Positions 1-64,000 of a DNA stretch of 64,000 nucleotides are shown here, piece after piece. The position numbers and the translations under genes are program-made. The notes beneath the pieces are model-generated. The model was given only the letters and a program-made list of their open reading frames with translations. It was not told where the DNA came from and did not search any database. Every line of letters begins with the position of its first letter. Within the stretch, counting starts at the first letter, position 1. Location: IMG/VR virus record IMGVR_UViG_3300022902_000004, positions 254,268 to 318,267 of that record; one strand, given 5' to 3'. The DNA is from a virus.

Positions 1-85
1 GAAGAACAGATCATTCCGACATCTCCCACTGCGACCGACGGGTACAACATGTCCGTCTTGGTAATCTTGACTACATCGCCGATCT

Positions 86-310
86 TCATTCATCACCTAC
101 CAGTTCGAACTCGTTTTCATAAAGGATGATTTTCACGTTTCCAAAGATCCCGGTGTGACGCAGTGCACCTTTCTGGTATATTCCTCTTACGTTTTTGTAG
201 CACTGCGTGGGATTTCCCAGGAGACCAATGGAACCCTCGTGCACGACAGTATTATTACTTACTATTGTCCTGTTTATTCGAATCAAGGGTGATGGGTTTG
301 AATTACTCAT
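86..310 (-). CDS. small paralog family A protein (KGDLV / YENEFELV beta-barrel-like), start refined to MSNSNPS
   Basis: ORF 86..376 trimmed to the internal ATG at 310, which has an AAGGTGG RBS. C-terminal ILYENEFELV resembles 307..495 and 21161..21364. Confidence 0.55.
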   Translation of the reverse strand: MSNSNPSPLIRINRTIVSNNTVVHEGSIGLLGNPTQCYKNVRGIYQKGALRHTGIFGNVKIILYENEFELVGDE

Positions 311-495
311 GATGCTACCACCTTGAACTCGTCGTCGTAAAGCGTATGATACTCGGTGCCAAACAAAACAACCCACCTGGATAGGCTGGGATCTGATTTG
401 TGGCTAATGATGGTATAAAGCTGGCCAATGTCGCCCTTCAGTCCGCCGACGAACGGCGAATCAATCAGGATTTCTACCAGGTCACCCTTTTTCAT
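307..495 (-). CDS. small paralog family A protein (MKKGDLVEIL...)
   Basis: Internal start MKKGDLV. ATGA overlap with the downstream gene. Family motif GDLV ... Y.DEFKVV. Confidence 0.55.
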   Translation of the reverse strand: MKKGDLVEILIDSPFVGGLKGDIGQLYTIISHKSDPSLSRWVVLFGTEYHTLYDDEFKVVAS

Positions 496-707
496 TATTG
501 ACCTGCCGCGGCGTAACCGCACATAATAAACCCACCGATGCCGGCCGCTAGACCAACACACCAGGCGATAAGTGAAATCATTGTAGTTTTTAGCGGTTCA
601 TCATTGTTTACCGTAAACGACAATATCAAACTCACGAAGCCCGTGATGGTTGACACTGAAGTCAGCAAAAACCCAATGCACAAAAGAATGATTCCGGCGG
701 TTACCAT
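495..707 (-). CDS. small membrane protein (2 TM)
   Basis: 70 aa, hydrophobic segments; start/stop abut neighbours. Confidence 0.45.
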   Translation of the reverse strand: MVTAGIILLCIGFLLTSVSTITGFVSLILSFTVNNDEPLKTTMISLIAWCVGLAAGIGGFIMCGYAAAGQ

Positions 708-940
708 TAGTTGACCTTCCGCGTGATGAAAATCATGCCGGTGACATACTCATGGGAAACAGCTTTCCAATTGTCACCCACGGCGTTGATTTTGGCGATG
801 ACCTCGTTCGCAGCCTCTTTGGTATCAAACTGAACCAGCCAATCCTCAGAACCAAGCTCATCGCGACCATCGCTGGTTTCGATAATGTCCTGGACCTCGA
901 ACAAGCGCTGCAGGCTCCAATCGCTCCAACCGTTAACCAT
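707..940 (-). CDS. small paralog family B protein (EDWLVQFD motif)
   Basis: 77 aa; motif shared with 13515..13781, 31439..31672 and 20148..20351. Confidence 0.5.
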   Translation of the reverse strand: MVNGWSDWSLQRLFEVQDIIETSDGRDELGSEDWLVQFDTKEAANEVIAKINAVGDNWKAVSHEYVTGMIFITRKVN

Positions 941-967
941 GATAAGCTCCGTAGTTTCTGGTCCCCT

Positions 968-1014
968 TCCCCGGGGACATATATATTATACCACGTTTTT
1001 CACCGTCTTACACG
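968..1014 (-). promoter_or_regulatory. repeated early-promoter cassette (extended -10 TGGTATAAT plus upstream GTGTAAG element)
   Basis: Plus-strand ccccggggacatatatattataccacg...cttacacg. On the minus strand this is the TGnTATAAT consensus. Confidence 0.5.
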
Positions 1015-1358
1015 AGTTCGAACACATCCTTTTCATTATCATCAACCAAATATCGATTCCACTCTGGTGAATGAATGCGTCCATCCCGGAGGCGATCCCA
1101 TGGGCGTGCCCAGGAAACAGTTCCACCAGGAACCGGCAAAGAAACCCGCTTTGGGTTCTCTTCATCACGCATGTATAGCGCCCATGATTCATCAGGATCA
1201 GCTTTTCGAACATGCCGTCGGGCCAACTTCCAAGCCGTGGAAGGGTTATTGATCGATGTGCTGATTGCAATGACAAGATCCGGATCCCCCAGGGGTACTC
1301 CGGTTGAACGATGTTTGCATGGGTATGCGTCGAAAACGTAATCGATAAGCTCAGTCAT
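1008..1358 (-). CDS. hypothetical protein
   Basis: 116 aa ORF with GAAGGTG RBS; its stop lies in the upstream element of the promoter copy. Confidence 0.5.
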   Translation of the reverse strand: MTELIDYVFDAYPCKHRSTGVPLGDPDLVIAISTSINNPSTAWKLARRHVRKADPDESWALYMRDEENPKRVSLPVPGGTVSWARPWDRLRDGRIHSPEWNRYLVDDNEKDVFELV

Positions 1359-1584
1359 TTTGCACCTTCAAGGTATGGGTCCAGTAATCAACCTGCACCG
1401 CATAATGCACTGCGAAGAAAGCCAGAAGTCCTGTCGTAAGAAAACAGAAACTTGTTTCCATAAAACTTGATTCCGTGACTGGGATAAAGCAAGTTACAGT
1501 TACCATTGCCGAAAGTATAAACCCAACCATAAAATAATTGGAAATCCTATCGCACGTTTTCATTTCAGTTTGAAAATCTACCAT
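1351..1584 (-). CDS. small membrane protein
   Basis: ORF 1351..1602 trimmed to the internal ATG at 1584 after the stop of the 1578 gene. Hydrophobic. Confidence 0.45.
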   Translation of the reverse strand: MVDFQTEMKTCDRISNYFMVGFILSAMVTVTCFIPVTESSFMETSFCFLTTGLLAFFAVHYAVQVDYWTHTLKVQND

Positions 1585-1820
1585 TGGGACATGTCCTTGC
1601 ATTCGGCCTTACCGGCTCGACGGGCAGCCTTTTTGAGCACACGACGTTTGCGTGCCTTTTTAGCTGAGGATTTGTGAGAGGAGCGGATGTCACCACCCTT
1701 ACCTCGAAGATTGCCAGAGCTGGAGTTCCGCCCGTAGGCAAAGATATCGCCGCAATCAGGGTACTCGAGGATGGGCCACCTGATATTCGCAGGCAGAGTT
1801 TCGCTTCCGTAAATCTTCAT
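1578..1820 (-). CDS. small basic protein (Lys/Arg-rich C-terminus)
   Basis: ORF 1578..1859 trimmed to MKIYGSE with a GAGGAG RBS. The N-terminal MYILPGMP is read-through of the promoter cassette. Confidence 0.55.
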   Translation of the reverse strand: MKIYGSETLPANIRWPILEYPDCGDIFAYGRNSSSGNLRGKGGDIRSSHKSSAKKARKRRVLKKAARRAGKAECKDMSQW

Positions 1821-1840
1821 GGTCAGCTCCTCGACCGGCA

Positions 1841-1887
1841 TCCCCGGCAATATATACATTATACCACAAAGATAGGTATCTTACACG
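1841..1887 (-). promoter_or_regulatory. repeated early-promoter cassette
   Basis: tccccggcaatatatacattataccac ... cttacacg. Confidence 0.5.
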
Positions 1888-2246
1888 TCGTGATAAAGAT
1901 TTCGGTATGTCTTCGTTTTTTCGTCCCATTCCAAGAATAACCCACAGTCAACGTTTGTTTGTTTTCCGTGAATCCAATATTCGTCACCGTTACGGTGTCG
2001 TACAGCCGGGTTGGGCAAACCTCTGTGACATGACCATGGAACATCTTCATCAGGAAATTCTTGGTTTGGGTTTACAGAATACTCAAATCGGCCGTCTGCG
2101 GCAATCCAAACACGATTGATGCCGTTTGAAACTAGGACCGACACCCCATTAATTCCTGTATCGATGGTGCCATCTATGATCGTGATGTTCTCCGGGCCGA
2201 ACTCGATCATAAACTCAGTCACGATTTTTGCCTGAATTGGTGTCAT
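1881..2246 (-). CDS. MTPxQ-leader superfamily protein (TEFM variant, MORN-like C-terminal repeats)
   Basis: Internal start MTPIQAKIVTEFM. ATGA overlap with 2243..2776. C-terminal NG..E.W repeats. Confidence 0.55.
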   Translation of the reverse strand: MTPIQAKIVTEFMIEFGPENITIIDGTIDTGINGVSVLVSNGINRVWIAADGRFEYSVNPNQEFPDEDVPWSCHRGLPNPAVRHRNGDEYWIHGKQTNVDCGLFLEWDEKTKTYRNLYHDV

Positions 2247-2776
2247 TTCGTTTTCTCCCACTCTGCGATCGTGAACCGCTGGTATTCGCGAGAGAAATTG
2301 CCGCCCTGGCAAATGCCTGGCACATCATTTTCAATGATTTCTTGCCTGAAAGTTTCGAGCCACTCGCCGGCCATTACCGAGGTATCAGCGAAAAACGTTT
2401 CGCGCGCGACATGTTTCTGAAAGAGCAGGTATTCCCCGGCCCCGAAAAACAAGTAAATGACGATGTGCCCGTCAAACTCTATAATCCGTCCGGACCACTT
2501 GGTGCCTTCTTCAAACACAAGAAAACGGCCGCCAGGCTCAGACCTCGCCCAAAGCGATGGGAACTCGGCGACGACCTTCGAGTAAGAAGTACACCGGGCG
2601 ACAACACGGTCATCCTCGTGGACATCATTCCCATACATCGAATAAAACGAGACCTCATGGGTCAGGAGTTTATCCTTCCCGAACTTGATATTTTTTGTGC
2701 GAATCGTTGTGCCATGGTACGACTTCTTGTTGTTTTCATCGTACAGGACTTTTGAATCGTATTTGATTTTCGTCAT
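2243..2776 (-). CDS. hypothetical protein (177 aa)
   Basis: Long ORF; operon-like overlaps at both ends. Confidence 0.55.
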   Translation of the reverse strand: MTKIKYDSKVLYDENNKKSYHGTTIRTKNIKFGKDKLLTHEVSFYSMYGNDVHEDDRVVARCTSYSKVVAEFPSLWARSEPGGRFLVFEEGTKWSGRIIEFDGHIVIYLFFGAGEYLLFQKHVARETFFADTSVMAGEWLETFRQEIIENDVPGICQGGNFSREYQRFTIAEWEKTK

Positions 2777-3012
2777 TATGCGTACTCACCCTGGAACTCT
2801 TCGCGAGCCAGGATGGTCTCTTCGATGAAATCGCGCTCTTCCTTGTACCACCAATCGCGGTCAGTGTGCTCCGACCACTGGCAAACACACTCAGTCAGGG
2901 TGCTCAGCAGATCGGGAAGGAAGGACTTATCCTCAATCATGGCCCATTCGGTCATGACTGGGTCAACGACATCTTTGATTTCTTTCTTTTCTTTATCTGA
3001 AAGGCGAACCAT
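2776..3012 (-). CDS. hypothetical acidic protein
   Basis: ORF trimmed to MVRLSDKEKKEIKD with an AGGAGA RBS. The MDMLPGIP extension is a promoter artefact. Confidence 0.55.
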   Translation of the reverse strand: MVRLSDKEKKEIKDVVDPVMTEWAMIEDKSFLPDLLSTLTECVCQWSEHTDRDWWYKEERDFIEETILAREEFQGEYA

Positions 3013-3035
3013 GGTGTCTCCTGGGCATGCCGGTA

Positions 3036-3082
3036 TCCCCGGCAACATATCCATTATACCACGACTTACGGAGTTTTACACG
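3036..3082 (-). promoter_or_regulatory. repeated early-promoter cassette
   Basis: tccccggcaacatatccattataccacg ... ttttacacg. Confidence 0.5.
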
Positions 3083-3089
3083 TAGTCGG

Positions 3090-3476
3090 CTATTTAGAAA
3101 CGACCTCGACAAGTTCTCGCTTGAGGTAAACCTGCTCGCCGGTCTCCGTGTCAAGCACCTTGACCATCCCGCCAATCGGGTTGCCCCAACCAAGTCGAAC
3201 CTGGCAGCGAGCTCGGAGAACCATGTAGCACATGTCGCGACGGAGCTTCACCATCGTCGACTGGGGCGGGAGTTTGGTCTCGCCGGCATCGGTCATGCCA
3301 CGTGAAGCGGGCGAGTTCCGCCATTCATTCTGCTCTTTGGCAGTGGTAGGTCGCCGAGCGATGACCAAGCCGTTGTCATCATCATCCATGGTGCCCAAAG
3401 ACCAGGTTAACTCGCCTCCGTTCCGCTCTGAAAAGCACGTCGCGACGTTGAGTTGGACTAGATTTCCCTTTCGCAT
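3090..3476 (-). CDS. hypothetical protein
   Basis: 128 aa, AGGAG RBS. Confidence 0.55.
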   Translation of the reverse strand: MRKGNLVQLNVATCFSERNGGELTWSLGTMDDDDNGLVIARRPTTAKEQNEWRNSPASRGMTDAGETKLPPQSTMVKLRRDMCYMVLRARCQVRLGWGNPIGGMVKVLDTETGEQVYLKRELVEVVSK

Positions 3477-3502
3477 GGTAACTCCTGATTCGTAGGGCCG
3501 GT

Positions 3503-3550
3503 ATCCCCGGCAACATATACATTATACCACGAGATGAGACATCTTACACG
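3503..3550 (-). promoter_or_regulatory. repeated early-promoter cassette
   Basis: tccccggcaacatatacattataccacg ... cttacacg. Confidence 0.5.
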
Positions 3551-3743
3551 AATCGGGAAGCTTTTCTAGTTGGGCAGGTTTTGCCATCAGTTTCCGGCCT
3601 TCGACAAGTATGTCGAAATAAACAGATCCAGAAGGACCTTTGTAAGGGCCTTTCAGGATGAGCGCATAAAGTTCCGGCACAGATCTCCGCCTGACGACCT
3701 TGACGATGTCCCCTGTGAAGATTGGTGGCAGCTTTTCCATCAC
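3522..3743 (-). CDS. hypothetical protein (73 aa)
   Basis: ATGA overlap with 3740..4429. Stop lies inside the promoter upstream element. Confidence 0.5.
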   Translation of the reverse strand: MMEKLPPIFTGDIVKVVRRRSVPELYALILKGPYKGPSGSVYFDILVEGRKLMAKPAQLEKLPDSCKMSHLVV

Positions 3744-4429
3744 TCCTCGTCGACAGGGCGCAATGTCTTTTTCGAGACCACCTTCTTGGCACCCTCAATC
3801 ATGATTTCACACCTACGCTTTCCAGGCTGGCAGTCGATAATCATAACGACGTCGCCTTTCTTGGTCTTGGCGAGTCCCCCTGAGAACATCCAGGCGCCGA
3901 ACTCATCTTTTGGGACGATTCGTTCTTCTTTCGTCGCGATGAATTTTCGGGTTGCCTTGGGATCGACGTTCTGGGCGTTCCAAAGCGTGGACATGTCGGT
4001 GCCAAACTCTTTGTCGATTCGACGATTTGTTTGCAATAGCTTCACACGTTCTGCAGCACCATCAGTGATTCGACTAATCGTGTCATAATCGCAGAGCCAC
4101 TCAGTTCGTCGCTCAGCTTTTTTCCTGTTTCTTTTACGATTGCCGAGGTACCTCTTACGATGCTTCTTGTACGCCGCCTTGATTTTAGCGGGATCATGGG
4201 CTTCAGCAATCGCATGTGCAACAGCCTGGAGTTTGGCGACTTCACGACCAGCTTCAAGCCAGCCTGGATCGCTTTTATCCATATCCAGGAACACGGCGGC
4301 GGCCTCCTTGTAGTCCCTGTACGGCCCGGGGCCGGTCATGATCGCCTCGAACTTCTCTTGTCGACGCTGATACACAGCAGCAAGGACAGCACCTCGTTCC
4401 GATTTATTGATTGCAAGACTCATTCGCAT
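3740..4429 (-). CDS. hypothetical protein (229 aa, basic middle region)
   Basis: AGGAAACACC RBS. Confidence 0.6.
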   Translation of the reverse strand: MRMSLAINKSERGAVLAAVYQRRQEKFEAIMTGPGPYRDYKEAAAVFLDMDKSDPGWLEAGREVAKLQAVAHAIAEAHDPAKIKAAYKKHRKRYLGNRKRNRKKAERRTEWLCDYDTISRITDGAAERVKLLQTNRRIDKEFGTDMSTLWNAQNVDPKATRKFIATKEERIVPKDEFGAWMFSGGLAKTKKGDVVMIIDCQPGKRRCEIMIEGAKKVVSKKTLRPVDEE

Positions 4430-4437
4430 GGTGTTTC

Positions 4438-5184
4438 CTACTTGATGATGAAATGCTTTCGTTTTGTGCCGGCCACATCACAGCGAATGAAGCTTTTGTC
4501 ATTCGCGCAGAGCCACATAATGTCGCCATACACTTTCACATCGCCGTCGATTAGGCGCATGAGCTGTGTCGGTGTCTGTTGTACGAAACGAATGCCATCT
4601 CGCGTAAGCTTTTTGACAAGCTTGTTTTTGACCCGAGTTCGTCGAGCCATTGCCTTCGTGGCCTTCTTTTTGACGCCAACCCGCTTGACAACCTTTTTGG
4701 CAGTCTTCTTCTTGGCAGGTTTTTCTTTCTTCTTGTATGTTCCAACGACCCAGGCATTCACAATCCGTGAGCCCAGGGGAACACCCCACGTGTCGATGCA
4801 TTTTCCATCAATGACCGCGAACACATGGGCTCGCATCTGGCAGAAAAACGTGCCGGTTGGGTTCTCACGAAGAAACACACCAATCGTCTGTTTTTTGCTT
4901 GGATGAATGTGGGGAACCTTCGAGATTTTGACGCCCAGCAGGCGGCCGGTCATCATGCTCGAGTAGATTCGATGAGTTGGTGTCCCACGGCGAGGTCGGC
5001 GACCGAGTCGCTCAGCCCAAGCATGTGCCTCTTTGTACGTTTTTCCGGAGACCGTCATGGCCGCGCGAACTGCACAATCATTGCGCTCACCAGGAAACCG
5101 ACTCCCATTGTAAGTGGTTCGAGTCCAGGGCACAATCTTCCGGACGGGGCGGCGATACATGTAGTCAAACTGATTCGTTCGCAT
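4438..5184 (-). CDS. hypothetical protein with Lys-rich linker (248 aa)
   Basis: GGAGAAAAAC RBS; KKKEKPAKKKTAKK low-complexity linker. Confidence 0.6.
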   Translation of the reverse strand: MRTNQFDYMYRRPVRKIVPWTRTTYNGSRFPGERNDCAVRAAMTVSGKTYKEAHAWAERLGRRPRRGTPTHRIYSSMMTGRLLGVKISKVPHIHPSKKQTIGVFLRENPTGTFFCQMRAHVFAVIDGKCIDTWGVPLGSRIVNAWVVGTYKKKEKPAKKKTAKKVVKRVGVKKKATKAMARRTRVKNKLVKKLTRDGIRFVQQTPTQLMRLIDGDVKVYGDIMWLCANDKSFIRCDVAGTKRKHFIIK

Positions 5185-5206
5185 GTTTTTCTCCAGAGGG
5201 GAACCA

Positions 5207-5253
5207 TCCCCGGCAACATAGTAATTATACCACGTTGGGGGACGTTTTACACG
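5207..5253 (-). promoter_or_regulatory. repeated early-promoter cassette
   Basis: ccatccccggcaacatagtaattataccacg ... ttttacacg. Confidence 0.5.
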
Positions 5254-5265
5254 AAACTGAACGAG

Positions 5266-5694
5266 CTAGGCAATCAATTGCAGGCTTTTTTCCCGGGCGT
5301 CTGACTTGGTCTTGTCAGCCCAGAGAATCATGTAGCCACCGTATGTCATGTGGGAGAGTACCAACCCCTGCTTTCCGGCAAGGTGAACTGACCGCTTCGG
5401 CTGTTTAGCACGACCTTCGACCAGGGAGCCGACCTTGTATTTCGGAGGGGGAGGGCATATGTAGTTGAGGAGCTGGGTGATGTTATCCGGGTAGAAACCA
5501 GGAAAGTAGTCAGTCATCGAATCAGGCATATCAGCCGAACGACGAACGTGAAGGCTCATAGCCTCACCGTCCTGAACATACCAGGAGTATGTGTACTCTC
5601 CGTGAACACCCCAGGCTTTCCGACCTTCGCGGGACATCATGGGAGCCTTCCCCAGGCGTTTGGTGGCTTTCGTCATGGCTTTGGTGTGCAGCAT
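5266..5694 (-). CDS. hypothetical protein (142 aa)
   Basis: GGAG RBS. Confidence 0.55.
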   Translation of the reverse strand: MLHTKAMTKATKRLGKAPMMSREGRKAWGVHGEYTYSWYVQDGEAMSLHVRRSADMPDSMTDYFPGFYPDNITQLLNYICPPPPKYKVGSLVEGRAKQPKRSVHLAGKQGLVLSHMTYGGYMILWADKTKSDAREKSLQLIA

Positions 5695-5715
5695 TTAGGG
5701 CTCCGTAGTTTCAGG

Positions 5716-5768
5716 TCCCCTTCCCCGGGAACATATACATTATACCACGATTTGAGCCATCTTACACG
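5716..5768 (-). promoter_or_regulatory. repeated early-promoter cassette
   Basis: ccccttccccgggaacatatacattataccacg ... cttacacg. Confidence 0.5.
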
Positions 5769-5770
5769 TT

Positions 5771-6076
5771 TTAGAAATATATTTCTCCGCTGGCGACCCC
5801 ACGGACGAACATGTCATCTTCCCAGAACTCGACGTCTCCGTTTGGGTAAACCACGGCCGGTTTTCCAACACGATGATACTTCCCCTCGGCATTGATGTAA
5901 ATAAGTTTGCCGTCCGGTGAGATGATAACATCTTCACCACTCGAAAGTGAAACTGATATCGGACGATTTGCAGCCGGAACGAATACGATGAATTTTTTAT
6001 GCGCCTCCTGAAATTCGCAGGTATGACCTGAGGCGAGCAACTTCGTAACAGCCAACGCTTGTTTTGGCGTCATCAA
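5771..6076 (-). CDS. MTPxQ-leader superfamily protein with MORN-like C-terminus
   Basis: N-terminal MMTPKQALAVTKLL plus KPAVVYPNGDVEFWEDD. Confidence 0.55.
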   Translation of the reverse strand: MMTPKQALAVTKLLASGHTCEFQEAHKKFIVFVPAANRPISVSLSSGEDVIISPDGKLIYINAEGKYHRVGKPAVVYPNGDVEFWEDDMFVRGVASGEIYF

Positions 6077-6318
6077 TCAGGCTCCCCGTGAACCCACCAC
6101 TCTCCGCTCCCATCGGCATAAACTACAGCCGGCAAGTGATTATCCCGGTGGAGTTCTCGATCATGATCCATCCAGTATGTGGCGTAATCTTGGCCATCGA
6201 CATGAACGTGTCCTGCCGAGTGAAACAAAAGCACACAATCATCAAACCCGAACTCAATACTCGAAACAACGACATCATGCATGACATCGTTGATGAGCTT
6301 TAGCACTCTCGGGTCCAC
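6073..6318 (-). CDS. small protein (KLINDV N-terminus, LPAVVYADGSGEWW C-terminus), probable GTG start
   Basis: Frame opens at a GTG directly after the TAA of 6319..6750. Family motifs present. Confidence 0.45.
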   Translation of the reverse strand: MDPRVLKLINDVMHDVVVSSIEFGFDDCVLLFHSAGHVHVDGQDYATYWMDHDRELHRDNHLPAVVYADGSGEWWVHGEPD

Positions 6319-6750
6319 TTAGACCTTGGAGAGCATGTGTGGGGGAACGCGGTAATACGTCGAACCGTAGACGTAACCCTCAGGCTCAACCGAAACGGTT
6401 TTGCGATTCACACGTTTGACCCAACCGGTCACCCGCATTCCAGTCCGAGACGAGACGAAAGTGACCTTGTCACCTCGGTAGAAACTCTCAGGGAACACGA
6501 TTTTGTCACCAGCTCGACGTGGCTTCGGCGAGTCGACCGGAGATGGAGCAGGACCTTCATTGGTCACGCTTAGCAAGCTAGGAGGCACAGTCCAGATGGT
6601 GCCCACCGGGCGCCGCCCTTGGCGACGTGGCTCAAGCTGCTCGACTTTCACCTTCACGCGATTCACCTTGGTGACACGTGCACGAGTCTGCTCACCGCCT
6701 GGGCGGCCAAAGTAAACTTCCAGACCAACATAGCAATCAAACTTATTCAT
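6319..6750 (-). CDS. protein with two KOW/SH3-like beta-barrel repeats
   Basis: 143 aa, AAAGAGG RBS. Two GDKV...V repeats. Confidence 0.55.
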   Translation of the reverse strand: MNKFDCYVGLEVYFGRPGGEQTRARVTKVNRVKVKVEQLEPRRQGRRPVGTIWTVPPSLLSVTNEGPAPSPVDSPKPRRAGDKIVFPESFYRGDKVTFVSSRTGMRVTGWVKRVNRKTVSVEPEGYVYGSTYYRVPPHMLSKV

Positions 6751-6778
6751 GAGAACCTCTTTGTTATGGCGCCGGCCT

Positions 6779-6824
6779 CCCCGGCAACATATACATTATA
6801 CCACGAAATGACGACTCTTACACG
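6779..6824 (-). promoter_or_regulatory. repeated early-promoter cassette
   Basis: ctccccggcaacatatacattataccacg ... cttacacg. Confidence 0.5.
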
Positions 6825-6825
6825 T

Positions 6826-7026
6826 TTAGGTCCCTCTTTTTGGGTCTGCCCAAACGTAGAGATATGGTTCATCCGGATTGATTGGGCAACTAACTGCAAT
6901 CGTTCGATACTTCCCGACCAACGACATTATGTTTTCGAGAGACAACGGAATCAATGTCGGTTTTCCAACACCTTTCAGGTTGACGCTGATTTCGTTTACT
7001 TCGACTTGCTTTTGTTTCTTTTTCAT
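6826..7026 (-). CDS. small hypothetical protein
   Basis: ORF 6826..7119 trimmed to MKKKQKQVEV. ATGA overlap with 7023..7364. Confidence 0.45.
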   Translation of the reverse strand: MKKKQKQVEVNEISVNLKGVGKPTLIPLSLENIMSLVGKYRTIAVSCPINPDEPYLYVWADPKRGT

Positions 7027-7364
7027 AATGTCATTGTAACAAGTTTTTCTTCGATTTTCATTTCCAGCATGTTCATTTCGTGCCCAATATCCGACGGGTA
7101 CCCATGGATTCGCGCCCAATAGTTCACGCCGGAAAAGAGCACGCCATATGTGTCATCAACGTGCCCTTCCATAAAATATGGGACGACGTGGTCATCCGAA
7201 AGAGCAAGATACACGCTATATGTCCTGATTCCGAAATGAGTGATGTTCACGACATACGATTCGTCAGTGCTACCAGGCGAGCCCTGTACCGGAACGATCT
7301 TATCAATCGCAACGTCAGGGCACGCCATTAGCTTCGTGATCAGCTCTGTATATCGTAGGTGCAT
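7023..7364 (-). CDS. MTPxQ-leader superfamily protein (ELITKLMACPD)
   Basis: 113 aa, GAGAG RBS, family D N-terminal helix. Confidence 0.55.
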   Translation of the reverse strand: MHLRYTELITKLMACPDVAIDKIVPVQGSPGSTDESYVVNITHFGIRTYSVYLALSDDHVVPYFMEGHVDDTYGVLFSGVNYWARIHGYPSDIGHEMNMLEMKIEEKLVTMTL

Positions 7365-7371
7365 TATCTCT

Positions 7372-7626
7372 CTACCACGCCCGAGACTGGCGAGAGCTCA
7401 CCTGGCGCTGGAGCAGGTTGTCTTCAACCAGTCGCGTCATGAATGCCTCATGGACACCGTCAAAGTCGCAGCACTCACCTGTGAACAAGACCGGAACCCC
7501 GTCCAGCTCAGTCAGATAGCCACGCACTTTCGGTGCATCCCGGCTCCCACCGGAAAGGTGGTTGTTGCAGTGGTCACACGTGCTTTTGTAGTTGACAAAT
7601 CGTTTTTCTGCAGTACGTGCGTTCAT
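7372..7626 (-). CDS. Cys-rich small protein (zinc-binding-like)
   Basis: Trimmed to MNARTAEK with an AGGAG RBS. Motifs CDHCNNH ... GECCDFDG. Confidence 0.5.
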   Translation of the reverse strand: MNARTAEKRFVNYKSTCDHCNNHLSGGSRDAPKVRGYLTELDGVPVLFTGECCDFDGVHEAFMTRLVEDNLLQRQVSSRQSRAW

Positions 7627-7654
7627 GATGCGCTCCTGGCGTTCTGGGACCATC

Positions 7655-7702
7655 GGTCCGGATTACATAAATATTATACCACACTTTTCGCACTCTTACA
7701 CG
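7655..7702 (-). promoter_or_regulatory. repeated early-promoter cassette
   Basis: gattacataaatattataccaca ... cttacacg. Confidence 0.45.
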
Positions 7703-7980
7703 TATGTTATCCGATCACGCCGTTTAATTCCATATTCCCAGCGTTCAGTCTGGCCATTTGGATGGATAACTGCCGGCAGCGAATCAGACCTGTGCTTAAC
7801 CCAGCCTCGGTCGCGATCGAATATGTGGTATGTGATTCTTCCAGGTGCAGAAATCATGACTGAACACTTTCCCGTGATACACGCGTTTGCCGTTCCTGCA
7901 GGTGTAACATACAATTCGACGCACTCAGCACCGTGGCAGTTCATGAATTCAGTTATTATTTTCGTTTGGTATGGGTTCAT
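7696..7980 (-). CDS. MTPxQ-leader superfamily protein (TEFM / HGAE variant)
   Basis: MNPYQTKIITEFMNCHGAECV ... LPAVIHPNGQTERWEYG. Confidence 0.55.
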   Translation of the reverse strand: MNPYQTKIITEFMNCHGAECVELYVTPAGTANACITGKCSVMISAPGRITYHIFDRDRGWVKHRSDSLPAVIHPNGQTERWEYGIKRRDRITYV

Positions 7981-8352
7981 TTAGTCACACGAGGTGGCGC
8001 GGTATGCGGTCCAAACCTCACGACCGTCAGAAAGGGTTTCAACCTTCGTGGCCCGGGTGCCGTATCCGCAGGGGTGATAACCGGCGATGAGATTCTCAAT
8101 CCACTCTTTGCAAAGCTGGGGCTCACCGACGAGCTTGAAGTTGACGGAGTAGTTATCACTTTTCCGTTTCACGCTGAATTTGCGGGCCTGCTTTAGGGTC
8201 CACTCAGCGGCGACAAGCCAGCCACGATTCGAGGTGAACACACGGTCACCCTTGATTCGCTTATTCACAGCCTCAGGGGTATGACCGGTCAGCTCACAGA
8301 TTTCGTCGCGGAGCTTACGATACTCAGCACGCTGGTCTTCAATCTTCGACAT
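7981..8352 (-). CDS. hypothetical protein (123 aa)
   Basis: AGGAGAG RBS. TAAATG junction with the downstream gene. Confidence 0.55.
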   Translation of the reverse strand: MSKIEDQRAEYRKLRDEICELTGHTPEAVNKRIKGDRVFTSNRGWLVAAEWTLKQARKFSVKRKSDNYSVNFKLVGEPQLCKEWIENLIAGYHPCGYGTRATKVETLSDGREVWTAYRATSCD

Positions 8353-8373
8353 GGTCTCTCCTGGGTCAAGTCA

Positions 8374-8423
8374 CCATTCCCGGTGACATATCCATTATAC
8401 CATGAAACGACGACTCTTACACG
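8374..8423 (-). promoter_or_regulatory. repeated early-promoter cassette
   Basis: ccattcccggtgacatatccattataccatg ... cttacacg. Confidence 0.45.
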
Positions 8424-8429
8424 AAACTT

Positions 8430-8697
8430 TATTCCAATATCGTGGGCTGCCCGTTCTGGTAAAAAAAGCCAATGCCATTGCCGCATACGACAGCAGGTTT
8501 CAGCAGGTCGTCGCGGTGGAGTTGAGCACCTTTCCAGTGCTTCAGTTGGTACCGAGAATCTTCGTGGAGGAAAACACCCAACGTATACGGGTGCACAACA
8601 TATGTAACGATTCCGGGAGGCTATCGTCTACACGAACATTTTCAGCCCCATGCTTCGTCATGAACTCAGTTACCGCTGACAACTGTTGGCCTGTCAT
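8430..8697 (-). pseudogene. frameshifted member of the TEFM / MORN-like family
   Basis: Frame 0 gives MTGQQLSAVTEFMTKHGAENV, then a stop. A second frame downstream encodes ...YVVHPYTLGVF...LKPAVVCGNGIGFFYQNGQ, the family C-terminus. Confidence 0.4.
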
Positions 8698-8951
8698 GGT
8701 AATATTCTCCGCAGGGCTTCCAGGTCCCGGATTTGCCACCGATAACGCCAATCACTCTCGAACAATGTTCGCCTGACAATAACACCATCACAAATCTCAC
8801 GGGTTTGTGTGTCGCCAAACGGAGCCAAGCTGAGTTTGAGCAAAAGTGCAGTCATGATTCGTTCTTTGTCTGTGAACTTCGTGTACCTTCGAATCCGATT
8901 GGCAACGACAAAGGTACCGACGTCATAAAAACGCCAATCAGAATCTGTCAT
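8694..8951 (-). CDS. hypothetical protein
   Basis: Trimmed to MTDSDWRFYD; ATGA overlap. Confidence 0.45.
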   Translation of the reverse strand: MTDSDWRFYDVGTFVVANRIRRYTKFTDKERIMTALLLKLSLAPFGDTQTREICDGVIVRRTLFESDWRYRWQIRDLEALRRILP

Positions 8952-9196
8952 GAAATTGTGTCCGGCTGGCAAAGATCGAACAGCTCAAGGGCTTTCGACA
9001 CAACATGCGCAGGGACCACGGCTTCCTTACCATCATCGATCCAGACGATGTTCGAAATCTCCACCTGATCTGTTTCACCGGAAACCTCGAAACCAAATGT
9101 GTTATCACCGAATCCTCGTGTGACAAACACGACCGGCTCGGTCGGGCTGTATGGATATTTCACTTCGTAACGCCATGCGTCTTGTCTAATCTTCAT
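8948..9196 (-). CDS. hypothetical protein
   Basis: Trimmed to MKIRQDAW with a GAGGAGAAAG RBS. Confidence 0.45.
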   Translation of the reverse strand: MKIRQDAWRYEVKYPYSPTEPVVFVTRGFGDNTFGFEVSGETDQVEISNIVWIDDGKEAVVPAHVVSKALELFDLCQPDTIS

Positions 9197-9557
9197 TTGC
9201 TTTCTCCTCACTTCCAGAACAACCACCAGAACAGTCACCAGAGCACCCTGATTTTACCGATACCGGTTTATCCCCACAACATCCTCCGGACGTCTGGGTG
9301 GGCTCCTGGGGTTCACGAATGGGCCCTCTGTTGGTCTGTACCGTAACGATATCAACACCTTTGCCGGCTAAAGACAAAGCGTTCAAGGTGTTCCAGTACT
9401 TATTATAATCTGAGCCAACAGCCAAAGCAAAAGGTTTCTTTTCACCCTCGTCTTCAACGGTAACGTCGAACCCACCATGCTGGCATAGCATCTCACCGAG
9501 AAATGCAGCCATGGCGGATTTACCCTCGCCAGCCCCTGCCGAAATCGTAATCTTCAT
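9186..9557 (-). CDS. small P-loop-like protein with Cys/Gly-rich tail
   Basis: ITISAGAGEGKS resembles a nucleotide-binding loop. C-terminal CCGD ... CSGDCSGGCSGS. Confidence 0.5.
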   Translation of the reverse strand: MKITISAGAGEGKSAMAAFLGEMLCQHGGFDVTVEDEGEKKPFALAVGSDYNKYWNTLNALSLAGKGVDIVTVQTNRGPIREPQEPTQTSGGCCGDKPVSVKSGCSGDCSGGCSGSEEKANED

Positions 9558-10226
9558 TTAGTCATTCACCTTCGACATCATTTCGACGTCAGTGTAGAGA
9601 TTCCACACACACCAGTAGTTGTAAACGGCGTTGCCGCCGTCGGTGTATGTCAAGCCCATGCCATCGGCCTTCTTTTTCGCCTTTTCGGCAATATATTTTG
9701 AAAGCACTTTTGCCTTGTCAAGATCACTGACTTTTACATCTTCCAGGAGCGAAATCATTTCCTCAAGACTGCCTTTCAGTCCATGGAAGTGGTACGTCAT
9801 ATTTTTATAACTCGCGGCGTGCTTCTTGGCACGTTTCGCCAGCACTTCTGGTGCAAGGTCTTCGAACTCCCAATCACCTGGGATTCCGTAACAGAAACTC
9901 TCGGTATAATCGTTCCGGTTACCACGGCCGACGAAGAGTTGGGGATCCACCAGGCATGCCTCGTACTCTTTCTGACCGAGACCAATCACATGGCAAATCA
10001 AATCGCTCCAGGAATCATCACCGCACCCGATTTGGGTGTGATATTGCCACATCTTGTTATCGAGGTTGTTTCGCAGGAAATCGAAATGATTCTCGAAAGC
10101 CTGCGTGTACTGCGTTCCCTTCTGCATGAAGTAAATCTTGATAGCCTTGTAGTCGGTGGTTTTGGTGCCCCACCCGAACTCGTCGACCTGGTTCCAGAAC
10201 TCTTGACGTGTCATTACCATTTTCAT
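9558..10226 (-). CDS. hypothetical protein (222 aa)
   Basis: AGGAGAGG RBS. Confidence 0.6.
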   Translation of the reverse strand: MKMVMTRQEFWNQVDEFGWGTKTTDYKAIKIYFMQKGTQYTQAFENHFDFLRNNLDNKMWQYHTQIGCGDDSWSDLICHVIGLGQKEYEACLVDPQLFVGRGNRNDYTESFCYGIPGDWEFEDLAPEVLAKRAKKHAASYKNMTYHFHGLKGSLEEMISLLEDVKVSDLDKAKVLSKYIAEKAKKKADGMGLTYTDGGNAVYNYWCVWNLYTDVEMMSKVND

Positions 10227-10239
10227 GTCCTCTCCTGGT

Positions 10240-10287
10240 CATCCAGGGTACATAGATATTATACCACGATTTTCGTAGTTTTACACG
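10240..10287 (-). promoter_or_regulatory. repeated early-promoter cassette
   Basis: atccagggtacatagatattataccacg ... ttttacacg. Confidence 0.45.
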
Positions 10288-10492
10288 TTTTCAAACTGAG
10301 TGCCTCACTGAGATCGATATTCTCTTGCCGCAACCGGAAAATCTCAGCCATCAGCTCGTCCGGCGATGAACGCACCGTGAGCTCGTTTGGGCCTGATCCA
10401 GGTGTGGCGTTCTCAAGGAAACACTCGTAGCACCAGTGGACATCATCGTCTTCAAGAGTGCTTCCGCACAATCCGCAGGTTCGTACATTCAT
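10259..10492 (-). CDS. small zinc-ribbon protein (CGLCG ... CYEC)
   Basis: CxxC...CxxC motif; paralog of 10492..10770. Confidence 0.5.
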   Translation of the reverse strand: MNVRTCGLCGSTLEDDDVHWCYECFLENATPGSGPNELTVRSSPDELMAEIFRLRQENIDLSEALSLKTCKTTKIVV

Positions 10493-10770
10493 TATTTCGT
10501 CTCCACTCGTTCGACACCATTGTCATCCAAGAATTTCTGGCACCGCTTGGTCCAGTCATCCACATCGATAGTCTTACCCGGGTCAACATATGATCGAGAG
10601 ATCCATCCTGAGGCCCATGCCTTTTCGACAACACCGCGCAGACGAACAATTTCTGCTTCGGCCTTGTTGAATTCAGAGAGTCCAGAGGGCCATAGGCACT
10701 CGTCGCAAATGACGCCGGTAGCGCCATCCTCAAGTCGATTCTCGCATGATTTGCATTTGACTTTGAACAT
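10492..10770 (-). CDS. small zinc-ribbon protein (CKSC ... CDEC)
   Basis: CxxC...CxxC motif, tandem paralog. Confidence 0.5.
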   Translation of the reverse strand: MFKVKCKSCENRLEDGATGVICDECLWPSGLSEFNKAEAEIVRLRGVVEKAWASGWISRSYVDPGKTIDVDDWTKRCQKFLDDNGVERVETK

Positions 10771-11072
10771 TATTTCGGTCTCCGTGAAAGAAGCAACTCA
10801 ATGTTGTTTCTTGCTGCTTCCATTTTTTGGCGAGCTGAGATATTCGCCGTGTGAATCGTGATTTTGGGTGGGGTGTAGCCGCTCATGACAACCCCTTCTT
10901 CAATCCATAACAGGACGTCGTAGCCCGTGCCTCGCCGATCATCACCTAAATCGTGGTCCAACGAGACTTCCTCAACCTTTTGAGTCTTCAGAAAATGAAT
11001 CACCTCGTCGGGCCAGTAGCACCGGACCCACCCTGGCGGCTCTTTTCTGATATCATCAAGGTAAAGTTTCAT
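10770..11072 (-). CDS. hypothetical protein
   Basis: Trimmed to MKLYLDD with an AAGGAG RBS. ATGA overlap with the upstream gene. Confidence 0.5.
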   Translation of the reverse strand: MKLYLDDIRKEPPGWVRCYWPDEVIHFLKTQKVEEVSLDHDLGDDRRGTGYDVLLWIEEGVVMSGYTPPKITIHTANISARQKMEAARNNIELLLSRRPK

Positions 11073-11275
11073 GGGTGCTCCTTGACGAGGGTCATTTCCT
11101 TTTCCCAAACGTGAAAGGTATCGAGTCCTGATTTTACACGATGCAATTGCGAATCCAATTCGCTTCCGGCATCGATGATCAAACCGAGGGCGCCACGAGC
11201 CCAGAATATGCTTCCATCCTCTGACATGATCGTGGGAATATCATCGTTCGCCTGGACTAAGTCGCCGATTTTCAT
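11069..11275 (-). CDS. small paralog family A protein (MKIGDLV)
   Basis: Trimmed; ATGA overlaps on both sides. Confidence 0.5.
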   Translation of the reverse strand: MKIGDLVQANDDIPTIMSEDGSIFWARGALGLIIDAGSELDSQLHRVKSGLDTFHVWEKEMTLVKEHP

Positions 11276-11487
11276 GCTGACATTCCTGGGATACGTTCGA
11301 GTTCGTTTGGGTAAAGGAAACCATTCTTCAGGCCGCTTTGCACTTTGTAGGCGCTGCGAGGATCTGTTGGCTGTGTAAGCACAAGGCATACATCACCAGG
11401 CATCATTATACCGCCTTCGACGTGGACTTTGGAGTCATCTGCCACTACGACGAGGTCGCCGACTGAAAACTGAACATTATTGCTCAC
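11272..11487 (-). CDS. small paralog family A protein (GDLVVVADD), GTG start
   Basis: Family motif; GAGGT RBS upstream of GTG. Confidence 0.45.
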   Translation of the reverse strand: MSNNVQFSVGDLVVVADDSKVHVEGGIMMPGDVCLVLTQPTDPRSAYKVQSGLKNGFLYPNELERIPGMSA

Positions 11488-11666
11488 GATTTCGGGACCT
11501 CGACAGCGGCGAAGTGGCGATACGCACCAAATTTTGCGCTTTCAACGGCTTCATCGCGCAAGGCGAAGGGAAACCATACACGTGTGGAAAAATGTGGGGC
11601 ACGACCCTTAGGGCGCTCCTCAACACAAACCATCCAGCCGCAGCGACCAGCACCGATGATGACATA

Positions 11667-12119
11667 TCACCCATCAATCAAGATACAATGGGCAACCAGC
11701 GTCGCGTACTCTTTGGGCGCAAGACACCGGCTCGGGAGCGGTTGGGACGAGAATCGGTCCTTTGTCACCTTGTATCCCCTGTTGTCGGGGAAATCCCACA
11801 ACAAGTACACATCAGAATTCAGCATTGTATTATAATGCCGCGGCGAGTGATCACCTCGTTGATGAATGCCCAGCTTCACCGGCTGGTGCATCATAAAATG
11901 GCCCTCAATCTCACGAAGCAAGGCGGCAATGATATTGTCATCACGGGCTGCGATGTACTCTTGGCTATCGTGGTTCAACGCGTGCTCCTCACCTTCCATC
12001 TTTTTCTCTGCAAGATAAATGTCCATGGCGGCATGAACCTCTGTCGCTGTGTGCCCACCATATCGTGGTTGTGTTAGCTCTCGGCCTTTCTTGACCATGG
12101 CATCCCATAGCTTACCCAT
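11667..12119 (-). CDS. hypothetical protein (150 aa)
   Basis: Trimmed to MGKLWDAMVKK with a strong AAGGAGGA RBS. Confidence 0.55.
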   Translation of the reverse strand: MGKLWDAMVKKGRELTQPRYGGHTATEVHAAMDIYLAEKKMEGEEHALNHDSQEYIAARDDNIIAALLREIEGHFMMHQPVKLGIHQRGDHSPRHYNTMLNSDVYLLWDFPDNRGYKVTKDRFSSQPLPSRCLAPKEYATLVAHCILIDG

Positions 12120-12183
12120 CACATCCTCCTTGTTGAATGTGCACCGACCAGGCAACCCCAGCCGATGCACACCCTCTCAATTC

Positions 12184-13302
12184 TTAGCTCGCCACAGCGG
12201 CGGCCTTCGCGATGATTTCGATGACCTCATCACCGAGACCATGCGCGTGGAGCGGGCAAATGTTGACCATTCGCTTGCTGGACATCAACTCGTTCCACAT
12301 GTGAATGAGCTGCTCCTCGGGGCAAGCATGAATGAAGTTGACAATGTGAAGAATCTGGGTCTCGTTCCAGTCATTGTCGAGGTTGTGCTCAACCAGTCGT
12401 TCAATCACTACCATCGACTCGGAAGCCTTCATGGCCTCGACACGCTCCTTGTCAATTTCACCGTCGAGCACCATCTTTGCAGTGATGACCCGCTCATACT
12501 TGGTGATGAACTCGCAGAAGGAGATGGTAGCCTCGTTGCCGACGTAACCATCACACAAACCGAAGAAGAAATCCGGTCGAGCCAGACCAGCCAGCTTCGA
12601 CGGCTGCCAACCTTCGATGCCAGCCAGAGCACCATCCAACTTGTGCCATGAGGCAGGCGTCGGCAGAACCTTGTCCGGATCCTGGCCAGCCGGGTCAACC
12701 CGAAGGTGAATCGGGTTCTGGCGAATGAAGTCGATAAGCAGTGGGTCACACTTGCCTTTGGCCCAAGCGATCCAGTCCTCGGTAGTGCACTCGATGTCCT
12801 GAGTCCAGAAACGACGCAGCAGAGCCGGGTCAACCTGGGTCACGTCATACTCGGAACCGAAGTTACCGCAAGCCACAACCCGTGACTCAGGGTGAAGCGT
12901 CATCGGCATACCACCGGCATCATTACCGAGACTACGGTCCAAGACCACCTGGAAGAACGCCTGCATCACCTGAGGCATGGAGCGATTGATTTCATCCAGC
13001 AGGATGACACAAGGCTCCTTACATGCACGCACAAACCAACTCGGCAGCACGAAGGTCGCAACCCCATGCTCCTTGGAGGCGATGAAGTCCGGAATACCGG
13101 TTACCTTCGACTCATCCATGGTCGAACCACGAACATCAATCATGGGTAAACCCAGGACCTCAGCCAGGTCAGCCGCGAGGAAACTCTTACCAATGCCGGT
13201 CGGACCGCGCATCAAGATGGCATCCTTGGCAGGCAGTTTGGGGGCGAGAAACTTGAAGGTTGCGATATCCATTTGACAGACTCCATTCATGCAGCGGGTC
13301 AT
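12184..13302 (-). CDS. AAA+ ATPase, MoxR/CobS-like (AAA_5)
   Basis: Walker A GPTGIGKS and Walker B ILLDEINR. Alternative start MDIATFKF at 13272, which has a GGAG RBS. Confidence 0.8.
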   Translation of the reverse strand: MTRCMNGVCQMDIATFKFLAPKLPAKDAILMRGPTGIGKSFLAADLAEVLGLPMIDVRGSTMDESKVTGIPDFIASKEHGVATFVLPSWFVRACKEPCVILLDEINRSMPQVMQAFFQVVLDRSLGNDAGGMPMTLHPESRVVACGNFGSEYDVTQVDPALLRRFWTQDIECTTEDWIAWAKGKCDPLLIDFIRQNPIHLRVDPAGQDPDKVLPTPASWHKLDGALAGIEGWQPSKLAGLARPDFFFGLCDGYVGNEATISFCEFITKYERVITAKMVLDGEIDKERVEAMKASESMVVIERLVEHNLDNDWNETQILHIVNFIHACPEEQLIHMWNELMSSKRMVNICPLHAHGLGDEVIEIIAKAAAVAS

Positions 13303-13304
13303 CC

Positions 13305-13349
13305 CGCCTTACACTTCTATTATACCACGATTTTCTGACTCTTACACAA
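13305..13349 (-). promoter_or_regulatory. repeated early-promoter cassette (variant)
   Basis: ccttacacttctattataccacg ... cttacaca. Confidence 0.4.
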
Positions 13350-13518
13350 AACTCACGTGTTTTTGTCGTTTCTTTTTGTAACTTTTTCGACGTTCCCAAT
13401 CGGGGCGGTCGATAAGTTTCAGCATGCCAATGGCACCCTGTTCAATCCACAGGGCTGTAGTCCCACCGATGACAGGAACACATCGTGCCGTCAGGCGAAT
13501 CAGATCTCCGTTTTTCAT
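13342..13518 (-). CDS. small paralog family A protein (MKNGDLIRL)
   Basis: Trimmed; ATGA overlap with 13515..13781. Confidence 0.45.
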   Translation of the reverse strand: MKNGDLIRLTARCVPVIGGTTALWIEQGAIGMLKLIDRPDWERRKSYKKKRQKHVSFV

Positions 13519-13781
13519 AGTCCCACCATTTCTTCGATGCGAATCAGGTAATCGTAAAACTCGGAGAACACATGCTTCGCAGTAAAGTCTCCGCCCAGGT
13601 TTCCGATGTGATGGAGGGCTTCCTGCATGTCGATTTCGCAATCGAAGCTAACCAGCCACTCATCCTCATCAAGAAAGCCATCCCGCACCTGAATCCCATC
13701 GCATTCTTCGAGGATGTCTACAACATCTTTCTGTTTCAGGGCCACTGCGTCGAAGTCAATGTCATCGAATGGGTTTATCAT
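13515..13781 (-). CDS. small paralog family B protein (DEWLVSFD)
   Basis: AGGAGA RBS. Confidence 0.5.
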   Translation of the reverse strand: MINPFDDIDFDAVALKQKDVVDILEECDGIQVRDGFLDEDEWLVSFDCEIDMQEALHHIGNLGGDFTAKHVFSEFYDYLIRIEEMVGL

Positions 13782-13789
13782 GGGGTCTC

Positions 13790-13996
13790 CTAGTACTTAC
13801 GACCGATTGTCATATGAGGGGTGCCATTGATGAGTGAGAAGATTCCTTCCCATGTGGTGTGGGTTCGGTTGAACTCAACGATGTCCTGTCTGGCCTTCTT
13901 GGCCATCAATCGGACGTACTCATCATGATGCATGACACAGACGAAGTCATCAACGACCTCGGCACCGGGTTTGCACATGTGGCATATATGTTTCAT
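13790..13996 (-). CDS. small Cys/His-rich protein
   Basis: Trimmed to MKHICHMCKPG. The MFMLPGRF extension is a promoter artefact. Confidence 0.5.
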   Translation of the reverse strand: MKHICHMCKPGAEVVDDFVCVMHHDEYVRLMAKKARQDIVEFNRTHTTWEGIFSLINGTPHMTIGRKY

Positions 13997-14017
13997 GGGT
14001 CTCCATGGGTCCGGGAA

Positions 14018-14066
14018 CCTCCCCGGCAACATAAACATTATATCATGCCAGGAGACGTTTTACACG
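14018..14066 (-). promoter_or_regulatory. repeated early-promoter cassette
   Basis: ctccccggcaacataaacattatatcatg ... ttttacacg. Confidence 0.45.
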
Positions 14067-14078
14067 TTTATCACGAAT

Positions 14079-14357
14079 CTAGTCTCGAGCGTAATAGCCA
14101 TGAACAATGGCCTGAACTCGGTCGAAATTCATTAGCCCACCCCTTTTGACGGATTCCAAATCATCTTCAGCATCGAGGAATCTTGACCACGCCATTTGAT
14201 AACGACCTCCGCCAACGAGCCTCATTTTGTTTAGGTAGACTTGGGCATCATCGAACGCTTGTTGTGCAATCATAAGATCACGTTTGTTGTTCGCGGCACG
14301 TTCTTGACGTGTGGGAGCGGCCCCAGAGCCCCATTCTGGCCTGTCACTAAACTTCAT
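14079..14357 (-). CDS. hypothetical protein (92 aa)
   Basis: ORF in the gene chain. Confidence 0.45.
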   Translation of the reverse strand: MKFSDRPEWGSGAAPTRQERAANNKRDLMIAQQAFDDAQVYLNKMRLVGGGRYQMAWSRFLDAEDDLESVKRGGLMNFDRVQAIVHGYYARD

Positions 14358-14659
14358 GAGTTGCGGTAATATGCTTTGAGCATCTTGTTCAGTTCAGACT
14401 TGATTCGCTTTGCATCCGGACCCCGGAAGGATCGTGAGTTCGTCAAAAAGTACGTGACGATTGAACTGGCGCTGTCCATCCCATAACGATCATGAATTGA
14501 ATCCAGGGAGCGCATGGCATCCAGGTAAGGTCGGGCAGTATAGTGAACATTCGGCCAGGCACTTTCGATCTCATCAGCGATTTCGCGAATGGCCCGTGGA
14601 CCCTTGTTAGCAACAACCTGCTCGACGAGTTTCTGGAGATTCTTCTTTGTAATTTTCAT
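14354..14659 (-). CDS. hypothetical protein
   Basis: Trimmed to MKITKKNLQK with an AAAGGA RBS. Preceded by an atypical TATAAAT promoter-like element. Confidence 0.5.
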   Translation of the reverse strand: MKITKKNLQKLVEQVVANKGPRAIREIADEIESAWPNVHYTARPYLDAMRSLDSIHDRYGMDSASSIVTYFLTNSRSFRGPDAKRIKSELNKMLKAYYRNS

Positions 14660-14710
14660 AATGTGTCCTTTGTCATGCGCATAAATATTGTCATGCACAT
14701 GAAAATGTAT

Positions 14711-15049
14711 TTATACTCGCCCGGGTGAGCGCACAGGTTTTCCAAGATACAACGTTGTCTCGGGATCGAATTGGTTATTGTTCCACCAGTGCTCATTAGG
14801 GATTTCCATATCAGTCGGGTAAATCACGGCAGGCAGGAAATACCTTTCTCCGTTTTCACGGGTTTGATGATCCCGATGACGCATGTGGTTTTTCCAGTAA
14901 TTGATAATGCCGAAGGTATCGACGAGGATGTATTGAGATACGGCTTTCAAAATCAGGATTGCATCATCTGTTTGAGCGTCGTTTTTGATTTCAACGATGT
15001 CCTCGGTCCCGAGAAGTCGTGTAACTGATGTGAGTTGTTCGGCTGTCAT
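14711..15049 (-). CDS. MTPxQ-leader superfamily protein (MTAEQLTSVTRLLG)
   Basis: Family D N-terminal helix. Confidence 0.55.
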   Translation of the reverse strand: MTAEQLTSVTRLLGTEDIVEIKNDAQTDDAILILKAVSQYILVDTFGIINYWKNHMRHRDHQTRENGERYFLPAVIYPTDMEIPNEHWWNNNQFDPETTLYLGKPVRSPGRV

Positions 15050-15273
15050 TAGAGCTTTTTCCGGATGTCGCTATGCTTCCACATGGAGTCTGTAGGTGAC
15101 TGAGTTCCCAGACCATACCCTCGTTTGTGATCCCACCCACTTCGGTAGCCTTCTTCCCAGCCTGCCCTGACGAGGGCACGAAGGCGCTCGATTTCAAGAT
15201 CCCGGGCCGTAATGTGAGCTTCAGCCTCAATGAGGCGCGCCTGAAAGTGAACCGCAACGGTGTTATTGCTCAT
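15049..15273 (-). CDS. hypothetical coiled-coil protein
   Basis: Trimmed to MSNNTVAVHF with a GGAGAAAC RBS. Confidence 0.45.
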   Translation of the reverse strand: MSNNTVAVHFQARLIEAEAHITARDLEIERLRALVRAGWEEGYRSGWDHKRGYGLGTQSPTDSMWKHSDIRKKL

Positions 15274-15493
15274 CTGTTTCTCCTGTTTCCTTGGTGACCA
15301 CACTTTGAACTTCGTGGGTATCGATCCAGATATGGTCGTAACATGGGCCTTTCTCGCTCTCACACATACCGCTCCAGCCTCGAGGACTGAATTTGTCTTT
15401 GCGGATATCAGCGGCCTCGGGGTTGTCGTAAACAGCAACGATGTGGGAGCCTTCCCAGTCATTCCCGCCCATCACGATCCAAACGGTATTCAT
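15263..15493 (-). CDS. hypothetical protein
   Basis: Trimmed to MNTVWIVMGG with a GGAGGAA RBS. Confidence 0.5.
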   Translation of the reverse strand: MNTVWIVMGGNDWEGSHIVAVYDNPEAADIRKDKFSPRGWSGMCESEKGPCYDHIWIDTHEVQSVVTKETGETDEQ

Positions 15494-15720
15494 TCTGATT
15501 CCTCCACAACTTTCCATTCACAAACATTCTTCTTGGCAACACCGTCTTTGCAGGCACATGCCTCACGAGCAGCTTTCCACTCACCTTGATAAGGGGTGCA
15601 CACGATGTCACAGACTTGCTTATTGGAGTGAGCTTCGCCTGCTGTTAGCGCGGCACCTCCAACAAGAGGTGCGCAGCATACGACTAACAGGTAGAGAAAT
15701 AATTTGGCGTAGTCATTCAT
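15490..15720 (-). CDS. secreted Cys-rich small protein (signal peptide)
   Basis: N-terminal hydrophobic LFLYLLVVCCAPLVGGAA and 8 Cys. ATGA overlap. Confidence 0.5.
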   Translation of the reverse strand: MNDYAKLFLYLLVVCCAPLVGGAALTAGEAHSNKQVCDIVCTPYQGEWKAAREACACKDGVAKKNVCEWKVVEESE

Positions 15721-15742
15721 TTACATTCCTCCGGAAAAATTT

Positions 15743-16018
15743 CTAGGATTTCCCGAACTTGGCCAGGCGAGCCCGCCCAGTATCGGTGATGTAGACCCTT
15801 TCCTGCTTCTTGGTCCAGTAGCCATACTCAATTCCCTGCATCCTGCACCAGGGGTTGCCTCCACCATGGAAGTACCAGCCATAATGAAGCGACGCACCCT
15901 TGACGAGGGGTTTCCCGTTTCGAAACATCAGCAAACGCTGGACGTCGGCAGCTTTGATGCCAGGGGTGCCCTCGATGGTGGTCAGGATATATTTCAGGTT
16001 CTTATGATTCTTTGCCAT
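15743..16018 (-). CDS. hypothetical protein
   Basis: Trimmed to MAKNHKNLKY with a GGAGG RBS. Confidence 0.5.
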   Translation of the reverse strand: MAKNHKNLKYILTTIEGTPGIKAADVQRLLMFRNGKPLVKGASLHYGWYFHGGGNPWCRMQGIEYGYWTKKQERVYITDTGRARLAKFGKS

Positions 16019-16033
16019 GATGGCCTCCAACAT

Positions 16034-16342
16034 TCAAGCGCCCGGTTCATCCCGTTCGCATATACATTGTACCACACTTGGGTGCATTTTACACGTGCTG
16101 GGCCGCAAGGCTGCTTCAAAATCATATTCTGCGTCATCCATGGTTTCATAGGACACATTCAAAACCTTGATGCCTTTCTTGTCGTAGTGAGCCGCCGAGC
16201 CGAGCGGGTGAACTGCGACTCGACCATTGCAAAGTTCCAACCACCACACGGGTTCATAATCGATCTGCGGCCACTCATCCATGTGCGTAACATAACCGGT
16301 GCCGACCATTTTGGTGACGATGGTGAGTTGTTCAGGTGACAT
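16034..16342 (-). CDS. MTPxQ-leader superfamily protein (MSPEQLTIVTKMVG)
   Basis: Trimmed; family D. Confidence 0.5.
   Translation of the reverse strand: MSPEQLTIVTKMVGTGYVTHMDEWPQIDYEPVWWLELCNGRVAVHPLGSAAHYDKKGIKVLNVSYETMDDAEYDFEAALRPSTCKMHPSVVQCICERDEPGA
16048..16095 (-). promoter_or_regulatory. repeated early-promoter cassette (variant TGGTACAAT)
   Basis: catcccgttcgcatatacattgtaccaca ... ttttacacg. Confidence 0.4.
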
Positions 16343-16598
16343 AAGTGTCTTCCCAGGTACGACGCAAGGCAAGCTTAAAGTCATACCACTTATCGTTCAT
16401 CCGCCCATAAGCAATAATGCTAATCCGATCACCCTCGAAATCATAGTGTTCTGCAGACCCGTTTGGGTAAATGTCGACGTGGCCGTTTTCAAGACGAATC
16501 GTCATGACGGTACCAGTTGTATAATCGAAGGTTTCCATTTTAAGTACAAGTCCGGTGCCGACCATTTTCGTCACGATGGTGAGTTGCTCCGCGGTCAT
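16332..16598 (-). CDS. MTPxQ-leader superfamily protein (MTAEQLTIVTKMVG)
   Basis: Family D; tandem with neighbours. Confidence 0.55.
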   Translation of the reverse strand: MTAEQLTIVTKMVGTGLVLKMETFDYTTGTVMTIRLENGHVDIYPNGSAEHYDFEGDRISIIAYGRMNDKWYDFKLALRRTWEDTYVT

Positions 16599-16804
16599 TG
16601 ATCGTTCCCGACTTCAGAATAAACTTTGTGGCTGGCAACGAATTCGCCATCAGGACCCCAGTGCAACCAGTCGCCTCTGCGACTAACATCAATATGATCA
16701 CCGGCACATGAGATTACGGTGGTAAATTCATGTGCACTGTCGATGCTTTTCACATTGAATTTGCTCATGAGCTTTGTAACAGTGGCCAGTTCTTGCATGG
16801 TCAT
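16595..16804 (-). CDS. MTPxQ-leader superfamily protein (MTMQELATVTKLM)
   Basis: Family D; ATGA overlaps. Confidence 0.5.
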   Translation of the reverse strand: MTMQELATVTKLMSKFNVKSIDSAHEFTTVISCAGDHIDVSRRGDWLHWGPDGEFVASHKVYSEVGNDQ

Positions 16805-17022
16805 TTGGTTTCCTGCATTGCCCAGGCGGTATATTCAATTAGGGTGCTCCCAGGTTTCGGCATGCCTTCGGCATCCTTCGGTCGAACACCGAGTCGAAGC
16901 TCGATAACATCCATGGCCCTGGCGGTATTGTCACCGGTGGCCAATGAAGGTGTTTGCAACACTTGAAAGGCAGACAGCAATTGAAGCAATTCCATGATGC
17001 CTTTAGGAGGAACGGTTTTCAT
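16801..17022 (-). CDS. hypothetical protein (73 aa)
   Basis: ATGA overlap. Confidence 0.4.
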   Translation of the reverse strand: MKTVPPKGIMELLQLLSAFQVLQTPSLATGDNTARAMDVIELRLGVRPKDAEGMPKPGSTLIEYTAWAMQETK

Positions 17023-17031
17023 AACAAAGCC

Positions 17032-17304
17032 TCAGGAAATTTCTGGAAGAACTGTGGCACGAAAGGCGACCCAGCCCGGAATCTCCTGGTAGCAGTCCTT
17101 ACGCGGGTTGCGCAGCTCGATCTTGAAGCCGACCTTGTAATCAAGCTTGGTCCCCATGACAGCATAGGCTTTGTCTCGAGCCTTGCGCGGCGTGGGCGGC
17201 GGGCCATCGACGGTGATGAGATACTCAAGGACGTACTTGCCCTTGTCGCTGTCATCTCGGCGGGTGTGAACGTCATACACATATTTGATTAGTTTAGCTG
17301 TCAT
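17032..17304 (-). CDS. hypothetical protein
   Basis: Trimmed to MTAKLIKYVYD with a GAGGAAATCACA RBS. Confidence 0.45.
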   Translation of the reverse strand: MTAKLIKYVYDVHTRRDDSDKGKYVLEYLITVDGPPPTPRKARDKAYAVMGTKLDYKVGFKIELRNPRKDCYQEIPGWVAFRATVLPEIS

Positions 17305-17554
17305 TGTGATTTCCTCGTTGTACGTAGAGCTTGACAATTGTTTCGCTGGCCGGCTCATCGCCATTCCAAACAATAAATCCTGGGCGGACCTCAACATGCG
17401 GGTAGCCTTCACCCTCATACAAAGTTCGCTGAGAATAGATGGTCTGGCCAGCCCACCTGCGGTGGCTGCCTTGATAGTGGCGCCATTTTTCCCGGATGTG
17501 TTTGTAGAATTCGCGAGTGCTGCCGCAATCTTTTTTGTATTGACGGTTTTTCAT
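17294..17554 (-). CDS. hypothetical protein (86 aa)
   Basis: AGGAGAAAACC RBS. Confidence 0.5.
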   Translation of the reverse strand: MKNRQYKKDCGSTREFYKHIREKWRHYQGSHRRWAGQTIYSQRTLYEGEGYPHVEVRPGFIVWNGDEPASETIVKLYVQRGNHNDS

Positions 17555-17564
17555 GGGTTTTCTC

Positions 17565-17786
17565 CTAGAAAGGTGCCGGGGCTGTATGGGTGATTACATG
17601 GACATTACCGTTACCCCGGGGTTCGAAATATTGGGCACGACCGTCTTCAAAGACATTGGCAAACCCACCGCGAGTAAAGTGAACCTCAACCCGGGTACCC
17701 ATGTCTGGTGGATGAACCATTTTCGAGATTTTATACAGGCCTATCATCTTTGTGATTGTGACCAGTTGTCTCGGTGTCATGGGCAT
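17565..17786 (-). CDS. MTPxQ-leader superfamily protein (MTPRQLVTITKMIG)
   Basis: Family D. Confidence 0.5.
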   Translation of the reverse strand: MPMTPRQLVTITKMIGLYKISKMVHPPDMGTRVEVHFTRGGFANVFEDGRAQYFEPRGNGNVHVITHTAPAPF

Positions 17787-17800
17787 GGTTTACACGTTTC

Positions 17801-18055
17801 CTAAGAGGCGAGGAAGTCGTCCAGGCTGATTTGGCTGGTGATGGTCAGGCGTTCCAGCAGCTGGCGTGGCGCATGATGATGGCGGCCGTTGTAGGTTTCG
17901 AAGTGCTCAGCGCGGCCGTCAGGATGAACATTGACATGGCCGGCCTCAAACATCATTGATATGAACCCGCCCACACTCGGGTGGGCTGTGAACATCTCGG
18001 TGACATCACCTGTGAAGAGCAACTTTGTTGTGATTGAGAGCTGGGCGGCGGTCAT
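17801..18055 (-). CDS. MTPxQ-leader superfamily protein (MTAAQLSITTKLL)
   Basis: Family D. Confidence 0.5.
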   Translation of the reverse strand: MTAAQLSITTKLLFTGDVTEMFTAHPSVGGFISMMFEAGHVNVHPDGRAEHFETYNGRHHHAPRQLLERLTITSQISLDDFLAS

Positions 18056-18088
18056 TGCGATTTTTCTCCCGAGAATTTTTTGCGAGCC

Positions 18089-18463
18089 TTAGCCTTTTAC
18101 AGCACGAAGGGCAGCACCATTTCCGTTGTCGCGGTCGTACCAGCGTGGATCGAAGTCTGAAGAATCTCCGGTGAACCTGACCTTCATAATCTTTCCGTGG
18201 AGATAGTCGAAGTATACCTCGTCGACGCCCTCCTCATAGAAACCCTCGTCAGTCCAGTGGACCTTGCGGGTGTGGCACTCAATTTCTGTTGCCGCCTCTG
18301 CCTCGGTCATGACACCTGCCTTGGCCTGCAGGAAGCCCATTCCCTGGACCTTGGAGGCGTTGTAGAGCCGGGCGACAGTCTCGGCGATCGTCAAGCCCGT
18401 GTCGGTGATCATGTGTGCGTGCTCTTCTTTGGTGATATTTGACATAGTGTTCTCTTGGTTCAT
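18089..18463 (-). CDS. hypothetical protein
   Basis: ORF 18089..18622 trimmed to MNQENTMSNITKEE. The N-terminal Gly/Pro-rich part is translation of a GC-rich hairpin region. Confidence 0.5.
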   Translation of the reverse strand: MNQENTMSNITKEEHAHMITDTGLTIAETVARLYNASKVQGMGFLQAKAGVMTEAEAATEIECHTRKVHWTDEGFYEEGVDEVYFDYLHGKIMKVRFTGDSSDFDPRWYDRDNGNGAALRAVKG

Positions 18464-18479
18464 AGTGGTACTGTTGCGA

Positions 18480-18625
18480 ATATTTCTCAAAAAATTTTTG
18501 TTCGACTTGGGGCCAGGCCCACGAGCCCCCAGAAGTACACTGAGTAGGGGGCCTTTTTTGGGGGCCTTTTTGGGCCCCATTTGAGGGGCCCTTATGCACC
18601 CCCCTTGCAGGTGAACCTGCACCCC
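18480..18625. repeat. GC-rich hairpin / G5C2-T5 tandem repeat cluster (candidate terminator for plus-strand transcripts)
   Basis: gggggccttttttgggggcctttttgggccccatttgaggggccc plus tgcaggttcacctgca palindrome. Unique composition in the window; no promoter cassette here. Confidence 0.45.
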
Positions 18626-18626
18626 C

Positions 18627-18872
18627 TTAGTGATACCCGACGACCACTTTCATGGTACCGTCGGGCTGGACGGGCAGGTCTTCATTGATGTACCTTCCTT
18701 TGCCCTGGTACTCGGTTTCACAGTGTGTAGCCCAACCGCGGGTAACCACGTAGGACTCAGCTACTCGAGCACCGGCATTATCGCTAACAACCGTGTGCAC
18801 GTAGATAGGAGTGGCACCGATATCATTCCACTCAGCATCCGTAGGCGTAACCTTATATATATGAACTCGCAT
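18627..18872 (-). CDS. hypothetical protein
   Basis: Trimmed to MRVHIYKVTP with a GGAGAATAAC RBS. Confidence 0.5.
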   Translation of the reverse strand: MRVHIYKVTPTDAEWNDIGATPIYVHTVVSDNAGARVAESYVVTRGWATHCETEYQGKGRYINEDLPVQPDGTMKVVVGYH

Positions 18873-18910
18873 GTTATTCTCCAACCGTGTGCACTTCAGC
18901 GCTGACCAGC

Positions 18911-19144
18911 TCAATCAATGTAAGGACCATCATCCTCGTAACAGGGCAGGTCGGCGTTCCTCAAGGTATACCCGAAGATGTTGGCCGGCCTGTTACTGTT
19001 CTTGGCAACCCATTTCTTCACCAGTTCCAGGGCAGCACTTTGATCGTTAGGTGGAGCCTCGACCGTGACAGTGTAGGCTCGAGGCATCTGCCAAAAAACA
19101 GGAGCGATGGCATCGTAGGTGTATTCGATGTGTCCAGCAGTCAT
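18911..19144 (-). CDS. hypothetical protein (77 aa)
   Basis: ORF in chain. Confidence 0.45.
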   Translation of the reverse strand: MTAGHIEYTYDAIAPVFWQMPRAYTVTVEAPPNDQSAALELVKKWVAKNSNRPANIFGYTLRNADLPCYEDDGPYID

Positions 19145-19217
19145 GGCGTCTCCAGCGTTTCCCGTCGACCAACCCGGCCAACATATCTATTGTATCACGT
19201 TTTGATGGCTCTTACAT

Positions 19218-19391
19218 GCAGGTTTTTTCAATTGACCGAGCCTGTAACACGTAGTTGACAATCCTAACAACGTCGTCGGCGCTGCAACCGAGCGCCAGCA
19301 GCTCACCGCAAACAGCAGGTGTCACAGCCTCCAGGTCATCGCCGAGCTTATCACACATCTCGTTAATCAAATCAAGCATCACTTCACCCAC
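19218..19391 (-). CDS. small paralog family B protein (MLDLINEM), 57 aa, below the ORF-track threshold
   Basis: Manual translation MLDLINEMCDKLGDDLEAVTPAVCGELLALGCSADDVVRIVNYVLQARSIEKTCM; flanked by two promoter cassettes. Confidence 0.45.
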
Positions 19392-19481
19392 CGTTTCCCG
19401 TCGACCAACCCGGCCAACATATCTATTGTATCACACGTGAACGTGCTTTACACGTGAACGCATACCACAAAAAACGCAACC

Positions 19482-19676
19482 TTACACGAACCACAAGGCT
19501 TGCTCGAGGTAATTATGAACGCTCAGGCGCTTATGGGCATCCGGCTCGTTCTTGGCCAGCCACTCCAACACCTTGACTGTCTCAAAATGTGTACGATCTC
19601 CACCTGCATCGCCGGTTGCCTCGATAGCATAGGCCAGGGCATCGATATCTTCTGTAGTAACGCGAAAGGCTTTCAT
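19482..19676 (-). CDS. hypothetical protein
   Basis: Trimmed to MKAFRVTTED with an AAGGAG RBS. Confidence 0.5.
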   Translation of the reverse strand: MKAFRVTTEDIDALAYAIEATGDAGGDRTHFETVKVLEWLAKNEPDAHKRLSVHNYLEQALWFV

Positions 19677-19677
19677 G

Positions 19678-19878
19678 TTATCGCTCCTTGATTTCATTGC
19701 AGAACACGATGACACGACGGCCATCAATCTCTGCAGCATACCGAGGGTAGCCAGTGTGCATGGGCAGCAGGTTCTCCGTGATGGTACCAACCGTACCAGG
19801 TTTGAAGATGACACCCACGCGCCAGATTTCCTTAGTGGTTTCGAATTTAGTGCCAACAGACAGTTTCAATGTGTTCAT
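19678..19878 (-). CDS. small beta-barrel-like protein (family A-like)
   Basis: 66 aa. Confidence 0.45.
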   Translation of the reverse strand: MNTLKLSVGTKFETTKEIWRVGVIFKPGTVGTITENLLPMHTGYPRYAAEIDGRRVIVFCNEIKER

Positions 19879-19924
19879 GATGAACCTCGTAGTTTCGTGC
19901 TGACCAACCCGGCCAACATATATA

Positions 19925-20146
19925 TTATACCACGCTTTTGGCCTGTTTTACACGTGCTGCATAAATTAAATGCCTGGCCCATTCGATACCTTCTGCCTTG
20001 GCAACTAGTTTGGCTGCCTTAGCATCAAGCAAAGGTGAATCACCACAGCTCCGACGTGATCTATAGATAAGCTGCTGGGCTTCATGCGATAGGCGGCGTG
20101 CCTCTGCAAACATGGCGTTGTCAATGGCGTCGATTTCAATCTTCAT
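19925..20146 (-). CDS. hypothetical helical protein
   Basis: 73 aa; stop in the promoter cassette. Confidence 0.45.
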   Translation of the reverse strand: MKIEIDAIDNAMFAEARRLSHEAQQLIYRSRRSCGDSPLLDAKAAKLVAKAEGIEWARHLIYAARVKQAKSVV

Positions 20147-20147
20147 G

Positions 20148-20351
20148 TTATTTACTCGCGTGGATGACGATCAAACCGCCAATGGCACAGTGTCGATGGG
20201 AATACCAGTTGTCCCGGGCCGCCAGGCTGTTGATAAACTCAACAACGTCGTCGGCATACATTTGGCTGGGGAACTGGACCATCCAGACTTCACTGTCGTC
20301 TGAGGTCACCCCGCCGTACTCTTTACAGATATCGTTGATGAGCTTAAACAT
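20148..20351 (-). CDS. small paralog family B protein (MFKLINDICKEYGG)
   Basis: Family motif. Confidence 0.5.
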   Translation of the reverse strand: MFKLINDICKEYGGVTSDDSEVWMVQFPSQMYADDVVEFINSLAARDNWYSHRHCAIGGLIVIHASK

Positions 20352-20356
20352 ATATG

Positions 20357-20557
20357 TTACACCTCAAACTTGATGACAATCAAATAGTCGAAGAAGCAGT
20401 GTCGTTCTGCATGGTATGGACTGACAACACCATTGACAAACTCGATGATGTCGTCGGCATCTTCCTGACTGGCAAACTCCACAGTCCAGGTGTGACTCGT
20501 CACTTGCTCAATGGCACCACCGAATTCTAGAATCATCTCGTTAATCAATTCAAACAT
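20357..20557 (-). CDS. small paralog family B protein (MFELINEMILEFGG)
   Basis: Trimmed; ATGA overlap with 20550. Confidence 0.5.
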   Translation of the reverse strand: MFELINEMILEFGGAIEQVTSHTWTVEFASQEDADDIIEFVNGVVSPYHAERHCFFDYLIVIKFEV

Positions 20558-20756
20558 TGATTGACTCCAGGGCACGCTTGTTTGCCAGGTATGAACCGAG
20601 GAGCACGTTGTCTTCGGCATCGTCGACCTTATGCAGGAGTTGGACCGCCTGACTTCGAGTGCCATCGCGATGTGACTCCACCGACTGGCAGTATTTGATG
20701 AGCGCCTTCTGAAGGATTGCCAACTCGTCAAGCGAAAGTTCAAGCGTGGTTTTCAT
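20550..20756 (-). CDS. hypothetical protein
   Basis: Trimmed to MKTTLELSLDEL with a GGAGTGACC RBS. Confidence 0.5.
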   Translation of the reverse strand: MKTTLELSLDELAILQKALIKYCQSVESHRDGTRSQAVQLLHKVDDAEDNVLLGSYLANKRALESINV

Positions 20757-20820
20757 GGTCACTCCAGTTTCTGGTCCCCTTCCCCGGGGACATGTCCATT
20801 GTATCACACGTGAACGTGTT

Positions 20821-21057
20821 TTACACGTTGCCGATGACCTTCTCCCGGATTGATTCCAGGCTGCGCATCTTGGCTTTCAAAGTGTCGACGATGTCCTGTG
20901 CTTCGACTGCGCAGCCGATACCATCACCGGCTTGTCGACGACTTGCTATGTCGTTGCGGTCGACGGCAGCCTGGTGTTGAAGGAACACTGTACTGTCGGC
21001 TTCATCAAGCATCCAGAGTAGGTGTGTCTGCTCGTCGGCTGTGAACTTGCTGGTCAT
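20821..21057 (-). CDS. small paralog family E protein (MTSKFTADEQTHLL)
   Basis: Trimmed; paralog of 21876..22094. Confidence 0.5.
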   Translation of the reverse strand: MTSKFTADEQTHLLWMLDEADSTVFLQHQAAVDRNDIASRRQAGDGIGCAVEAQDIVDTLKAKMRSLESIREKVIGNV

Positions 21058-21160
21058 GGCGGCTCCGTTTGGTGGGCCGGTTATCATCCCCGGCAACATA
21101 TACATTGTATCACACGTGAACGTGTTTTACACGTGAACGCATACCATGTTTGAGGCCGTT

Positions 21161-21364
21161 TTACACGCGGGTGACCAGTTTCATCTCATCTTCATAAATA
21201 ATAATGCCTGAACGACCATTGATTAGCACGTGATATCGTGACACTCCGCCCGCACGTCTGAGTCCTAGCAGAGCCGTGATAATTCCAATATCGCCGCGAC
21301 CTATAGGCCCTATTCCAACCCGACGGAAATCACGAGTGGTTTCAACCAAGTCACCTTTTTTCAT
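21161..21364 (-). CDS. small paralog family A protein (MKKGDLVETT)
   Basis: Family motif. Confidence 0.5.
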   Translation of the reverse strand: MKKGDLVETTRDFRRVGIGPIGRGDIGIITALLGLRRAGGVSRYHVLINGRSGIIIYEDEMKLVTRV

Positions 21365-21596
21365 TTGTTACACCATGTGTGAGGGTATGACTTTATTACA
21401 CATTTCACAAACGTCCCGGCGGTACACGCGCTACCCTTACACTGCCGGAAACCCTTACACTACACCTGGTCTCCTGGGTCATAGAGGTACACGTAATTGT
21501 GGCATACCCGGGAACCCGTCACATTGTTCACTTCCGCGGCAACGAACAAGAATTGTGCACCGGAACGGTGTTATCCCACGCAACAGGATGATATAA

Positions 21597-21869
21597 TTAG
21601 GTTACTTTCCCCGGGGTGGGTTGCTCGATTTGTACACCATTTCTAAACCACCCATCATGTTCCGGTCCCCAGCCAAATACTGCCGGCCCATCATCCAGGT
21701 GCTTGTTACCATCCTTGTAATGAATTGTAGTCCCATCAAGCCATGCCCATAGTTCAAACCTGCCTGCTGCATATGAATCATGTCGCCCGCTTGAATAGGG
21801 TATAACGCGGTCTGCACCATGGGCATTCATGAATTTGATGATGGCAACTGTTTGTTCTGGTGTGTACAC
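21597..21869 (-). CDS. MTPxQ-leader superfamily protein (FMNAHGADRV variant)
   Basis: MYTPEQTVAIIKFMNAHGAD ... DGPAVFGWGPEHDGWF. Confidence 0.5.
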   Translation of the reverse strand: MYTPEQTVAIIKFMNAHGADRVIPYSSGRHDSYAAGRFELWAWLDGTTIHYKDGNKHLDDGPAVFGWGPEHDGWFRNGVQIEQPTPGKVT

Positions 21870-21875
21870 GTGAAC

Positions 21876-22094
21876 CTATTGCTGCTTGCCACAGTTATCG
21901 ATTACCTTTTGGCGTGCTGACTCTAGGACAACCAATTCGGCCTCCAGGCGTTCAACCTCACGTGCAGCACGCAATGACTGGGTCTGACTGCACACCACGG
22001 TGGCGATACGCAGGTGATCCTCGAGGTACTGTTTCGAAACTTCAAGTGCACCCAACAAAGTGTCTTCTTCATTAGGGGTGAAATAGCCAGTCAT
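21876..22094 (-). CDS. small paralog family E protein (MTGYFTPNEEDTLL)
   Basis: Trimmed; AGGAG RBS. Confidence 0.5.
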   Translation of the reverse strand: MTGYFTPNEEDTLLGALEVSKQYLEDHLRIATVVCSQTQSLRAAREVERLEAELVVLESARQKVIDNCGKQQ

Positions 22095-22271
22095 GATGAA
22101 CTCCTGTGCACCGGATGGTGTATCCTGCTCGATTCCCGAGCACATAATCATTATAACACGTGGGAACCCTTTTTACACTCGGTGGGCGCACCTTTTGTGC
22201 GAGCTACACAAGAATGCCGGCGGTTATTCACATATATTTCGGCCCAATGGGATCAATGGGTTAGGCGGTGG

Positions 22272-22352
22272 AACGTAAAGGACTGGGTGACGACGGCGGG
22301 CAACGTAAAGGACTGGGTGACGACGGCGGGCAACGTAAAGGACTGGGTGATG
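22272..22352. repeat. tandem direct repeat, 30-bp unit x ~2.7 (aacgtaaaggactgggtgacgacggcgggc)
   Basis: Seen directly in a non-coding stretch. Confidence 0.8.
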
Positions 22353-22491
22353 ATAGTCTAGGTGATGCTTTGGGGTGTAAGCTGTTGATATCGTGTATAA
22401 CAATTTATTTTCATTTATTTTGTTCAAAACAGTGTACACCTGCCCGCGAACGGGCCAAGTCTCCCCACCTCCTGGCTCTCAGTGATACAGC

Positions 22492-22568
22492 GGGCAGGAT
22501 GGGCTGACAGTTGCCTGGTTTGGGCAGGATGGGCTGACAGTTGCCTGGCTTGGGCAGGATGGGCAGGG
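22492..22568. repeat. tandem direct repeat, ~29-bp unit x ~2.6 (gggcaggatgggctgacagttgcctgg(t/c)tt)
   Basis: Seen directly; same non-coding block. Confidence 0.8.
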
Positions 22569-23063
22569 AAACGGTAGACAGAGTGAATCTGAATTGTGTG
22601 TGACCTCGGTGCGCTGACTTTATGAGTGCTGGTGGGCTGATGGGTGAAAGGTGTAGACTCTGTACGTGCACTCTATAGATTAGGAGCCTGAGGTGTGTGG
22701 GTGTGTGTCGTAGTCTGCGTCTATGCTTGCGTAGGTGTTTCTAACCTTTTGATACCTCTGTGGGCGTGCGTGATGGGTGCCGTAGGTTTCAGTATTCATC
22801 GGGTTTCTGTTATTAGTTGTGCCAATTGCACATCTCGGGGCAGAGCCAGGCTGTTCATGACCACAGAGAGCCGGGTTGTCCTGTGAACCAGGGGATTGAC
22901 CGGGTTGTCATGCCTTCAGCCACCATCATGACCCATCTTCTGTGGTCATCTTGTCATAGTCCTGCATACCCTTATAACCATTTGGCATGCTTCAAATCCA
23001 TCGTTCAGTGGACACAGGATGACCCGTGTACGTCCCTAATCATTTCAATGGAGGATACGGTGG

Positions 23064-23402
23064 CTAGAAGGGCAGAAGGTCATCCAAGGTCGGTGTGTAC
23101 CACTCAATCATCATGTCCTTTTCGCTACCATCATCTTCATTGCCCACTAGCGTCATGGTTGTGCGGAACCTGTCGGGCAGGACATCAATGTATTTTTGAA
23201 AATGCATGTTCAGGTTCGGGGCGCAAACCCAGCCACCGCTAGCATTGTGATTGATGTGTGCCCCGAATCCTAGGTCTGCTTCCTTCCAGTCAAACCAAAT
23301 GCCAGCCTCATGTGGTTCGTCACCACCGAGAAACTCCAATGTCGACAGGTCAGGGATGCAACCCATCAGCTTTGTGACGATGACTGTTTGTGCTGGTGCC
23401 AT
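23064..23402 (-). CDS. MTPxQ-leader superfamily protein (MAPAQTVIVTKLMGCIPDLSTL)
   Basis: Trimmed; GAGGAAACACC RBS. Confidence 0.55.
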   Translation of the reverse strand: MAPAQTVIVTKLMGCIPDLSTLEFLGGDEPHEAGIWFDWKEADLGFGAHINHNASGGWVCAPNLNMHFQKYIDVLPDRFRTTMTLVGNEDDGSEKDMMIEWYTPTLDDLLPF

Positions 23403-23716
23403 GGTGTTTCCTCGATTGTCCATACCATGGTTATGTCGCCATCAAGCAATGGCTCAGCATCCGGTCTTTTAAACTCAATCGATGGTGTAATAGACTGTAT
23501 GGCATTGCAATACTTCTCCAATACCGCCCTGCGTCCGGGGTTTGGTACGCTTATCCAGCCTGTCTTGGCTTTATCGCTAATCATCCCAAGCATATTCACC
23601 CCGTCATCCTTCCATATAAGCCATACGGCTTCGGTGTCGTTGGAAACGGTGAGCGTCGACAGGTCTGGGATACAGTTCATGATATGTGTTGCGATATGTG
23701 ATTGTGCCGGTGTCAT
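23366..23716 (-). CDS. MTPxQ-leader superfamily protein (MTPAQSHIATHIMNCIPDLSTL)
   Basis: Family D. Confidence 0.55.
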   Translation of the reverse strand: MTPAQSHIATHIMNCIPDLSTLTVSNDTEAVWLIWKDDGVNMLGMISDKAKTGWISVPNPGRRAVLEKYCNAIQSITPSIEFKRPDAEPLLDGDITMVWTIEETPWHQHKQSSSQS

Positions 23717-23730
23717 TCGATTATCCTTTC

Positions 23731-24117
23731 CTATGCTGCGGTGAAATCATACGGTTCGATGCTCCAGTTCATAACAGAAACCTGCTCCTCCGGATCGGCT
23801 CGTTGCCATACTGCCCCACCCATTTGATTATACCTTGGATGCTCTGGATCATTCTCTGTGCATGCGTCGACGCCACAATCAGCAACGTACGTCATACATT
23901 CATAGCACTTTGCTAATCCAGCCGGTATTCCATCATGTGATCCGTTTGCCGTCACCCAGCCATATGTTGCGTCTTGTTCGATTAACGCCTGCATGTGCAA
24001 GCCGGCATCCACCCATTCACACCACAACTCTCCCTGGCGGATTTCGATGTTTAGTGTCGACAGGTCTGGAATACAGTTCATCAGGCGTGTCAGGATATGT
24101 GATTGTGCTGGTGTCAT
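23731..24117 (-). CDS. MTPxQ-leader superfamily protein (MTPAQSHILTRLMNCIPDLSTL)
   Basis: Trimmed; ATGA overlap. Confidence 0.55.
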   Translation of the reverse strand: MTPAQSHILTRLMNCIPDLSTLNIEIRQGELWCEWVDAGLHMQALIEQDATYGWVTANGSHDGIPAGLAKCYECMTYVADCGVDACTENDPEHPRYNQMGGAVWQRADPEEQVSVMNWSIEPYDFTAA

Positions 24118-24380
24118 GATGTCGTCCCGATGGTACATGATTTAATGTATTTGCCGTGTTCATACCAGGAGCAGGCTCCACCTAAACCGACCACCGCAGG
24201 TCGACCTTTATCTCGATGCTTGTTTCCATGCATGTAATATATCACATGCTCGGCTTGACATTCAATATAGAACGGGCCGGAGTACCACATTGGAGTGCCT
24301 GAAGGAACGGCGACATGGACATTTTCGGCGCCATACTCGTTCATGAACTCGATGACAGCTTTGGTTTGGATGGCATTCAT
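24114..24380 (-). CDS. MTPxQ-leader superfamily protein (MNAIQTKAVIEFMNEYGAENV)
   Basis: Trimmed; ATGA overlaps. Confidence 0.55.
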   Translation of the reverse strand: MNAIQTKAVIEFMNEYGAENVHVAVPSGTPMWYSGPFYIECQAEHVIYYMHGNKHRDKGRPAVVGLGGACSWYEHGKYIKSCTIGTTS

Positions 24381-24745
24381 GATAGCGGATCCTTTGAGAA
24401 CGCGAAACCACAAATCAGCCTGGGTGCTGCCTTATAAACATCATCACCAGGCTGGATTGGGTTCGGTATCATTTTGACTGCGAAATCAGGAGGAAGCTTG
24501 AAATTCATAGAAAGTGTTTCCATGGCATATCTGCTCGTTGTCAGCACAGGCGTTTCTTTATTCTCTATATACCCGCCGCGGCCGCTCTCGTTAATACGAC
24601 CTCGAAGCTTGTTTCCATTGACGCTTTCATATGCAAAAGCGACGCCGGCCTCGGAGAAAAACGTGTTGTCAGTCCAGCGAAATGTCGTCAGGTCTGGCAC
24701 GTTGTCCATGATGCTGATTAGGAGACTCATCTGTTCAGGTTTCAT
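24377..24745 (-). CDS. MTPxQ-leader superfamily protein (MKPEQMSLLISIMDNVPDLTTF)
   Basis: Family D. Confidence 0.55.
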   Translation of the reverse strand: MKPEQMSLLISIMDNVPDLTTFRWTDNTFFSEAGVAFAYESVNGNKLRGRINESGRGGYIENKETPVLTTSRYAMETLSMNFKLPPDFAVKMIPNPIQPGDDVYKAAPRLICGFAFSKDPLS

Positions 24746-25113
24746 GGTGTGTACACCAACGTTGCGTTGGGCGTGTAAAACGTGAAGCCGGTGCCCATTT
24801 TGTTGTTGGCACAGGCGTAATCGTTATAAAGGTGTGTATGAAACGGTTCTGGCATCTTGACTAATTTGGCCAGATCTAAAGCTGTTCCCATTTCCATTAA
24901 CGGCACGTCCCACTCTTCATAGCGAAACTCTCCGCCTGTCGGCTCAATACCAAGTGAAACAAGCACGACCCTTCCTTTGTCATCTTTGAACTCGAACCCG
25001 AGGCGCTCGACTTTCTTGTTTGGCATTGGCATATGTCGCCACTTGAATGAGTCCAAGTAAGGCTCGATGCAGCCCATGATGATGGTTACTGTTTTGGCTT
25101 GTTGTGGTGTCAT
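24742..25113 (-). CDS. MTPxQ-leader superfamily protein (MTPQQAKTVTIIMGCIEPYLDSF)
   Basis: Family D. Confidence 0.55.
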   Translation of the reverse strand: MTPQQAKTVTIIMGCIEPYLDSFKWRHMPMPNKKVERLGFEFKDDKGRVVLVSLGIEPTGGEFRYEEWDVPLMEMGTALDLAKLVKMPEPFHTHLYNDYACANNKMGTGFTFYTPNATLVYTP

Positions 25114-25484
25114 AATGAGTTCCTGGCTCTGCTGCCCATTCGTTCCCCGACAGGTCGAACCGTCTCGAATGTGTCCTTTACTTCATCAATCCAAAATGAC
25201 ATCCAGTTGCCATGGCCACCTTCGGTCATATGGCATCCTGCTGGGCACTCGAGAATGCTCGCGAGTTTGGGGTGTTCATCACTCGGGACGATTGAATGTC
25301 CCTTAGCATATTGAAAGCGTCCGCCTTTCCCATTCGGTGTCACATAGCCCGTAATCAGCCCGTGGTTTAGTGATATGAACTCAAACCAAACGACGTCGCC
25401 ATTCCTACTATCGAACTTCAATGTCGATGCATTAGGAACTACTTCCATAACCCGGGTCATCATCAATGATTGTGCAGGTGTCAT
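25110..25484 (-). CDS. MTPxQ-leader superfamily protein (MTPAQSLMMTRVMEVVPNASTL)
   Basis: Trimmed; ATGA overlap. Confidence 0.55.
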   Translation of the reverse strand: MTPAQSLMMTRVMEVVPNASTLKFDSRNGDVVWFEFISLNHGLITGYVTPNGKGGRFQYAKGHSIVPSDEHPKLASILECPAGCHMTEGGHGNWMSFWIDEVKDTFETVRPVGERMGSRARNSL

Positions 25485-25960
25485 GCTAAATCCCTGTTCT
25501 TGATGACCCGCATGTACCTTTTTTGGAAAGGCGGCTCGATACCCGACGACGTAGCTTCGACCAGCGAGAGGCAAATGTCCGTCTTGCTGTTTGCTGCGAC
25601 AGATTTTGCCATGTCGGCAGCACTTATGAATTGATCCTTTTCATGAAATGAAAAGAATGCATTGCGGGGAACGACTCGAATCTCGCATCCTGATGGGCAA
25701 CCAATGACATCCGCTATCTTACCGACACGTGCGGTGTCTGAGTATCCTGGGCAGGTAAAGCAGCCGCGTGTTCCGCTTGCGTTAATCCGGCCGTCAATCC
25801 TGCCAAACCCGGCCAAATCAAACCTAAAATATATGCTATGATCAGGGACTCCACCGTACCAATCAGCTTCAGATGGGTTGCGGTCCCGCATCTCCAACGT
25901 CGATACGTCAGGAATAGCTTCCATAACCCGGGTCATCATGTGGGCTTGTTTAGGTGTCAT
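25481..25960 (-). CDS. MTPxQ-leader superfamily protein (MTPKQAHMMTRVMEAIPDVSTL)
   Basis: Family D. Confidence 0.55.
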   Translation of the reverse strand: MTPKQAHMMTRVMEAIPDVSTLEMRDRNPSEADWYGGVPDHSIYFRFDLAGFGRIDGRINASGTRGCFTCPGYSDTARVGKIADVIGCPSGCEIRVVPRNAFFSFHEKDQFISAADMAKSVAANSKTDICLSLVEATSSGIEPPFQKRYMRVIKNRDLA

Positions 25961-26297
25961 TGTTTACCAACTCTCTTGTGTGGCGTTGATTGAATAACAG
26001 GAGCTCATAATTGAAGCCCGACTTGAATGGCCAAGTACAAAGTACGCCTGCTGGGACCTCGACATACTGCGTAAACTCGTCCCAGTCGCACGTGTCGCCA
26101 CCAGCTTCATCAAACATGACATAGCCATAGCCTTCCGGTCGGATCCTGCCAACAATCTTTCGACCATCTGGAATCACAAACGAAAACCTGACAGCAACCT
26201 CGCCATTCGTGTCATTGGTTTCCCATGATTCAAATAAGGATATGTCGGGTGCCATTCCCATCGCAATCGTTAGAACCGCTGCCTGTCCTTCTGTCAT
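25950..26297 (-). CDS. MTPxQ-leader superfamily protein (MTEGQAAVLTIAMGMAPDISLF)
   Basis: Trimmed; AGGAGGGGAG RBS. Confidence 0.55.
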   Translation of the reverse strand: MTEGQAAVLTIAMGMAPDISLFESWETNDTNGEVAVRFSFVIPDGRKIVGRIRPEGYGYVMFDEAGGDTCDWDEFTQYVEVPAGVLCTWPFKSGFNYELLLFNQRHTRELVNNDT

Positions 26298-26332
26298 CTC
26301 CCCTCCTTTCACTTATATTATACCACACAGGC

Positions 26333-26650
26333 TCAACGTTTACACACCAGTTCCACTGTCTTTTCCTTCGTTCCGCAGTAGCGTGTATGTATTGTCCCAT
26401 CATGCAGCAATTTCAAGGCGACGTCTTGGTTGATTTTGCCGTGATGATACATTGTTTTGTCATACCGTACCTCGATGATAGTGAAGAGGTCGTCTTTTTT
26501 TGCAGGTTTTGCATCACATTCTTCCCATCGTGGCTGACTTCTTCGCAATGGGCAGGTTTCGCAATCTTCATGGTCAAAACAATGTCCGGAGTCGATGTCC
26601 AAGCTCTTCCGGAACCTCATGACATCACCTTTTTTGAAGCTGTCAATCAC
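26333..26650 (-). CDS. Cys/His-rich small protein (GTG start?)
   Basis: AAGGAAG RBS. CFDHEDCETC ... YCG motifs. Confidence 0.45.
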   Translation of the reverse strand: MIDSFKKGDVMRFRKSLDIDSGHCFDHEDCETCPLRRSQPRWEECDAKPAKKDDLFTIIEVRYDKTMYHHGKINQDVALKLLHDGTIHTRYCGTKEKTVELVCKR

Positions 26651-26981
26651 TGTATCTTCCTTTCAACCGCCCGAGAATTGTCCTGATCTTGCCATTGATC
26701 ATGACACTCACCATGACATGGGCGGGATCTCTTTTTTTCACGTCCAGCACATGCACCAGCGTATCAGTTTCGTATCGACAGCCAACAGGTTCACAGCCGA
26801 TGTGGAGATCCCAAATGTCACACGAACTGCAATGTTTCTGCTTAAAACAATTTTGATGATATAGCATCGAGCGGCCTAGCTCTGCGACATCATGGCCTGT
26901 TATAATGTCGCCTTTTTCCGGGGCTTCACCGCCATACCAGCCAGCACCGACATTGGGCCAACACCTCCTTGTGAATGTCAT
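26643..26981 (-). CDS. Cys-rich hypothetical protein
   Basis: 112 aa. Confidence 0.45.
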   Translation of the reverse strand: MTFTRRCWPNVGAGWYGGEAPEKGDIITGHDVAELGRSMLYHQNCFKQKHCSSCDIWDLHIGCEPVGCRYETDTLVHVLDVKKRDPAHVMVSVMINGKIRTILGRLKGRYSD

Positions 26982-27253
26982 TCGGTCCCACCTGCAAGTT
27001 CAAGGTCACCGCCGTATATCGATCTCAGTTCGCCGTTGCACAACACAAGAACCAGACCGGGATTGTGATTATGCGCCGGCGCTATCGTCTCTGTGACAAG
27101 CAATGTCTCTCCGGTATGGACGATCTTTGATGTACAGGAATCCCCGGCGGTGGTATGCGGGTATTCGTCGCATGCGGAGGGCACGAAGCATCCTGGAGGA
27201 TAAGCATGGAGCGTTTTGCCGGGCGAAACCCCGAATATGTTGCCGATCTTCAT
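26978..27253 (-). CDS. hypothetical protein
   Basis: Trimmed to MKIGNIFGV with a GGAGGA RBS. Confidence 0.5.
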   Translation of the reverse strand: MKIGNIFGVSPGKTLHAYPPGCFVPSACDEYPHTTAGDSCTSKIVHTGETLLVTETIAPAHNHNPGLVLVLCNGELRSIYGGDLELAGGTE

Positions 27254-27309
27254 AAATCCTCCGCTCACTTATATTATATCATGACCAGACGGGTTTTACA
27301 CGTGCGAGG

Positions 27310-27657
27310 CTACATTCGCCAGTCGGGATAGAAGTGATCCAAGGCGGTCCTGATGTGGAAGTCGAATCCGGTGATGACACCTTGGTCATGACCCACAATG
27401 GTACCAACAAATCGACCAGGCGTCGACTCGTGTGGCTCCTTGGTCACCTCGACCTTGACAACCGGCTCGTCATCTCCAAGTTGCCAGGCACCAGGCGCAA
27501 TGTCTTTGTATTTCAACGAGGCATATTTGCTATCTTTGCCTTGTGTGATGTCAAGCTTGGCGTCTTTGTGGTTCGCTGCGTGCTGAGGGAGAACCTCGTC
27601 AAGTTGTTTCTTAGTGATGTAGATGGGAAGGGTTAGTGTCGTCATGATGTGCTCCAT
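27310..27657 (-). CDS. hypothetical protein (115 aa)
   Basis: Downstream of a promoter cassette (27255-27300). Confidence 0.5.
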   Translation of the reverse strand: MEHIMTTLTLPIYITKKQLDEVLPQHAANHKDAKLDITQGKDSKYASLKYKDIAPGAWQLGDDEPVVKVEVTKEPHESTPGRFVGTIVGHDQGVITGFDFHIRTALDHFYPDWRM

Positions 27658-27672
27658 TGTATGTTATAAATA

Positions 27673-27921
27673 TCATGCCATCTTCCAGACACGCTTGGCT
27701 GCTGCAAAATCTCTGACTGATTGCCCATCATACATGGCCTTATTACCTGAAGCATGCAACACATAAATCAGCCACTGTTTGGCAATCCCGCCCTCTTTCA
27801 CATCTGTAATCAAGGCCGGCCCGTTCATGAAAAACCAAATTTCGCCTTTCGCAGGTATCGAGTAACTCACACGGTCAGGCGGACTACATTGTTGCGATGA
27901 TTTTGGGTCGAGCTTTTGCAT
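27673..27921 (-). CDS. hypothetical protein (82 aa)
   Basis: ORF in chain. Confidence 0.4.
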   Translation of the reverse strand: MQKLDPKSSQQCSPPDRVSYSIPAKGEIWFFMNGPALITDVKEGGIAKQWLIYVLHASGNKAMYDGQSVRDFAAAKRVWKMA

Positions 27922-28249
27922 CTGCCTTGGCCTTGGCTACCGCCAGGAGTTTGTTTAGCGCTCGCTTGGCATCACCCCAGGAACCATAAATGCCTCGAAT
28001 GATAAATTGCGATGGGTTATCACTGCATGGCATAAACTTCATGTGCACGTTGATTTCCTGGATGCCTGATGTCGAAGCTGTCTTGGCTTTTTTGTTGCCA
28101 ATCATTTCATATTCGTCGAACAGGACAAACGTCGCGAAGACCTCTTTTCCTAGTCCGAAACAAACAGGACAGTCAGCCTTTGGGTTCTTTCGTCGCTTGC
28201 ATGGCTTACAATCACTGCTCGTTCGTTCTGGTAGTATGCTGGTCTTCAT
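27884..28249 (-). CDS. hypothetical protein with N-terminal CxxC..CxxC zinc ribbon
   Basis: CKPCKRR ... CPVCFG. Confidence 0.45.
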   Translation of the reverse strand: MKTSILPERTSSDCKPCKRRKNPKADCPVCFGLGKEVFATFVLFDEYEMIGNKKAKTASTSGIQEINVHMKFMPCSDNPSQFIIRGIYGSWGDAKRALNKLLAVAKAKADAKARPKIIATM

Positions 28250-28318
28250 TGTGCTCCTGCCCTTTAGGGTTGCTGTGGAGCCATTGTATCAATGTCGTCC
28301 TGAATGTATTATTCTTTG

Positions 28319-28510
28319 TCAGAATCCCAAGGCTGCCCACCAAATTGAGACCTTTTCTCCAATAAGTGCAACGCCGGCCATGAACATGATGAAGCTCGCC
28401 AAGGAGACAAAAATGGCTGCACCTGCAAGCACAGAATAACACACAGTTTGAATCAGGTGCCAGATCACCAGGGCGATGAAGCTTGACAACTTTTTGATAC
28501 GATTCTTCAT
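28319..28510 (-). CDS. small membrane protein (2 TM)
   Basis: Trimmed to MKNRIKKLSSF. Begins 2 nt after the denV stop. Confidence 0.45.
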   Translation of the reverse strand: MKNRIKKLSSFIALVIWHLIQTVCYSVLAGAAIFVSLASFIMFMAGVALIGEKVSIWWAALGF

Positions 28511-28511
28511 G

Positions 28512-28889
28512 TTATTTGTCTTCTCTGGAGTGGATCGACAACCGCTCAGCAATTCGTGCCAACAAAAGCATTCTGTCATGTTGCGTTGGGGAGTAATCGC
28601 CCATTAGCTCTTCTGGGACACCAGCCCATGCACCGCCGTAATACGTTACGTTGTATCCACAATTGATACACTCTTCGTATACTGATTCATATCGCTTTTT
28701 GAGATACCCGAGCCGTGTATAGAAAAACTTGACATGTCCGGCGCCGAGCTTGAATTCTGCAGGCTGGCCTTTAAGGTTGAATTTTCCGCTCACGATGCAA
28801 TTGGGAATTCGCTTCATTTCTCGATGTTCAGCCAGCAAATGCTGCCGCGACAATTCATGGGGCGGAATGCCAACATTAATACGCGTCAT
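28512..28889 (-). CDS. denV: pyrimidine-dimer DNA glycosylase (T4 endonuclease V-like)
   Basis: MTRINVGIPPHELSRQHLLAEHREMKRIP ... GAGHVKFFY matches the T4 DenV N-terminus and core. AAGGAG RBS. Confidence 0.85.
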   Translation of the reverse strand: MTRINVGIPPHELSRQHLLAEHREMKRIPNCIVSGKFNLKGQPAEFKLGAGHVKFFYTRLGYLKKRYESVYEECINCGYNVTYYGGAWAGVPEELMGDYSPTQHDRMLLLARIAERLSIHSREDK

Positions 28890-28899
28890 GATTATCTCC

Positions 28900-29514
28900 T
28901 TATTCGAACTCGTTGTCCAACGTTCCGCAGTGGATTCGAGTGTGGCATGAACTGCACACTGTCACCAGGTTTTCTACCGTGTTGTTCTTCTTGTTCATGT
29001 CTATATGGTGTACGAACAAAAGGAACTTCGAGCCATCATGGGAACACTTCCTACATTTGTGCCCATCACGACGTTTCACCGTGGTCCTGAGCGTAGTCGT
29101 GAACTCGAAGTCATAATCGGCAGCCCCTTCCTTTTCCCACGACCTGCCGTCAATCCAATGGCTGTTCTTTGGGCCCGAGACTCCTCGACCGATGGCTGCC
29201 CGATGTTCTGCGGTTAGCGGTATTCCTTTTTTCGCTTTACTCAGTTTACGCCTGGTCTCTTCCGAAACAGTTTTACCTAGGTGTGCTGCTGCAATGGCTT
29301 TTGACGCGCATTCAGGCGTGCAGCATTTGTTTTGACGCAGTTTGTCAGAACGCCTAACTTCGAACCCCTCTTTGCACCACACGCATATTTTCGTTGAGAC
29401 CTTTCCTTTCTTGTCTTTTGCGCCCCATCTTTTCAGGTTTGCACAAGTTTTAGAACAAAACCGACGTCCTTTGTTTACCACCTCAATGTTGCATCCAATA
29501 AATTCGCACTTCAT
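28900..29514 (-). CDS. HNH homing endonuclease with NUMOD3-like repeats
   Basis: C-terminal HHIDMNKKNNTVENLVTVCSSCHTRIH. Repeats ETRRKLSKAKKG and EHRAAIGRG. GGAGGA RBS. Confidence 0.8.
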   Translation of the reverse strand: MKCEFIGCNIEVVNKGRRFCSKTCANLKRWGAKDKKGKVSTKICVWCKEGFEVRRSDKLRQNKCCTPECASKAIAAAHLGKTVSEETRRKLSKAKKGIPLTAEHRAAIGRGVSGPKNSHWIDGRSWEKEGAADYDFEFTTTLRTTVKRRDGHKCRKCSHDGSKFLLFVHHIDMNKKNNTVENLVTVCSSCHTRIHCGTLDNEFE

Positions 29515-29572
29515 AATAGTCCTCCGACATATAAGTATCGACGGCTATAGTTTAGTGACTAATTTATTTCGA

Positions 29573-30907
29573 CTAGGCAGCATTGACCTGCGTTTTAGGC
29601 CAGCGCATCTGCGCGATTGCATCCCGGCTGTCCTTTTCGAACATCAACTTACGGTCTGGAACAATCATCCAGAGTCGCTTCATAGGTGAAGAGGAAGGCT
29701 TACCAGCTTCTCCATCTGTGATCAAAATGCAGCCGTCAAACTTTGCCTTGTTCGCATTTGCATGTTTGGTAACACACTCGAAATCAGTGCCACCACAGCG
29801 GGTTCGCATAGCCGGGTGACTCTGACCACGCTTCCAAGTGAAGGAGTTCTCAGTATCGACGCTGGTGTCGAAGTGGTATACCGTGAACTCAGTACGACGA
29901 GCCAAACCTTGCAGTTCGCCGTAAATCAAGGACAATGCCCGCTCACAAACCGAACCACTTTGGTCGATGTAAATGGCAACCGAGCTGGTGTACCCACGCT
30001 TTGCACCAGTCGCCAACGGCCCGAAGTCCGGATGAATCATTGTGGTGTTCAAGTGGCTCCACGTCGTAGCGCGAGTGCCTCGACGTGAGAATCCACAGAA
30101 GTTCTTCATGACTCCTTTCCAGTCAACCAAGCGTGAGGTGAGTTCACGGATTCGATTCCGCATCTCAGAACTGACTGTTCCCCACTGGCCACGACGGTCA
30201 GAAGAAGCAGTCGCGTCAGCCACTGCCTTTTGAACCTTGCCTTTGATGAGTGCCTTATCCTCAGCACTCAAAGTGTCCCACAGATCATGAAAGTCCATAC
30301 CCTGAAACCCTAGGCCTTGAAGTCGGGCAGCATTGTTCTCCATAATTTTGACGAAGTACCACTCCGAAGACTTATGCTTCGGGAAGGTTCGAATCAGGGC
30401 GCCAAGCGGAGTCTTTGCGAACTCATCGCTACACGTGCCAGGAATCATGCCACCTTCAGGAAGCTCGATTTCAGGAATATCGGAGTTGATTGCCAAGTCC
30501 TGGGCGATGTTCGAAATCGCATGCGGGTCATGACGCCGAGAAGTACAATGATTGAAAGCCAAGTGGTAACACTCGTGCTTCAGAAGACCGCGAATCTGGG
30601 CATTGGTCAAGGCACTAACGAAGCCGGCATTGATGAGCATGTGAATGTCGCCATTCTTGACCATCACGCCAGCCGTCGGGACCAACTCACTAAACTCGAC
30701 GTTGACAATCCGCATGATACCTGCAAACCATGGCTCGTCGAAAAGCATTTGGGTCAGATAAGGACTCAAGTCCTTCATGTTTTTGATTCGAAGTTCGACA
30801 GCACCTTTCAGCTCTTCAGGCGTCGTAATCGAAATTGCGGAGTCTTTAGAGATTGAGATTGAAGAACCCTCAGGTCCCACCGTGTGTACTTTCGTCATGG
30901 TCATCAT
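29573..30907 (-). CDS. HExxH metallopeptidase-like plus VWA (MIDAS) domain protein; partner of the MoxR-like ATPase
   Basis: HECYHL motif; C-terminal IYIDQSGSV ... GGTDF ... ILITDGEAG. Confidence 0.75.
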   Translation of the reverse strand: MMTMTKVHTVGPEGSSISISKDSAISITTPEELKGAVELRIKNMKDLSPYLTQMLFDEPWFAGIMRIVNVEFSELVPTAGVMVKNGDIHMLINAGFVSALTNAQIRGLLKHECYHLAFNHCTSRRHDPHAISNIAQDLAINSDIPEIELPEGGMIPGTCSDEFAKTPLGALIRTFPKHKSSEWYFVKIMENNAARLQGLGFQGMDFHDLWDTLSAEDKALIKGKVQKAVADATASSDRRGQWGTVSSEMRNRIRELTSRLVDWKGVMKNFCGFSRRGTRATTWSHLNTTMIHPDFGPLATGAKRGYTSSVAIYIDQSGSVCERALSLIYGELQGLARRTEFTVYHFDTSVDTENSFTWKRGQSHPAMRTRCGGTDFECVTKHANANKAKFDGCILITDGEAGKPSSSPMKRLWMIVPDRKLMFEKDSRDAIAQMRWPKTQVNAA

Positions 30908-30965
30908 GTTCGTTTCCTCTTTCCCATCCCGGGAACATATACATTATACCACGAAATGATGACTC

Positions 30966-31424
30966 TTACACGTTACCGAACATTTCTTTGTTGATCAGGC
31001 GACGGGCGTAACTAAGGCCATCGATTTTAGCCGACACCATGGCTGCCCGTTGGAGTTCTGCGGCGGCAACCTCAAGGCTCACGCTTGGGTTCTGGCCGGC
31101 CGCAGCATGTTGTCCTTGTGTCTCAGACAATCGCATACCCTCAGCGAACAAGGCGTTGTCAACGAGGCCAAGATGGGCGTCAGCTTCCATACTCAGCCCA
31201 GCTTTGGTTCGCATGTAGTGTGGGTGGTCGGTAACCTTTTCGATGGTCTCAAGCCAAGCCTCCTTAGCATCAACGACCTTGCCGTGCGGTCCTAGGCTTC
31301 GCTGCCCGCCTGGACCATATTCGTTGGTATAGTGTTCCAATGCGAACTTCAGGTCATCGAGCATCTGGCCGGTAACCGTGATGGTGTATTCAGTATCAAG
31401 ATTCTGTGGTTTCTTGCAGGGCAT
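30966..31424 (-). CDS. hypothetical protein
   Basis: Trimmed to MPCKKPQNLD with an AAGGAG RBS. Confidence 0.55.
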   Translation of the reverse strand: MPCKKPQNLDTEYTITVTGQMLDDLKFALEHYTNEYGPGGQRSLGPHGKVVDAKEAWLETIEKVTDHPHYMRTKAGLSMEADAHLGLVDNALFAEGMRLSETQGQHAAAGQNPSVSLEVAAAELQRAAMVSAKIDGLSYARRLINKEMFGNV

Positions 31425-31438
31425 GATATTCTCCTTGA

Positions 31439-31672
31439 TTACGAACATTTACGAATGGCAACGATTCGGTTGACCACATATTCATGGGGTTTAGCAAACC
31501 AGCCGTCACCGACCAAGCCGATGTGGTGTGTTGCCATCTTGGCATCGAAGTCCGAGACGAACTGAAAGGTCCACTCTGAATCCGGCTCCTGGGGTGTCAC
31601 GTCGCGGCCGATGAAAGCCTCAACAATCTCCTCGATTTCGCCGATTTTCGTCATGTCCATCATGTAAGCCAT
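31439..31672 (-). CDS. small paralog family B protein (SEWTFQFVSDFDAK)
   Basis: Family motif. Confidence 0.5.
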   Translation of the reverse strand: MAYMMDMTKIGEIEEIVEAFIGRDVTPQEPDSEWTFQFVSDFDAKMATHHIGLVGDGWFAKPHEYVVNRIVAIRKCS

Positions 31673-31817
31673 CTTGAACTCCTGTCTCCGTCCCTGCTCG
31701 GGTCACCCCCGAGCACATAAATATTATACCACGTTTTGAGGCATCTTACACGAAACGTAAGTGAAAGTTTCAATTACAAATTAAAGTTTCACTTTCACTT
31801 ACCATAGCGCCTAGGTA

Positions 31818-32078
31818 TCAAAACGTGTTATCAGGTGTCCGCATACTCTTGAGTGCGCGAGCAAGGGACGATCGTTGAACTGCCCAGTATTTAGCATCAT
31901 CGCCATCTGAGTAAAAATTCACATGTCCATCCTTCCAAACGTCTATGGAATCAAAGGCATTGGCATAAACACCTTCCACATGTAACGTTGTGACCTGGTC
32001 GTCAAAGCCGTGTACCATACTGATGATAGTGCAATCATTCATCACCACATTAATCATTCTGAGTTGAATGCTGGTCAT
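31818..32078 (-). CDS. MTPxQ-leader superfamily protein (MTSIQLRMINVVMNDC)
   Basis: Family D variant with DVW.DG motif. Confidence 0.5.
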   Translation of the reverse strand: MTSIQLRMINVVMNDCTIISMVHGFDDQVTTLHVEGVYANAFDSIDVWKDGHVNFYSDGDDAKYWAVQRSSLARALKSMRTPDNTF

Positions 32079-32362
32079 TTCATGCTCTCCGCATCGTGGG
32101 GCTTGACGCGTTCCCAGTCATCATATATCAATTTTGCAATGAGGTTGTGGTTTTGTAACCCGTAAGCGCTAATTGACGAGGAATGATATGCCTCTTGCAG
32201 GCTTGGTTTTCCGTCAAACCAAACATCAATCGCCACAAAGTCTTTCGTCTCTTCAACATCACATTCCAGCGTGATGCAACTCCATCCGGTGTCAAAAACA
32301 ATGTCGAGCACATTGCAGTGCTTCATAATCATGGTTGTGGTTAGGAGCTGCATTTCGTTCAT
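32075..32362 (-). CDS. MTPxQ-leader superfamily protein (MNEMQLLTTTMIMKHC)
   Basis: ATGA overlap. Confidence 0.5.
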   Translation of the reverse strand: MNEMQLLTTTMIMKHCNVLDIVFDTGWSCITLECDVEETKDFVAIDVWFDGKPSLQEAYHSSSISAYGLQNHNLIAKLIYDDWERVKPHDAESMK

Positions 32363-32601
32363 CTGTCATTCCATTCTTGCCAAATCATGATGGGCAGCCC
32401 GGCCGGGACATCTTGCGATTTATTGCCCTTCCAAAATGTAGGTTCACCGTCGGTCCAAACATCGATGGCATCAAAGGAGTTACCAATTGGATCAATACAC
32501 CACAAAGTCACACAGTCACCGGCCTCTGGGTGATCATCGATTTGCGTGATGCTCACGTAACCCATAATGTCTGTCACGGTTGCCAGTTGGTCTCGTGTCA
32601 T
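32359..32601 (-). CDS. MTPxQ-leader superfamily protein (MTRDQLATVTDIMGYV)
   Basis: Trimmed; AAAGGGG RBS. Confidence 0.5.
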   Translation of the reverse strand: MTRDQLATVTDIMGYVSITQIDDHPEAGDCVTLWCIDPIGNSFDAIDVWTDGEPTFWKGNKSQDVPAGLPIMIWQEWNDR

Positions 32602-32683
32602 GAGAACCCCTTTGTTATGGTCACCGGCATACCCGGCAACATAAACATTATACCACGATTTTCTGACTCTTACACGAGTCGAA

Positions 32684-32938
32684 TCATTTCTTCTTTGGAG
32701 GCTCTTTCTCCCAGGACAACTCAGCCTGCGGACCGTCACCACGATCAGCCCAGCCCATGCATTTCTCAACCAGGTCGAAACCGTTCTTGTACTCAACAAT
32801 CACACGGTACGCCTTGGACCACTCCTCGGGATATTCCTCCGCATCACGAAGGGCATTAGCCTCTTTCTTACCACGAGCACGAATGTTGTAGAGCGCGTGG
32901 TCGACGAGGTTGTGACATACGAAATAGCTGAGTTTCAT
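32684..32938 (-). CDS. hypothetical protein (84 aa)
   Basis: Between two promoter cassettes. Confidence 0.5.
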   Translation of the reverse strand: MKLSYFVCHNLVDHALYNIRARGKKEANALRDAEEYPEEWSKAYRVIVEYKNGFDLVEKCMGWADRGDGPQAELSWEKEPPKKK

Positions 32939-33005
32939 GTTCAGTCCTGCAATTCATGGAAGGCAGCGTGCCTTACAAATATATTATACCATGTCTGGAG
33001 ACGTT

Positions 33006-33236
33006 TTACACGAGTTCTAAATCTACAACGATGAACCCTTGCTCTTTCCCGTTCGGCAACCTGCAAACCGCTGTCACAGGAAATTCAACCCCATTGTGTT
33101 CCCATGCAACTCGTTGAACAATCATGACTTTTCCAAGCACAGCTTTTGAATAATGCCGATGATCAAAGAATCCTTTCAATTTGACCTTATCACCTGCCTT
33201 GAACTTGTTTCGATTGTTGGGCTTTGGGCACATCAT
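33006..33236 (-). CDS. small beta-barrel-like protein (family A-like, KAGDKVKLKG)
   Basis: 76 aa. Confidence 0.45.
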   Translation of the reverse strand: MMCPKPNNRNKFKAGDKVKLKGFFDHRHYSKAVLGKVMIVQRVAWEHNGVEFPVTAVCRLPNGKEQGFIVVDLELV

Positions 33237-33427
33237 TTCACCTCACACGATTTTAGGATAGCACCTGCTTGAATACGACCAATCGGGCTGACCAAGTCAT
33301 CAGCCGGGTCTTCAACCCATCGAACAACAGACCATCCATCATCTGAGACCTTTATCACCTCCGCAATATCAGATTCATCCGAACCATCCGGCCATACCGG
33401 GTAAACTTGGTCACCTACGCTCCACAT
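33233..33427 (-). CDS. small beta-barrel-like protein (family A-like, VGDQVY)
   Basis: 64 aa; ATGA overlap. Confidence 0.45.
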   Translation of the reverse strand: MWSVGDQVYPVWPDGSDESDIAEVIKVSDDGWSVVRWVEDPADDLVSPIGRIQAGAILKSCEVK

Positions 33428-33446
33428 TGTATTGCCTGGGTTCGGG

Positions 33447-33857
33447 CTAAATTGTCATATCGATCTTGATGTAGTTGTTGGGAATGACGTGTTTGAGAAG
33501 CGTCCGGCAAGGCTCAGGGATCGCCCTGGCCACATGAGACGTTATCGGCAGTTCAAATTCCATTCCCGGGTACGGCTTGCATTTGTGTGTATCCAGTAGC
33601 TCACTGGCAATTGAACGTACCATACCATCCGGATCCGATTCGGCAATCGTTGTCATCATTGCTCTGATATCAATATCATTCATGAATTTTGCCATTCCAT
33701 ATAACGCCCCTTCTCGAACATATGATTTCTCATGGTGCAACGCTGGGCAACATATCTTCAACATGTATTCTTTACTTACCTTTGCCGATTCCTCTGCCTC
33801 AAATGATAGAGCGACCGGATTCGCGAAGATGGCTGTAAGATCCTTTGTTTCTTTCAT
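33447..33857 (-). CDS. hypothetical helical-repeat protein
   Basis: Trimmed to MKETKDLTAIF; ATGA overlap. Confidence 0.5.
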   Translation of the reverse strand: MKETKDLTAIFANPVALSFEAEESAKVSKEYMLKICCPALHHEKSYVREGALYGMAKFMNDIDIRAMMTTIAESDPDGMVRSIASELLDTHKCKPYPGMEFELPITSHVARAIPEPCRTLLKHVIPNNYIKIDMTI

Positions 33858-34600
33858 GGGTTCACCTCGATACAAAATCCTGGGTCATGTGCAGCAATCG
33901 CTAGGTCTTCATACCCGACGTATCCTCGAGGGTTCGAAACAATACGAGTCTCGCCAAGCATGTAATCGTTATGAGTATGCGTATGCCCATGAATCCATGC
34001 AGCAGGCGCTTTGTCCAAAATCAACCCAGACATGTCACAAACATAAAACATATTCTGCCACGACATTGGCCCGGACTTGTAGTCAGGATGGATGCTCAAA
34101 TCGCATGGAAGGTGATGTGTTACAACGACATCACCTTTCTTAACTTCATTCCTCAGGTACCCTCGAGTCGTGCTGTTTGCCTTGTAGATCCAATGGGATG
34201 CGCCTTTGATACGCTTAAAATCTGACCATGCTCTTTCGTACAATTGTGCCAAGCCGTCGCCCTTAAACCACATTGTGTTGCCAAGGAACCTAATGCCATC
34301 GATTTCGACGGCTGAATCAAGCAACCAATGAAAGTTTGAAAACTTTGCAGCCAGTTCTTCCATCGCAGCCTTGACAACATGGTACCCTTTTGCACCCCAG
34401 TATTCGTGGTTGCCTGTGACGTAGACGACGTGCGGAAACTTTTCACATGCAAATGCCAGGTTCTCGGTCAAGTAACCTGCTGTTCCCAGGTCACCGGCGA
34501 TGACGAGCACATCCCCATTCACTGGAATGTTTTTCCAGAATGCCTTGCCTCTGTCTGGGTGAAATTCAGTGTGCACGTCACTGATGATTTGAATCTTCAT
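33854..34600 (-). CDS. calcineurin-like metallophosphoesterase
   Basis: ISDVHTEF ... GDLG ... GNHE ... GHTH motifs. Trimmed to MKIQIISDVH. Confidence 0.75.
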   Translation of the reverse strand: MKIQIISDVHTEFHPDRGKAFWKNIPVNGDVLVIAGDLGTAGYLTENLAFACEKFPHVVYVTGNHEYWGAKGYHVVKAAMEELAAKFSNFHWLLDSAVEIDGIRFLGNTMWFKGDGLAQLYERAWSDFKRIKGASHWIYKANSTTRGYLRNEVKKGDVVVTHHLPCDLSIHPDYKSGPMSWQNMFYVCDMSGLILDKAPAAWIHGHTHTHNDYMLGETRIVSNPRGYVGYEDLAIAAHDPGFCIEVNP

Positions 34601-34660
34601 TTGTCTTCCTTCCATGGTCGTCCCGACCAATACGTTTATTATACCACAAATTCGTGTTTC

Positions 34661-35089
34661 TTACACGAGGGCAAAGTAAATCGAAGGAAGTAGGAACAAT
34701 ATGTGAATGAGCTGATCAATTGTAATGAAGAGAATTAGGTCCAACGGCCGACTAAATCCAGCCTTGAATGCCTTGATTCCATCCAAGCGCACCATTGGCA
34801 TCTTACGCACATATTTTGCCCAGAGATAGACAGGAATGTACGTGTCCTCAACAAAATGGGATGTGAATAGAATCAAAAAGCTGGCAACCAGCTCCGGAAC
34901 ACTCAACTCCATGAGCGCCAACAACGGCATGAAACCGGTGGCATAAATCAGGCAATGACGAGCCCGCCACTTCCAATCTGATGATTTCTTCATGGCTTCA
35001 TTGTGTGTCTGGAAAACCCAGTCTACAACGAAGTGATTGAATACGAGCAATGAAAACAGTGAGCCGGCAGCAATGAGTGTTTCAAGCAT
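34661..35089 (-). CDS. integral membrane protein (4 TM)
   Basis: Multiple hydrophobic helices. Confidence 0.55.
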   Translation of the reverse strand: MLETLIAAGSLFSLLVFNHFVVDWVFQTHNEAMKKSSDWKWRARHCLIYATGFMPLLALMELSVPELVASFLILFTSHFVEDTYIPVYLWAKYVRKMPMVRLDGIKAFKAGFSRPLDLILFITIDQLIHILFLLPSIYFALV

Positions 35090-35098
35090 TGTATGTCC

Positions 35099-35329
35099 TT
35101 ATGGTTTGCATTTGCAATTGTTACAATTTCCACATAAATCAGTATGATGGCGTTCCATATCGTGACAACGATGATTTGGGCCGTACGGCTCATATCGCGG
35201 AGGCTTATTCGGTTCAAGCACCGTCTTCACACCTGCCAAGACAACCAGCGCGGTGGCTACCACAGCAACCTGCACTTTCAATTGAATGTTCCGTATTAGT
35301 TTTCTCATTTGTTTCCTTATTACCATCAT
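35099..35329 (-). CDS. secreted/membrane-anchored Cys-rich small protein
   Basis: N-terminal TM/signal plus CGNCNNCKC. Confidence 0.45.
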   Translation of the reverse strand: MMVIRKQMRKLIRNIQLKVQVAVVATALVVLAGVKTVLEPNKPPRYEPYGPNHRCHDMERHHTDLCGNCNNCKCKP

Positions 35330-35357
35330 GACTGATTATAACACATTTCGTGCAGGA

Positions 35358-36095
35358 TTACACAGAGGAACCAAGAAACCTGAGCACACCCGATTTTATT
35401 GATGCAACGGATGAATCGAACGCCGCCTCAGACGCGTCGATGTAGAAAAAGTTCTCTTTGAACAGTTTTTCGTATGCCTCTCTGTTCCTTTCAACAGCTT
35501 TCCAAGACCGAATGACGTCCTCTTCATCCACACCTCGGCCACCTTGGGCAGCTCGGTTCACGTTCCTGGCCAACGACACTTCCAATGGAACATCGACATA
35601 AATCATGCCGACTTCATATCCAGCATTAGCAAACTCTTTGAACTGTTTTGAAATCTCTCTGTAGTTGCCACCGGTACCGTCAATCAAAACATTATCGCCG
35701 GTGCCCATGAGTGACTTTTTTAGGTGCTTGGCTGCATTGCGTGCCCGGGAGAACAGCGTCATATTCTGACTGAAGATGGCCCTGAGTCGACGGTATTCTG
35801 GCTCTGCATCGGACATTGCCTGTTCGTCACCAACTCCCTGGGCTTCCAAGAATGTTGCCTTGGCCAATTTGTATTCTTCAAGTAAGTCCTTTCTATCAAG
35901 CGGGATACCTGCCTTCTTGAGCGCCGCCTCATAATCGTCGTCCGGGTTGACTACAGTTAGCTGGCTTCCAATACCAAGTTTTCTAATTGCTGTTGATTTT
36001 CCAGATGCAGGTCCGCCGGCCATGAAAATAGCAGAAGGTTTGGCTTGGAGTGCCTCCCGGAGAACCCGTCGAATATATTGTCGTAGCATTTTCAT
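35358..36095 (-). CDS. P-loop nucleoside/polynucleotide kinase-like protein with CTS-like leader
   Basis: AIFMAGGPASGKSTAIRKLG Walker A; N-terminal MKMLRQYIRRVLRE. Confidence 0.65.
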   Translation of the reverse strand: MKMLRQYIRRVLREALQAKPSAIFMAGGPASGKSTAIRKLGIGSQLTVVNPDDDYEAALKKAGIPLDRKDLLEEYKLAKATFLEAQGVGDEQAMSDAEPEYRRLRAIFSQNMTLFSRARNAAKHLKKSLMGTGDNVLIDGTGGNYREISKQFKEFANAGYEVGMIYVDVPLEVSLARNVNRAAQGGRGVDEEDVIRSWKAVERNREAYEKLFKENFFYIDASEAAFDSSVASIKSGVLRFLGSSV

Positions 36096-36748
36096 AGGTC
36101 CACGTTTGCGTTTGTAATAAGCTTCCCAGCGACGCTCAGGGCACCAATCGTTGGGGTACCACTGGCATAGTATGCCTTGGACAATGAGCTGTTCAGGTAT
36201 TTCTGTTGCTCAGCTTTGCGCTTCTTTTCATCGTTGTGGAAAAGGCCCCACCAATTTGTTTGCATGTCGGCGTCGTCATCTGGTGTTTCTGTTTCGTGGT
36301 GGTCATAATCAGGCCGAAAGTCGAACTGTTTCTTTTCGATGTCATCACGGTTGTTCATGTAAAAGTTCCACACGTTGGTGGCATCCGGTGAGACAGAGGC
36401 TCTATCAGGTGTGAGCCCGAAGCCTTTCATACCAAGACGCTCCATGACAACATCATACAGCATCGGTCCCCAACTATGAGCTGCTTTGTGGCCAGTATTG
36501 ACCCGAGCAAGAATGACAGAATATGCTTTCATTTTCTTGGCGACTTCATCACCTGGTAGCAACTTTGCCGCCACAAACCCATTGATGTCGTCGCCTCGAT
36601 TGAATCGCTTGCCATCTTTGTCACAGTAAAATGCCCGGATGAAATCGCTGGCTTCAACAATCTTGACGTGCACTTCATCCGGCAGGTCATTCGGTCCTTT
36701 GGCAGATTCAGTCAGAACTTGCCTGACATAATTTTGTAATACGTTCAT
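36092..36748 (-). CDS. paralog family F protein (SWGPMLYDVVME motif) with CTS-like leader
   Basis: Trimmed to MNVLQNYVRQVLTE. Shares motif with 56845..57369 and 58853..59479. Confidence 0.55.
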   Translation of the reverse strand: MNVLQNYVRQVLTESAKGPNDLPDEVHVKIVEASDFIRAFYCDKDGKRFNRGDDINGFVAAKLLPGDEVAKKMKAYSVILARVNTGHKAAHSWGPMLYDVVMERLGMKGFGLTPDRASVSPDATNVWNFYMNNRDDIEKKQFDFRPDYDHHETETPDDDADMQTNWWGLFHNDEKKRKAEQQKYLNSSLSKAYYASGTPTIGALSVAGKLITNANVDL

Positions 36749-38499
36749 CACACATTTCCCATCATAATCTTCAGATGTTTCGCGCCTGACTTGCCAATTT
36801 TCCGGTAGTACCAACCATCTGAATCCGGCCCGAAGTTTCTGTTTGGGTGTGGTCCCAGCCATTCGATTGGTTTCTTGAGGATGGCACGAACCTTGGCTTC
36901 ATCTGTCACAGCGTTCACGCCTGCTTTGAATGCAAGCCATGCAGGTGCACCAGACGTCTCGACGAAGGTACCTTTCCTCTTCAGTAAGTCAAACATATGT
37001 TGAGATGTTGGGTTCTTGCCATCTGCACCATCATGCCCGCGACCACCGATCTTGAGGCGACCGTCTTTGTACTTGCCAAAAATGACACCGTCGGGTTGCG
37101 GATCTTCATCCACATCAACGGTATCGAAGAACTCGTAACCACCTGGTAAATCCTCAGGCTTTTTGATTTTGAGGTTGCCACCGATTGGGGCATATGCGGT
37201 TGAAATCAGGTCGAGAACCTCATCATCGATATCAACTTCTTTCCTGTGTACTGCGAGTTCTTCAGCAGGTACATCTTCCCATTTATTTTTAGGTACGCCC
37301 ATATCTGCGAACGTCTTTTCTAGCAGAATGTTCATACGAAGAAACGATTCAGTCAATGACTTGAACACGTCCACCTCAGCAGAGTGCATCGCCTGTCCAA
37401 TCTGGGGACCCTTCAATCCTTTTGCCATTAGTTCCTGTGGTCGGAGTGTTGGGGACCTCTGGACGAACTCCAGGAACCCTTGAACGAACTTCTCGGGCAT
37501 ACCGACTGCCAACGCAAACTCTTCCAGCTTTTCCGGAGGAACCCTAAGTCGCTTGAATTCTTTCTTCAATTTTGGTGAAGTGGACGCAACAATTCCAGGC
37601 AGATTCAATAGGAACTGAACCATCCCGGCCTCGTCGCTTGTGTACTTCATCTTCCGTAGGACCTTGGCAACTGCGCCCGGGTCGTTCCCCCAAAGAAGAA
37701 GGGCAACCTGAACATCGAAATGTTTCGAAGCAGGTGCTGCGTCGACTTCAAGTCCTGGGAAAATCTGTGGCCACAAACCTAGGTCACCAATGAGCCCCAG
37801 AAGGTGCTGCCCGTCGATTGCTGACTTGACTGCCTTAGCAAACTCGTCATGAATACGTTCTGGCGACACGCCTGATAGGTCGTTGTCTCGCTTGATTGCT
37901 GAGGCAGTTGTTTCATCCAAGTCGGAGCCTAGACGAGCAGCGAACCTGACAGCCCGCAGAATACGAAGCTTGTCCTCCCTAAATCGAAGGGCAGGATCAC
38001 CGACAGCGCGGATGACTCCATTCTTTACGTCCTCAATACCGCCAACGTAGTCGACCACCTCACCGGTTGTCAAGTCGTAGAAGAGAGCATTGATTGTAAG
38101 GTCACGACGGTTTACATCGTCCTCGATTGTAGTGAACTCAACAGAGTCAGGACGTCGGCCTTCACCAATGTCATTTCTGAACGTTGCAATTTCGTATTCC
38201 TCACCACCGACAGTTCGAACCCGAACAACGCCAAACGCCTTGCCAGTTAGATCGATGCGATGTGATGGGTCCTTTGAAACAATGTCGATGACACGTTGTG
38301 GTTCGGCACCTGTTGCAAGGTCGTAGTCCTTCGGGATTTTCCCGAGGAGTGTATCCCTGACGGCACCACCAACAACGTATAGCTCCTCACCAGCCTCCAT
38401 GAAGGCATCCAGGATCCCGCCCAAATCGGCAGGAGTCTGCAGGTGCATTTTCATTTTGATTGGGGCACGGTCCAGCATTTCAAGAATGTTTTGTTGCAT
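36748..38499 (-). CDS. cca: tRNA nucleotidyltransferase (CCA-adding enzyme / polyA polymerase family), 583 aa
   Basis: YVVGGAVRDTLLGKIPKDYDLAT head-domain signature. Long C-terminal extension. Confidence 0.8.
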   Translation of the reverse strand: MQQNILEMLDRAPIKMKMHLQTPADLGGILDAFMEAGEELYVVGGAVRDTLLGKIPKDYDLATGAEPQRVIDIVSKDPSHRIDLTGKAFGVVRVRTVGGEEYEIATFRNDIGEGRRPDSVEFTTIEDDVNRRDLTINALFYDLTTGEVVDYVGGIEDVKNGVIRAVGDPALRFREDKLRILRAVRFAARLGSDLDETTASAIKRDNDLSGVSPERIHDEFAKAVKSAIDGQHLLGLIGDLGLWPQIFPGLEVDAAPASKHFDVQVALLLWGNDPGAVAKVLRKMKYTSDEAGMVQFLLNLPGIVASTSPKLKKEFKRLRVPPEKLEEFALAVGMPEKFVQGFLEFVQRSPTLRPQELMAKGLKGPQIGQAMHSAEVDVFKSLTESFLRMNILLEKTFADMGVPKNKWEDVPAEELAVHRKEVDIDDEVLDLISTAYAPIGGNLKIKKPEDLPGGYEFFDTVDVDEDPQPDGVIFGKYKDGRLKIGGRGHDGADGKNPTSQHMFDLLKRKGTFVETSGAPAWLAFKAGVNAVTDEAKVRAILKKPIEWLGPHPNRNFGPDSDGWYYRKIGKSGAKHLKIMMGNV

Positions 38500-38556
38500 G
38501 TTCGTAAGCCTGTTCCTTGTCGCCTAACTAAATATCTGCAACCTGTATAAACCGTC

Positions 38557-38850
38557 TTACCCAGCATTCACCAGCACATATGATGATGTGTTGAAAAGCT
38601 GGGTTTCCCCGTGTATAAGGATTTTGTGATGCCATTGGCTTGGGTAATCACAATCGCATATTCTTACATGCTCATTTTGCAATCTATCGAGCTCTTCCCG
38701 ATCTGCATTAGAATAACATCGAGGAGCCGCACTAACTTGAAACGTTTTTATGAAAAGCCCAATGTCACCTTCGAAGTCCCAACCTATAACCCGAACCAAT
38801 GTGCCGGACGGTCTGTTAGGATCTTCATTGATGCTCTCGAATTTGCTCAC
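38557..38850 (-). CDS. hypothetical protein (97 aa)
   Basis: ORF in chain. Confidence 0.5.
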   Translation of the reverse strand: MSKFESINEDPNRPSGTLVRVIGWDFEGDIGLFIKTFQVSAAPRCYSNADREELDRLQNEHVRICDCDYPSQWHHKILIHGETQLFNTSSYVLVNAG

Positions 38851-39146
38851 TTCTTACCTTTCTTGAGCGCCTTCTTTGCCTTCTTGGATGCCTTGAGCAC
38901 AGCGGAATTGGAGTTTGTTGGCTCCTTCGTCTTCTCAGCTCCCGGGACCTGACTCAGGCGAATCTTCACTGAGAACTTATCGATTGCCCGCTTTACAACA
39001 CGGACCTCGACATTCGTGACATCAGACTTCTTCCACTCGTTGACAAGCGCCTTACGCTTCGAGTTGGCCTTCTTGAATGTGTTGACCGTGCACACGACCT
39101 TCCATGGTTTGACGGTATTTTTCACTGTACGGTTCTGCTCGTTCAT
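38847..39146 (-). CDS. small basic (Lys-rich) putative DNA/RNA-binding protein
   Basis: KKAKKALKKGKK tail; ATGA overlap. Confidence 0.5.
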   Translation of the reverse strand: MNEQNRTVKNTVKPWKVVCTVNTFKKANSKRKALVNEWKKSDVTNVEVRVVKRAIDKFSVKIRLSQVPGAEKTKEPTNSNSAVLKASKKAKKALKKGKK

Positions 39147-39568
39147 GCTTCATCCTTTTTTAGGCGCTCAAGCCATTTTTTATCACACGCATCACACCTA
39201 ATACTCATATAGTTGTGATTTCGCATTTTCCCTTTCTCACCACACTCTTCACAGATTCGATAACTGTGAACCTCGGCCGCGTCAATCACGCCTCGAATAT
39301 AGTTGTCGCCACCTTCGTAGTAAAAACGTAGGCCACCAAACTTCTCTTTGATTTGGACCGCAACAAGTTGCTTGGTCTTCCCGATAACCTCTTCCACATG
39401 CTTGTTTTTCGCCATGCGATGTTGGATTATCCGAAGCGTGTCATCAAGCAGATCAATCCAACCATCACCGACAGCAATTCCCCATAACATGGGTGAACCA
39501 GGCTTCTCACACCGGGATAGAATAACAGGATATTTTTTGCATAATTCATCTTGTTTCTCTTTGTTCAT
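39143..39568 (-). CDS. hypothetical protein with C-terminal zinc ribbon
   Basis: CEECGEKG ... CDACDKK. Confidence 0.55.
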   Translation of the reverse strand: MNKEKQDELCKKYPVILSRCEKPGSPMLWGIAVGDGWIDLLDDTLRIIQHRMAKNKHVEEVIGKTKQLVAVQIKEKFGGLRFYYEGGDNYIRGVIDAAEVHSYRICEECGEKGKMRNHNYMSIRCDACDKKWLERLKKDEA

Positions 39569-39601
39569 AGTAGATCCTATTCGATTTCAACCAGGTGTTC
39601 A

Positions 39602-40384
39602 CTACACCTTCTTCTTCTTTTTGAGGCGTGGTTTGACCAAGTGGTCAGGGTGCACCGGAAGAGGGGCAGCACCGCAAAGAATGTCGATGGCCAACTTACC
39701 GTTCTTGGCGACGTAGCAAGACTTGACGACCAAAGCCGGGATGTCTTTCTTCGTCATGACCAAGTCGCCGGCGGGCCAGCGCAAGCGAGCATCAGCAAGC
39801 TTGGCACGTTTGCCTTTGAACATGCCACCAACTTTCTCGGTTGCCCACTTGTTCCAAGGAGCAGTGCCTTCGATAGCCGCTGCGCATTTCTTGAGGGCTT
39901 TGTCGATTCCTTGGCAGGTGTAAAGGTAGTCAGGCGAGTAAGCCCGACCCATGACAACGCCAACCTCGACCAGCGCTTGCAGTTCATCATCCGGAACCCA
40001 TGCCCCGTTTTTCTTGACGCCCTCTGCATTCTCGAGCAGGCCATTCATCCACGAGGTTTGTTTCTCGCTAAGTGCCCAGCCTCGACCAAGCTTGTAAGCA
40101 AAGTCAAGCATGACATCGGCATGCTCCTTCTCGACACCCGGAGTTGCCGCCGCCTCTTTGAGTTTGGCGACCATCTCTTTGTTTTGTGGCTCCGGTGGGT
40201 TGGTAAGCACGACGGAGTCAAACCACTCACGCTGCTTCTTGGTCATGCCCTTGCCACGACCCATACGGAAAATCATATCGCTTACAAACCGGACGCTCCG
40301 GTCCTGTTTGTGGTTTTGCTCGGTCCAGCGGGCGACCATTGCATTGCCAAGTTCGATTCGTTTCACTGCAGACATTCGAGCCAT
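39602..40384 (-). CDS. hypothetical protein (260 aa)
   Basis: Long ORF, promoter cassette upstream at 40400-40450. Confidence 0.6.
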   Translation of the reverse strand: MARMSAVKRIELGNAMVARWTEQNHKQDRSVRFVSDMIFRMGRGKGMTKKQREWFDSVVLTNPPEPQNKEMVAKLKEAAATPGVEKEHADVMLDFAYKLGRGWALSEKQTSWMNGLLENAEGVKKNGAWVPDDELQALVEVGVVMGRAYSPDYLYTCQGIDKALKKCAAAIEGTAPWNKWATEKVGGMFKGKRAKLADARLRWPAGDLVMTKKDIPALVVKSCYVAKNGKLAIDILCGAAPLPVHPDHLVKPRLKKKKKV

Positions 40385-40442
40385 GGTAACCCCCTCCGGA
40401 ACACCCCGGGAACATATATATTATACCACGTTTTCCTTTGTC

Positions 40443-40643
40443 TTACACGAAATCTTCGAAAGATCGGGGAATACCCCGCTTGGACGTTTTCTTGATCATT
40501 GAAGGCCGGTCAGGCCGGGATCGACAATGAGGGCATTCCCCATCAGGGCGTTTCTTTTCTTTCCATTCGTCACATGGATCACAGTAATACGCATCGAATA
40601 TTTCATTCAAGTGAACCTGATTGTTGCAAACCTCACACCTCAC
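40443..40643 (-). CDS. small zinc-ribbon protein
   Basis: CEVCNN ... CDPCDEW ... CPHC. Confidence 0.5.
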   Translation of the reverse strand: MRCEVCNNQVHLNEIFDAYYCDPCDEWKEKKRPDGECPHCRSRPDRPSMIKKTSKRGIPRSFEDFV

Positions 40644-40876
40644 TTATCGAATCGCCTATCGACAACTCGAACTTCCATAGGCTTCTCAGCCCAGCCGGCG
40701 TTTGTGTATCGGTTTGACATCATGATGGTACGGTCATGCTTCCCTGGCACCATGGCGATGACTTCATCCTCCTTGAGGTTCCCGTTTTTCAATGCATCCC
40801 ACCAATCAGGTCCGGTGCACTCGGCGACCGCAACAAGGTTGACACCGTATGCTCGATAGAAAACAGTGTAGACCAT
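40640..40876 (-). CDS. hypothetical protein (78 aa)
   Basis: ATGA overlap. Confidence 0.45.
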   Translation of the reverse strand: MVYTVFYRAYGVNLVAVAECTGPDWWDALKNGNLKEDEVIAMVPGKHDRTIMMSNRYTNAGWAEKPMEVRVVDRRFDK

Positions 40877-41005
40877 TTCTATACTCCTGCGCAGAAGAAG
40901 CCTAGGCCAACCGCAATGGCAGTAAATCCTACCAATGCAGCGTAAAAGACACGGTCGTAAGTTCGACCCAATTTGCTTTGCTCGTGATTCATTTCATTCT
41001 CCCCT

Positions 41006-41506
41006 TTAGTCCCACCAACCGCGGGCTTGTTTTGTGAAATCGGCCCATGCCTTGTCCCACATTTCATTTTCAGTATCACTACATCTGGTGTAGTACTTCG
41101 CAGCCTCATCAGATTGCGGTGGCATTTCAACACAACTACGACCTTGGGCCTCAGCTTTCACCTGTGCAACCTGGACTTCCTCCCACCATACTTCACTGTT
41201 TGGTTTATATCCCATTTGCATTTCGACGTAATCGAATGGGTTCCTCTGCACTGCGAGCTTGAAACAGAAATCCCTAATCTCCATTGCACTCTCTTTCGAG
41301 CTCATGTGGCGATCATTTTTCTCAATCGTGTCAGCCAGCCGTTCCAGTGACTTGATAAAGAGATCCAGGCAATATGAGTAATCCCAGTGCCGATGGTTTT
41401 TCAACTGATCACGAAAGAACCATACGTTGCGGCAGAACCAAACAATGTTCCAAAACTGATCGGTTGCTTCCTCGATAAAGTCGAGAACCCGCCTATAAGC
41501 CTTCAT
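41006..41506 (-). CDS. hypothetical protein (Trp-rich)
   Basis: Trimmed to MKAYRRVLDF with a GGAGG RBS. Confidence 0.5.
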   Translation of the reverse strand: MKAYRRVLDFIEEATDQFWNIVWFCRNVWFFRDQLKNHRHWDYSYCLDLFIKSLERLADTIEKNDRHMSSKESAMEIRDFCFKLAVQRNPFDYVEMQMGYKPNSEVWWEEVQVAQVKAEAQGRSCVEMPPQSDEAAKYYTRCSDTENEMWDKAWADFTKQARGWWD

Positions 41507-42014
41507 CCTCATCCTCCCACACTTCGGCGTCGAAGCCGGCGTCGATAGCCATGTTGGCAATGAGCTTGACAGGATCCTCACCCTTTTCCAAGAACTTGGC
41601 GAGGTATGCCATGGCTCGCAGCCCATCACATTTCACGTGTTTGAACATGTTAACCTGGGAGCCTGCCATCATCCAGTTAATATGGCTTTGGACAGCTTCA
41701 GCATCTGGGCGTTTGGGCAACTCGAGCTTGGTAACCCACATACGCTTTTTTACGGCTTCAGCGTGCTTCTCACGGAGGTTAGCACAGTTCTTTTCCCATT
41801 GAGTAACAAGATCTTTTTCAACCTCGTCCTTATCATAGTATGTATGACCGTACGATGAATACAGACTCCGAATCTGGTCGTTGGTAAACGTCACGCCATC
41901 GTATGCCTGACCGCCTAGCAACTGAATCATTGTTTCATCAGTTGGGGTCGCGCAGCGAAAGCCGCTTTTGTGACCAGGTATTTTTCGTCGAGACTCAACC
42001 ATGGGAACCTCCAA
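41493..42014 (-). CDS. hypothetical protein (173 aa)
   Basis: GGAGG RBS. Confidence 0.55.
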   Translation of the reverse strand: MEVPMVESRRKIPGHKSGFRCATPTDETMIQLLGGQAYDGVTFTNDQIRSLYSSYGHTYYDKDEVEKDLVTQWEKNCANLREKHAEAVKKRMWVTKLELPKRPDAEAVQSHINWMMAGSQVNMFKHVKCDGLRAMAYLAKFLEKGEDPVKLIANMAIDAGFDAEVWEDEDEGL

Positions 42015-42323
42015 TTAGTCAGATACGGTTGCTTTGGCGCCGCTAGAGAATGCACCAAGCCCAAGCAAATAGCCAAGCCAGTACCATCCGCCATTATTGC
42101 ATGCATCATAGCATGACACGGAGTCGTCGAATAGCGAATAAAGGAAAGCAAGACCTGCAGTCATACCATTCCAAAGCCCAAACCAGAACCCACTCTCCTC
42201 ACTCGAGGTGCAGCCGATCGCCTTGTTCACAAGCTCCTGGTTAAACCCGTCAGCACACGCAGAAAAAAGCATGCATGCGAGGAGGAGGAGAAACAGGTTC
42301 TTGGTGTTCTTATTCAAATTCAT
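42015..42323 (-). CDS. putative lipoprotein / membrane protein (lipobox LFSAC)
   Basis: N-terminal LFLLLLACMLFSAC and Gly/Trp-rich hydrophobic C-terminal segments. Near the endolysin. Confidence 0.5.
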   Translation of the reverse strand: MNLNKNTKNLFLLLLACMLFSACADGFNQELVNKAIGCTSSEESGFWFGLWNGMTAGLAFLYSLFDDSVSCYDACNNGGWYWLGYLLGLGAFSSGAKATVSD

Positions 42324-42467
42324 TTGTGCCGTCCGTATTCTAAAAAAGTGCCAATCCCCAGAGAACCAACATCGTAACTATCCAAATAGTAAACATGTGC
42401 ATCCTCCAGTTCCTATAAACATTATACCACGATTTACGGCCGTTTACACAAAACTGATGTTATTTGA

Positions 42468-43148
42468 TTCGCAAAGATATTTATATGTATAAAGAGTTAT
42501 TACGTTTATCGTATTATTAACAAGCTGAATGGGCGATTTTATATCGGCGTTAGAACCTGCAAAGGAAATATTCATACAGATTCATACATGGGATCAGGTT
42601 CTGCGATTGGATTAGCTATCAAAAAATATGGAAAGGAAAACTTTGCTAAGGTTATAATGTCGCAACATGAAACCCGCAATGAAGCATTGCTTGCTGAGGC
42701 TTTGTATGTTCCGCAAGAGTTGGTCGACGATTCAATATGTTACAATCTTTGCCAAGGTGGTCTCGGCGGTGAAGGATATTCCCCTTCTGTTGAAACACGA
42801 AAGAAACTTAGCAACGCATTGAAAGGTCACCTTGTCTCTATTGAAACACGAAAGAAAATCGCCAAATCATTGACAGGTGGAACTAGATCACTTGAATCTC
42901 GACAAAAAATGCGCGAACGAGCCTTACAAAGAGAACCCATATCAGATGCTACTCGTCAAAAAATGAGTGCAGCAAAGAAAAAGCAAGCAAGAACGCCGGC
43001 TGCACGCAAAAGAGTAAGTTTGTCTACCATTGGAAGACTTTGGTGGAACAATGGCACCCAAAATAAGTTTTGTAAAGATTGCCCGGGTGATGAATATGTC
43101 CGCGGCCGAATCAAATGGGCCAAATCACTTGATAAGAAGCCTATCTAA
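42468..43148 (+). CDS. GIY-YIG homing endonuclease with NUMOD3 repeats; no canonical ATG at the expected start
   Basis: In-frame KSYYVYRIINKLNGRFYIGV (GIY-YIG) precedes the first ATG. Repeats ETRKKLSNALKG, ETRKKIAKSLTG, ESRQKMRERA. AT-rich island. Confidence 0.6.
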   Translation, partial: FAKIFICIKSYYVYRIINKLNGRFYIGVRTCKGNIHTDSYMGSGSAIGLAIKKYGKENFAKVIMSQHETRNEALLAEALYVPQELVDDSICYNLCQGGLGGEGYSPSVETRKKLSNALKGHLVSIETRKKIAKSLTGGTRSLESRQKMRERALQREPISDATRQKMSAAKKKQARTPAARKRVSLSTIGRLWWNNGTQNKFCKDCPGDEYVRGRIKWAKSLDKKPI

Positions 43149-43967
43149 ACCTGAACCGCACATCCAGTTTTTGTCGCATTTACCTTTGACGCCTGCTGTC
43201 GAGCCTGAGCCGGTCCACTGCCACACATCCCATTGGTTCCAGACACGAACGCCGCGTTTTGGTTCAATACCGGTGTTGTAGCTTGCCCACCAACATGGGT
43301 ATTTGCTAAGCCGCTTCAGCAAATCTTCATCGGCATGCTTGAGGTATAAATCTGATGCCCACTTCGCGCAGTAAATTCCTGGCTTACAACCGAGCTTAGC
43401 CTCGACATACTCCAACCAAGTCAACGCCCACTCAGCATTGTAACTGTCGTCGGACTTACTTCCAGCTTCCAAATCGAGCATGGGAATCAAGTCGCCACAA
43501 CGAACATGGCCTTTGATGGAAGCCAGGAAATTGTCTGCTTCCTGGATTGCATCGCGGAAATCTTGCTTTGGCCCGTTGTCAGGTCGACCGAAATGGTATC
43601 CACCAACAATCAATCCAGCATTTCGCACTGCGGTCATATTTCTCTTACGTGATTTGTCCTTGAATGTGGTACCTTCTGAGCACTTGATCCATGCGAAGCT
43701 GACGCCATCCTTTGCGACCTCCTTCCAGTTGACCTTGCCGTTGCCGTTGTAGATGTCGATGCCAGCCAAAACTGGAATGCCCAGGTGATCGAGGGTGACA
43801 GGTCCTGCGACGCCATCAGATGATAGGCCATGATCTTCTTGGTAGTCCTTCAAATCGCTTTCAGTTCCGGGACCGAAGTCTCCGTCGATGAACTTGCATT
43901 TCAGCGCCATCTGGAGACGCTTGACCTCTTGACCCTTATCACCCGCTCGCATTACAAATTGTTTCAT
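43125..43967 (-). CDS. endolysin: GH25 muramidase with N-terminal peptidoglycan-binding domain
   Basis: FGPGTESDLKDYQEDHGLSSDGVAGPVT (PG_binding_1-like) plus DIYNGNGKVNW ... FAWIKCSEGTTFKD. Trimmed to MKQFVMR with an AGGAGAG RBS. Confidence 0.8.
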   Translation of the reverse strand: MKQFVMRAGDKGQEVKRLQMALKCKFIDGDFGPGTESDLKDYQEDHGLSSDGVAGPVTLDHLGIPVLAGIDIYNGNGKVNWKEVAKDGVSFAWIKCSEGTTFKDKSRKRNMTAVRNAGLIVGGYHFGRPDNGPKQDFRDAIQEADNFLASIKGHVRCGDLIPMLDLEAGSKSDDSYNAEWALTWLEYVEAKLGCKPGIYCAKWASDLYLKHADEDLLKRLSKYPCWWASYNTGIEPKRGVRVWNQWDVWQWTGSGSTAGVKGKCDKNWMCGSGLDRLLIK

Positions 43968-43995
43968 TATGTTCTCTCCTGCACTTTGTGCACCT

Positions 43996-44856
43996 CTAAA
44001 TAGGCTCACGCTTAGCGCGCTTAGACCTATTTGGCATACTGTTTCTGCCCATAACCCATCCGACGCGAATGTTGCTTTCAACATCATCAATTGGAACCAA
44101 TTTATTGGCACCATCTTTTTTCATCCATTTTCTTGCTTTGGCAAATTGTGTTCGGCCCGGCTTCCAGCCTTTTTTCAAGTATTCATCAAACAACATGTTT
44201 TGTATTTGCTTGTTTACACCATTTTTACAAACCCATTTAAACGTTTTGCCAAAGTTAGGATTGTTTTCGCCAGTCATTAAATCAGATTGGCGTTGTTTTT
44301 GTTCGTTTGTTCTGGTCGTTCCAAACATCCCGTTCTTTTCGCCCATTAAAGATGCTGATCGTCTTGCAAGCATCACAATTTGTAATTCGTCTGCTTTTTC
44401 TTTGCCATATTTTTCAAGCCATACATCATAGCATCCGCGACCACGCATTCCATGGTTTTTTGATATTAATCGTTTCGTTTTTTCTGTGTGTTTTCTACCA
44501 TAAAAAGGGTTTCCTGTTCCACGAAATGAATCGGCAATTTCATTCAATGCAATATGCTTTTCATGATCAGATGCCAGATGTTGCACACCAAATCGCATTA
44601 ATGCAAAAACCATTTTTGATTTTTCAATGCCGACTAACATTTTTGTTAACAATCTATGAACTGCATAATGCTCAAGCACGGTTAACAAAACAAGATTTTC
44701 ACAGTCGTCGGTGCCACCTAATGATTTCGGTAAAATGTGATGATTATGATAATTGGCTACATCACTTCTTCGTCGACATGAGAGTTTTGCACTTTTAATT
44801 ATTTCATAATATTGGTGCGTTGAATCGTTATCAATAAACATTTTTGTTCGTCGCAT
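43996..44856 (-). CDS. HNH homing endonuclease with NUMOD-like repeats
   Basis: HHILPKSLGGTDDCENLVLLTVLEH; repeats NPFYGRKHTEKTKRLIS and NGMFGTTRTNEQKQRQS. Confidence 0.8.
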   Translation of the reverse strand: MRRTKMFIDNDSTHQYYEIIKSAKLSCRRRSDVANYHNHHILPKSLGGTDDCENLVLLTVLEHYAVHRLLTKMLVGIEKSKMVFALMRFGVQHLASDHEKHIALNEIADSFRGTGNPFYGRKHTEKTKRLISKNHGMRGRGCYDVWLEKYGKEKADELQIVMLARRSASLMGEKNGMFGTTRTNEQKQRQSDLMTGENNPNFGKTFKWVCKNGVNKQIQNMLFDEYLKKGWKPGRTQFAKARKWMKKDGANKLVPIDDVESNIRVGWVMGRNSMPNRSKRAKREPI

Positions 44857-44920
44857 AGTTTGCCCCTTTCATAGGATAAATATGCCCGTGAATCAGTTTT
44901 GTTTCAGTATTGATAAACTA

Positions 44921-45334
44921 TTAAATTGTCCCGTCACCATCGAAAAATGCCATGAGGCGTTTATTGTATGCACCGAATGGGCCGTTGTTAACCCAGGAAA
45001 CTGGAACCCAGGCAACCCAGCCTTCTTTCTTCAGGCGGATGCCTCGAAACTTGACAGGAACACGGCACTTATAGAAGTGCGACCTCTCGCGGTATGCTAC
45101 ATGACTGACGTACGGTTTTTGGAGTAAATCCAATGTGCTCAGCATGATTCCTGTTTCTTCGTACAGCTCTCTGACAGCGGCATAAATCGCATACTCACCG
45201 TCTTCGATCTTACCTCCTGGCAAGCCCCACTTGGTGCTGAAGATTCCCCGGGTTACTCCTAGAACGTAGTCTTCCTTTGTTGGATGGTAAATCAAGACAC
45301 CTGCGCTTTCCAGCGGTCGTCGTTTGTTTTTCAT
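44921..45334 (-). CDS. Nudix hydrolase
   Basis: Nudix box GLPGGKIEDGEYAIYAAVRELYEETG. Trimmed to MKNKRRP with a GAGAGGATGA RBS. Confidence 0.8.
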   Translation of the reverse strand: MKNKRRPLESAGVLIYHPTKEDYVLGVTRGIFSTKWGLPGGKIEDGEYAIYAAVRELYEETGIMLSTLDLLQKPYVSHVAYRERSHFYKCRVPVKFRGIRLKKEGWVAWVPVSWVNNGPFGAYNKRLMAFFDGDGTI

Positions 45335-45350
45335 ATCATCCTCTCTTCGT

Positions 45351-45440
45351 TGGTGTACCCGCCCGGAGTCGAACCGGGGTGTTGAACGCTTCAATTTCAT
45401 GTCATTCACAAGGTTATCCGGTTCTTCTCAACCGGCAAGT
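45351..45440 (-). tRNA. tRNA-like element (canonical T-arm and ACCA 3' end; 5' half not foldable by eye) - possibly degenerate
   Basis: Minus strand ...CCCGGTTCGACTCCGGGCGGGTACACCA-3'. No matching acceptor 5' strand found. Followed by ~350 nt without ORFs. Confidence 0.3.
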
Positions 45441-45787
45441 CTGCCTATAAAACACCCGTCCCGTTCTAGACACTGGGACCCACCTGGCGAGCCAGGGAAC
45501 CATTTAGCAACCATTTTTATCTCAATGCGGTAAAACATCCAGCCAATTTTGGGTATCAAGGTAGTTGGCCACCTCGCAATTATGCAGCTTGTGCGTAAGA
45601 GTACTCCGAGTTATCGTTAGCAATTATCATTTCAGCGTTTTTACGAAGCCGCGCTGCCCTTCGCCTTGCACATTCAATATTATTCGCCCAATCGAAACCA
45701 GTTCGGGCACATTGTTTGTCAAATTCTCCTATGTTCAGCGACGTTTCATCGCCCTCAATATAAGTATAATCATTTTGCGAAAGATGT

Positions 45788-46420
45788 TCACAGGCCTAGC
45801 TTCTTCAAGCGAGAGATTGTGTCCTTACTCTGTCCAGTTACATGCAGGATTGCGATTCCTCCTGCTTCCTGCCACTCCTTGATTGTTCGAGGTTTGTCGT
45901 CAATCAAAACATTCGGCACACCATCAGTTGTAGCGTAATTCTGCTTTGCAGCAGCCCTCGTGCAGATAACCTCCTTTGCTTCTGGGCTCAAATTCGAGCG
46001 GGCCCAGACGACCTTTCCAGATTCAGCAGAAGTGCCAGAGCGGTGAGAAATGCCAGCAGTAAGCAATCGAACAGTTCGGCCACGTGTGACCAGGAATGGC
46101 CAAAGCAACTCAACTCCGTCAGCCTGCTTTCCAAGTCCTGCGAACCATGCACCCGGGTCCCGGCCAATCAGGAAAAACATCAAATTACGAACCGACTTGT
46201 AATTCAAGTCATCCTCAGTCGATGTCCTGAAATCTGGACCCAGCTCCTTCAGCACCTTTCGGTATGCTCGTGCCTGCCCGACACTCAGGAACTCCTTCTC
46301 AACACTCGATGCGTTGTCCAAGAATTTATTCACATCGGCGATTGCAGTCGATACAAAATCAACGATCACTCCGTCCATGTCACAGTAAATATCAGACCTA
46401 GTATCCAGCTTCACACTCAT
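45788..46420 (-). CDS. HAD-superfamily 5'(3')-deoxyribonucleotidase-like protein
   Basis: CDMDGVIVDF motif I; ~210 aa. Confidence 0.65.
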   Translation of the reverse strand: MSVKLDTRSDIYCDMDGVIVDFVSTAIADVNKFLDNASSVEKEFLSVGQARAYRKVLKELGPDFRTSTEDDLNYKSVRNLMFFLIGRDPGAWFAGLGKQADGVELLWPFLVTRGRTVRLLTAGISHRSGTSAESGKVVWARSNLSPEAKEVICTRAAAKQNYATTDGVPNVLIDDKPRTIKEWQEAGGIAILHVTGQSKDTISRLKKLGL

Positions 46421-46468
46421 AAATTAACCTCTTATTGTATTATCATTGGCCACCATGGCCATTATTCT

Positions 46469-46957
46469 CTATCGTCGATGTGCTGCAAGTCGTTCAGAGA
46501 CAACCTTTGCACTCATTCCCTTTATCGGTCGTTCGCCGTACCCGGTGTGCCATTTGAAGTTTTTCGAAGGCTTTCCCCATCCCCGGGTGATGTCACCAAG
46601 CTGGGCAATCATGCCCCGGAGGTTCCTTGCTACAACTGTACCTTTGACACCTGGTTCTGACGTCCAAAGACCAGAAACCACCGGTGGGGTTGACCCACCC
46701 ATCCCATCGTAGCCACCTTGAGCACTTCGCTCAGTCAACTCGATTGTGACCGTGTCAGTCTGCGGATGATACCATACCTTGAAAAGTTCTGATGTACGTG
46801 AGTCTTGGCCAATGAACGAAACACACTCCCCGATCAATCGGTTGGTATCCCAATTCATCTTGATTGGCTCGATTCGGTTATATCGAACGTCATACGAATA
46901 CGACTCCGACAGCGCTCGCTTTACAACATTCCGCAATTTATTCTCAGTGATTTTCAT
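46469..46957 (-). CDS. hypothetical protein (162 aa)
   Basis: ORF between the nucleotidase and purA-like genes. Confidence 0.55.
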   Translation of the reverse strand: MKITENKLRNVVKRALSESYSYDVRYNRIEPIKMNWDTNRLIGECVSFIGQDSRTSELFKVWYHPQTDTVTIELTERSAQGGYDGMGGSTPPVVSGLWTSEPGVKGTVVARNLRGMIAQLGDITRGWGKPSKNFKWHTGYGERPIKGMSAKVVSERLAAHRR

Positions 46958-47030
46958 GTTTGTCCTACTGTTGCGTATAAATATTGAAGAGAAAGCTCTC
47001 CATTGTCGTTACATTAATATTATACCACGC

Positions 47031-47303
47031 TTAGAGACATCTTACACGATATAGGTTCTTAGCAAGCACTAATTTTAGGTTTCTTTCGTACTCAAACCGG
47101 CACCCGAGATTCCACGGGGTAAGATTGTACGATGTCCATTTCGGCCACTCAGATGACGAGCGTTTTTTCCCGGTCGACGTTGTACCGTTTGGTGCATTGA
47201 TCTTTGTAATCAATCGAGGAATAGCTCCACCTTCTTCTTCCGTCAGATAGGTGATAGAAACTAAGTCGCCCACCTCGAATTTTGAAATAGATGACTCGGC
47301 CAT
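47031..47303 (-). CDS. small beta-barrel-like protein (FEVGDLVSI, family A-like)
   Basis: Abuts the purA-like gene. Confidence 0.45.
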   Translation of the reverse strand: MAESSISKFEVGDLVSITYLTEEEGGAIPRLITKINAPNGTTSTGKKRSSSEWPKWTSYNLTPWNLGCRFEYERNLKLVLAKNLYRVRCL

Positions 47304-48320
47304 TTATATCTCCAAAGGTGATGCCGACCAAATGATCTCATTCAATGACTGACTGCATGATTGGCGCAAAAACTCCCCAACGATAAACTTGAAAGTGTGA
47401 AATTCCTTAATCACAGTAATGAGCTGCCCGTCCTTGTAAAGATTGAAGACACCGACCTCCTCGAAGACATCGCTTTTGTTCATTATCAACGTGTTGACAC
47501 CATTTACGTTTACTGCCTTGATAAGGTTGTCGACGTCCAGCCAATTTGTCTGTCGTGGACGTCCCGTAGTAGCTCCAAACTCGTTGCCAACCTTTTGCAG
47601 TTCATACAACGCAGGCTCTTTACCCTGAAACGCCTTGGCACCGACGTATGTTTCGTATGGCTTGGCCACACCGTACACCTTCTTGATTGCCTGCGGTGGG
47701 ATGCCCGCCATGACAGCTCCGGCGGTGGTGCAGGTTGCAGACGTGACGTATGGATAGTCTCCCCAGTCGACATCGAGATAGAAGCCTTGGGCTCCCTCCA
47801 TTAGGACATTGACATCGGCCTCATTTGTATGAAGTTCCTTGTATTCGTCAATCAAGTAAAGCCCGAGACGCCAGTCTTCCTCAGCACATGTGCCAACACG
47901 ACTGACCTTATCACGATACGCAGGACCATTCCCTGTCTTGGTCGTACCGATTCGGGATTCACCTGCTTCCTCTTCGACATGTTCGGGTGTCACCAAGTGT
48001 GCCTTTTCAGATACACGGAGAAGATCAACCATCTCAATTCCAGCAGCCGCAAGCTCAGATATTTCATTCATCAGCTTTTTGGTGTCGACAACACAGCCTC
48101 GACCAATAATCGATTTCAGCCCGCGGAACACACCGGCTGGCACCAGGTGGGTGACAAATTTCTTCCCTTCGTGGTAGATTGTGTGGCCTGCGTTGGAGCC
48201 TCCACTGAATCGCATGACATGGGTATAGTTTCCCTTCTTCGCCAGCGAATGAACAACCTTTCCTTTGCCGCAGTCGCCACTTTGGCAGTCTACAACAACA
48301 TCTGCTGATAGTTTACTCAT
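47304..48320 (-). CDS. purA: adenylosuccinate synthetase family protein, short archaeal-type (PurA or PurZ)
   Basis: QSGDCGKGKVV and GGSNAGHT P-loop signatures; TKTGNGPAY; YLDVDWGDYPYVTS; GTTGRPRQTNWLD. 338 aa. Confidence 0.85.
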   Translation of the reverse strand: MSKLSADVVVDCQSGDCGKGKVVHSLAKKGNYTHVMRFSGGSNAGHTIYHEGKKFVTHLVPAGVFRGLKSIIGRGCVVDTKKLMNEISELAAAGIEMVDLLRVSEKAHLVTPEHVEEEAGESRIGTTKTGNGPAYRDKVSRVGTCAEEDWRLGLYLIDEYKELHTNEADVNVLMEGAQGFYLDVDWGDYPYVTSATCTTAGAVMAGIPPQAIKKVYGVAKPYETYVGAKAFQGKEPALYELQKVGNEFGATTGRPRQTNWLDVDNLIKAVNVNGVNTLIMNKSDVFEEVGVFNLYKDGQLITVIKEFHTFKFIVGEFLRQSCSQSLNEIIWSASPLEI

Positions 48321-48328
48321 TTTTTCCT

Positions 48329-49213
48329 TTATAAGATTTGTTTGAAATCGTTTATGTCAATTTGTTTTTTCGCGTTTCGCTTGTTTATAATAAAACAAAA
48401 CGTTTTGTTGTTCAGTTTACAATAATCTGTTGCCGCGGCGTTCTTTGCCATGACTTTATCTTTTTGTTTGTCATACCAATATGTGCTTTTTATTTCGACA
48501 AGCTTATTTCCATTTGTTGTTTCAACTTCAAAATCTACAAAATAATGATGAATGGTACCATTATATGCGTATTTTATTGTCGGCCCATTATGGACACGAA
48601 TATTATTACTTTCACAAAATTGAACAAATTTTTGTTCATATGATCCTTGCACCGCAATCGTGTCATCAAATTTTGTAACATAGCGTTTTGACAATGCCCG
48701 GCCACCTCCATTGCATGCTGCCCGATTTGCTATTTCATTATCATGCATTACATTTTCAACGCCATATCGTTCCATAACGACCTTTTTTATTTTTTCTTTG
48801 ATTTCTTGAGACTGTCCGGGATATTCTACACCGTAATTTTTTAGCATTGTTTGCTTTTTCTTTTCTTTGACTTCTTGAGCCTGTGATGGGTTTTCAACAC
48901 CATACTTTTCTAAATTGCTAGCAATGATTCTTTTTTTGATTTGTTTTGCAGCAAAGACATTCTTAACGCCATATCGGTCTAAAGTCGTTTGCTTTCTTTT
49001 CTCGTTAGCTTGACTTGCTTTCGCCTTAATCGACTTTCCTGATCTTTGGCGGCGTCCTGGGTTTGCATCGCAGCACGCTCGCGAGCAAAAATGATAATTT
49101 GCGCTCATACAAGCTTTTCTATACATTCTTTTGAATTTTATGTTGCATGTTTCACATTGCAGTAGCAATGTACGTTTTGGTGGGGCAGTCTTGTGTAGTA
49201 TTTTTATGAACAT
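48329..49213 (-). CDS. homing-endonuclease-like protein: zinc ribbon, tandem YGVxNP repeats, PD-(D/E)xK-like C-terminus
   Basis: Repeats YGVKNVFAAK, YGVENPSQAQ, YGVEYPGQSQ, YGVENVMHD. HYFVDFEVETTNGNKLVEIKS. Strongly AT-rich island. Confidence 0.65.
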   Translation of the reverse strand: MFIKILHKTAPPKRTLLLQCETCNIKFKRMYRKACMSANYHFCSRACCDANPGRRQRSGKSIKAKASQANEKRKQTTLDRYGVKNVFAAKQIKKRIIASNLEKYGVENPSQAQEVKEKKKQTMLKNYGVEYPGQSQEIKEKIKKVVMERYGVENVMHDNEIANRAACNGGGRALSKRYVTKFDDTIAVQGSYEQKFVQFCESNNIRVHNGPTIKYAYNGTIHHYFVDFEVETTNGNKLVEIKSTYWYDKQKDKVMAKNAAATDYCKLNNKTFCFIINKRNAKKQIDINDFKQIL

Positions 49214-49299
49214 GATTATAAATATCTAGGTAAACAAAAAACCACAATCGCCGTATTGGCAATCTACAACAATATCAGCCGTCAACATTTATAGGGCTC

Positions 49300-49830
49300 C
49301 TAAGCTTTGTCGCGGGATCCGTACCGCATGAGAACATTGTACTCGTTTGTCTTTCCAATCCGTGAAAAAATGAGCGGGATATAAATCCAGATCTTCTTAT
49401 CCTTCCACTTTTCTTTGAGCTCTGGGATGATTGCGTCTTTCAATCGCTGGCCAAATTCAATGTCAGCCACCGGCTGACCGCTCGATAGTTGTTGTGCAAT
49501 GTCATCGTTTGTTGGTCCCTGGACTGTTGCGGTCAACGTGTGCGTTAATGCGACGACCGCGTCGCCATCATCAGGAAGTGCCGCCGGAAGCGTCATAATA
49601 TCCCAGTCAAGATCAAGGTCGCGGAAGACTCTTGTAATCGCTGGAAAGACGATGTCAACAGACTCAGGAGTCCACGTGCGGGGTTTCTCCTTTGGAGGGT
49701 GGCCTGTACTCATAAGCGCATACTTCGCCTGGTTTTCCAGGAGATTCGCTGTCAAATACGCTCGTTTCTCCTCCAATCCTTGAAGCAACCCTGTCTTACT
49801 CCATTTTTCCACAATTCCTTCACGCGTCAT
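49300..49830 (-). CDS. hypothetical protein (176 aa)
   Basis: ORF chain. Confidence 0.55.
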   Translation of the reverse strand: MTREGIVEKWSKTGLLQGLEEKRAYLTANLLENQAKYALMSTGHPPKEKPRTWTPESVDIVFPAITRVFRDLDLDWDIMTLPAALPDDGDAVVALTHTLTATVQGPTNDDIAQQLSSGQPVADIEFGQRLKDAIIPELKEKWKDKKIWIYIPLIFSRIGKTNEYNVLMRYGSRDKA

Positions 49831-50104
49831 TATGTTTTGCCTCTGTTGTAATCATTGCCAGAATAACTTTCGCGATCTCACCTGTCAGAATGTCTTCAGC
49901 TTTCTTGACACCTAAAATTGCTGAGTCATCCATCAGTTGCTCAGTGTCCCAATGGAAGTCCACTTTGCGCCCATCGAGGTACAGTTTCCTGTATCCCTTG
50001 AACGTGGCGGAATCAAACATAACCGGCGACAGGCGCAAACGTCCTCGATCGATCCCGGCGACGTATGCAATTGCCTGCATGGCATCTTCAAATTTCTCTT
50101 TCAT
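49820..50104 (-). CDS. hypothetical protein (94 aa)
   Basis: ORF chain. Confidence 0.5.
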   Translation of the reverse strand: MKEKFEDAMQAIAYVAGIDRGRLRLSPVMFDSATFKGYRKLYLDGRKVDFHWDTEQLMDDSAILGVKKAEDILTGEIAKVILAMITTEAKHNDA

Positions 50105-50580
50105 TACTTTACCCCTTTTGGTTTGCGCATTGGTGCGATTTTGATGTTGTTGAACTTGCAGAAGTAGAGAATGTGTTCGTACATTTCAGTGCTGCTATTC
50201 ACACCCCAATCGGTATTCTCATCAATGATATCCTTTTCATGCGGCGCGCCGTAAGTGAACACCGAATCATATGCCTTCAATGCAATATCGAGATAATAAT
50301 CGTAGTCATCCCATTCTTGTTCTGTGTCTTTGATCCATTGAATCTTTTCATCAAGAGCCTTTTTGTTGTTTTGAACGCTGTGAGACCATACCCACTTTTG
50401 TGGAGCATCCTGATAAAAACGATATACACCTAGAAGTGTGGGATGTTTCGGGTTTGGTCTGATGGAGAAAGCTTTCGTACTGAATAAAGCTGACTCATCT
50501 TGAATCACAACGATTCGCTTTTTGGCAGCCTCAATGAGCTCCTCGAGCTCCAACACACCCAGGTTTGAAATGTCAGTCAT
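50104..50580 (-). CDS. hypothetical protein (158 aa)
   Basis: ORF chain. Confidence 0.55.
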   Translation of the reverse strand: MTDISNLGVLELEELIEAAKKRIVVIQDESALFSTKAFSIRPNPKHPTLLGVYRFYQDAPQKWVWSHSVQNNKKALDEKIQWIKDTEQEWDDYDYYLDIALKAYDSVFTYGAPHEKDIIDENTDWGVNSSTEMYEHILYFCKFNNIKIAPMRKPKGVK

Positions 50581-50863
50581 TTTCTAGCATGTCCTTGAAG
50601 CCTTGAATGCTCCTTTTCAGCATTCCCTCGAGCTTCTCGTCAGTTGCAAACACCGGGTAAACACATTCAATTCGTGTCTCAGATTCAACTGGAATAATCA
50701 CCGTAATGATTTCACCACAATCAGGTCCGGTGGGTTCGGATGTTTGCCCGGTTTGTTCCTTAAAGTAGTTTTGGGCATTTTCAAGGTAATTATGACGATC
50801 ACCAAAGGCGACTTTGCGAGTGTCCAAGTAGATTGCCAAAATCAATAGCTTATTCATTTCCAT
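50573..50863 (-). CDS. hypothetical protein
   Basis: ORF chain. Confidence 0.5.
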   Translation of the reverse strand: MEMNKLLILAIYLDTRKVAFGDRHNYLENAQNYFKEQTGQTSEPTGPDCGEIITVIIPVESETRIECVYPVFATDEKLEGMLKRSIQGFKDMLEND

Positions 50864-51131
50864 TCCTCAATTTTTCGTAGTTTTTGATGCATGATGCCTC
50901 TGACAATTCATTTGGTAGCCATGCTTTATCGAAGTACCTGTCACGTTGGATACCGAGCTCATCAATGTAAACGTAGCCTAGGTTGTTAGGGTACAGGAAG
51001 TACACACCCGGAAGCAACCCCTTTGGAAGCTCGTCCTCATGAAATGATCCTTGGAACTTCACCGGCTGACCGTTGTACGTCTTTGGTGGCTGCCCAAAGA
51101 TTGACGCGATTTCTAGGTTCACATAGCTCAT
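50850..51131 (-). CDS. hypothetical protein (93 aa)
   Basis: ORF chain. Confidence 0.5.
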   Translation of the reverse strand: MSYVNLEIASIFGQPPKTYNGQPVKFQGSFHEDELPKGLLPGVYFLYPNNLGYVYIDELGIQRDRYFDKAWLPNELSEASCIKNYEKLRNGNE

Positions 51132-51162
51132 GTATTTATTCTATGAAAAAGGGTTGTGGTGT

Positions 51163-51381
51163 TCACTTATGACGATTGATAAGGGAGAGCTCGCAAGCCA
51201 TTCGGGTGGCATTGCAATCTGCAAACATAATGCAAACAACATCTTTATCATCACACACCCGTGTGACTATGCCGGGATGAAGGTCAGACTGTTCAAACTC
51301 TGTTTGCCAGCCATGCCGTGCTTCACGGGCGTTGATAAGATCCCCAACCTCAAAGATAAAATTCGGTGCTTCTGTTTTCAT
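51163..51381 (-). CDS. small beta-barrel-like protein (FIFEVGDLINA)
   Basis: Trimmed to MKTEAPNF with a GGAAAAGG RBS. Confidence 0.45.
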   Translation of the reverse strand: MKTEAPNFIFEVGDLINAREARHGWQTEFEQSDLHPGIVTRVCDDKDVVCIMFADCNATRMACELSLINRHK

Positions 51382-51556
51382 AAAACCTTTTCCATGCGCT
51401 TTCAAACAGGAAATGACAAGTGGCAAGGACGGCATGCAATGCCATTGTCATTCCTGTGCTTTCTTTGATGTTCCCAGTGACTAGGTAAATGACCAGCAAC
51501 GTAATGGAAACCGATATGCACCTCCACAGTATTACTTTGATCAATGTACCTTTCAT
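51350..51556 (-). CDS. small membrane protein
   Basis: 2 TM; directly downstream of nadV. Confidence 0.45.
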   Translation of the reverse strand: MKGTLIKVILWRCISVSITLLVIYLVTGNIKESTGMTMALHAVLATCHFLFESAWKRFYENRSTEFYL

Positions 51557-51557
51557 G

Positions 51558-52967
51558 TTAACCCCACGTGTTCTTGCGGACTTCGTCCAGCGTGTAATCC
51601 TGTGTCACCTCACCATCCTCAAACACCGTCTCGAGCAGGTCAGCATCTGATGCCGAAGACTCCGGAACGGTCATGATTTTATTTCCGTCTCTACCTGTCA
51701 TTGCAACCAAGGCATGTCGGCCCGGCTTCGAGCGCTTACCTGGAGCATCAATCGGATCCTTGAACACGTCTCGGCCTTCACCATTTACGCTAATCCAAGA
51801 ACACTTGAATGCAAACTTCTGGGTGTCACGGTTCATCTTCTGGAGCAAGGCTCCTCCTGACCCGAATGCGATATTATCGGCACTCCAACCAGCAGCCATG
51901 ATTGCATCAAGAATCTGGGAAATCACAAAGCGGTCAACTCCATCCCCTTGGATGATACGCACGTGAGGATCTAAGACCTTGTAACCTTTCTTGTTGGTGG
52001 TAAATCCAAAGGCCTCCCCAAGACGCTCCAGACACTCCAGGACAACACTCTGTGGGTCTCCTGAGTCCGGCCGTACGACCAGCGTTCCATCTCGAGCCAG
52101 GATTTCTGCTTTCAGTTCCTGACCCCACAATTCTGAGCACGCTTTGTAAATGTCGTAGCTATCTGAAACGCATGCAACCAGTCCGGTTGGGTATTGCTCC
52201 AGCATGTTTCGAAAGGCATTGACCTCGCCTTCCTTTCCCCACGATGTAATTGTCGAGTGCTCACTGGCTGGAATGCTGAATCCTGCCATTTGAGTGTTGT
52301 AGTGGTTCCTGGCCAATACCAAGGCTGCCACCGTATCTGTTCCCATGAAGTTGACAAGGTGACCGAAGCCACCGATGCCTGCAGTTTCAACAGACGACAC
52401 ACCACGGAAACCGAAGTCGTGCAGTTTGAAGTAGATGCCTGCTGGTGTTCCGGATTTCTCCAGTGCCGCAGCAATAATCAACCGGCTGGCCCGACTAATC
52501 GTTGCCACGGTGCACGGGTACCAAACCTGAACCAGCAAGGTCTCGAGGTAATTGGTCAACCACCAACACTTCGGGTCTGTATTCTCAATCGTCAACATCA
52601 CGTTGTGGGTCGGAACAACTGTTCCTTCCCTGACCGCTTTGATTCTGACGGGCAACCGCCCATCATGCTCATTGAGAATGTGCTCCCAGCCTTCTCGGTT
52701 GAAACACGTATCGTTGCCGAAATGCAGATGGAAGAATTCCTCTGCTTCGTCGATGCGTTCCTGTGTTACGACCTGTCCCTCGAGGTATTCCTGCAAGAAG
52801 TACTGCAGTCCCACGAAGACAACATCGTCGAATTCACCGCCGCGACTCTCAAAGTAGGAGTAAACGGTCTCAGTTCCCTCAGGATATTGCTTGGAATGTG
52901 ATACCTTGTATGAATCTGTCATCAAGATAATGTTTTTTGGATCGATGTTCTTGTTGTAGTAGCTCAT
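51558..52967 (-). CDS. nadV: nicotinamide phosphoribosyltransferase (NAMPT)
   Basis: 469 aa with NAPRTase-family motifs (GTDTVA..., FGFRGVSS). AAGAGGTGAAAGC RBS. Confidence 0.85.
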   Translation of the reverse strand: MSYYNKNIDPKNIILMTDSYKVSHSKQYPEGTETVYSYFESRGGEFDDVVFVGLQYFLQEYLEGQVVTQERIDEAEEFFHLHFGNDTCFNREGWEHILNEHDGRLPVRIKAVREGTVVPTHNVMLTIENTDPKCWWLTNYLETLLVQVWYPCTVATISRASRLIIAAALEKSGTPAGIYFKLHDFGFRGVSSVETAGIGGFGHLVNFMGTDTVAALVLARNHYNTQMAGFSIPASEHSTITSWGKEGEVNAFRNMLEQYPTGLVACVSDSYDIYKACSELWGQELKAEILARDGTLVVRPDSGDPQSVVLECLERLGEAFGFTTNKKGYKVLDPHVRIIQGDGVDRFVISQILDAIMAAGWSADNIAFGSGGALLQKMNRDTQKFAFKCSWISVNGEGRDVFKDPIDAPGKRSKPGRHALVAMTGRDGNKIMTVPESSASDADLLETVFEDGEVTQDYTLDEVRKNTWG

Positions 52968-53968
52968 GCTTTCACCTCTTTCTTCGATGTGATCTTCACT
53001 TTCTTCGGGGACAGTCTTGTACGTTCCTTTGGCATGTTTTTTTCAATGTGCTCCACTAGTGCATTGCAAAGCGGAACGTGCTCATCGCAAACGAAATTTG
53101 AAATCGTTGACGGCAAAACATCCAGTCCACACTTAAGCCTTTCGATTTTGACCCATTCGACTTCGTACAAATCATCTGTCGCCTCAATGGGTCCCCACAA
53201 GTACACACCGGTGAAAAACACAGTCGTGATTTTATCCTGACGTCTTCGATAGCGCCAGTCGTCGATAACGAAAGAGCCAATGTATTTGAGTGGCTTGCTC
53301 ACCTCAATGTTCCCACCGGTTTCCTCGTTGAATTCTCGGAGAGCTCCTTGCTCATGGGTTTCTCCGGGCTGCAAAAAGCCGCCAGGGAACCGTAGCTTGG
53401 CACCTTCATACTTACGACCCATCAAGACTTCATTCGTCTTGTAGTTGATGACAGCCATGTCGGTCGTGCCATACGCAGTCGGGTAACGATTGTATGAACC
53501 GTAAATGACACCGCGGCGGAAGTCGATTGAACCGTTGGCACGTAGTGCTGCTTCGGCTCGAACCTGTGTTCCGCTGATGTAAATCTTCTGCTCCAACTCA
53601 ACGGTTGGGAAGACACCATGGTATCGCAACATGAAGCTGTCTCGGCTACCGTAAAGGGTAACATCTCCAACAGGACACACTTCTCGAATCTTCTTGTCTA
53701 AGAGGGCAGACCAGGGCTTGTCGAATTCTTGGTCTGAAATTGGTAGAACAATAATCTCAGGGTACTTTTCCTGAATCATCTTTTTTCGTAGATCGTAATC
53801 CAGTGGATTCCTTTTGTCTCCCAAACCGGGACAAATCCCGAGGAACACGATCACTTTGTTGTGGGTCTCAGCCACTTCATCCAGAACACCAACGTGTCCT
53901 GCATGCAACTCCGGAATCTGAAATCTCCCGACCACGACTCCAATCTCACGCTTTTTATTATCACTCAT
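52964..53968 (-). CDS. natV: bifunctional NMN adenylyltransferase / Nudix ADP-ribose pyrophosphatase
   Basis: N-terminal GRFQIPELHAGH nucleotidyltransferase motif; C-terminal Nudix box GGFLQPGETHEQGALREFNEETG. ATGA overlap with nadV. Confidence 0.85.
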   Translation of the reverse strand: MSDNKKREIGVVVGRFQIPELHAGHVGVLDEVAETHNKVIVFLGICPGLGDKRNPLDYDLRKKMIQEKYPEIIVLPISDQEFDKPWSALLDKKIREVCPVGDVTLYGSRDSFMLRYHGVFPTVELEQKIYISGTQVRAEAALRANGSIDFRRGVIYGSYNRYPTAYGTTDMAVINYKTNEVLMGRKYEGAKLRFPGGFLQPGETHEQGALREFNEETGGNIEVSKPLKYIGSFVIDDWRYRRRQDKITTVFFTGVYLWGPIEATDDLYEVEWVKIERLKCGLDVLPSTISNFVCDEHVPLCNALVEHIEKNMPKERTRLSPKKVKITSKKEVKA

Positions 53969-54112
53969 TTATACACTCTTCCTTGCTAGGACCACAATCA
54001 ACCTAAGCCTCCCGGCTGTGATTATGATGTTTCGCTGTTTGCCTCCCGGCATTTACGAGAACCCCTTGTCCTCATGATCTAATTATACCCGCCACCATGG
54101 CGATGTACAAAA

Positions 54113-55147
54113 CTATGCTCCGTGCGGTTTATTCTCCTGCTGAGTTGCAGATGAAACCTTCACAAACTCGTGGCGTTCATACAACTCCGGTACTGTTCGT
54201 GCTCCTGAGTATGACAGGCCACTTCGAATCCGCGCCGCGAAGGGTTTCATTACACTAGCAACAGATCCCTTTGGATCAATCATCGCTGTGGTACCTTCAA
54301 TGTATTGTGGGTCCTTGTCACCAGGCTTCTTACGGCGATGCTGGGCAACATTAGATGCCATACCTTCATACGCGATCTTGCCATTCCATGTTCCACCGTT
54401 TGGGCACTCATTCGTTCCTGCGAGAACAGATCCAAGCATCACAAAGCTTGCACCGGCGGCGAGGGCCTTTACAGCGTCACCACTGTTTCGAATGCCACCG
54501 TCTGCAATAATGGGTGCCTCGCTGCGGGATATTTTGACACGACAAACAGACTCAAGCGTCGGCAACCCGTGACCGGTTACAACCCGAGTGGTGCAAACAC
54601 TTCCTCCACCGATGCCAACACGAACCATATCAGCACCTGCTTCATAAAGAAACTCAGCACCAGCTGCTGTGGCAACGTTGCCAGCAATGATCAGAATTTT
54701 ATCACCAAACTCATCCCGTAATCGGTGAATTGCGTCTTTAACATTCTTATGATGTCCATGGGCTACATCGATTAGGAAAATCTTTGTCCCACATAATTCG
54801 TATGCTGCTTTGGCACGTACAAAAAAGTCCCCTGTCGCGCCAATTGCAACTCCGTATAGCGGAGCAGTCACTTTGCGAATGATGTCTAGCTGTTCCTCAA
54901 CGGTATTGTAACGATGGATAATACCCATCCCACCGCAATCACCCAAGGCATTGCACATCTCGTCTTCACAAATCGTTGTCATCGGCGCCGCAATGACGGG
55001 AAGATACAAATAACCAAACCCTCGAGGCAGGCCAGCACCAATCACAATGTCATCCCTCGAGGGGATCGATGATTTGCGTGGTACCAGAAGTACATCATCA
55101 AAACAAATTGTGTCATACGCAAATGCGTTATGTGCATATCGTGTCAT
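54113..55147 (-). CDS. GMP reductase / IMP dehydrogenase family protein lacking CBS domains (GuaC-like)
   Basis: FDDVLLVP and GIGGGSVCTTR catalytic loop. ~344 aa, trimmed to MTRYAHNAF with a GGAG RBS. Confidence 0.75.
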   Translation of the reverse strand: MTRYAHNAFAYDTICFDDVLLVPRKSSIPSRDDIVIGAGLPRGFGYLYLPVIAAPMTTICEDEMCNALGDCGGMGIIHRYNTVEEQLDIIRKVTAPLYGVAIGATGDFFVRAKAAYELCGTKIFLIDVAHGHHKNVKDAIHRLRDEFGDKILIIAGNVATAAGAEFLYEAGADMVRVGIGGGSVCTTRVVTGHGLPTLESVCRVKISRSEAPIIADGGIRNSGDAVKALAAGASFVMLGSVLAGTNECPNGGTWNGKIAYEGMASNVAQHRRKKPGDKDPQYIEGTTAMIDPKGSVASVMKPFAARIRSGLSYSGARTVPELYERHEFVKVSSATQQENKPHGA

Positions 55148-55148
55148 A

Positions 55149-56054
55149 TTACTTATCTCCCCATGATTTTGTTCGCAAGTGAATCGAGAACAGCTTTGCA
55201 GCTCGAGCACCAATTGCTTTCCTTACCTCTCGGGTTGGCTCAAACTCGCCTTCACCTTCGATCATGACATCTTCGATCATTGCAGGAATGATTTTCTGCA
55301 TGTCAGCGTAACCCACATCTTGCGGGAACTTGTCAAGCACATGCTCCAGGCGCATATCGGTAACCCACTCTTCAGCAATTGCTTGGGCGCCATTCAGCTT
55401 CTTCCTTGCATCGGGATCCAAGATGGTGTCACCTTTCGATGCCCGCTCAGAAAACTCAGCAGTCTTGTGTTTTGCCATCAGTCGCTTACCGCTCGGCATT
55501 GCAACCTCTTCGATTGGCCGGAGCACGACACCTTCAGATACTTTATCCTCGATGATACCTCGGCGTTTGGCAACCCGAGACGGTTTATCTCGTTCAATCG
55601 TGACTGCCGCAAGGTTGGCTGGGATCCGTTCATATGGAACGAACTCAAGCCCAAACTTAAGGACAAACTCTTCAGCCCGAGGAACAGGCAACCATTCATT
55701 GCCGAGTTTGACTTCAAATGCGATGAAGAGTAGTTTTGGTCCATATGTGTGCGACATTTTCTGTTGAGCGCCGCCATATGCCTCACCGAAAATGGTTACA
55801 TCAGCATGCCCAAGCTCGTGAAAGATGTCAATGAGTCCTTGCTGATAAAACAAGTCGGTGAACTCTTGATGCTTCGACCCGCCAGAAAAGAATCGCAATA
55901 CGGCATTGTTCTTATTCTTCGGTGTCTTGTTGGTATAACGGATATGTGCCGATGTGCCATGAACTTTCTCCATGGCATAACACTCCTTGAAAAGCAGGAT
56001 GTTTTGGTCTTTGTATAGATTTGAGATCTTGGCGTATCCAATAATGTCCCCCAC
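55149..56054 (-). CDS. rnl2: RNA ligase, Rnl2 family (probable GTG start)
   Basis: Motif I EKVHGTS (T4 Rnl2 KIHGTN). ~300 aa. Confidence 0.75.
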   Translation of the reverse strand: MGDIIGYAKISNLYKDQNILLFKECYAMEKVHGTSAHIRYTNKTPKNKNNAVLRFFSGGSKHQEFTDLFYQQGLIDIFHELGHADVTIFGEAYGGAQQKMSHTYGPKLLFIAFEVKLGNEWLPVPRAEEFVLKFGLEFVPYERIPANLAAVTIERDKPSRVAKRRGIIEDKVSEGVVLRPIEEVAMPSGKRLMAKHKTAEFSERASKGDTILDPDARKKLNGAQAIAEEWVTDMRLEHVLDKFPQDVGYADMQKIIPAMIEDVMIEGEGEFEPTREVRKAIGARAAKLFSIHLRTKSWGDK

Positions 56055-56069
56055 GGGACCTGTGCCCCT

Positions 56070-56112
56070 TATTTATAACTCAATTATATCATAAAAATTG
56101 TCAGTTTACACG
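56070..56112 (-). promoter_or_regulatory. early-promoter cassette (TGATATAAT variant) driving rnl2-guaC-natV-nadV
   Basis: Minus strand GTGTAAAC ... TGATATAAT, ~25 nt upstream of the start. Confidence 0.45.
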
Positions 56113-56157
56113 AACAACTGGATATTTAGTAACGTATACATAACCCATGGAGAATAT

Positions 56158-56823
56158 ATGAAACGCCATTACATAATTTACACATACAAAGATCCTCGAA
56201 ACGACAACATATTCTATGTTGGCCAAAGTATCAACGGAATGAAAAGAGCCCAAGCCTTTAGCCAACACAACGTTTGGTGCAGGAGAGTTATTGCAAAAAT
56301 TGAAGCATCGGGAATGCATGTTGAAATAGAGATCACTGATGAACTTGAAAAGACACGCGACGTCCGAAATGAATTGAACGTCGCTGAAAAGGCTCGCTGT
56401 GCTGCTATTCAAAATGAAGGGCATCATCTAACAAACCTGCTTTTTGGTGAAAACATGAATAGACCGCATCTGTATGAGACAGAAAGAAAAGCTCATGGAA
56501 ACAAAGGAAAAGTTCGAACCGCCGAACATAGAAAGAACATGAGTAAGGCCCAAAAAGGACGTAAGCATTCACCAGAAACAAAAATGAAAACGTCTCAATC
56601 TCTCACAGGTAGAAAAAAGTCTGAGGCTCACAAAAAAGCAATGCGTGATAATTGGTATGAAAAGCGGGGCCCAGAAGTTTTCGAGAAGATTGCCGCATCA
56701 AAACGAGGTAAACCTAGAAGTGAAGAAACAAAGGCGAAAATTTCAGCATCTGGTAAACAAGGTGCACTGAAAGGATGGGAAACCCGAAGACGCAACGCTG
56801 AAGCTAAAACCATACCAGGATGA
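56158..56823 (+). CDS. GIY-YIG homing endonuclease (Seg-like) with NUMOD3 repeats
   Basis: MKRHYIIYTYKD ... FYVGQS. Repeats AEHRKNMSKAQKG, PETKMKTSQSLTG, EETKAKISASGKQ. GGAGAATAT RBS. Opposite strand to neighbours. Confidence 0.75.
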   Translation: MKRHYIIYTYKDPRNDNIFYVGQSINGMKRAQAFSQHNVWCRRVIAKIEASGMHVEIEITDELEKTRDVRNELNVAEKARCAAIQNEGHHLTNLLFGENMNRPHLYETERKAHGNKGKVRTAEHRKNMSKAQKGRKHSPETKMKTSQSLTGRKKSEAHKKAMRDNWYEKRGPEVFEKIAASKRGKPRSEETKAKISASGKQGALKGWETRRRNAEAKTIPG

Positions 56824-56844
56824 ATCTTACACGAAGTTCACACA

Positions 56845-57369
56845 TTACTTTTCTAATAGTTTCTTCATTGATTTGAGTTTTTTCAATGTTGTTGGAGGTT
56901 TTGTCCAGCACATGCCAAGAGCGGGAGTGTCTGAGAATTCGCCGACCTCATCAATATTCGTTCCAGTCACATCCGGGCGGTAATCACGGTAGTGGTTCCA
57001 TACATTTTGGGCTTCATCTGAAACTGGGTCGCGGTCGGCCATGAGCCCATCGCCTTCCTTTGTGGCATACTCCATGGCGACATCGTATAGTAACGGTCCC
57101 CATGATTTTGATGCCCTGACGAAGTTTATCATCCAGACGTTCCCGGCGATATCATGCATCGTTTCTACTGATGCCGGTGGGTCAATGTACATCTCGCCGA
57201 GGGGTGTTCCGCCATGATCGATGGGCTTCTTTGATTTGTCGCTGTAGTAAATGTGTACACCGTACTCATCCATTGCAGACGAGTCAATGGTGATATACAC
57301 ATCGTCTAGGTCATTGATACCGACGGCACGCTCGAGGAGTATTTCAATGTATTCACGGAGGAGCTTCAT
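56845..57369 (-). CDS. paralog family F protein (SWGPLLYDVAME) with CTS-like leader MKLLREYIEILLE
   Basis: Motif shared with 36092..36748 and 58853..59479. Confidence 0.55.
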   Translation of the reverse strand: MKLLREYIEILLERAVGINDLDDVYITIDSSAMDEYGVHIYYSDKSKKPIDHGGTPLGEMYIDPPASVETMHDIAGNVWMINFVRASKSWGPLLYDVAMEYATKEGDGLMADRDPVSDEAQNVWNHYRDYRPDVTGTNIDEVGEFSDTPALGMCWTKPPTTLKKLKSMKKLLEK

Positions 57370-58196
57370 ACCAATTGAGCCCTCAGTTTTGTCTTTGGGT
57401 ATTTGCCCGCCAGTGCGGCGACGGCTTTTATGTTCTTCGCTGAGTCATCTATAAAGTAAATGTCGTCATGGCCGTTGTTGATTTTTTCTTCAATCCAGTC
57501 TGCTTTGACTTGCGGGTCTGAATTGCCTAGCGTCACCAATTCGATGCTGCTTGTATCTATACCAATGTCTTCTAGGAAATCAAGTATTCCTATCCTTGCG
57601 GCATCACCTCGAGCAGTCAAAATCACCACATGCCTGCCTTGGCTTCCGGCTGCCAAAACCCTGCGAAGGATTTTCATGTGCCCCTTGATTGCCTGCGGGT
57701 TTTTGAGGGCACCACCAAATTGGCTATAGTCGAATTCGTCACCTTTGACAGGTTTATAGATCGACCACTCGGCTGGCGTCTGTTCTATCGTCTCACCGGA
57801 TGCCTTGTTCAAGATGATCATTGAATCGGTCATCGCCAGCGTATCATCAAAATCAAAAACCCTTAGCTTTCTTTCGGTAAGCATTTTTTGCTCTACTAGA
57901 TTGCCGAACCGAGAAATATCTTTCGCCGAAACCCAATAGTGTCGTTCGCCATCAGGAAATTCGTCGTCTAAGTTTGCATATTGCTCAGGTATTTCAATTG
58001 CCACAAGCTCATTTCCATAATCATTCGTTGCTTCGCCATTAGGACTTGTTGAAAAATAAACCTCTGTTCCAAAACCCGTTTTTATCTTCGAGGTAAAACC
58101 ATTTCGCTGTATCGCGGCGGCGTTGTTCGTTCGATGGTACAGCAATAGCGTTTTTTCTGCAAGTAGCATCCCAATATATTCGCGGAGGAGTTTCAT
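57366..58196 (-). CDS. two-domain protein: unknown N-terminal domain plus HAD-like phosphatase (DxDxT), CTS-like leader MKLLREYIGMLLAE
   Basis: VFDFDDTLAM motif I; ATGA overlap. Confidence 0.6.
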   Translation of the reverse strand: MKLLREYIGMLLAEKTLLLYHRTNNAAAIQRNGFTSKIKTGFGTEVYFSTSPNGEATNDYGNELVAIEIPEQYANLDDEFPDGERHYWVSAKDISRFGNLVEQKMLTERKLRVFDFDDTLAMTDSMIILNKASGETIEQTPAEWSIYKPVKGDEFDYSQFGGALKNPQAIKGHMKILRRVLAAGSQGRHVVILTARGDAARIGILDFLEDIGIDTSSIELVTLGNSDPQVKADWIEEKINNGHDDIYFIDDSAKNIKAVAALAGKYPKTKLRAQLV

Positions 58197-58197
58197 G

Positions 58198-58851
58198 TTA
58201 CTTTATCACGACGCCCAGGTCTTTCAGATCCTTGATTGCCCGCTGCATGTTCTTTGCATCGTTCATACCGAAGTCCATTAGCTCTTGGCCGATTTCCTTG
58301 CGGGTGATTTCGTCGTAGTCAGACAGGACATCAAGAATCTCTTCCCATGCCTCGTCCTTATCCTCAACCTCAATCTTGCCGGCCGCATGACGACCTGCCC
58401 TTGACAGCGCGTCATTGACATTCTTCTCAGCGAATGCTCTGGCGTCAACTTCATGTGGAGATGCTCGGTATCCATACGTGCTACCATTCCATCTCCATTG
58501 TGCTGTGATTGACCGGTACAGCGTCTGTCGATCTATATCACCGCCTTTCTCTTCACCATGCTTTACATGCTGGTTCCAATGCTGGATTTCGTGAAGTATT
58601 GTGTTCACCTGCTGTTTGAACATGTTCTTGGTCTTAGCTTTGTTGACGGTGAGTCGAGCGTAATGAGGGCTATATCGTCCCCATATACGACTAGGAAGGC
58701 TCCCGTATTGCCACTTCAATTTACCGAGGATTGAGCTCTCTTTTGCATACGTTGAAATAAGAAAGTTGACGACCTTTGGGGAGAGCCACTCTTCGCCAAA
58801 TGCTGCGTCCTCGGTCAGGATCCTTTTTATGAATGTGATTAGGCTGCTCAT
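58198..58851 (-). CDS. SprT-like / HExxH zinc metallopeptidase-like protein
   Basis: ILHEIQHWNQH motif. Confidence 0.5.
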   Translation of the reverse strand: MSSLITFIKRILTEDAAFGEEWLSPKVVNFLISTYAKESSILGKLKWQYGSLPSRIWGRYSPHYARLTVNKAKTKNMFKQQVNTILHEIQHWNQHVKHGEEKGGDIDRQTLYRSITAQWRWNGSTYGYRASPHEVDARAFAEKNVNDALSRAGRHAAGKIEVEDKDEAWEEILDVLSDYDEITRKEIGQELMDFGMNDAKNMQRAIKDLKDLGVVIK

Positions 58852-58852
58852 A

Positions 58853-59479
58853 TTATCTCCAATCGTCCAGCTTTCCTGCTTGACGAAGGAAATCTAATGT
58901 CGGTGTTGCCCCGAGTCTTGTTCTGTACATTTTGCTAAGTTCTGAGTCGACCCAGTCGCTACTGGCGCGGCGAGCTGAGTGTTGCAGTGCATTGTCATCA
59001 TCTTGTGGTGTTAGCTGGTTTTGCATATTGTCCAGTTGAACATGCTCTACATCATCACGCGATTCTAGGTAATATTCCCAAATTCCTTGGGCTGAATAGG
59101 ACACTGATTTGCGATCTGGCATGATGCCGGAACCGTTTTCAGCCGCGACCTCCATGGCGATGTCATATAGCAAAGGTCCCCAACCATCCGGAGCACCGGC
59201 GAATGTAACCTCATATGCATCAAGTGCTTTGCCATAATCTGATGGCATCGGGCGGGCAGCACTTACCTCACCAAGCGGCCCGTCTTTGATATCGGCATCT
59301 TCGCTGATAAGATAAACTCGGAAGCCTCCTAAACCAAAACGGGTCGGTTGAATCTGAATTGATAAATGTGCCGGTAGGTCTTGAGCGGTTTTCATGCCCT
59401 CAATTAGCAGTCTACGACCACCGGTTGATTGCTGGAAACATTCAACCAAGTATTTTGTGCCTTCATATGTACTTCTCAT
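58853..59479 (-). CDS. paralog family F protein (GWGPLLYDIAME)
   Basis: Shared ~60-aa core with the other family F members. Confidence 0.55.
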   Translation of the reverse strand: MRSTYEGTKYLVECFQQSTGGRRLLIEGMKTAQDLPAHLSIQIQPTRFGLGGFRVYLISEDADIKDGPLGEVSAARPMPSDYGKALDAYEVTFAGAPDGWGPLLYDIAMEVAAENGSGIMPDRKSVSYSAQGIWEYYLESRDDVEHVQLDNMQNQLTPQDDDNALQHSARRASSDWVDSELSKMYRTRLGATPTLDFLRQAGKLDDWR

Positions 59480-59509
59480 ATGTCTAAATATCTTCCAGCT
59501 CCGGTTTTC

Positions 59510-59902
59510 TCACCCACATCCTGCTTTTGTTGGGTATGTTATCCATGCAGCGTAATAGTGCCCGTCCTGCGTTGCAAACTCTTCCCAGCCGGAGGCTTCA
59601 TTTGAAATACCGTCGACTGAGTATGGGTGCCACAACCAATCTCTTCTGCACACTCTGCGCCCATCGAGCAACAATCTGTTCTGATCATCCCATGAAAGTC
59701 GATAGCGAGGCACCCCAGTTTTTTCAAGCACGATCCGTAGGACGATGTTGTTGTAATCCTGCGTCTCGGGATCAACGTCACCGTCAACGGTATAATGGTT
59801 GTCAAAACCGAAAAGCACATAAAGCCAATATGAAATGTATGTATTGTTATGAAGCTCACTCGCGAACCATCGCTCGGTGATGTTTCTAAGTCTTGACATC
59901 AT
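59510..59902 (-). CDS. hypothetical protein (Trp-rich)
   Basis: Trimmed to MMSRLRNITERWF with a GAGGGGAAAG RBS. Confidence 0.5.
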   Translation of the reverse strand: MMSRLRNITERWFASELHNNTYISYWLYVLFGFDNHYTVDGDVDPETQDYNNIVLRIVLEKTGVPRYRLSWDDQNRLLLDGRRVCRRDWLWHPYSVDGISNEASGWEEFATQDGHYYAAWITYPTKAGCG

Positions 59903-60320
59903 TACCCGCTTTCCCCTCGGCGTCGATTCGTTCAAACTCGGCAAGGAGTTCAGGACTGATGCCTTCTAGGAGTGGCGCCATAGGCTTCATTTTTCGCATA
60001 TATGACGCAAACAAAATCGTAATCATATATGCATCCAACGGTCTTAGGCCCGGCGTGTCATCCGGCACTGAAGCGATGAAGTCAACTGCTTTCTCTAAGA
60101 CATGAAAGTTTTCTGGCGTCAGCGCTTCACAATCAGCACATCCCCACACAAACGTGTCGGAGCAAAGGATCCAGAACGTAATCTCATCATCTTTGAATGA
60201 CCAGTGGAGAAGCTCTTGTTCATGCTCTGCCTCACCACCGCCTTCCTTTGTTTTGAAAAAGACGCCGTAATCAGCCGAAAACATCCGCAAAACCTTCTCA
60301 ACAAACTCCATATTTTTCAC
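59886..60320 (-). CDS. hypothetical protein (144 aa)
   Basis: ORF chain. Confidence 0.5.
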   Translation of the reverse strand: MKNMEFVEKVLRMFSADYGVFFKTKEGGGEAEHEQELLHWSFKDDEITFWILCSDTFVWGCADCEALTPENFHVLEKAVDFIASVPDDTPGLRPLDAYMITILFASYMRKMKPMAPLLEGISPELLAEFERIDAEGKAGNDVKT

Positions 60321-60511
60321 AGTTTACCTCCGCTTGTAACAATGATGAATAACGCAACGAGAATCCCGAGGAGGGCGCCTTCGGGCTTATCAGTCACTCC
60401 GGCACCGATTACAGCGCCCAAACAGAATAGCAATATCGGTGCTGTTTCCCTGAATAGTTTCATTTCGTCCTCATTCATAAAGATTATAAAACGTCTCGCC
60501 ATGTTGTTCAA
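60317..60511 (-). CDS. small membrane protein
   Basis: Two hydrophobic helices; ATGA overlap. Confidence 0.45.
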   Translation of the reverse strand: MNNMARRFIIFMNEDEMKLFRETAPILLFCLGAVIGAGVTDKPEGALLGILVALFIIVTSGGKL

Positions 60512-60944
60512 TGGCGTATTCCAAAATCGGTTTCATTTCCTTTTTATAAAGAACATCAATTTTCCTTTCCTGCGGGAATTGGGAGATTTTTGCCTCCCAT
60601 TGTTTCGATTTGTAGCCTTTGATTTCGATCAAATCACCATCGACAACGAAATCAGGCAGAAACTTTCGATCTTTACCATCGAAGTAATATGAAAACGTCT
60701 CTTTATTTCGAATAATTTCCTTCTTATTGTCTTTTGCCCAAATCACATATGCAAGTTCCCATGTACTATCGCAGTAAATCCCCTGATACCACCCCCCTTT
60801 GCCTCGCCCGGAACCCCTTCTGTATCCACCGGAGTTCCCGCCAGCCGGTTTTGAGAAATTATAATTTACATCTTTCCGCCGGCAAACAACAGAACAAAAT
60901 ATCTTGTTTTTATGCGTTTTACCACAAATCGGACATTTCACCAT
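60471..60944 (-). CDS. homing-endonuclease-like protein: zinc ribbon plus PD-(D/E)xK-like domain
   Basis: MVKCPICGK...FCSVVCRR and PDFVVDGDLIEIKGYKS, resembling the 48329..49213 C-terminus. AT-rich. Confidence 0.55.
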   Translation of the reverse strand: MVKCPICGKTHKNKIFCSVVCRRKDVNYNFSKPAGGNSGGYRRGSGRGKGGWYQGIYCDSTWELAYVIWAKDNKKEIIRNKETFSYYFDGKDRKFLPDFVVDGDLIEIKGYKSKQWEAKISQFPQERKIDVLYKKEMKPILEYAIEQHGETFYNLYE

Positions 60945-61144
60945 GGGTTTTTTGGGTTTTTATTATGTGGGCTTTTGTTGCCAAACCCACCAATATAGCC
61001 GTGCTCTTTGAAATATTTCTTTGCCGATTGAGACATTTTTCTTTTGACTTTGCTTGTTCGTGGACCTCGGCTATTCGCACAAGGGCGAGAACAAAATCGA
61101 CCATTTTTTTGATGGGCTGACCCACATTTAGGACATGTTTTCAT
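60938..61144 (-). CDS. small zinc-ribbon protein (CPKCG ... FCSRPC)
   Basis: Resembles the N-terminus of neighbouring HE-like proteins; TATAAT -10 element upstream. Confidence 0.45.
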   Translation of the reverse strand: MKTCPKCGSAHQKNGRFCSRPCANSRGPRTSKVKRKMSQSAKKYFKEHGYIGGFGNKSPHNKNPKNPW

Positions 61145-61405
61145 GTTTATAAATATCTGCCACGAATTGAACCCGTATCAGTTTGATTGATTATAAACCG
61201 GTTACTAGTGCGAATGCCACGCACGTTCACCTGGAAACCCTATTTAGTTGTCGGCTGGCATGCCCACCCGGTCTTTTACTTTAGACAGACCGAGAGTTGT
61301 GTGACGCTAAAGCGCCGGAACATCGTAACGTGAAGCAATGTACCGCGTTTATTCCCTGCCACGCACAGGATATATCTATTGTATATACACTTGGCGAGAT
61401 GTTCA

Positions 61406-62083
61406 TCAAAACCGTTCGAATTTTAGGCCGAGCCGTTCTGCCAGTTCCTGTTCGTCAGGATGCCCATAGTATGTGTCGACGATCCAGTGAGCAATGACTG
61501 TCTCTTCAGATTTCATGTGAAACCTAGGTTTTGCAATAAAATCTTCTTTGTTTAGTGGGATAAAATTCAACTTTTCTGGAGAAAATTGCGGCCGTTTTGG
61601 TAGGCCTGAACTTTTATAAAACTCCTTGTCTGAATTTCTTGCCTTAGAAAGCCATTCTGTTCCCGCATCAACAAATGACACGAATGTCACACGCTTTTGT
61701 TTAAACGTAAAGTGCCTAACATGGCTCCTTGTTTTGTGGGTATTACCAACATAAGCATAGCAGCTTAGTTCATTTCGAGCGGGTTTATCGATTCCAGGAT
61801 TATTTCCTATAGCTGCTATGTCGAAATAGTCATTTAGCCTGTCGCCGGTCGAGAATTTTCCCAATTCATGAACAACTGTAAATTGTTGCGGATTCTCAAA
61901 AAATGAATGATCAGCATGCAGGTTCCATAACTGCTTGATCTCTCGACGATAAGTCATTTCCGCTTTATTCAACGGTGAGTGTTCAAGTCCAGCTGAGAAG
62001 CTCCGGGTGCGATATTGGGATGTTAGTTCGTCACGAAAATCAGACAAAACCTCATTCACAAATTCGCGCAAATTATTATTCAT
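61406..62083 (-). CDS. hypothetical protein
   Basis: Trimmed to MNNNLREFVNEVL. Confidence 0.55.
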   Translation of the reverse strand: MNNNLREFVNEVLSDFRDELTSQYRTRSFSAGLEHSPLNKAEMTYRREIKQLWNLHADHSFFENPQQFTVVHELGKFSTGDRLNDYFDIAAIGNNPGIDKPARNELSCYAYVGNTHKTRSHVRHFTFKQKRVTFVSFVDAGTEWLSKARNSDKEFYKSSGLPKRPQFSPEKLNFIPLNKEDFIAKPRFHMKSEETVIAHWIVDTYYGHPDEQELAERLGLKFERF

Positions 62084-62102
62084 ATCAATAAATATCAGCC
62101 CC

Positions 62103-62142
62103 AAAGGCAAACGCCCGGCCAATCCTTTCGGACCAACCGGGC
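62103..62142 (-). terminator. rho-independent terminator after the large SPFH-like gene
   Basis: Minus strand CGCCCGGTTGGTCC-GAAA-GGATTGGCCGGGCG followed by TTTGCCTTTGG. Confidence 0.55.
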
Positions 62143-62171
62143 GAATGTCTGGTTACATATCCCTATGTTTA

Positions 62172-64000: not shown

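Follow-up and report, generated by a model that had tools for sequence, protein, structure and literature searches.

A repeated candidate promoter cassette with a non-canonical -35 box and a 5' hairpin in uncultured large marine phages

Why should one short element recur again and again, always in the same orientation, in the genome of a virus? The question is raised by a 64,000-nt stretch of the record IMGVR_UViG_3300022902_000004 (positions 254,268-318,267; hereafter, the window), for which a sequence-only reading had reported at least 30 copies of one conserved promoter cassette. A bipartite scan (GTGTAA-N17/18-TATAAT with TG at -15/-14) agreed with this count and recovered 31 true copies of CGTGTAARA-N15-TGGTATAAT-rTAtATG, all on the minus strand (Table 1). 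The same scan found no site of like quality on the plus strand, where the best match was a weaker GTGTTA-N18-TGATATAAT at 21568-21600. Thirty of the 32 coordinates initially listed correspond to distinct real copies; those given as 19455 and 21110 mark the upstream limits of copies already listed as 19400 and 21080, and a weaker cassette at 35303-35364 was absent from the list. With up to 3 mismatches, the core TGGTATAATGTATATG occurred 25 times in the window, 23 of them on the minus strand, compared to 0.31 +/- 0.53 times in shuffled sequence (at least 25 in 0/100 shuffles). Past window position 1, two further cassettes lie ~0.2 and 1.3 kb on, and the array stops before ClpP and helicase genes. 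Altogether, this cassette of ~65 bases is repeated about 33 times in a single orientation.

Table 1. Cassette copies in the window, with predicted transcription start sites (TSS) and 5' hairpins (arms or minimum free energy, MFE).
Copy	Position	Strand	Promoter	Predicted TSS	5' hairpin or leader	Remarks
p56111	56051..56112	-	GTGTAA-N17-TGATATAAT	56076	only from +9	
p47047	46987..47048	-	GTGTAA-N17-TGGTATAAT	47012	none	orthologue in L030:526
p42449	42389..42450	-	GTGTAA-N17-TGGTATAAT	42414	none; short leader	L030 orthologue has hairpin leader
p40448	40388..40449	-		40413	MFE -7.2	L030 homology ends inside spacer
p35363	35303..35364	-	GTGTAA-N17-TGTTATAAT	35328	none	
p34666	34606..34667	-		34631	MFE -7.3	L030 orthologue lacks hairpin
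p33011	32951..33012	-		32976	GUAAGGCA/UGCCUUC	
p32675	32615..32676	-		32640	MFE -12.0	L030 homology island is cassette only
p31751	31691..31752	-		31716	MFE -16.1	
p30971	30911..30972	-		30936	MFE -6.0	ahead of VWA/DUF2201 gene
p27301	27241..27302	-	TGATATAAT	27266	none; 13-nt leader, SD at 5' end	
p26345	26285..26346	-		26310	none; 13-nt leader	
p22178	22118..22179	-	TGTTATAAT	22143	UGCUCG/CGAGCA	
p21132	21072..21133	-	TGATACAAT	21097	MFE -9.3	sub-family with palindrome ACGTGTAAAACACGT
p20826	20766..20827	-	TGATACAAT	20791	GUCCCC/GGGGAC	L069 homology boundary at TSS
p19953	19892..19954	-	sole 18-bp spacer	19917	MFE -10.0	left partner, L018 deletion junction
p19453	19393..19454	-	TGATACAAT	19418	MFE -9.7	
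p19217	19157..19218	-	ATGTAA, TGATACAAT	19182	MFE -9.7	right partner, L018 junction
p16094	16034..16095	-	TGGTACAAT	16059	MFE -11.7	
p14065	14005..14066	-	TGATATAAT	14030	MFE -10.0	
p13347	13287..13348	-		13312	MFE -10.4	ahead of MoxR/CobS-like ATPase gene
p10286	10226..10287	-		10251	CCCUGG/CCAGG	
p8422	8362..8423	-		8387	GUCACC/GGUGAC	
p7701	7641..7702	-		7666	from +8, MFE -6.9	
p6823	6763..6824	-		6788	MFE -10.8	
p5767	5707..5768	-		5732	GUUCCC/GGGGAC	
p5252	5192..5253	-		5217	from +7, MFE -9.3	
p3549	3489..3550	-		3514	MFE -10.1	
p3081	3021..3082	-		3046	MFE -11.6	
p1886	1826..1887	-		1851	MFE -8.1	
p1013	953..1014	-		978	GUCCCC/GGGGAC, MFE -12.2	

An alignment and position profile of the copies, as the sequence-only reading had proposed, were built on the 30 of 31 cassettes with a 17-bp spacer. 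GTGTAA at -35 to -30 is invariant but for a single ATGTAA, and is preceded by C-36 in 25/30 copies and followed by R-29 and A-28. Y-17 and G-16 stand ahead of T-15 and G-14, both found in 30/30 copies, and the -10 hexamer at -12 to -7 reads TATAAT, or TACAAT in 5 copies. After an AT-rich discriminator, T-1 (29/30), G+1 (25/30) and T+2 (25/30) provide a Y-1/R+1 start context of the preferred type, 7 nt past the -10 element; C+6, G+8 and G+9 are also conserved. GTGTAA had been taken for an additional upstream element. Instead, it fills the exact position of the -35 hexamer and replaces the canonical -35, agreeing with TTGACA at just 3/6 positions, and a TTGACA-based promoter scan picked up none of the cassettes. 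Between 1 and 20 kb, neither TTGACA-type promoters (26 vs 19 +/- 5 in shuffles) nor intrinsic terminators (26 vs 20 +/- 5 in shuffles) were above chance. Four extra GTGTAA words are clustered in a 232-nt non-coding gap at 21365-21596.

In 29 of the 31 cases, a Shine-Dalgarno (SD) sequence follows the cassette and an ORF of 40 aa or more begins at +10 to +55 (median +35). The proposed density of one cassette per 1-4 genes applies to roughly two thirds of the intervals, the others spanning 7-15 genes (e.g. 26345 to 22178 and 56111 to 47047). Similarly, the stop codon of the preceding gene had been placed in or within 2 nt of the upstream element; the upstream ORF does end on the TAA of GTGTAA (GTG TAA, Val-stop) in 12-13/31 copies, but this arrangement is not general, as the stop is the TAA within TATAAT in 3 copies and lies 3-28 nt upstream in at least 8. 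The N-terminal extensions MYILPG, MDMLPG and MFMLPG, considered spurious in the same reading, are indeed literal translations of ATGTATATATTGCCGGGG, ATGGATATGTTGCCGGGG and ATGTTTATGTTGCCGGG, respectively. The units behind the cassettes consist of small ORFs of no known function with some RNA-repair and metabolic genes, a content that makes them most likely early or host-takeover transcription units. Early timing, like recognition by host sigma70 alone, had been an assumption of the sequence-only reading.

The cassette is common to a clade of uncultured large marine phages, as it also occurs in the relatives L030, L069-L078 and L095, in which identity of the MoxR/CobS-like ATPase ranges from 91% down to 59%. 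Across 7 orthologous cassette pairs, identity reached 95% in the -35 box and 96% in the extended -10, compared to 51% in the spacer and 68% in the upstream coding sequence. Conservation of the boxes despite divergence of the spacer argues for selection for promoter function. A search of 185,579 bacterial genomes yielded 16 single hits, none with a hairpin, vs about 17 expected by chance; the cassette is evidently not bacterial. Strand, spacing, RBS and start-codon position, start context, selection on the two boxes and absence of the composite from bacterial genomes all fit the repeated promoter on an extended -10 (TGnTATAAT) with lineage-specific additions that had been proposed. Judging from its sequence, we regard the cassette as a real control element, a putative promoter with a non-canonical -35.

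We infer that the cassettes fire with the primary (sigma70/sigmaA-type) holoenzyme, which would read the extended -10, T-15 G-14 n TATAAT, while the invariant lineage-specific box C-G-T-G-T-A-A-R-A, at -36 to -28, would take the place of the canonical -35 at the canonical distance. However, the -35 element is dispensable at extended -10 promoters (PMC2988021). Since such a promoter should need no invariant -35, host sigma alone does not account for the invariance of GTGTAA. One possible, though rather unlikely, answer is that these are factor-dependent promoters of the 'middle' type, in which host sigma would act on the -10 and a phage-encoded or injected protein on CGTGTAARA, in the manner of T4 MotA/AsiA at the MotA box (sigma appropriation). 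The 9-bp box is centred near -32, matches TTGACA poorly and, apart from the ATGTAA copy, is invariant in the 31 copies; its conservation between orthologues, kept down to 59% protein identity, goes far beyond the need of a -35 beside a TGn -10. T4 middle promoters follow the same logic, with a sigma70 -10, often with TGn, and a phage box for the -35 (PMC2988021), and the four-GTGTAA cluster could be a binding-site array. Against this, the 131 window ORFs, most of which lack annotation, yielded no member of a MotA, AsiA, sigma or helix-turn-helix family, and no separate canonical promoter set is visible that would express such a factor first. Furthermore, arrays of small ORFs such as these units are typical of immediate-early regions, and GTGTAA outside the cassettes occurs at the expected frequency (14 observed vs 14.7 expected). 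Recognition by a phage-encoded RNA polymerase or sigma instead of the host primary sigma seems highly improbable. Large phages often have their own transcription machinery, and the odd -35 box could suit a different region 4; yet the perfect TGnTATAAT, the 17-bp spacer and a start 7 nt downstream are characteristic of primary sigma, the motifs used by known phage sigmas and polymerases are different, and no RNA polymerase or sigma domain was found in the window.

Downstream of the promoter, what had been described as a 'GC box' of fixed sequence proved to be a stem-loop with covarying arms, located where the predicted RNA begins. It occupies +1 to about +20 in about 25/31 copies, with a stem of 5-8 bp, a purine-rich loop of 4-6 nt and, in 20 copies, only 0-2 unpaired nucleotides at the RNA 5' end. 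The mean MFE of +1 to +26 was -8.4 kcal/mol, compared to -2.9 for random 26-mers; 19/31 copies were at or below -8, vs 3.5% of the background, and the signal was limited to offsets -6 to 0. Changes on both sides were observed in 7/10 stem pairs (29 cells), giving a covariation score of 0.425 vs 0.161 +/- 0.023 in shuffles (0/500 as high) and 0.05-0.13 for slid partners. An alignment-free test swapped arms among 49 hairpins of the window and its relatives, which carry 20 different 5' arms; native hairpins averaged -9.56 kcal/mol and 5'/3' chimeras -5.83 (p = 3e-17). No U-tract follows the stem-loop, and it is not a terminator. The hairpin is absent from six copies and its presence differs between orthologues, suggesting that it would be dispensable for firing. 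Its register is loose, the 5' arm ending anywhere from +6 to +12, whereas C+6, G+8 and G+9 keep a constant distance from the start site; these positions could be a sequence signal instead of, or besides, structure.

The RNA would thus open with a stem-loop in which the stem sequence is free and pairing is kept, which would protect the 5' triphosphate against decay that begins at the 5' end (RppH followed by RNase E or RNase J). We infer 5'-end protection as the most likely role; as summarised in PMC3997798, RppH requires unpaired 5' nucleotides and stem-loops at the 5' terminus stabilise mRNA (refs 93 and 95 therein). Alternatively, the stem-loop may be a specific protein-binding site, namely a boxB-like loading site for antitermination, a translational-repressor operator or a target for a RegB-like endoribonuclease shutting off early mRNAs. 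Its size and shape resemble boxB-type hairpins, G+8 and G+9 (GGGAG or GGGA in distant relatives) are conserved in or beside the loop while the stems vary, and long read-through transcripts, without intrinsic terminators between units, would gain from antitermination or processing. Nevertheless, we find this reading doubtful. The conserved G's hold their register with the start site and not with the loop, lying within the stem or the loop depending on the copy. There is no boxA-like partner, the hairpin matched no Rfam family, and neither an N-like nor a RegB-like protein was recognised, a weak Phage_ProQ_C_like match (E = 0.003) being the sole hint.

The cassettes also mark recombination junctions between related phages, which the sequence-only reading had missed. 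L018 is identical to the window (100%) up to cassette 19953 and then resumes from cassette 19217, with the crossover within a shared 20 nt, ATATGTTGGCCGGGTTGGTC. Compared to L030, flanks switch within the spacers of p40448 and p32675, and in L072, L073 and L074 the cassette ahead of the ATPase gene is chimeric. Homology breakpoints fell at cassettes in 7/34 cases, vs a uniform expectation of 5.6% (p = 0.002), but were not enriched over the cassette-carrying share of gene boundaries (17.5%), and some indels between close relatives (L072 vs L074, L075 vs L076) lie away from cassettes. These junctions, together with the different module order of L069, the spacers common to cassette sub-families, which suggest copying or conversion between copies, and the HNH and NUMOD3 endonuclease genes of the window, could point to a mainly non-transcriptional repeat, either a recombinogenic or mobile linker (a PeSL-like 'mobile regulatory cassette') or a homing-endonuclease target, with incidental promoter features. 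We consider this improbable: a homology or endonuclease target would be evenly conserved, whereas here the two promoter boxes alone are conserved between orthologues and the spacer is free. Orientation, start-codon distance and start-site context are likewise all promoter-like, and the breakpoints are no more frequent than expected for gene boundaries.

Our preferred explanation, to which we give a probability of about 60%, is that the repeat is the standard promoter module, with a 5' hairpin, of this uncultured phage clade. Transcription would begin with the G of the conserved T-A-T-G, which lies 7 nt past the -10 element, and the hairpin, followed by the RBS and the first start codon, would give each unit one same insulated leader. 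With about 33 copies in one orientation, the module may double as a homology patch through which recombination deletes, inserts and swaps units.

Small promoter-proximal RNA hairpins with a purine-rich loop, as here, are known from lambda-type nut/boxB and HK022 put RNAs. Those occur at one or two sites per genome, whereas the cassette hairpin lies at +1 of promoters throughout; neither boxA nor an N-like protein was found here, and, unlike boxB-type loops, the cassette loop is not a GNRA-like pentaloop in fixed register.

The cassette resembles the regulatory cassettes of T4-like phages and differs from them in its hairpin downstream of the promoter. T4 core genes were not seen in the window, and identity to the closest deposited phage proteins is <30%. 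Like the cassettes, the promoter-early stem-loops (PeSLs) of RB49/phi1, T4/PST and KVP40/nt-1 are dozens of near-identical ~50-70 bp elements with a strong sigma70-type promoter and a stem-loop, interspersed in gene orientation among the small ORFs of variable regions, placed ahead of an SD and a start codon, and containing indel or replacement junctions between related phages (PMC2839356, PMC4122927). In contrast, the stem-loop of a PeSL lies upstream of the promoter and serves to terminate transcription, and the near-canonical -35 (TTGACA, TTTACW or TTGYVH) has an AT-rich UP region ahead of it. The cassettes have no UP region, nor does a terminator stand ahead of the promoter, since the -35 or -10 box often contains the stop codon of the upstream ORF.

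T4 early promoters, which are of the 'uber' UP/-35/TGn/-10 type, also occur in many copies ahead of early units of small genes, with a very strong consensus, TGn and TATAAT, and extra conserved positions outside the host elements, but they retain an identifiable -35 and UP element and lack a conserved 5' hairpin (PMC2988021). T4 middle promoters share the host-type -10 and a conserved ~9-bp phage box; theirs reads (a/t)(a/t)(a/t)TGCTTtA rather than CGTGTAARA (PMC2988021), and no MotA/AsiA homologue was detected in the window. Finally, the 5'-terminal stem-loop stabilisers of ompA and papA (Emory, Bouvet and Belasco 1992, as cited in PMC3997798) likewise lie at the 5' end or no more than about 2 nt from it and, in that account, block RppH and the 5' sensor of RNase E, with free stem sequence and conserved pairing. 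Those hairpins belong to single host genes, whereas the putative stabiliser described here is part of a repeated promoter module with conserved G's.

A bipartite scan of the window for TATAAT preceded by TG, with GTGTAA 17 or 18 nt away, recovered 31 genuine copies of the cassette, a repeat of about 65 bases, between positions 1014 and 56112. All 31 are on the minus strand, which is the gene strand. Minus-strand occurrences of TGnTAnAAT number 34 and plus-strand occurrences 4. With at most 3 mismatches allowed, the core TGGTATAATGTATATG has 25 matches in the window where 0.31 would be expected, and 23 of the 25 are minus-strand matches. Two further copies lie just outside window position 1, beyond which the array ends beside larger genes, ClpP and a helicase among them; no cassette was found between 56.1 and 64 kb. 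A previous sequence-only reading had listed 32 coordinates, of which 30 are distinct copies and two (19455 and 21110) are the opposite ends of listed copies; a weak copy at 35303-35364 was absent from that list.

The cassettes are repeated, predicted sigma70-type promoters lying between the small ORFs of a variable region. Counting from the predicted start (+1, the G of T-A-T-G), 29 of the 31 copies have an SD and the start codon of an ORF (40 aa or longer) downstream, between +10 and +55 with a median of +35. The upstream ORF had been described as usually stopping in the upstream element or within 2 nt of it: its stop is the TAA of GTGTAA in 12-13 of the 31 copies and the TAA inside TATAAT in 3 others, so that the module closes two of the three reading frames. 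The MYILPG-type N-termini dismissed earlier as spurious are indeed the discriminator and hairpin translated. A T4 late-type sequence, TATAAATA, considered as a second promoter class, has 7 occurrences in the window and shows no pattern.

A position profile of the copies whose spacer is 17 bp long (30 of the 31) revealed that information falls in four blocks: C-36, G-T-G-T-A-A (-35 to -30, with one ATGTAA as the sole exception), R-29 and A-28; Y-17, G-16, T-15, G-14, (G) and TATAAT (-12 to -7); an AT-rich discriminator whose last three positions are T-A-T, with G+1 and T+2 after it; and C+6, G+8, G+9 and (G+10). Upstream of -37, in a region that is coding, information content is about 0. The proposed extended -10 was borne out, as TG is found at -15/-14 in 30/30 copies, with TATAAT in 25 and TACAAT in 5. 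Conversely, GTGTAA cannot be regarded as a mere upstream addition, for its position is exactly that of a -35 hexamer. It is like TTGACA at 3 of 6 positions, and the cassettes lack a TTGACA-like hexamer at 17 +/- 1 bp, which is optional in the extended -10 class. A TTGACA/TATAAT scan recovered none of the cassettes and canonical promoters were not in excess. The conserved T-1/G+1 lies 7 nt 3' of the -10, which is the start-site context favoured by bacterial RNA polymerase.

A repeat of this kind could also be kept for a non-transcriptional reason, for instance as a target of recombination or of an endonuclease, and would then be uniformly conserved. We compared 7 orthologous cassette pairs between the window and L030, an IMG/VR contig of 76-86% nucleotide identity that carries cassettes at orthologous positions. 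The -35 box (95% identity) and the extended -10 (96%) stand out from the spacer (51%), the discriminator (71%), the leader (about 70%) and the upstream coding sequence (68%). Conservation confined to the two boxes is the pattern of a promoter and argues for the transcriptional reading.

The downstream "GC box", previously presented as a fixed box, proved to be a 5' stem-loop whose stems vary between copies while pairing persists (GUUGCCGG/CCGGYR, GUCCCC/GGGGAC, UGCUCG/CGAGCA, GUCACC/GGUGAC, UUGGCC/GGUCRA and UAAGGC/GCCUU). From +1 to +26 the mean MFE is -8.4 kcal/mol, whereas random 26-mers taken from that strand give -2.9, and 19/31 copies reach -8 or lower versus 3.5% of the background. The folding signal is restricted to folding windows that begin between -6 and 0, counting from the predicted start, and no excess was seen upstream of the promoter (mean MFE about -2, offsets -60 to -12). 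In an alignment with one offset fitted for each sequence, both-sided changes occurred at 7/10 pairs (29 cells), and the covariation score was 0.425, compared to 0.161 +/- 0.023 for shuffles (0/500 as high) and 0.05-0.13 with slid partners; a structure set off by 2 columns, in effect a negative control, scored at background. Furthermore, an arm-swap test free of any alignment, for which the window and its relatives supplied 49 distinct hairpins with 20 different 5' arms, gave -9.56 kcal/mol for native hairpins vs -5.83 for chimeras (p = 3e-17).

The hairpin has no single register because its 5' arm ends anywhere between +6 and +12, and the register of the conserved G's is fixed to the start site and not to the loop. 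A fixed-register model with +1 to +6 paired was too rigid, with a mean of 3.4 contiguous pairs vs 2.5 +/- 0.2 (maximum 3.06) for shuffles and 2.1 for swaps; MFE-based tests were therefore used instead. Taking the predicted start, 20/26 folded leaders leave 0-2 unpaired 5' nt. Six copies have a short leader and no hairpin, and hairpin presence can differ between orthologous units.

Several familiar roles do not suit this structure. An intrinsic terminator would carry a U-tract 3' of the hairpin, which is missing, and terminator-like sites are no more frequent than in shuffles; one reversed cassette copy scored terminator-like, and cassettes read in reverse might weakly halt antisense transcription. 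A T7-type RNase III site calls for a long irregular duplex of about 20 bp and the stems here are merely 5-8 bp. An N4-type hairpin promoter is a poor match, as the cassette's hairpin sits 3' of the start and its -10 is sigma70-type. A restriction or methylation site (CCGG/CCCGGG) also fits poorly, since CCGG occurs 297 times in the window vs about 209 expected and is thus not avoided. No Rfam family matched the hairpin.

The window comes from an uncultured marine phage, and identical contigs (up to 184 kb, one of the 0.2-1 Mb class) are found in marine metagenomes. A megablast of 20 kb of the window against 50,697 phage records gave no match. The highest identity in protein searches was 36%, with matches chiefly to huge uncultured phages, and the best deposited relatives remained below 30%; T4 core genes are absent among the Pfam and PHROG matches of the window. 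Contigs recovered by exact protein matches (L008-L011, L059-L068, L095-L097) are identical to the window, their seeming gene differences being due to gene calling, and are therefore uninformative on variation. The cassette is also found in contigs among L069-L078, in which a MoxR/CobS-like ATPase is 91, 88, 64, 60 and 59% identical; the family of this ATPase numbers 997 homologues. Box, spacing, -10 and ATG start context are as in the window, and the 5' hairpins have different stems, with GGGA or GGGAG in the loop; 20/35 of these copies fold at -8 kcal/mol or lower versus 4.4% of the background.

Among 185,579 bacterial and archaeal genomes, the composite motif gave 16 single matches vs about 17 expected, with no hairpin. 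Motif scans of IMG/VR and metagenomes likewise returned chiefly chance single matches, the related contigs being limited to L018 and, possibly, L023/L027. The latter (contig Ga0233439_10000159, 110 kb) carries a cassette-like site, cGTGTAAgaaggcgctagtacgTGGTATAATctatatgttggttgggaatggttccc, shares no nucleotide similarity with the window, and may be an additional clade member. No earlier description of GTGTAA or TGGTATAAT phage promoters was found in the literature. The cassette belongs to an uncharacterised phage clade.

Junctions between related genomes fall inside cassettes, showing that these serve as crossover sites. Contig L018 matches the window at 100% from 22810 to 19902 and goes on from there with the unit after cassette 19217; it lacks two units of the window, and the crossover is a stretch of 20 nt common to both cassettes. 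Compared to L030, homology is lost within the spacers of the cassettes p40448 and p32675, the latter being an isolated homology island of 82 nt. Contigs L072, L073 and L074 have the ATPase gene in common downstream of unrelated genes, with a chimeric cassette as the joint, and L069 has the ATPase module placed differently from the window. The ATPase and VWA/DUF2201 genes are 17 kb apart in the window vs about 2 kb or less in L075 and L077, which is evidence for module relocation. Homology end-points lie in cassettes in 7/34 cases, above the uniform expectation (5.6%, p = 0.002) but not above the share of gene boundaries that have a cassette (17.5%), and very close relatives show some indels away from cassettes. 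Hot-spot status is therefore unsupported beyond the gene-boundary expectation.

Other features of the window are listed in the table. GTGTAA occurs just 14 times outside cassettes in the whole 64 kb. The GTGTA(A) cluster could represent decayed cassettes or a binding-site array, and the equivalent gap of L069 contains three GTGTA(A) words as well. The -10 and hairpin of the sole opposite-strand site are conserved in L069 and L018. A collapsed version of the three-cassette sub-family, without GTGTAA, is present at L069:2518-2570. The PurZ-type family label of the adenylosuccinate-synthetase-like gene raised the question of a Z-genome; the enzyme matches solved PurA (E = 5e-54) far more closely than PurZ (5e-20 to 4e-16), so a 2-aminoadenine genome is not indicated.

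Further features of the window
Feature	Position	Strand	Description
Reversed cassette hairpin	961-978	+	cassette hairpin in reverse, then A/T-rich complement of discriminator and -10
RNA-repair-type genes, scattered	10770-11072, 35358-38499, 55149-56054	-	CCA-adding/tRNA nucleotidyltransferase (583 aa), AAA_33/Zeta-toxin-like kinase, RNA ligase, cREC_REC 'cyclic-phosphate processing' domain protein, metallophosphoesterase
MoxR/CobS-like AAA ATPase gene	12184-13302	-	own cassette
Three-cassette sub-family (p21132, p20826, p19453)	19393-21133		with TGATACAAT; duplicated GTTCACGTGT gives palindrome ACGTGTAAAACACGT across -35 box
GTGTA(A) cluster	21365-21596		232-nt non-coding gap; GTGTAA at 21460, 21442, 21401, 21373, plus two ACGTGTAcc
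Sole opposite-strand cassette-like site	21568-21640	+	GTGTTA-N18-TGATATAAT, then hairpin-forming TTTCCCCGGGGTGGG; runs antisense into 3' end of gene 21600-21869
VWA/DUF2201 partner gene	29573-30907	-	own cassette
tmRNA gene, phage	45351-45710	-	Rfam RF00023, 92 bits; tag peptide ANDNSEYSYAQAA; no cassette before it
Adenylosuccinate-synthetase-like gene	47304-48320	-	short (338 aa); PHROGs label PurZ-type
HNH and NUMOD3 homing-endonuclease-type ORFs	~48.3-49.3 kb and elsewhere		Pfam, PHROGs; two members each
Nucleotide and NAD metabolism block	51558-55213	-	no cassette inside
NAMPT	51558-52967	-	metabolism block
NMN-adenylyltransferase/Nudix fusion	52964-53968	-	metabolism block
IMPDH/GMP-reductase-like gene	54113-55213	-	metabolism block
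Major-vault-protein-like protein	62172-63734	-	~500 aa; shoulder and repeat domains, SPFH/Band-7; unusual for a phage

The best-supported reading of the sequence is that the cassettes form a family of predicted strong promoters in which the primary sigma holoenzyme would read the extended -10, with a lineage-specific box standing at -35. These promoters would drive short units, mostly of small genes without assigned function, and units of this type are typical of an early or host-takeover region. The transcripts would start with a standardised and probably protective stem-loop. RppH and the RNase E 5' sensor require unpaired 5' nt, and 5'-terminal hairpins are known to stabilise mRNA (PMC3997798 and references therein), from which the protective role is inferred; the cassette leaders resemble such stabilisers in leaving at most 2 unpaired 5' nt in most folded leaders, if the predicted start is right.

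The cassettes provide a testable transcription map, of about 33 predicted starts in about 58 kb, for large marine phages that have no cultured member, and they offer a mechanism for the swapping of small genes among such phages. The invariant non-canonical -35 box gives a handle for finding a host or phage transcription factor, and the 65-bp module, with its promoter, insulated leader and two-frame stops, is a candidate portable expression part.

In T4 middle promoters, a phage box in place of the -35 can bind a phage activator that works with remodelled sigma (PMC2988021). The MotA box, (a/t)(a/t)(a/t)TGCTTtA, lies 12 +/- 1 bp upstream of the -10, whereas the cassette box is CGTGTAARA, 15 bp from the -10. 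The 131 ORFs of the window, most of which are unannotated, yielded no recognisable sigma factor, MotA, AsiA or helix-turn-helix protein; one weak ProQ-like match is present. We consider it unlikely that phage proteins, including a new activator akin to those of sigma appropriation, recognise the CGTGTAARA box as a DNA site and the G-rich 5' hairpin as an RNA site in a private programme of a widespread clade of uncultured large marine phages. Should that be so, a hairpin-binding antiterminator, protector or nuclease might act alongside the activator, and the GTGTAA cluster would be a regulatory site. The lambda nut site differs in combining boxA and boxB, the latter with a GNRA-like pentaloop, with an N-type protein; the cassette leaders have no second conserved element from the hairpin to the SD, and their loops are heterogeneous.

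Of the elements described so far, the PeSLs come closest, being repeated early-promoter/stem-loop cassettes that bring about the shuffling of modules within the variable regions of T4-like phages (PMC2839356, PMC4122927). Both are portable promoter modules and crossover sites, and in both, recombination from copy to copy yields indels and replacements between related phages, as in L018, L030 and L072/L073. Modular cassettes of promoter and hairpin probably occur outside T4-like phages too. However, the PeSL stem-loop is a terminator located upstream of the promoter, whereas that of the cassette is no terminator and lies downstream of the start, at +1. PeSLs also have a UP-like AT-rich stretch lying upstream of their -35 that the cassette lacks, and the cassette's -35 is non-canonical. 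These differences point to a second cassette architecture, in which the hairpin is carried on the transcript and not placed in front of the promoter.

Follow-up and report, generated by a model that had tools for sequence, protein, structure and literature searches.

Iteron-type replication origins, as known from R6K gamma, pSC101, P1 oriR and the satellite PLE, are non-coding regions in which several asymmetric sites of ~20 bp, set at a fixed period of ~22 bp, lie beside an AT-rich element and are accompanied by IHF and DnaA-box sites and by an adjoining gene for the cognate initiator. In PLE, the origin is located in non-coding DNA where several types of repeats occur together (PMC7145576), and this region is bound by RepA. 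At oriE of phage T4, a cluster of evenly spaced direct repeats of 12 nt is found among small early genes, linked to an early-type promoter and near a switch in transcription direction and skew. Such repeats occur also at the syntenic place in related phages, and they have never been tied to origin activity (PMC3016281). The injection stop signal of T5 extends over a large untranslated stretch in which repeats and DnaA boxes are numerous, and it is conserved in 25 T5-like phages (bioRxiv 10.1101/866236); it lies among the pre-early genes in the terminal repeat, within the first-step-transfer DNA, possesses eight ordered DnaA boxes, inverted repeats and palindromes, and is thought to act as DNA. 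The PeSL cassettes of T4-type phages are short promoter-terminator motifs that form a dense repeated family (PMC2839356, PMC4122927). The rut sites between phage early operons, typically ~80 nt long, provide an untranslated, C-rich, G-poor and unstructured RNA downstream of an operon. To our knowledge, the huge uncultivated phages that are recognized in metagenomes still lack a defined replication origin or other cis-acting control site.

The locus considered here is a gene-free interval of 969 bp (22095-23063, hereafter the block) in the 64-kb stretch of DNA that was analysed (the window), which belongs to an uncultivated marine jumbo phage. It is a non-coding, maintained cis-acting DNA element and not a structured RNA, and its sequence tentatively suggests a conserved cis-acting control region, for which an iteron-type replication origin is the best single, if tentative, explanation. 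The block is located between the minus-strand genes 21876-22094 and 23064-23402, and the large ORF-free stretch in a coding window that a preliminary description had reported is thereby confirmed, with the extent 22095-23063 and with a minus-strand early promoter and its 5' leader making up the left 86 bp. The statement that overlapping ORFs only translate the repeats was borne out as well, these ORFs reading through the repeats, and no gene was called within the interval in any of the full-length metagenome contigs that contain the flanking genes. All genes are on the minus strand over the whole 64 kb, none switches orientation at the block, and the cumulative GC skew of the window is monotonic save for a local bump, with no polarity switch at the block; inside the block, the plus-strand GC skew reaches up to +0.5, as compared with about -0.1 in the flanking genes. 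These flanking genes gave no match in Pfam or PHROG, the neighbors being small proteins without known relatives, and the same searches revealed no replication initiator or recognisable replication gene adjoining the block, noting that the genome is at least 318 kb in size and that an initiator gene could sit elsewhere in it. The gene downstream of the block is not the same across lineages. The block itself showed no similarity to any of 50,697 phage records in near and distant modes, including known origins, nor to the rest of the window by blastn and tblastx, by which a decayed paralogue was rejected.

Relatives of the block came from metagenomes; scans of IMG/VR gave nothing useful. One metagenome scan detected a contig whose first 2.9 kb, reaching into the block, match the window exactly, and another yielded no match. 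Word-indexed protein searches returned only one relative besides the query. Three further lineages possess a gene-free gap of 0.9-1.1 kb at the same place, with the flanking protein being 86%, 53% and 32% identical. Following the orthologue of gene 23064-23402, the gap measures 969 bp in the window, ~1094 bp in the P0001 contig, 926 bp in L047 and 898 bp in L048/L049. Rather than being absent from relatives or filled with genes there, by which the origin proposal of the preliminary description was to be judged, the gap is thus maintained in at least four lineages. The block is homologous in both further lineages with DNA compared, a comparison that left out the P0001 and P0003 contigs and L052 (too short), and it consists of invariant sequence segments alternating with variable clusters. 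The allele of L005 differs by ~35% over 22337-22802.

At the left end, the 5' leader of gene 22094..21876 (22095..22146, minus strand), as read from the sequence, forms a stem-loop (GCTCG-GGAAU-CGAGC, 22127-22141) and has AGGAG as its ribosome-binding site. It is preceded by an early promoter (22147..22180, minus strand) that is composed of GTGTAAAA (22171-22178), an 11-nt spacer and the extended -10 element GTGTTATAAT, with TATAAT at 22150-22155. Its position-weight-matrix score of 29.3 is inside the range of its family, which has ~35 members in the window, all on the minus strand and each followed by the same promoter-proximal hairpin, and it is kept in L047 and L048. Together with an over-represented TATAAATA, this sigma-70-type early promoter family constitutes the T4-like signals of the window. 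A flanking promoter and stem-loop in a dense repeated family also recall the PeSL cassettes, and gene cassettes between family promoters vary among contigs, but the 900-bp block is single-copy and stands outside that repeat family. A variable spacer follows (22181..22263), with 17-41% identity to L047 and L048; the match TTATTCACA at 22224-22232, detected in a DnaA-box scan, lies in this spacer and is not kept in relatives. Inside the block, the best score for a promoter of the phage's own family on either strand was 6, as opposed to 27-43 for real members; sigma-70 promoters and intrinsic terminators were not found in the block, nor does an intrinsic terminator follow gene 23064. A T7/SP6-like promoter at CTCTATAGA was rejected, this sequence being unique in the window.

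Adjacent to the spacer lies repeat 1, for which TRF reports 2.9 copies of a 30-bp unit with 96% match at 22264-22350. Within it, an asymmetric 21-bp site, AC(G/A)TAAAGGAnnGGGTGATGA, here named Box A, is present three times on the plus strand (22273-22293, 22303-22323 and 22333-22353), forming an array over 22264..22353 in which the copies are homogenised into 30-bp tandem units. Three Box A sites are found in every lineage with DNA, with a spacing of 30/30 bp in the window, 23/34 bp in L048/L049 and 32/24 bp in L047, and only in L047 are they inverted (22/22 identity, E 5e-8), which argues for recognition as double-stranded DNA. Nothing else in the 64 kb matches Box A well, and the units of repeat 1 and repeat 2 are absent elsewhere in it, with 0 matches being expected from shuffles; by far, the two repeats are the best-scoring tandem repeats of the window. 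The proposal of an iteron-type array is therefore supported for repeat 1, as there are three sites per lineage that are unique in 64 kb and lie beside a conserved AT-rich element. The perfect 30-bp tandem form, in turn, is not a general feature, as it is recent, polymorphic and restricted to the window lineage. Box A is putatively bound by a sequence-specific protein of either the phage or the host.

Between the two repeats, the alignment reveals a conserved segment GGGGTG(T/C)AAG..GTTGA (22372..22388), which overlaps an IHF-consensus match at 22378-22390 that is kept in L048 only. Two of the six IHF-consensus matches of the window fall in the block, and one of its seven DnaA-box matches. The subsequent AT-rich element (22396..22435) contains two phased T-tract 10-mers, ATTTATTTTC and ATTTATTTTG (22403-22422), that are kept in L005, L047 and L048, and it is a candidate DNA-unwinding or bent element. 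It is the fourth least stable of the 63,960 40-mers in the window (least stable 0.05%), with only three low-GC loci beyond 42 kb being less stable, and in L048/L049 it ranks within the 0.1-0.2% of lowest stability. On the minus strand, a Shine-Dalgarno-like AGGAGG (22468-22473) together with a small ORF of 15-17 codons that starts with TTG (22458..22411) occupies 22411..22473 and is kept in four lineages. This ORF overlaps GTGTACAC (22432-22439) and CGGGCCAAGTC (22451-22461) and is in frame in all four lineages with varying middle codons; the significance of its conservation is uncertain. A GCCCG/CGGGC hairpin was rejected, as it is not kept in L047 or L048. The alignment of four lineages shows a further conserved segment C(C/T)TCCTGG(C/T)TC(T/C)CAGTGATACAG at 22468..22490, next to which repeat 2 is found (22492..22564, plus strand; 97% match). 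Both tandem repeats of the preliminary description are real, but according to TRF the second has a period of 30 bp instead of 29 and 2.4 instead of 2.6 copies. Repeat 2 is a tandem duplication in the window lineage of the conserved single-copy segment GTTGCCTGGTTTGGGCAGGATGGGCAGGGAAACGG, which is single copy in L005 and L048/L049 and forms no repeat in L047, and its assignment to an iteron array thus fails. The comparison of repeat number across relatives, which had been recommended, gave three Box A sites per lineage, a repeat 2 that is single copy elsewhere and a Box A copy number of 2 or 3 among near-identical contigs of the window population.

Further to the right, a partly conserved segment (ATTGTGTGT..CCTCrGT, GTGGGC; 22592..22660) can be seen in the alignment. 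An E. coli-type Chi octamer at 22628-22635 was rejected, as its occurrence is at chance level and it is lost in relatives. The conserved segment TCTATAGA(A/T)TAGGAGCCTGAGGTGTGT is followed by a G/T-rich tract (together 22672..22760, plus strand; 64-91% identity across lineages), which is C/A-rich on the gene-sense strand, where the RNA would be almost unstructured; a (GT)n tract had been noted at 22695-22745, and while the sequence is indeed G/T-rich at 22690-22745, it is not made up of (GT)n alone. Two more conserved stretches, TTCATCGGGTTTCT..TAGTTG(C/T)GCCAATTGCA and AGCCGGGTTGTCCT(G/A)TGA..CA(G/A)GGGATTG(A/G)CCGGG, are located at 22795..22935 with variable clusters between them. The most conserved module (22936..23063, 128 bp) lies directly next to the stop codon of gene 23064-23402. 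It is free of indels in every lineage, revealed no conserved RNA structure and shows 88-91% identity in every lineage pair, versus 50-64% for the adjacent gene. In L047, the high identity runs on into the 3' end of that gene (89% over 23064-23100).

The suggestion of an sRNA locus, if a structured RNA was meant, does not hold. Rfam gave nothing above chance on the block in three lineages, the single-sequence folding z-scores of the block are positive, and consensus folding, both sliding-window and whole-block, equals column-shuffled controls (z +0.76 for the plus strand and +0.04 for the minus strand), with compensatory base pairs in the block alignment being no commoner than in shuffles. Several more specific candidates were likewise rejected. 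A CsrA sponge of the CsrB/RsmZ type does not fit the GGA count (15 observed, 17.3 expected), and CAGGATG occurs only in the duplicated unit and once more. A mimic of CRISPR repeats was not supported, as the core 18-mer of repeat 2 had 28 single-copy matches in unrelated genomes and no arrays, in a weak test by exact match of one 18-mer with an estimated ~17 chance matches; the CRISPR direct-repeat families in Rfam did not match the block either. G-quadruplexes formed only when loops of up to 18 nt were allowed. A dispersed motif GGG(N)TGAY is enriched, but it was chosen post hoc, as is partly true of the motif statistics in general, and an unbiased k-mer count gave no strong signal.

In the iteron-type origin that we tentatively favor, a protein would bind the Box A sites and cause opening of the AT-rich element, perhaps assisted by DNA bending through the IHF-like matches and T-tracts, and the 400 bp to the right of this element, G/T-rich on one strand and C/A-rich on the other, may represent a zone of strand-specific initiation or priming. 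As for the perfect 30-bp tandems, they are recent products of slippage or duplication over an older architecture, with repeat 1 re-copying a functional site and repeat 2 duplicating a conserved single-copy segment. The block shares with the iteron origins that it is non-coding, that it has several asymmetric sites of about 20 bp beside an AT-rich element, and that IHF and DnaA-box consensus matches occur in it. A repeated site that is conserved in relatives, as expected of an origin, is found in Box A and not in repeat 2, and an adjacent AT-rich unwinding element is found at 22396-22435. In contrast to iteron origins, however, no cognate Rep gene is located in or next to the block, the spacing of its sites varies from 23 to 34 bp, neither their orientation nor their helical phasing relative to the unwinding element is fixed, and the block is much larger (~900 bp); on its right, another ~500 bp are conserved, among them the top 128 bp, to which the origin model assigns no role. 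The opposite orientation of Box A in L047 also argues against an origin, as plasmid iteron origins such as RK2 are usually intolerant of iteron inversion, and so do the variable number of Box A sites within one population, the location of the DnaA-box match in a non-conserved stretch and the conservation of IHF matches in L048 at best. With T4 oriE, the block has in common that it lies among small early genes, is linked to an early-type promoter and contains a cluster of direct repeats, but its sites are 21 bp long and variably spaced, and there is no strand-bias switch at the block of the kind found at T4 oriE, oriF and oriG, nor a switch in gene orientation. Moreover, the oriE repeats are themselves a precedent without a link to origin activity (PMC3016281).

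The main rival, which we consider possible yet doubtful, is a transcription boundary combined with promoter control, in which a C-rich unstructured gene-sense RNA loads Rho and ends the upstream operon, and in which Box A and the bent AT-rich DNA are operator or activator sites for the promoter 22147-22180; a modulating part, of the kind played by leader peptides in systems such as tna, might fall to the conserved small ORF, which has a strong ribosome-binding site. Untranslated, C-rich, G-poor and unstructured RNA, by which a rut region is recognized, is what the block would give rise to: on the transcribed strand, its run of 78-nt windows with a C/G ratio of at least 2 (~550 nt) is by far the longest, only 1.06% of all 78-nt windows in the 64 kb qualifying, the skew recurs in L047, L048 and L005, and the folding energy of the gene-sense RNA is only -4.4 kcal/mol for 98 nt of repeat 1 (z +1.9) and between -12 and -19 kcal/mol per 120 nt for 22480-22840. 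The lack of an intrinsic terminator after gene 23064, the family promoter at the left end of the block and the retention of ribosome-binding site and small ORF in four lineages are in line with this as well. However, the block exceeds a typical rut site by far in length and is conserved in sequence and not in composition only, whereas loading of Rho needs composition and neither 88-91% identity over 128 bp nor invariant segments of 20-30 nt. Also, no such zone precedes any other of the 30-odd promoters of the window, the distance between Box A and the promoter varies (~70-170 bp) across a non-conserved spacer, and the inverted array in L047 makes the RNA there more G-rich. A long, sequence-conserved but unstructured RNA, which as a 3' untranslated part of the operon upstream or as an independent transcript would act via base-pairing or protein binding as a sponge, decoy or processing signal, seems improbable to us. 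The strong and conserved strand asymmetry, the conservation of primary sequence instead of base pairs, and the position of the top module, which begins right at the upstream gene's stop codon, with identity extending into that gene in L047, would agree with it, but there is no family promoter inside the block (best score 6 vs 27-43) and no terminator, GGA is not enriched (15 vs 17 expected), and a Box A that keeps its sequence when inverted is a poor fit to an RNA signal.

Another kind of cis-acting DNA site, such as a pac region, a partition or centromere-like site or a T5-like region for injection stop or anchoring, would accommodate a direct array of asymmetric sites that tolerates changes of spacing and orientation, and the position among early genes, like that of the T5 injection stop signal, which is likewise a large, conserved untranslated repeat region. 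We rate this possibility as low all the same, as the window ORFs scanned against Pfam include no terminase or partition genes, as the contig ends near the block are scattered, which is expected from strain variation and not from a physical genome end, and as the block, in contrast to the T5 region, has only one DnaA-box match, which is not conserved, lacks notable palindromes and gives no indication of a genome end. Hidden coding of very small proteins, for example by the minus-strand ORF of 15-17 codons or by a Cys/Val-rich plus-strand ORF at 22695, is very unlikely. Start regions of both ORFs are kept in all lineages (AGGAGG-TTG on the minus and TAGGAG-N8-GTG on the plus strand), and the plus-strand ORF stays open for 31-185 codons in four lineages, but open frames are to be expected on an A-poor strand. 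Whichever of the six frames or two candidate ORFs is considered, the ratio of synonymous to non-synonymous changes is ~1:4; the reading frames are broken differently in each lineage, and synonymous changes are not in excess in any frame of 22857-23063. For the plus-strand ORF from 22695, the ratio of ~1:4 applies to all six lineage pairs, from which we conclude that it is not coding, and neither its length nor its C-terminus is kept. As a small membrane protein (22695-22886, plus strand) it was rejected with 4 synonymous versus 15 non-synonymous changes against L005, a premature stop there and no PHROG match; an apparent period-3 substitution pattern of this ORF against L005 is not backed by the count of synonymous and non-synonymous changes. 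A 79-codon plus-strand ORF through repeat 1 was rejected with 2 synonymous versus 9 non-synonymous codon changes in the conserved part, as read from the alignment. In addition, gene callers never called the small ORFs in full-length contigs, and hidden coding would account for less than 10% of the block at best. That the block is a neutral spacer of decayed genes and functionless slippage repeats is hardly credible. The tandem copies are perfect, recent and polymorphic in number, many assemblies break inside the block, and the ~35% difference of the L005 allele over 22337-22802 could be read in the same way, but the similar length in four lineages, the conservation of some parts far beyond that of the neighboring genes and the lack of similarity to any window gene speak against it, and we regard it as close to refuted because of the conservation data.

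By analogy to the organisation of the mitochondrial control region, the block could also be an undescribed phage control region of that kind, or else a long, unstructured and sequence-conserved RNA of a new class, which we see as an unlikely but conceivable outcome. The control-region likeness would consist in ~900 bp of non-coding DNA with invariant segments between hypervariable, repeat-expanding ones and an extreme asymmetry of G/T versus C/A, and such a region of giant marine phages might combine replication priming and early transcription control via single-stranded DNA or a persistent RNA-DNA hybrid.

As this case shows, perfect tandem copies can be recent overlays, so that little about function can be learned from the number of repeats alone. 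Should the block be only a transcription boundary, an unusual phage would here possess a regulatory region of the ordinary kind. Box A provides a defined 21-bp site with which its binding protein may be found, and as the block is single-copy in the 64-kb window, recognisable and conserved down to 32% identity of the neighboring protein, it could serve as an anchor for the analysis of replication from environmental read depth.

The block between the minus-strand genes 21876-22094 and 23064-23402, the latter lying upstream in transcript order, had been proposed in the preliminary description as a candidate iteron-type replication origin, and its non-coding character was borne out: 22095-23063 is gene-free, and every full-length metagenome contig lacks a gene call in this interval. 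Two tandem arrays are indeed present, but the 29-bp period given for the second did not hold, as TRF assigns a 30-bp unit to both repeat 1 (22264-22350, 2.9 copies) and repeat 2 (22492-22564, 2.4 copies). They are the highest-scoring tandem repeats of the 64 kb, and neither occurs a second time in the window or at all in shuffles. The left 86 bp of the block (22095-22180) are an ordinary promoter-family member with its leader. The plus strand of the block is strongly G- and T-rich, and its GC skew rises to +0.5, whereas the genes on either side show about -0.1. An exact E. coli-type Chi octamer (GCTGGTGG, 22628-22635, plus strand), one of two in the window, is probably there by chance, because it is lost in the near-identical population contig L005 and in L047 and L048, which represent more distant lineages.

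Word-indexed protein searches gave almost no hits. Orthologues of the upstream flanking protein, P0008 (53% identity) and P0017 (32%), came from an exhaustive HMMER search. On their contigs the gene order is retained, with genes for a DUF2201 protein and a Pyr_excise protein followed by the tandem paralogue family, the gap and small genes. The gap is found at exactly the same place in L047 (926 bp) and L048/L049 (898 bp), and a relative with an 86%-identical flanking protein has one of about 1094 bp. Rather than being missing or filled with genes in relatives, which the preliminary description had named as the outcome that would speak against its proposal, the region is thus kept gene-free in place. 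Alignment of the window with L047 and L048/L049 showed that the gap sequences are homologous over nearly their full length. Identity between lineages reaches 88-91% in every pair over 22936-23063, 64-91% over 22671-22760 and 59-67% over the whole block, with 50-64% for the adjoining gene; the downstream gene of the window is not orthologous to that of L048. The homologous gap and these values therefore indicate that the block is under nucleotide-level selection and tied to the point where the paralogue cluster ends. This cluster comprises 6-10 tandemly arranged paralogues of 105-135 codons that share the N-terminus MTPAQSHI..CIPDLSTL, and it invariably stops at the block (window 23064-26312, minus strand; L047 1460-3829; L048 4001-6318). 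Residues 48-89 of the paralogues match a unit of which giant proteins of 560-6500 residues contain 5-8 repeats. Relatives of the block element were not detected in the phage record collection, IMG/VR or Rfam.

Protein coding was considered for 22857-23063 and rejected, as all six frames have 1-6 synonymous versus 20-24 non-synonymous codon differences. The plus-strand ORF from 22695, which has a conserved TAGGAG-N8-GTG, was likewise rejected as a gene, each of the six lineage pairs giving a synonymous to non-synonymous ratio of about 1:4; depending on the lineage, it is 31 to 185 codons long. Open frames are expected in the block, since one strand is A-poor and the other G- and T-poor. With respect to structured RNA, Rfam gave no match on the block of three lineages, and shuffles did at least as well as the block in single-sequence folding. 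Consensus folds of three lineages in sliding 120-nt windows on both strands reached a best z of -1.4 (|z| < 1.5), the whole-block consensus fold did not surpass that of column-shuffled alignments (z of +0.76 for the plus and +0.04 for the minus strand), and compensatory pairs were no more frequent than in shuffles. As the block is neither coding nor a structured RNA, the constraint must therefore act on the primary sequence, either as DNA sites or as unstructured RNA.

Repeat 1 contains a 21-bp site, AC(G/A)TAAAGGAnnGGGTGATGA, here termed Box A, which is present in three copies in every lineage compared at the DNA level and has no further good match in the 64 kb. The spacing is 30 + 30 bp in the window, 23 + 34 bp in L048/L049 and 32 + 24 bp in L047, where the sites are reversed, with one copy being a 22/22 reverse-complement match to the third copy of the window (E 5e-8); the array is the sole inverted segment of the L047 block. 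Because the sequence is kept while spacing and orientation change, Box A is read from these comparisons as a site recognized as double-stranded DNA. The perfect 30-bp units of the window are a recent homogenization of an older Box A array. Repeat 2 arose by tandem duplication in the window lineage only, and its underlying segment GTTGCCTGGTTTGGGCAGGATGGGCAGGGAAACGG is single-copy in L005 and L048 and unrepeated in L047. The iteron proposal is supported in part, as repeat 1, with three sites per lineage, behaves as suggested, whereas repeat 2 does not.

Two phased T-tracts at 22403-22422 mark a conserved element between the repeats. Of the 63,960 40-mers in the window, the one surrounding it (22396-22435) ranks fourth from the bottom in stability, the only three less stable ones lying in low-GC islands beyond 42 kb, and the element in L048/L049 is likewise among the least stable. 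Just upstream of this AT-rich element in transcript order, an AAGGAGG with a TTG-initiated ORF of 15-17 codons (MAR....VH...QN; 22411-22473, minus, gene-sense strand) is conserved in all four lineages. Two of the six IHF-consensus matches of the window fall in the block and are kept at best in L048 only, and the one of seven DnaA-box matches found there sits in a non-conserved stretch.

Among 18 population contigs retrieved with exact flanking proteins or close variants, 11 span repeat 1, six with three copies as in the window and five with two; the block interior is the break point of many contigs. From 22803 rightwards L005 matches the window exactly, while 22337-22802 is about 35% different, with indels and islands of identity, and contains only one repeat 2 unit. 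The flanking gene of other contigs shows similar short divergence patches, so the L005 tract was most plausibly imported by recombination from a related lineage. Cassettes between promoters also vary among otherwise identical contigs (21597-21869 and 18964-19901; L004, L009, L012-L014, L016): a second 72-codon gene replaces a 90-codon gene in some, and L016 parts from the window sequence at 19901/18964.

The source of the window is a very large uncultivated marine phage, for which database phages with related proteins are limited to unannotated metagenomic genomes of 460-735 kb (about 35% identity); the phage record collection gave no DNA-level match to the window. All credible genes are on the minus strand, as are the approximately 35 copies of the promoter family cGTGTAA(A/G)A-N11-GTGGTATAAT-N4-ATGTTGCCGGGGA, spanning 1015-56113 (for example at 3083, 5254, 14067, 21134, 22180 and 33013). 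Each is followed by a short 5' GC stem-loop with the loop GGRAN, resembling the promoter-early stem-loop (PeSL) cassettes of T4-type phages (PMC2839356, PMC4122927). The T4 late-promoter motif TATAAATA is over-represented on both strands, with seven sites (14708, 27665, 42478, 46976, 49217, 56070 and 61148) against 0.76 expected, none of them in the block. Promoter family and motif excess therefore place the block among densely packed early genes whose regulation follows a T4-like logic. Three family promoters (19434-19460, 20807-20830, 21113-21140) carry at their core CACGTGAACGTG(T/C)TTTACAC with the motif CACGTGAAC, which looks like an operator and is repeated immediately past the core in two of them; paralogous small genes lie downstream of the three promoters. 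Elsewhere, the window encodes a tmRNA (45351-45710, minus strand; Rfam 92 bits, ARAGORN; tag peptide ANDNSEYSYAQAA) and no detected tRNA genes across the 64 kb. Auxiliary genes (36748-38499, 47304-48320, 51558-56054, 62172-63734) encode a CCA-adding enzyme, adenylosuccinate synthetase, RNA ligase, a GMP-reductase/IMPDH-like protein and, for NAD salvage, NAMPT and an NMNAT-Nudix protein. Another protein in these ranges combines major-vault-protein shoulder and SPFH domains, and homing-type nucleases are also encoded. The low-GC islands (38-43% GC; 42324-44856, 48329-49213, 56000-56850), with an HNH-NUMOD3 endonuclease, a TnsA-like/DUF7487 protein and possible plus-strand ORFs, are likely mobile insertions.

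No other single reading takes in as many of these facts as an iteron-type origin, which we regard as a tentative and unproven candidate. It would account for a non-coding block strongly conserved at one syntenic place, in which an asymmetric site array found nowhere else in the 64 kb is adjoined by an unwinding-type element, with precedents in T4 oriE (PMC3016281) and the PLE satellite, whose origin lies in a non-coding region (PMC7145576). However, no recognized initiator gene adjoins the block, no polarity switch occurs there, inverted sites are tolerated, and the most conserved 128 bp, by the upstream stop codon, have no assigned role in such a model. The chief rival, somewhat less probable, is a transcription boundary, with a Rho loading zone and with Box A possibly acting as an operator upstream of the 22147-22180 promoter; the gene-sense RNA is the longest C-rich, G-poor stretch of the window and nearly unstructured, as in Rho loading zones, but this would leave unexplained the sequence-level conservation of long blocks and why all other promoters of the window lack such a zone.

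An unstructured functional RNA, the other form that a constraint on primary sequence could take, is unlikely, and to the same degree so is another type of DNA site, such as for packaging, partition or a T5-like injection stop (bioRxiv 10.1101/866236). That the block provides tiny proteins is quite improbable, and a neutral spacer is nearly excluded because of the conservation data. In kind the block is familiar, a phage cis-acting control region, and as a possible iteron-type origin it provides a testable candidate for a group of giant phages still beyond cultivation.

Follow-up and report, generated by a model that had tools for sequence, protein, structure and literature searches.

Why do several seemingly unrelated proteins of one virus begin with the same short sequence, and what could such a leader be for? 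The question is raised by a 64,000-nucleotide stretch of viral DNA, here called the window, for which a preliminary description had pointed out four proteins with an N-terminal leader like the capsid-targeting sequence (CTS) of phage T4. We were able to confirm all four leaders; each lies on the minus strand and starts at an initiator ATG. They are listed here with their genes, class 1 standing for leaders of the form M(K/N/R/S)LLREYIR.LL.E and GNAT for GCN5-related N-acetyltransferase.

36054-36095, minus strand: class-1 leader MKMLRQYIRRVLRE, start 36095, of a Zeta_toxin/AAA_33-like P-loop kinase (35358..36095) with its P-loop from residue 27.
36707-36748, minus strand: leader MNVLQNYVRQVLTE, start 36748, of a family F protein with a divergent GNAT fold (36092..36748).
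57331-57369, minus strand: leader MKLLREYIEILLE, 13 residues with L-L-E, start 57369, of a family F protein with the GNAT fold (56845..57369).
58155-58196, minus strand: leader MKLLREYIGMLLAE, start 58196, of the HAD protein (57366..58196), which has an extra domain of ~85 residues and a HAD phosphatase domain.

These starts are credible because they overlap or abut the upstream stop codon as ATGA or TAATG; the start at 36748 is an internal Met within the longer ORF 36092-36862. In the six-frame translation of the window, a regular expression for the motif matched at only these four places. It found nothing in 300 residue shuffles, and the chance expectation is ~1e-7 (7e-8 matches among 118 N-termini). 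Past residue 16, no similarity remains among the kinase, the HAD protein and family F, as had been claimed. The family F proteins starting at 36748 and 57369 are, however, paralogues (33% identity), and therefore the leader is found on three unrelated families and not on four. That the leader ends in L-x-E is borne out, and conservation stops at an invariant Glu. Because Glu10 is absent from the leaders of the window, only the L-x-E at positions 12-14 and the L-R-E at positions 4-6 are available.

The kinase matches Zeta_toxin (6e-15), AAA_33 (6e-11) and phrog_505, a polynucleotide kinase family (7e-7), while adenylate kinases were its only matches in the PDB (E about 4e-3). Its homologue in L010 carries a class-1 leader, and the one in L005 a class-2 leader (MKITKxQLxxIIxE) together with an extra domain. 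The phosphatase domain of the HAD protein (DFDDTLA, residues about 103-276) matches phrog_415, again a polynucleotide kinase family (9e-13), and in the L001 and L009 homologues the leader is joined directly to the HAD domain, with no extra domain between. An ART-PolyVal-like identity for this extra domain was unsupported, as the leader alone aligns with the ART-PolyVal-like cargo of L010. The putative kinase and phosphatase of the preliminary description are encoded by separate genes 21 kb apart and do not form one polypeptide of the T4 Pnkp type. As the window encodes an RNA ligase and a CCA-adding enzyme too, an RNA-repair system is an equally plausible setting for them.

Family F has the alpha/beta fold of the GNAT acetyltransferases. 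It gave no Pfam or PHROG match, no curated GNAT sequence model matched it, and it does not show the acetyl-CoA motif Q/R-x-x-G-x-G/A. A conserved GWGPLLYDVAME stands at the place expected for motif A, and we read it as a putative motif A. AlphaFold models family F with a mean pLDDT of 85 and gives the leader a helix over residues 2-12; the mean pLDDT of 47 over residues 1-10 suggests that the leader is a flexible extension outside the fold.

Further leader-bearing proteins were also sought, and the window indeed holds additional ones, with starts at 58851, 62083, 46957 and 14659, as well as a decayed internal copy inside the ORF of the CCA enzyme. They are given below together with two further genes.

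36748..38499, minus strand: CCA-adding enzyme fused to a complete leader-cargo protein (Pfam PolyA_pol 9e-35).
58198..58851, minus strand: HExxH protein of 217 aa with a HEIQHW motif and the divergent leader MSSLITFIKRILTE (58810-58851).
58853..59479, minus strand: third family F paralogue, with a WGPLLYD motif and the non-canonical N-terminus MRSTYEGTKYLVECFQQSTGGRRLLIEG; first gene in the cluster 59479-56845.
61406..62083, minus strand: 225-aa protein with the leader-like N-terminus MNNNLREFVNEVLSD.
46469..46957, minus strand: 162-aa protein with the class-2-like N-terminus MKITENKLRNVVKRALSE.
14354..14659, minus strand: small protein with the class-2-like N-terminus MKITKKNLQKLVEQVV, its start being an internal Met of ORF 14354-14698.
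49300..49830, minus strand: ORF of 176 aa with homology to gp23-type major capsid proteins over their N-terminal ~110 residues.

In the CCA fusion the enzyme takes up residues 1 to about 380 and the leader-cargo part residues 381-583, where the internal leader has decayed to SLTESFLRMNILLEK (about 37315-37359). Along its whole length this C-terminal part aligns, at 50% identity, with L007_1279, a class-1 protein that stands alone (E=3e-67). The L001 homologues of the 217-aa HExxH protein and of the 225-aa protein begin MKSLQAFVKRILLSE and MNDIRKFISETLAD, respectively. The small protein at 14354..14659 matches phrog_13953 and is 51% identical to L154:3197, which begins MKLTKKQLQEIIREE. Through its homology the 176-aa ORF preserves a trace of a T4-type head in the ancestry of the genome.

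The leader is not a peculiarity of this window. On related marine phage contigs of 125-285 kb, class-1 leaders precede cargoes of at least 31 unrelated families, whose genes form tandem arrays; as many as 10 genes in a row begin in this way. When one sequence was taken per cargo cluster (31 clusters mutually unrelated by BLAST), positions 1-12 and 14 carried 1.9-5.4 bits and each position from 15 onward less than 0.9 bit. Of the 31 family representatives, 24 have L12-x-E14, and most of the remainder have it displaced by one residue. L4-R5-E6 is found as well; L4, Y7 and I8 hardly vary, and 17 of the 31 have E10. On the same cargoes, class 1 is replaced in register by class 2 or by class 3 (MKLIMENWxxFLxE). 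The leader is a detachable, strictly N-terminal module on unrelated cargoes. It is under selection at the protein level, because its Leu and Glu positions use every synonymous codon. The MKLLREYIRKEVKRL protein of L027 and L065 was considered as a class-1 case and rejected, being a distinct family with a variable N-terminus.

No cultured relative came to light: in 50,697 phage records, blastn gave no match to the stretch from the kinase to the CCA enzyme, and tblastn matched neither the HAD protein nor the F protein of the window, nor did it match F homologues that bear other leaders. The identity of the MoxR ATPase to cultured phages does not exceed 28%. The strings LLREYIR, KRQLRRII and ENWRKYL are absent from the literature, where the sole match to LREYIR was an unrelated immunocapture paper, and we found no description of marine CTS arrays.

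The resemblance to the T4 CTS that had been proposed was confirmed by alignment with the MKTYQEFIAE of IPII and IPIII, which is identical at positions 1, 2, 6, 8 and 10, with a hydrophobic residue at position 4 and an aromatic one at position 7. In T4, targeting is set by positions 4 and 7 and processing by positions 8 and 10, gp21 cleaves at L/I-X-E, and the CTS is the only part common to the diverse internal proteins (PMC9026906). By analogy, L4/Y7/I8/E10 of the leader would provide the same chemistry as Y4/F7/I8/E10 of T4, except for E10 in the leaders of the window. In both systems a short N-terminal leader of the form M-K-x-(hydrophobic)-x-E-(F/Y)-I-x-E, ending in L/I-x-E, is common to otherwise unrelated, fast-evolving proteins, whose genes are dispersed among accessory genes beyond the head module. 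In T4 itself, ipII and ipIII are found amid denV, e and nudE and not in the head module. The residue after the Glu is A in IPII and IPIII, likewise A after the FLTE of gp23, and S after the MAKINELLRE of gp24. The differences are that the T4 CTS has 10 residues and the marine leader 14, and that T4 has 3-4 such proteins, whereas a marine lineage uses the leader on dozens of cargo families, with the genes arrayed in tandem. Moreover, most marine cargoes are enzymes of 100-690 aa, and they bear three interchangeable leader classes.

An even better match than the T4 CTS was provided by the N-termini of Peptidase_S77 prohead proteases, both in the head modules of a very large marine T4-like group (8000 proteins scored, all E <= 1e-10) and in cyanophage Syn1. 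The marine ones begin M.K.LLRE(Y/F)Y.LC.GG.CQDLLTE, some of them with exactly MKLLREYYELCEGGICQDLLTE. They have MKLLREY and LLTE in the same order as the leader, at the very start of the protein and not within its catalytic domain, but with a Cys loop of 8-9 residues (LCEGGxCQD) between the two halves. The gp21 of cyanophage Syn1 begins MKLITENIEDIQILTE and that of T4 MNEPQLLIE(9). A propeptide function of this region in gp21-type proteases is only a hypothesis (PMC9026906). At the same head-module loci, 45 of 68 distinct major capsid proteins have LLENQAK and, after it, ELLRE with S or A as the next residue. Genes between portal and capsid begin with class 3 (MKLIMENW..F), class 2 (MKITKxQLKQIIKEE) or MKKSELKKILKPLIKEC, and leaders of classes 2 and 3 are found on small proteins adjoining the S77 protease. 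One class-3 head-module protein is homologous to a class-1 array protein, with the leaders in register (BLASTP 7e-14). Two contigs, L282 and L331, carry both an S77 protease and a leader-bearing family F gene; the order in L282 is TerL, Portal_T4, two genes, a class-3 family F GNAT, a membrane protein and Peptidase_S77 (hhalign probability 96%).

The prohead protease sought for this phage itself was not found: neither the 64-kb window nor the ~8 kb past its left end contains a gene for an S77 protease, a portal or a capsid protein. The class-1 array contigs, in the parts read, gave none of these genes either, which speaks against capsid targeting, and ~3 Mb of head-module loci held no class-1 cargo gene within 10 kb of a capsid gene. 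No array contig was among the matches listed in the IMG/VR capsid and protease scans (80-120 entries, dominated by other phages). A head module of an array-bearing genome was found neither by local tblastn with T4-type head proteins, nor with the gp23-like ORF of the window as query, nor by a profile search of 5.8 billion proteins, nor by walking from the ClpP gene or from cargo X, nor on the family F contigs examined. In the lineage, proteases were seen only of a ClpP-like kind, with best scores to PHROG head-protease families (1e-43), although Pfam assigns them to CLP_protease. The gene does not, however, have the place of a ClpP-type (S14) head maturation protease between portal and capsid; its neighbours are a helicase, YeaH, SpoVR and PrkA, or else RNR and ThyX. 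Besides these ClpP-like proteases, it counts against capsid targeting that the relative L022 has a family A polymerase and RecA and not the replication genes of T4, that leader genes stand in operon-like runs with early-type metabolic genes, with no T4 late promoter motif seen, and that Glu10 is missing from the leaders of the window. The late promoter, TATAAATA, lacks enrichment even in these groups' head modules, and is therefore uninformative on timing. A scan for sigma-70 promoters and terminators gave no excess.

The earlier reading as a CTS is therefore supported in part: the leader is modular and resembles the CTS and protease N-termini, but no gp21-type protease was found alongside class-1 arrays in the parts of the contigs read. 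We incline, on balance, towards a T4-like capsid-targeting and cleavage sequence, which is the best-supported reading and not a proven one. It is best supported because of the likeness to protease and capsid proteins, and because leader classes 2 and 3 and family F occur in T4-type head modules. The leader would be an exposed amphipathic N-terminal helix that docks newly made cargo on the prohead's scaffolding core. At L12-x-E14, possibly also at L4-R5-E6, it would then be cut by a protease of the gp21 type (Peptidase_S77), with MKLLREYIRELLTE-AAK as a putative substrate, and the mature cargo would remain in the head and go into the host with the DNA. Such cargoes would be the GNAT-fold family F proteins, the Zeta/AAA_33-like kinase, the HAD phosphatase and the HExxH protein, with many more in the relatives. 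We infer that this phage has an S77-type protease; the leader proteins would presumably be packaged, cleaved and injected.

More tentatively, and with somewhat more doubt than belief, one may picture a widespread lineage in which large uncultured marine phages load their capsids with dozens of enzymes. They would do so via three interchangeable leaders whose sequences were taken over from prohead protease and core protein N-termini. The enzymes so loaded would comprise GNAT acetyltransferases, kinases, phosphatases, nucleases, peptidase-like proteins and perhaps an RNA-repair kit.

A leader that is never cleaved could instead serve as a docking helix that tethers many enzymes to one cytoplasmic hub, for example a GroEL or Hsp70 of the phage, its FtsZ/tubulin-like protein, a complex for RNA repair or some machinery of the host. 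The lineage does encode GroEL and HSP70 as well as a sigma factor and FtsZ/tubulin-like proteins, the arrays stand among metabolic and replication genes (RNR, ThyX, NadV, NatV), and the leader is predicted as a free helix. In addition, the kinase, phosphatase, RNA ligase and CCA enzyme clustered in the window would act together in the cytoplasm. We nevertheless consider a hub unlikely. It leaves unexplained why the conserved part stops at an invariant Glu that belongs to an L-x-E, why the same motifs occur on S77 protease N-termini and small head-module proteins, and why the capsid ELLRE is followed by S or A; no candidate partner was identified.

Less likely again is a conserved element that acts on the mRNA or DNA level with the peptide as a by-product, be it in translation initiation or speed (a rare ATA-AGR pair), in regulator binding or as a recombination site for cargo swaps. 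Here the codons have to be considered. Among 61 distinct leader DNAs, Ile8 is ATA in 57 (32% in the cargo parts) and Arg9 is AGR in all; Tyr7 is TAC in 84% compared to 44% in cargo, and Arg5 is CGY in 93% compared to 25%. This constraint on synonymous sites in part of the leader counts against the CTS reading and points to an additional or alternative role on the nucleic-acid level, with which the translational coupling of array genes and the decay of the leader once it is internal, in the CCA fusion, also agree. Leu3, 4, 11 and 12 and Glu6 and 14 are, however, fixed while all their synonymous codons occur, and three classes with different sequences and the same helical character swap in register on the same cargo. 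The region upstream has only a Shine-Dalgarno-like G-rich patch, and on the protease the motif is kept as a protein feature across very different codon usage.

We regard it as very improbable that the leader is a degradation or processing tag for a phage ClpP-like system, timing the lifetime or activation of effectors in the cytoplasm. One or two ClpP-like proteins are encoded in the lineage, a tmRNA is encoded in the window, and in a relative an ATE_C transferase (N-degron pathway) adjoins a family F gene. But ClpX, ClpA and ClpS-like adaptors were not seen, the likeness of the leader is to S77 substrates and to the S77 N-terminus and not to known ClpXP tags, and we know of no precedent for degradation tagging of more than 30 enzyme families. 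Leaders as an address for a vault-like (MVP) compartment are not supported, since an MVP-like gene was seen only in the closest relative, L001.

Capsid targeting, the preferred reading, may be compared with other known systems. phiKZ, 201phi2-1 and SPN3US also have many head-internal proteins with N-terminal targeting propeptides, which in phiKZ-like phages are cut after Glu by a diverged gp21 homologue and may be identical at the N-termini of paralogues. These propeptides are, however, mostly at least 100 residues long, have no single short common motif and are cleaved at S/A-X-E, and we saw no sequence relationship between them and the marine leader. In encapsulins, a short terminal peptide brings diverse enzymes into an HK97-fold shell, but it is usually C-terminal, uncleaved and of different sequence, and nothing is injected; encapsulin-like genes were not seen. 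A further comparison is with the polyvalent proteins that Iyer et al. reportedly described in 2017 from phages and conjugative elements. Their domains overlap with those found here (ART-PolyVal-like, metallopeptidase, kinase and acetyltransferase-like), whereas the marine domains are mostly encoded by separate small genes, each with its own leader, and not by a giant polyprotein.

If the leader is a CTS, it would be a sequence tag for injected effector proteins, and the injected proteome of uncultured phages could be read straight from metagenomic sequence. The idea of T4 internal proteins would then be widened from three or four small proteins to arrays with tens of enzymes. The three natural targeting peptides are candidates for loading foreign proteins into capsids, and their likeness to the protease bears on the question of whether the N-terminus of T4 gp21 is itself a targeting propeptide. 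A CTS would also give a searchable catalogue of candidate enzymes for anti-defence or host takeover, with ~2,700 clusters from family F alone. Family F comprises 2,749 clusters at 50% identity, and some of its members are part of fusions of 450-1367 aa.

Four leader-like N-termini had been claimed in the preliminary description, and all four are indeed present on the minus strand, at ATG starts that overlap or abut the stop codon of the upstream gene. Four weaker relatives are listed with them.

Leaders in the window
start 36095, minus strand, kinase leader, MKMLRQYIRRVLRE
start 36748, minus strand, family F leader, MNVLQNYVRQVLTE
start 57369, minus strand, family F leader, MKLLREYIEILLE
start 58196, minus strand, HAD protein leader, MKLLREYIGMLLAE
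start 58851, weaker relative, MSSLITFIKRILTE
start 62083, weaker relative, MNNNLREFVNEVLSD
start 46957, weaker relative of a second type, MKITENKLRNVVKRALSE
start 14659, weaker relative of the second type, MKITKKNLQKLVEQVV

The motif pattern matches the six-frame translation of the window exactly at the four leaders and gave 0 matches in 300 shuffles; the expectation among 118 gene starts is 7e-8. The four proteins had been called unrelated. This holds for the kinase, the HAD protein and family F (a GNAT acetyltransferase fold), which show no relatedness past residue 16. The F proteins at 36748 and 57369, however, are paralogues, and a third F paralogue lies at 58853-59479.

The phenomenon extends far beyond these four proteins. 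A search for further leader-bearing proteins furnished 31 cargo clusters unrelated to each other by BLAST, encoded in arrays of up to 10 genes. When IMG/VR was screened with a degenerate DNA pattern encoding MKLLREYIR, 23 stretches on 20 contigs matched; ten of the contigs are 125-285 kb long and carry runs of up to 10 consecutive leader-bearing genes. On phage contigs of 168 kb and 260 kb, the neighbour genes of F share the leader and then diverge into unrelated sequence. With one sequence per cargo cluster, strong conservation covers positions 1-12 and 14 (M, K/N, L, L, R, E, Y, I, R, E/G, L, L, x, E); each position from 15 onward stays below 0.9 bit. The cargo domain follows directly, with the HAD DxD strand starting at residue 16 (L009) and the kinase P-loop at residue 27.

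The same cargo is also found with different leaders. Kinases carry the class-1 leader, M(K/N/R/S)LLREYIR.LL.E, in the window and in L010, whereas the L005 kinase has MKITKSKLRSLVRE and an additional domain. Family F proteins carry class 1, class 3 (MKLL(L/F)ENWR.YL.E) or class 2 (MKLT..KLK.LI.EV), followed in each case by AAKGP.DLP; almost all of 170 word-index matches to F start MKLLREYIRELLTEAAKGP.DLP. An exhaustive profile search gave 2,749 F clusters at 50% identity, and some members are parts of fused proteins of 450-1367 aa. Other cargoes are a Zeta_toxin/AAA_33 kinase, a HAD phosphatase, an HExxH protein and an RNase_T exonuclease, with weak matches to ART-PolyVal, Fic, GNAT and Tox-MPTase; the majority has no known family. 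The class-2 leader MKITKRQLRRIIRE starts every gene of the small-gene tandem arrays at L032:228-2721 and L392:10825-11964, the latter interspersed with class-1 genes.

The best supported mechanism, which we favour with modest confidence, is that the leader is a capsid-targeting sequence (CTS). The consensus MKLLREYIRE is identical to the T4 CTS MKTYQEFIAE at positions 1, 2, 6, 8 and 10 and chemically similar at 4, 5 and 7. Read directly, T4 IPII and IPIII start with MKTYQEFIAE, then A; gp23 has FLTE, then AE; gp24 has MAKINELLRE, then S; and gp21 starts MNEPQLLIE(9)TW. The T4 cleavage motif is L/I-X-E, CTS residues 4 and 7 serve targeting and 8 and 10 processing, and the CTS has been viewed as a possible evolutionary device for loading varied proteins (PMC9026906). 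Among the T-even phages, the internal proteins form a varied set of defence proteins with only the CTS in common (PMC3012670). The leader system represents a much expanded form of an already known type, not a new category.

We traced a leader-like match into T4-type head modules, confirmed by Pfam (Terminase_6N, Portal_T4, Peptidase_S77, Gp23). In a very large marine group (GC 0.39-0.49; 8000 proteins scored, every one at E <= 1e-10), the S77 prohead protease starts with M(S/A)K.LLRE(Y/F)Y(E/A)LC.GG.CQDLLTE, several exactly with MKLLREYYELCEGGICQDLLTE. This N-terminus is the class-1 leader with an inserted Cys loop; since Pfam matches these proteases only from about residue 24, it is not part of the catalytic domain. 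Cyanophage Syn1 gp21 starts with MKLITENIEDIQILTE. Of 68 distinct capsid proteins encoded at these head-module loci, 45 contain LLENQAK, then ELLRE, then S or A; by analogy with T4, ELLRE would be the L-x-E site at the expected propeptide cut. Small proteins between the portal and capsid genes, in places held in T4 by gp67, gp68 and gp22, start with MKLIMENW..F (class 3), MKITKxQLKQIIKEE (class 2) or MKKSELKKILKPLIKEC. One class-3 head-module protein is homologous to a class-1 array protein on a 201-kb contig, with the leaders in register (7e-14). In L282 the order is TerL, portal, two genes, family F, a membrane protein, the S77 protease and three class-2 proteins; the F protein (304 aa, class-3 leader) aligns in leader and GNAT motif (hhalign probability 96%).

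The CTS reading put forward earlier is supported in part by the T4 likeness, the S77 N-termini and the head-module leaders, but neither an S77 protease nor a gp23 capsid gene was placed on any class-1 array contig in the stretches examined. The gp21-like protease is likewise absent from the window, whose ~118 genes include no head, tail or protease gene; in L282 and L331 it shares a contig with a leader-bearing F gene. Also counting against a T4-type head are the family A polymerase and RecA of one relative (L022), the ClpP-like proteases of the lineage, and the absence of any class-1 cargo within 10 kb of a capsid gene in ~3 Mb. Indirect signs point the other way. The N-terminal ~110 residues of gp23-type major capsid proteins (KWxKxGLL ... 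LLENQAK) have a homologue in a 176-aa ORF of the window (49300-49830, minus strand); this ORF, for which 5.8 billion proteins yielded only three homologues, may hint at such a head. Head-module contigs further share with the array lineage a 136-aa ORF, an FtsZ/tubulin-like protein and a PrkA-SpoVR-YeaH trio.

That the leader is instead a cytoplasmic docking helix appears improbable to us. Less probable still is a cassette acting at the mRNA or DNA level. Codons 5, 7, 8 and 9 are biased at synonymous sites compared with the cargo parts: CGY for Arg5 (93% vs 25%), TAC for Tyr7 (84% vs 44%), ATA for Ile8 (93%, 57/61, vs 32%) and AGR for Arg9 (100% vs 52%). The core CGY GAR TAC ATA AGR is constrained in the window and in loci such as L004, L009 and L025, which keeps a nucleic-acid-level role alive, added or rival. 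Against the cassette, the Leu and Glu positions vary freely over all synonymous codons, showing that the amino acids are under selection. A degradation tag we regard as very unlikely.

The window's genes are almost all on the minus strand, and the recognisable ones are of accessory type: CCA-adding enzyme, RNA ligase, NadV, NatV, PurA, a GMP-reductase-like gene, MoxR ATPase with a VWA protein, Nudix, lysozyme, GIY-YIG and HNH endonucleases, an MVP/SPFH protein and tmRNA. No close cultured phage relative was found. In ENA assemblies the same genome is represented by a 184.5-kb and a 137-kb contig; the ~8 kb that follow past the left end of the window encode a DnaB-like ATPase, a ClpP-like protease and a helicase.

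Further features
5771-32362 (approximate), minus strand, ~15 small paralogous genes with MTPxQAxxxTxxM... starts (e.g. 5771-6076, 16332-16598, 23064-23423, 24742-25113, 25481-25960)
36748-38499, minus strand, CCA-adding enzyme fused in frame to a complete leader-cargo copy
45351-45710, minus strand, tmRNA, tag peptide ANDNSEYSYAQAA (ARAGORN and Rfam RF00023, 92 bits, concur)
62172-63734, minus strand, MVP-like 520-aa protein with major-vault-protein shoulder domain (2e-21), vault repeat and SPFH/Band 7 signal

The MVP-like gene adjoins a leader-like gene (61406-62083), and L001 carries a 94% identical copy of its protein. ClpP-like proteases occur in the same lineage as the tmRNA, and an ATE_C transferase in one relative. 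FtsZ/tubulin-like genes (GGGTGS signature; L036:11268-12443, L005:239-1342, L150:6534-7574, L241:12628-13662) adjoin a ClpP-like gene in the array lineage and lie within T4-type head modules in relatives. The YeaH-SpoVR-PrkA trio (L032:12719-17197, L136:13611-18072) is 53-64% identical between array lineage and head-module contigs. In the CCA fusion the junction lies at ~37315-37359, the cargo part is 50% identical to a stand-alone gene over 199 aa, and of the leader only a decayed form, SLTESFLRMNILLEK, remains; translation may start internally, at MNILLEK. Together, the kinase (35358-36095), the CCA enzyme, the RNA ligase (PF09414, 55149-56054) and the HAD phosphatase (57366-58196) look like an RNA/tRNA repair set, to which a putative 2H phosphoesterase with an HVTL motif (L004:11699) may also belong.
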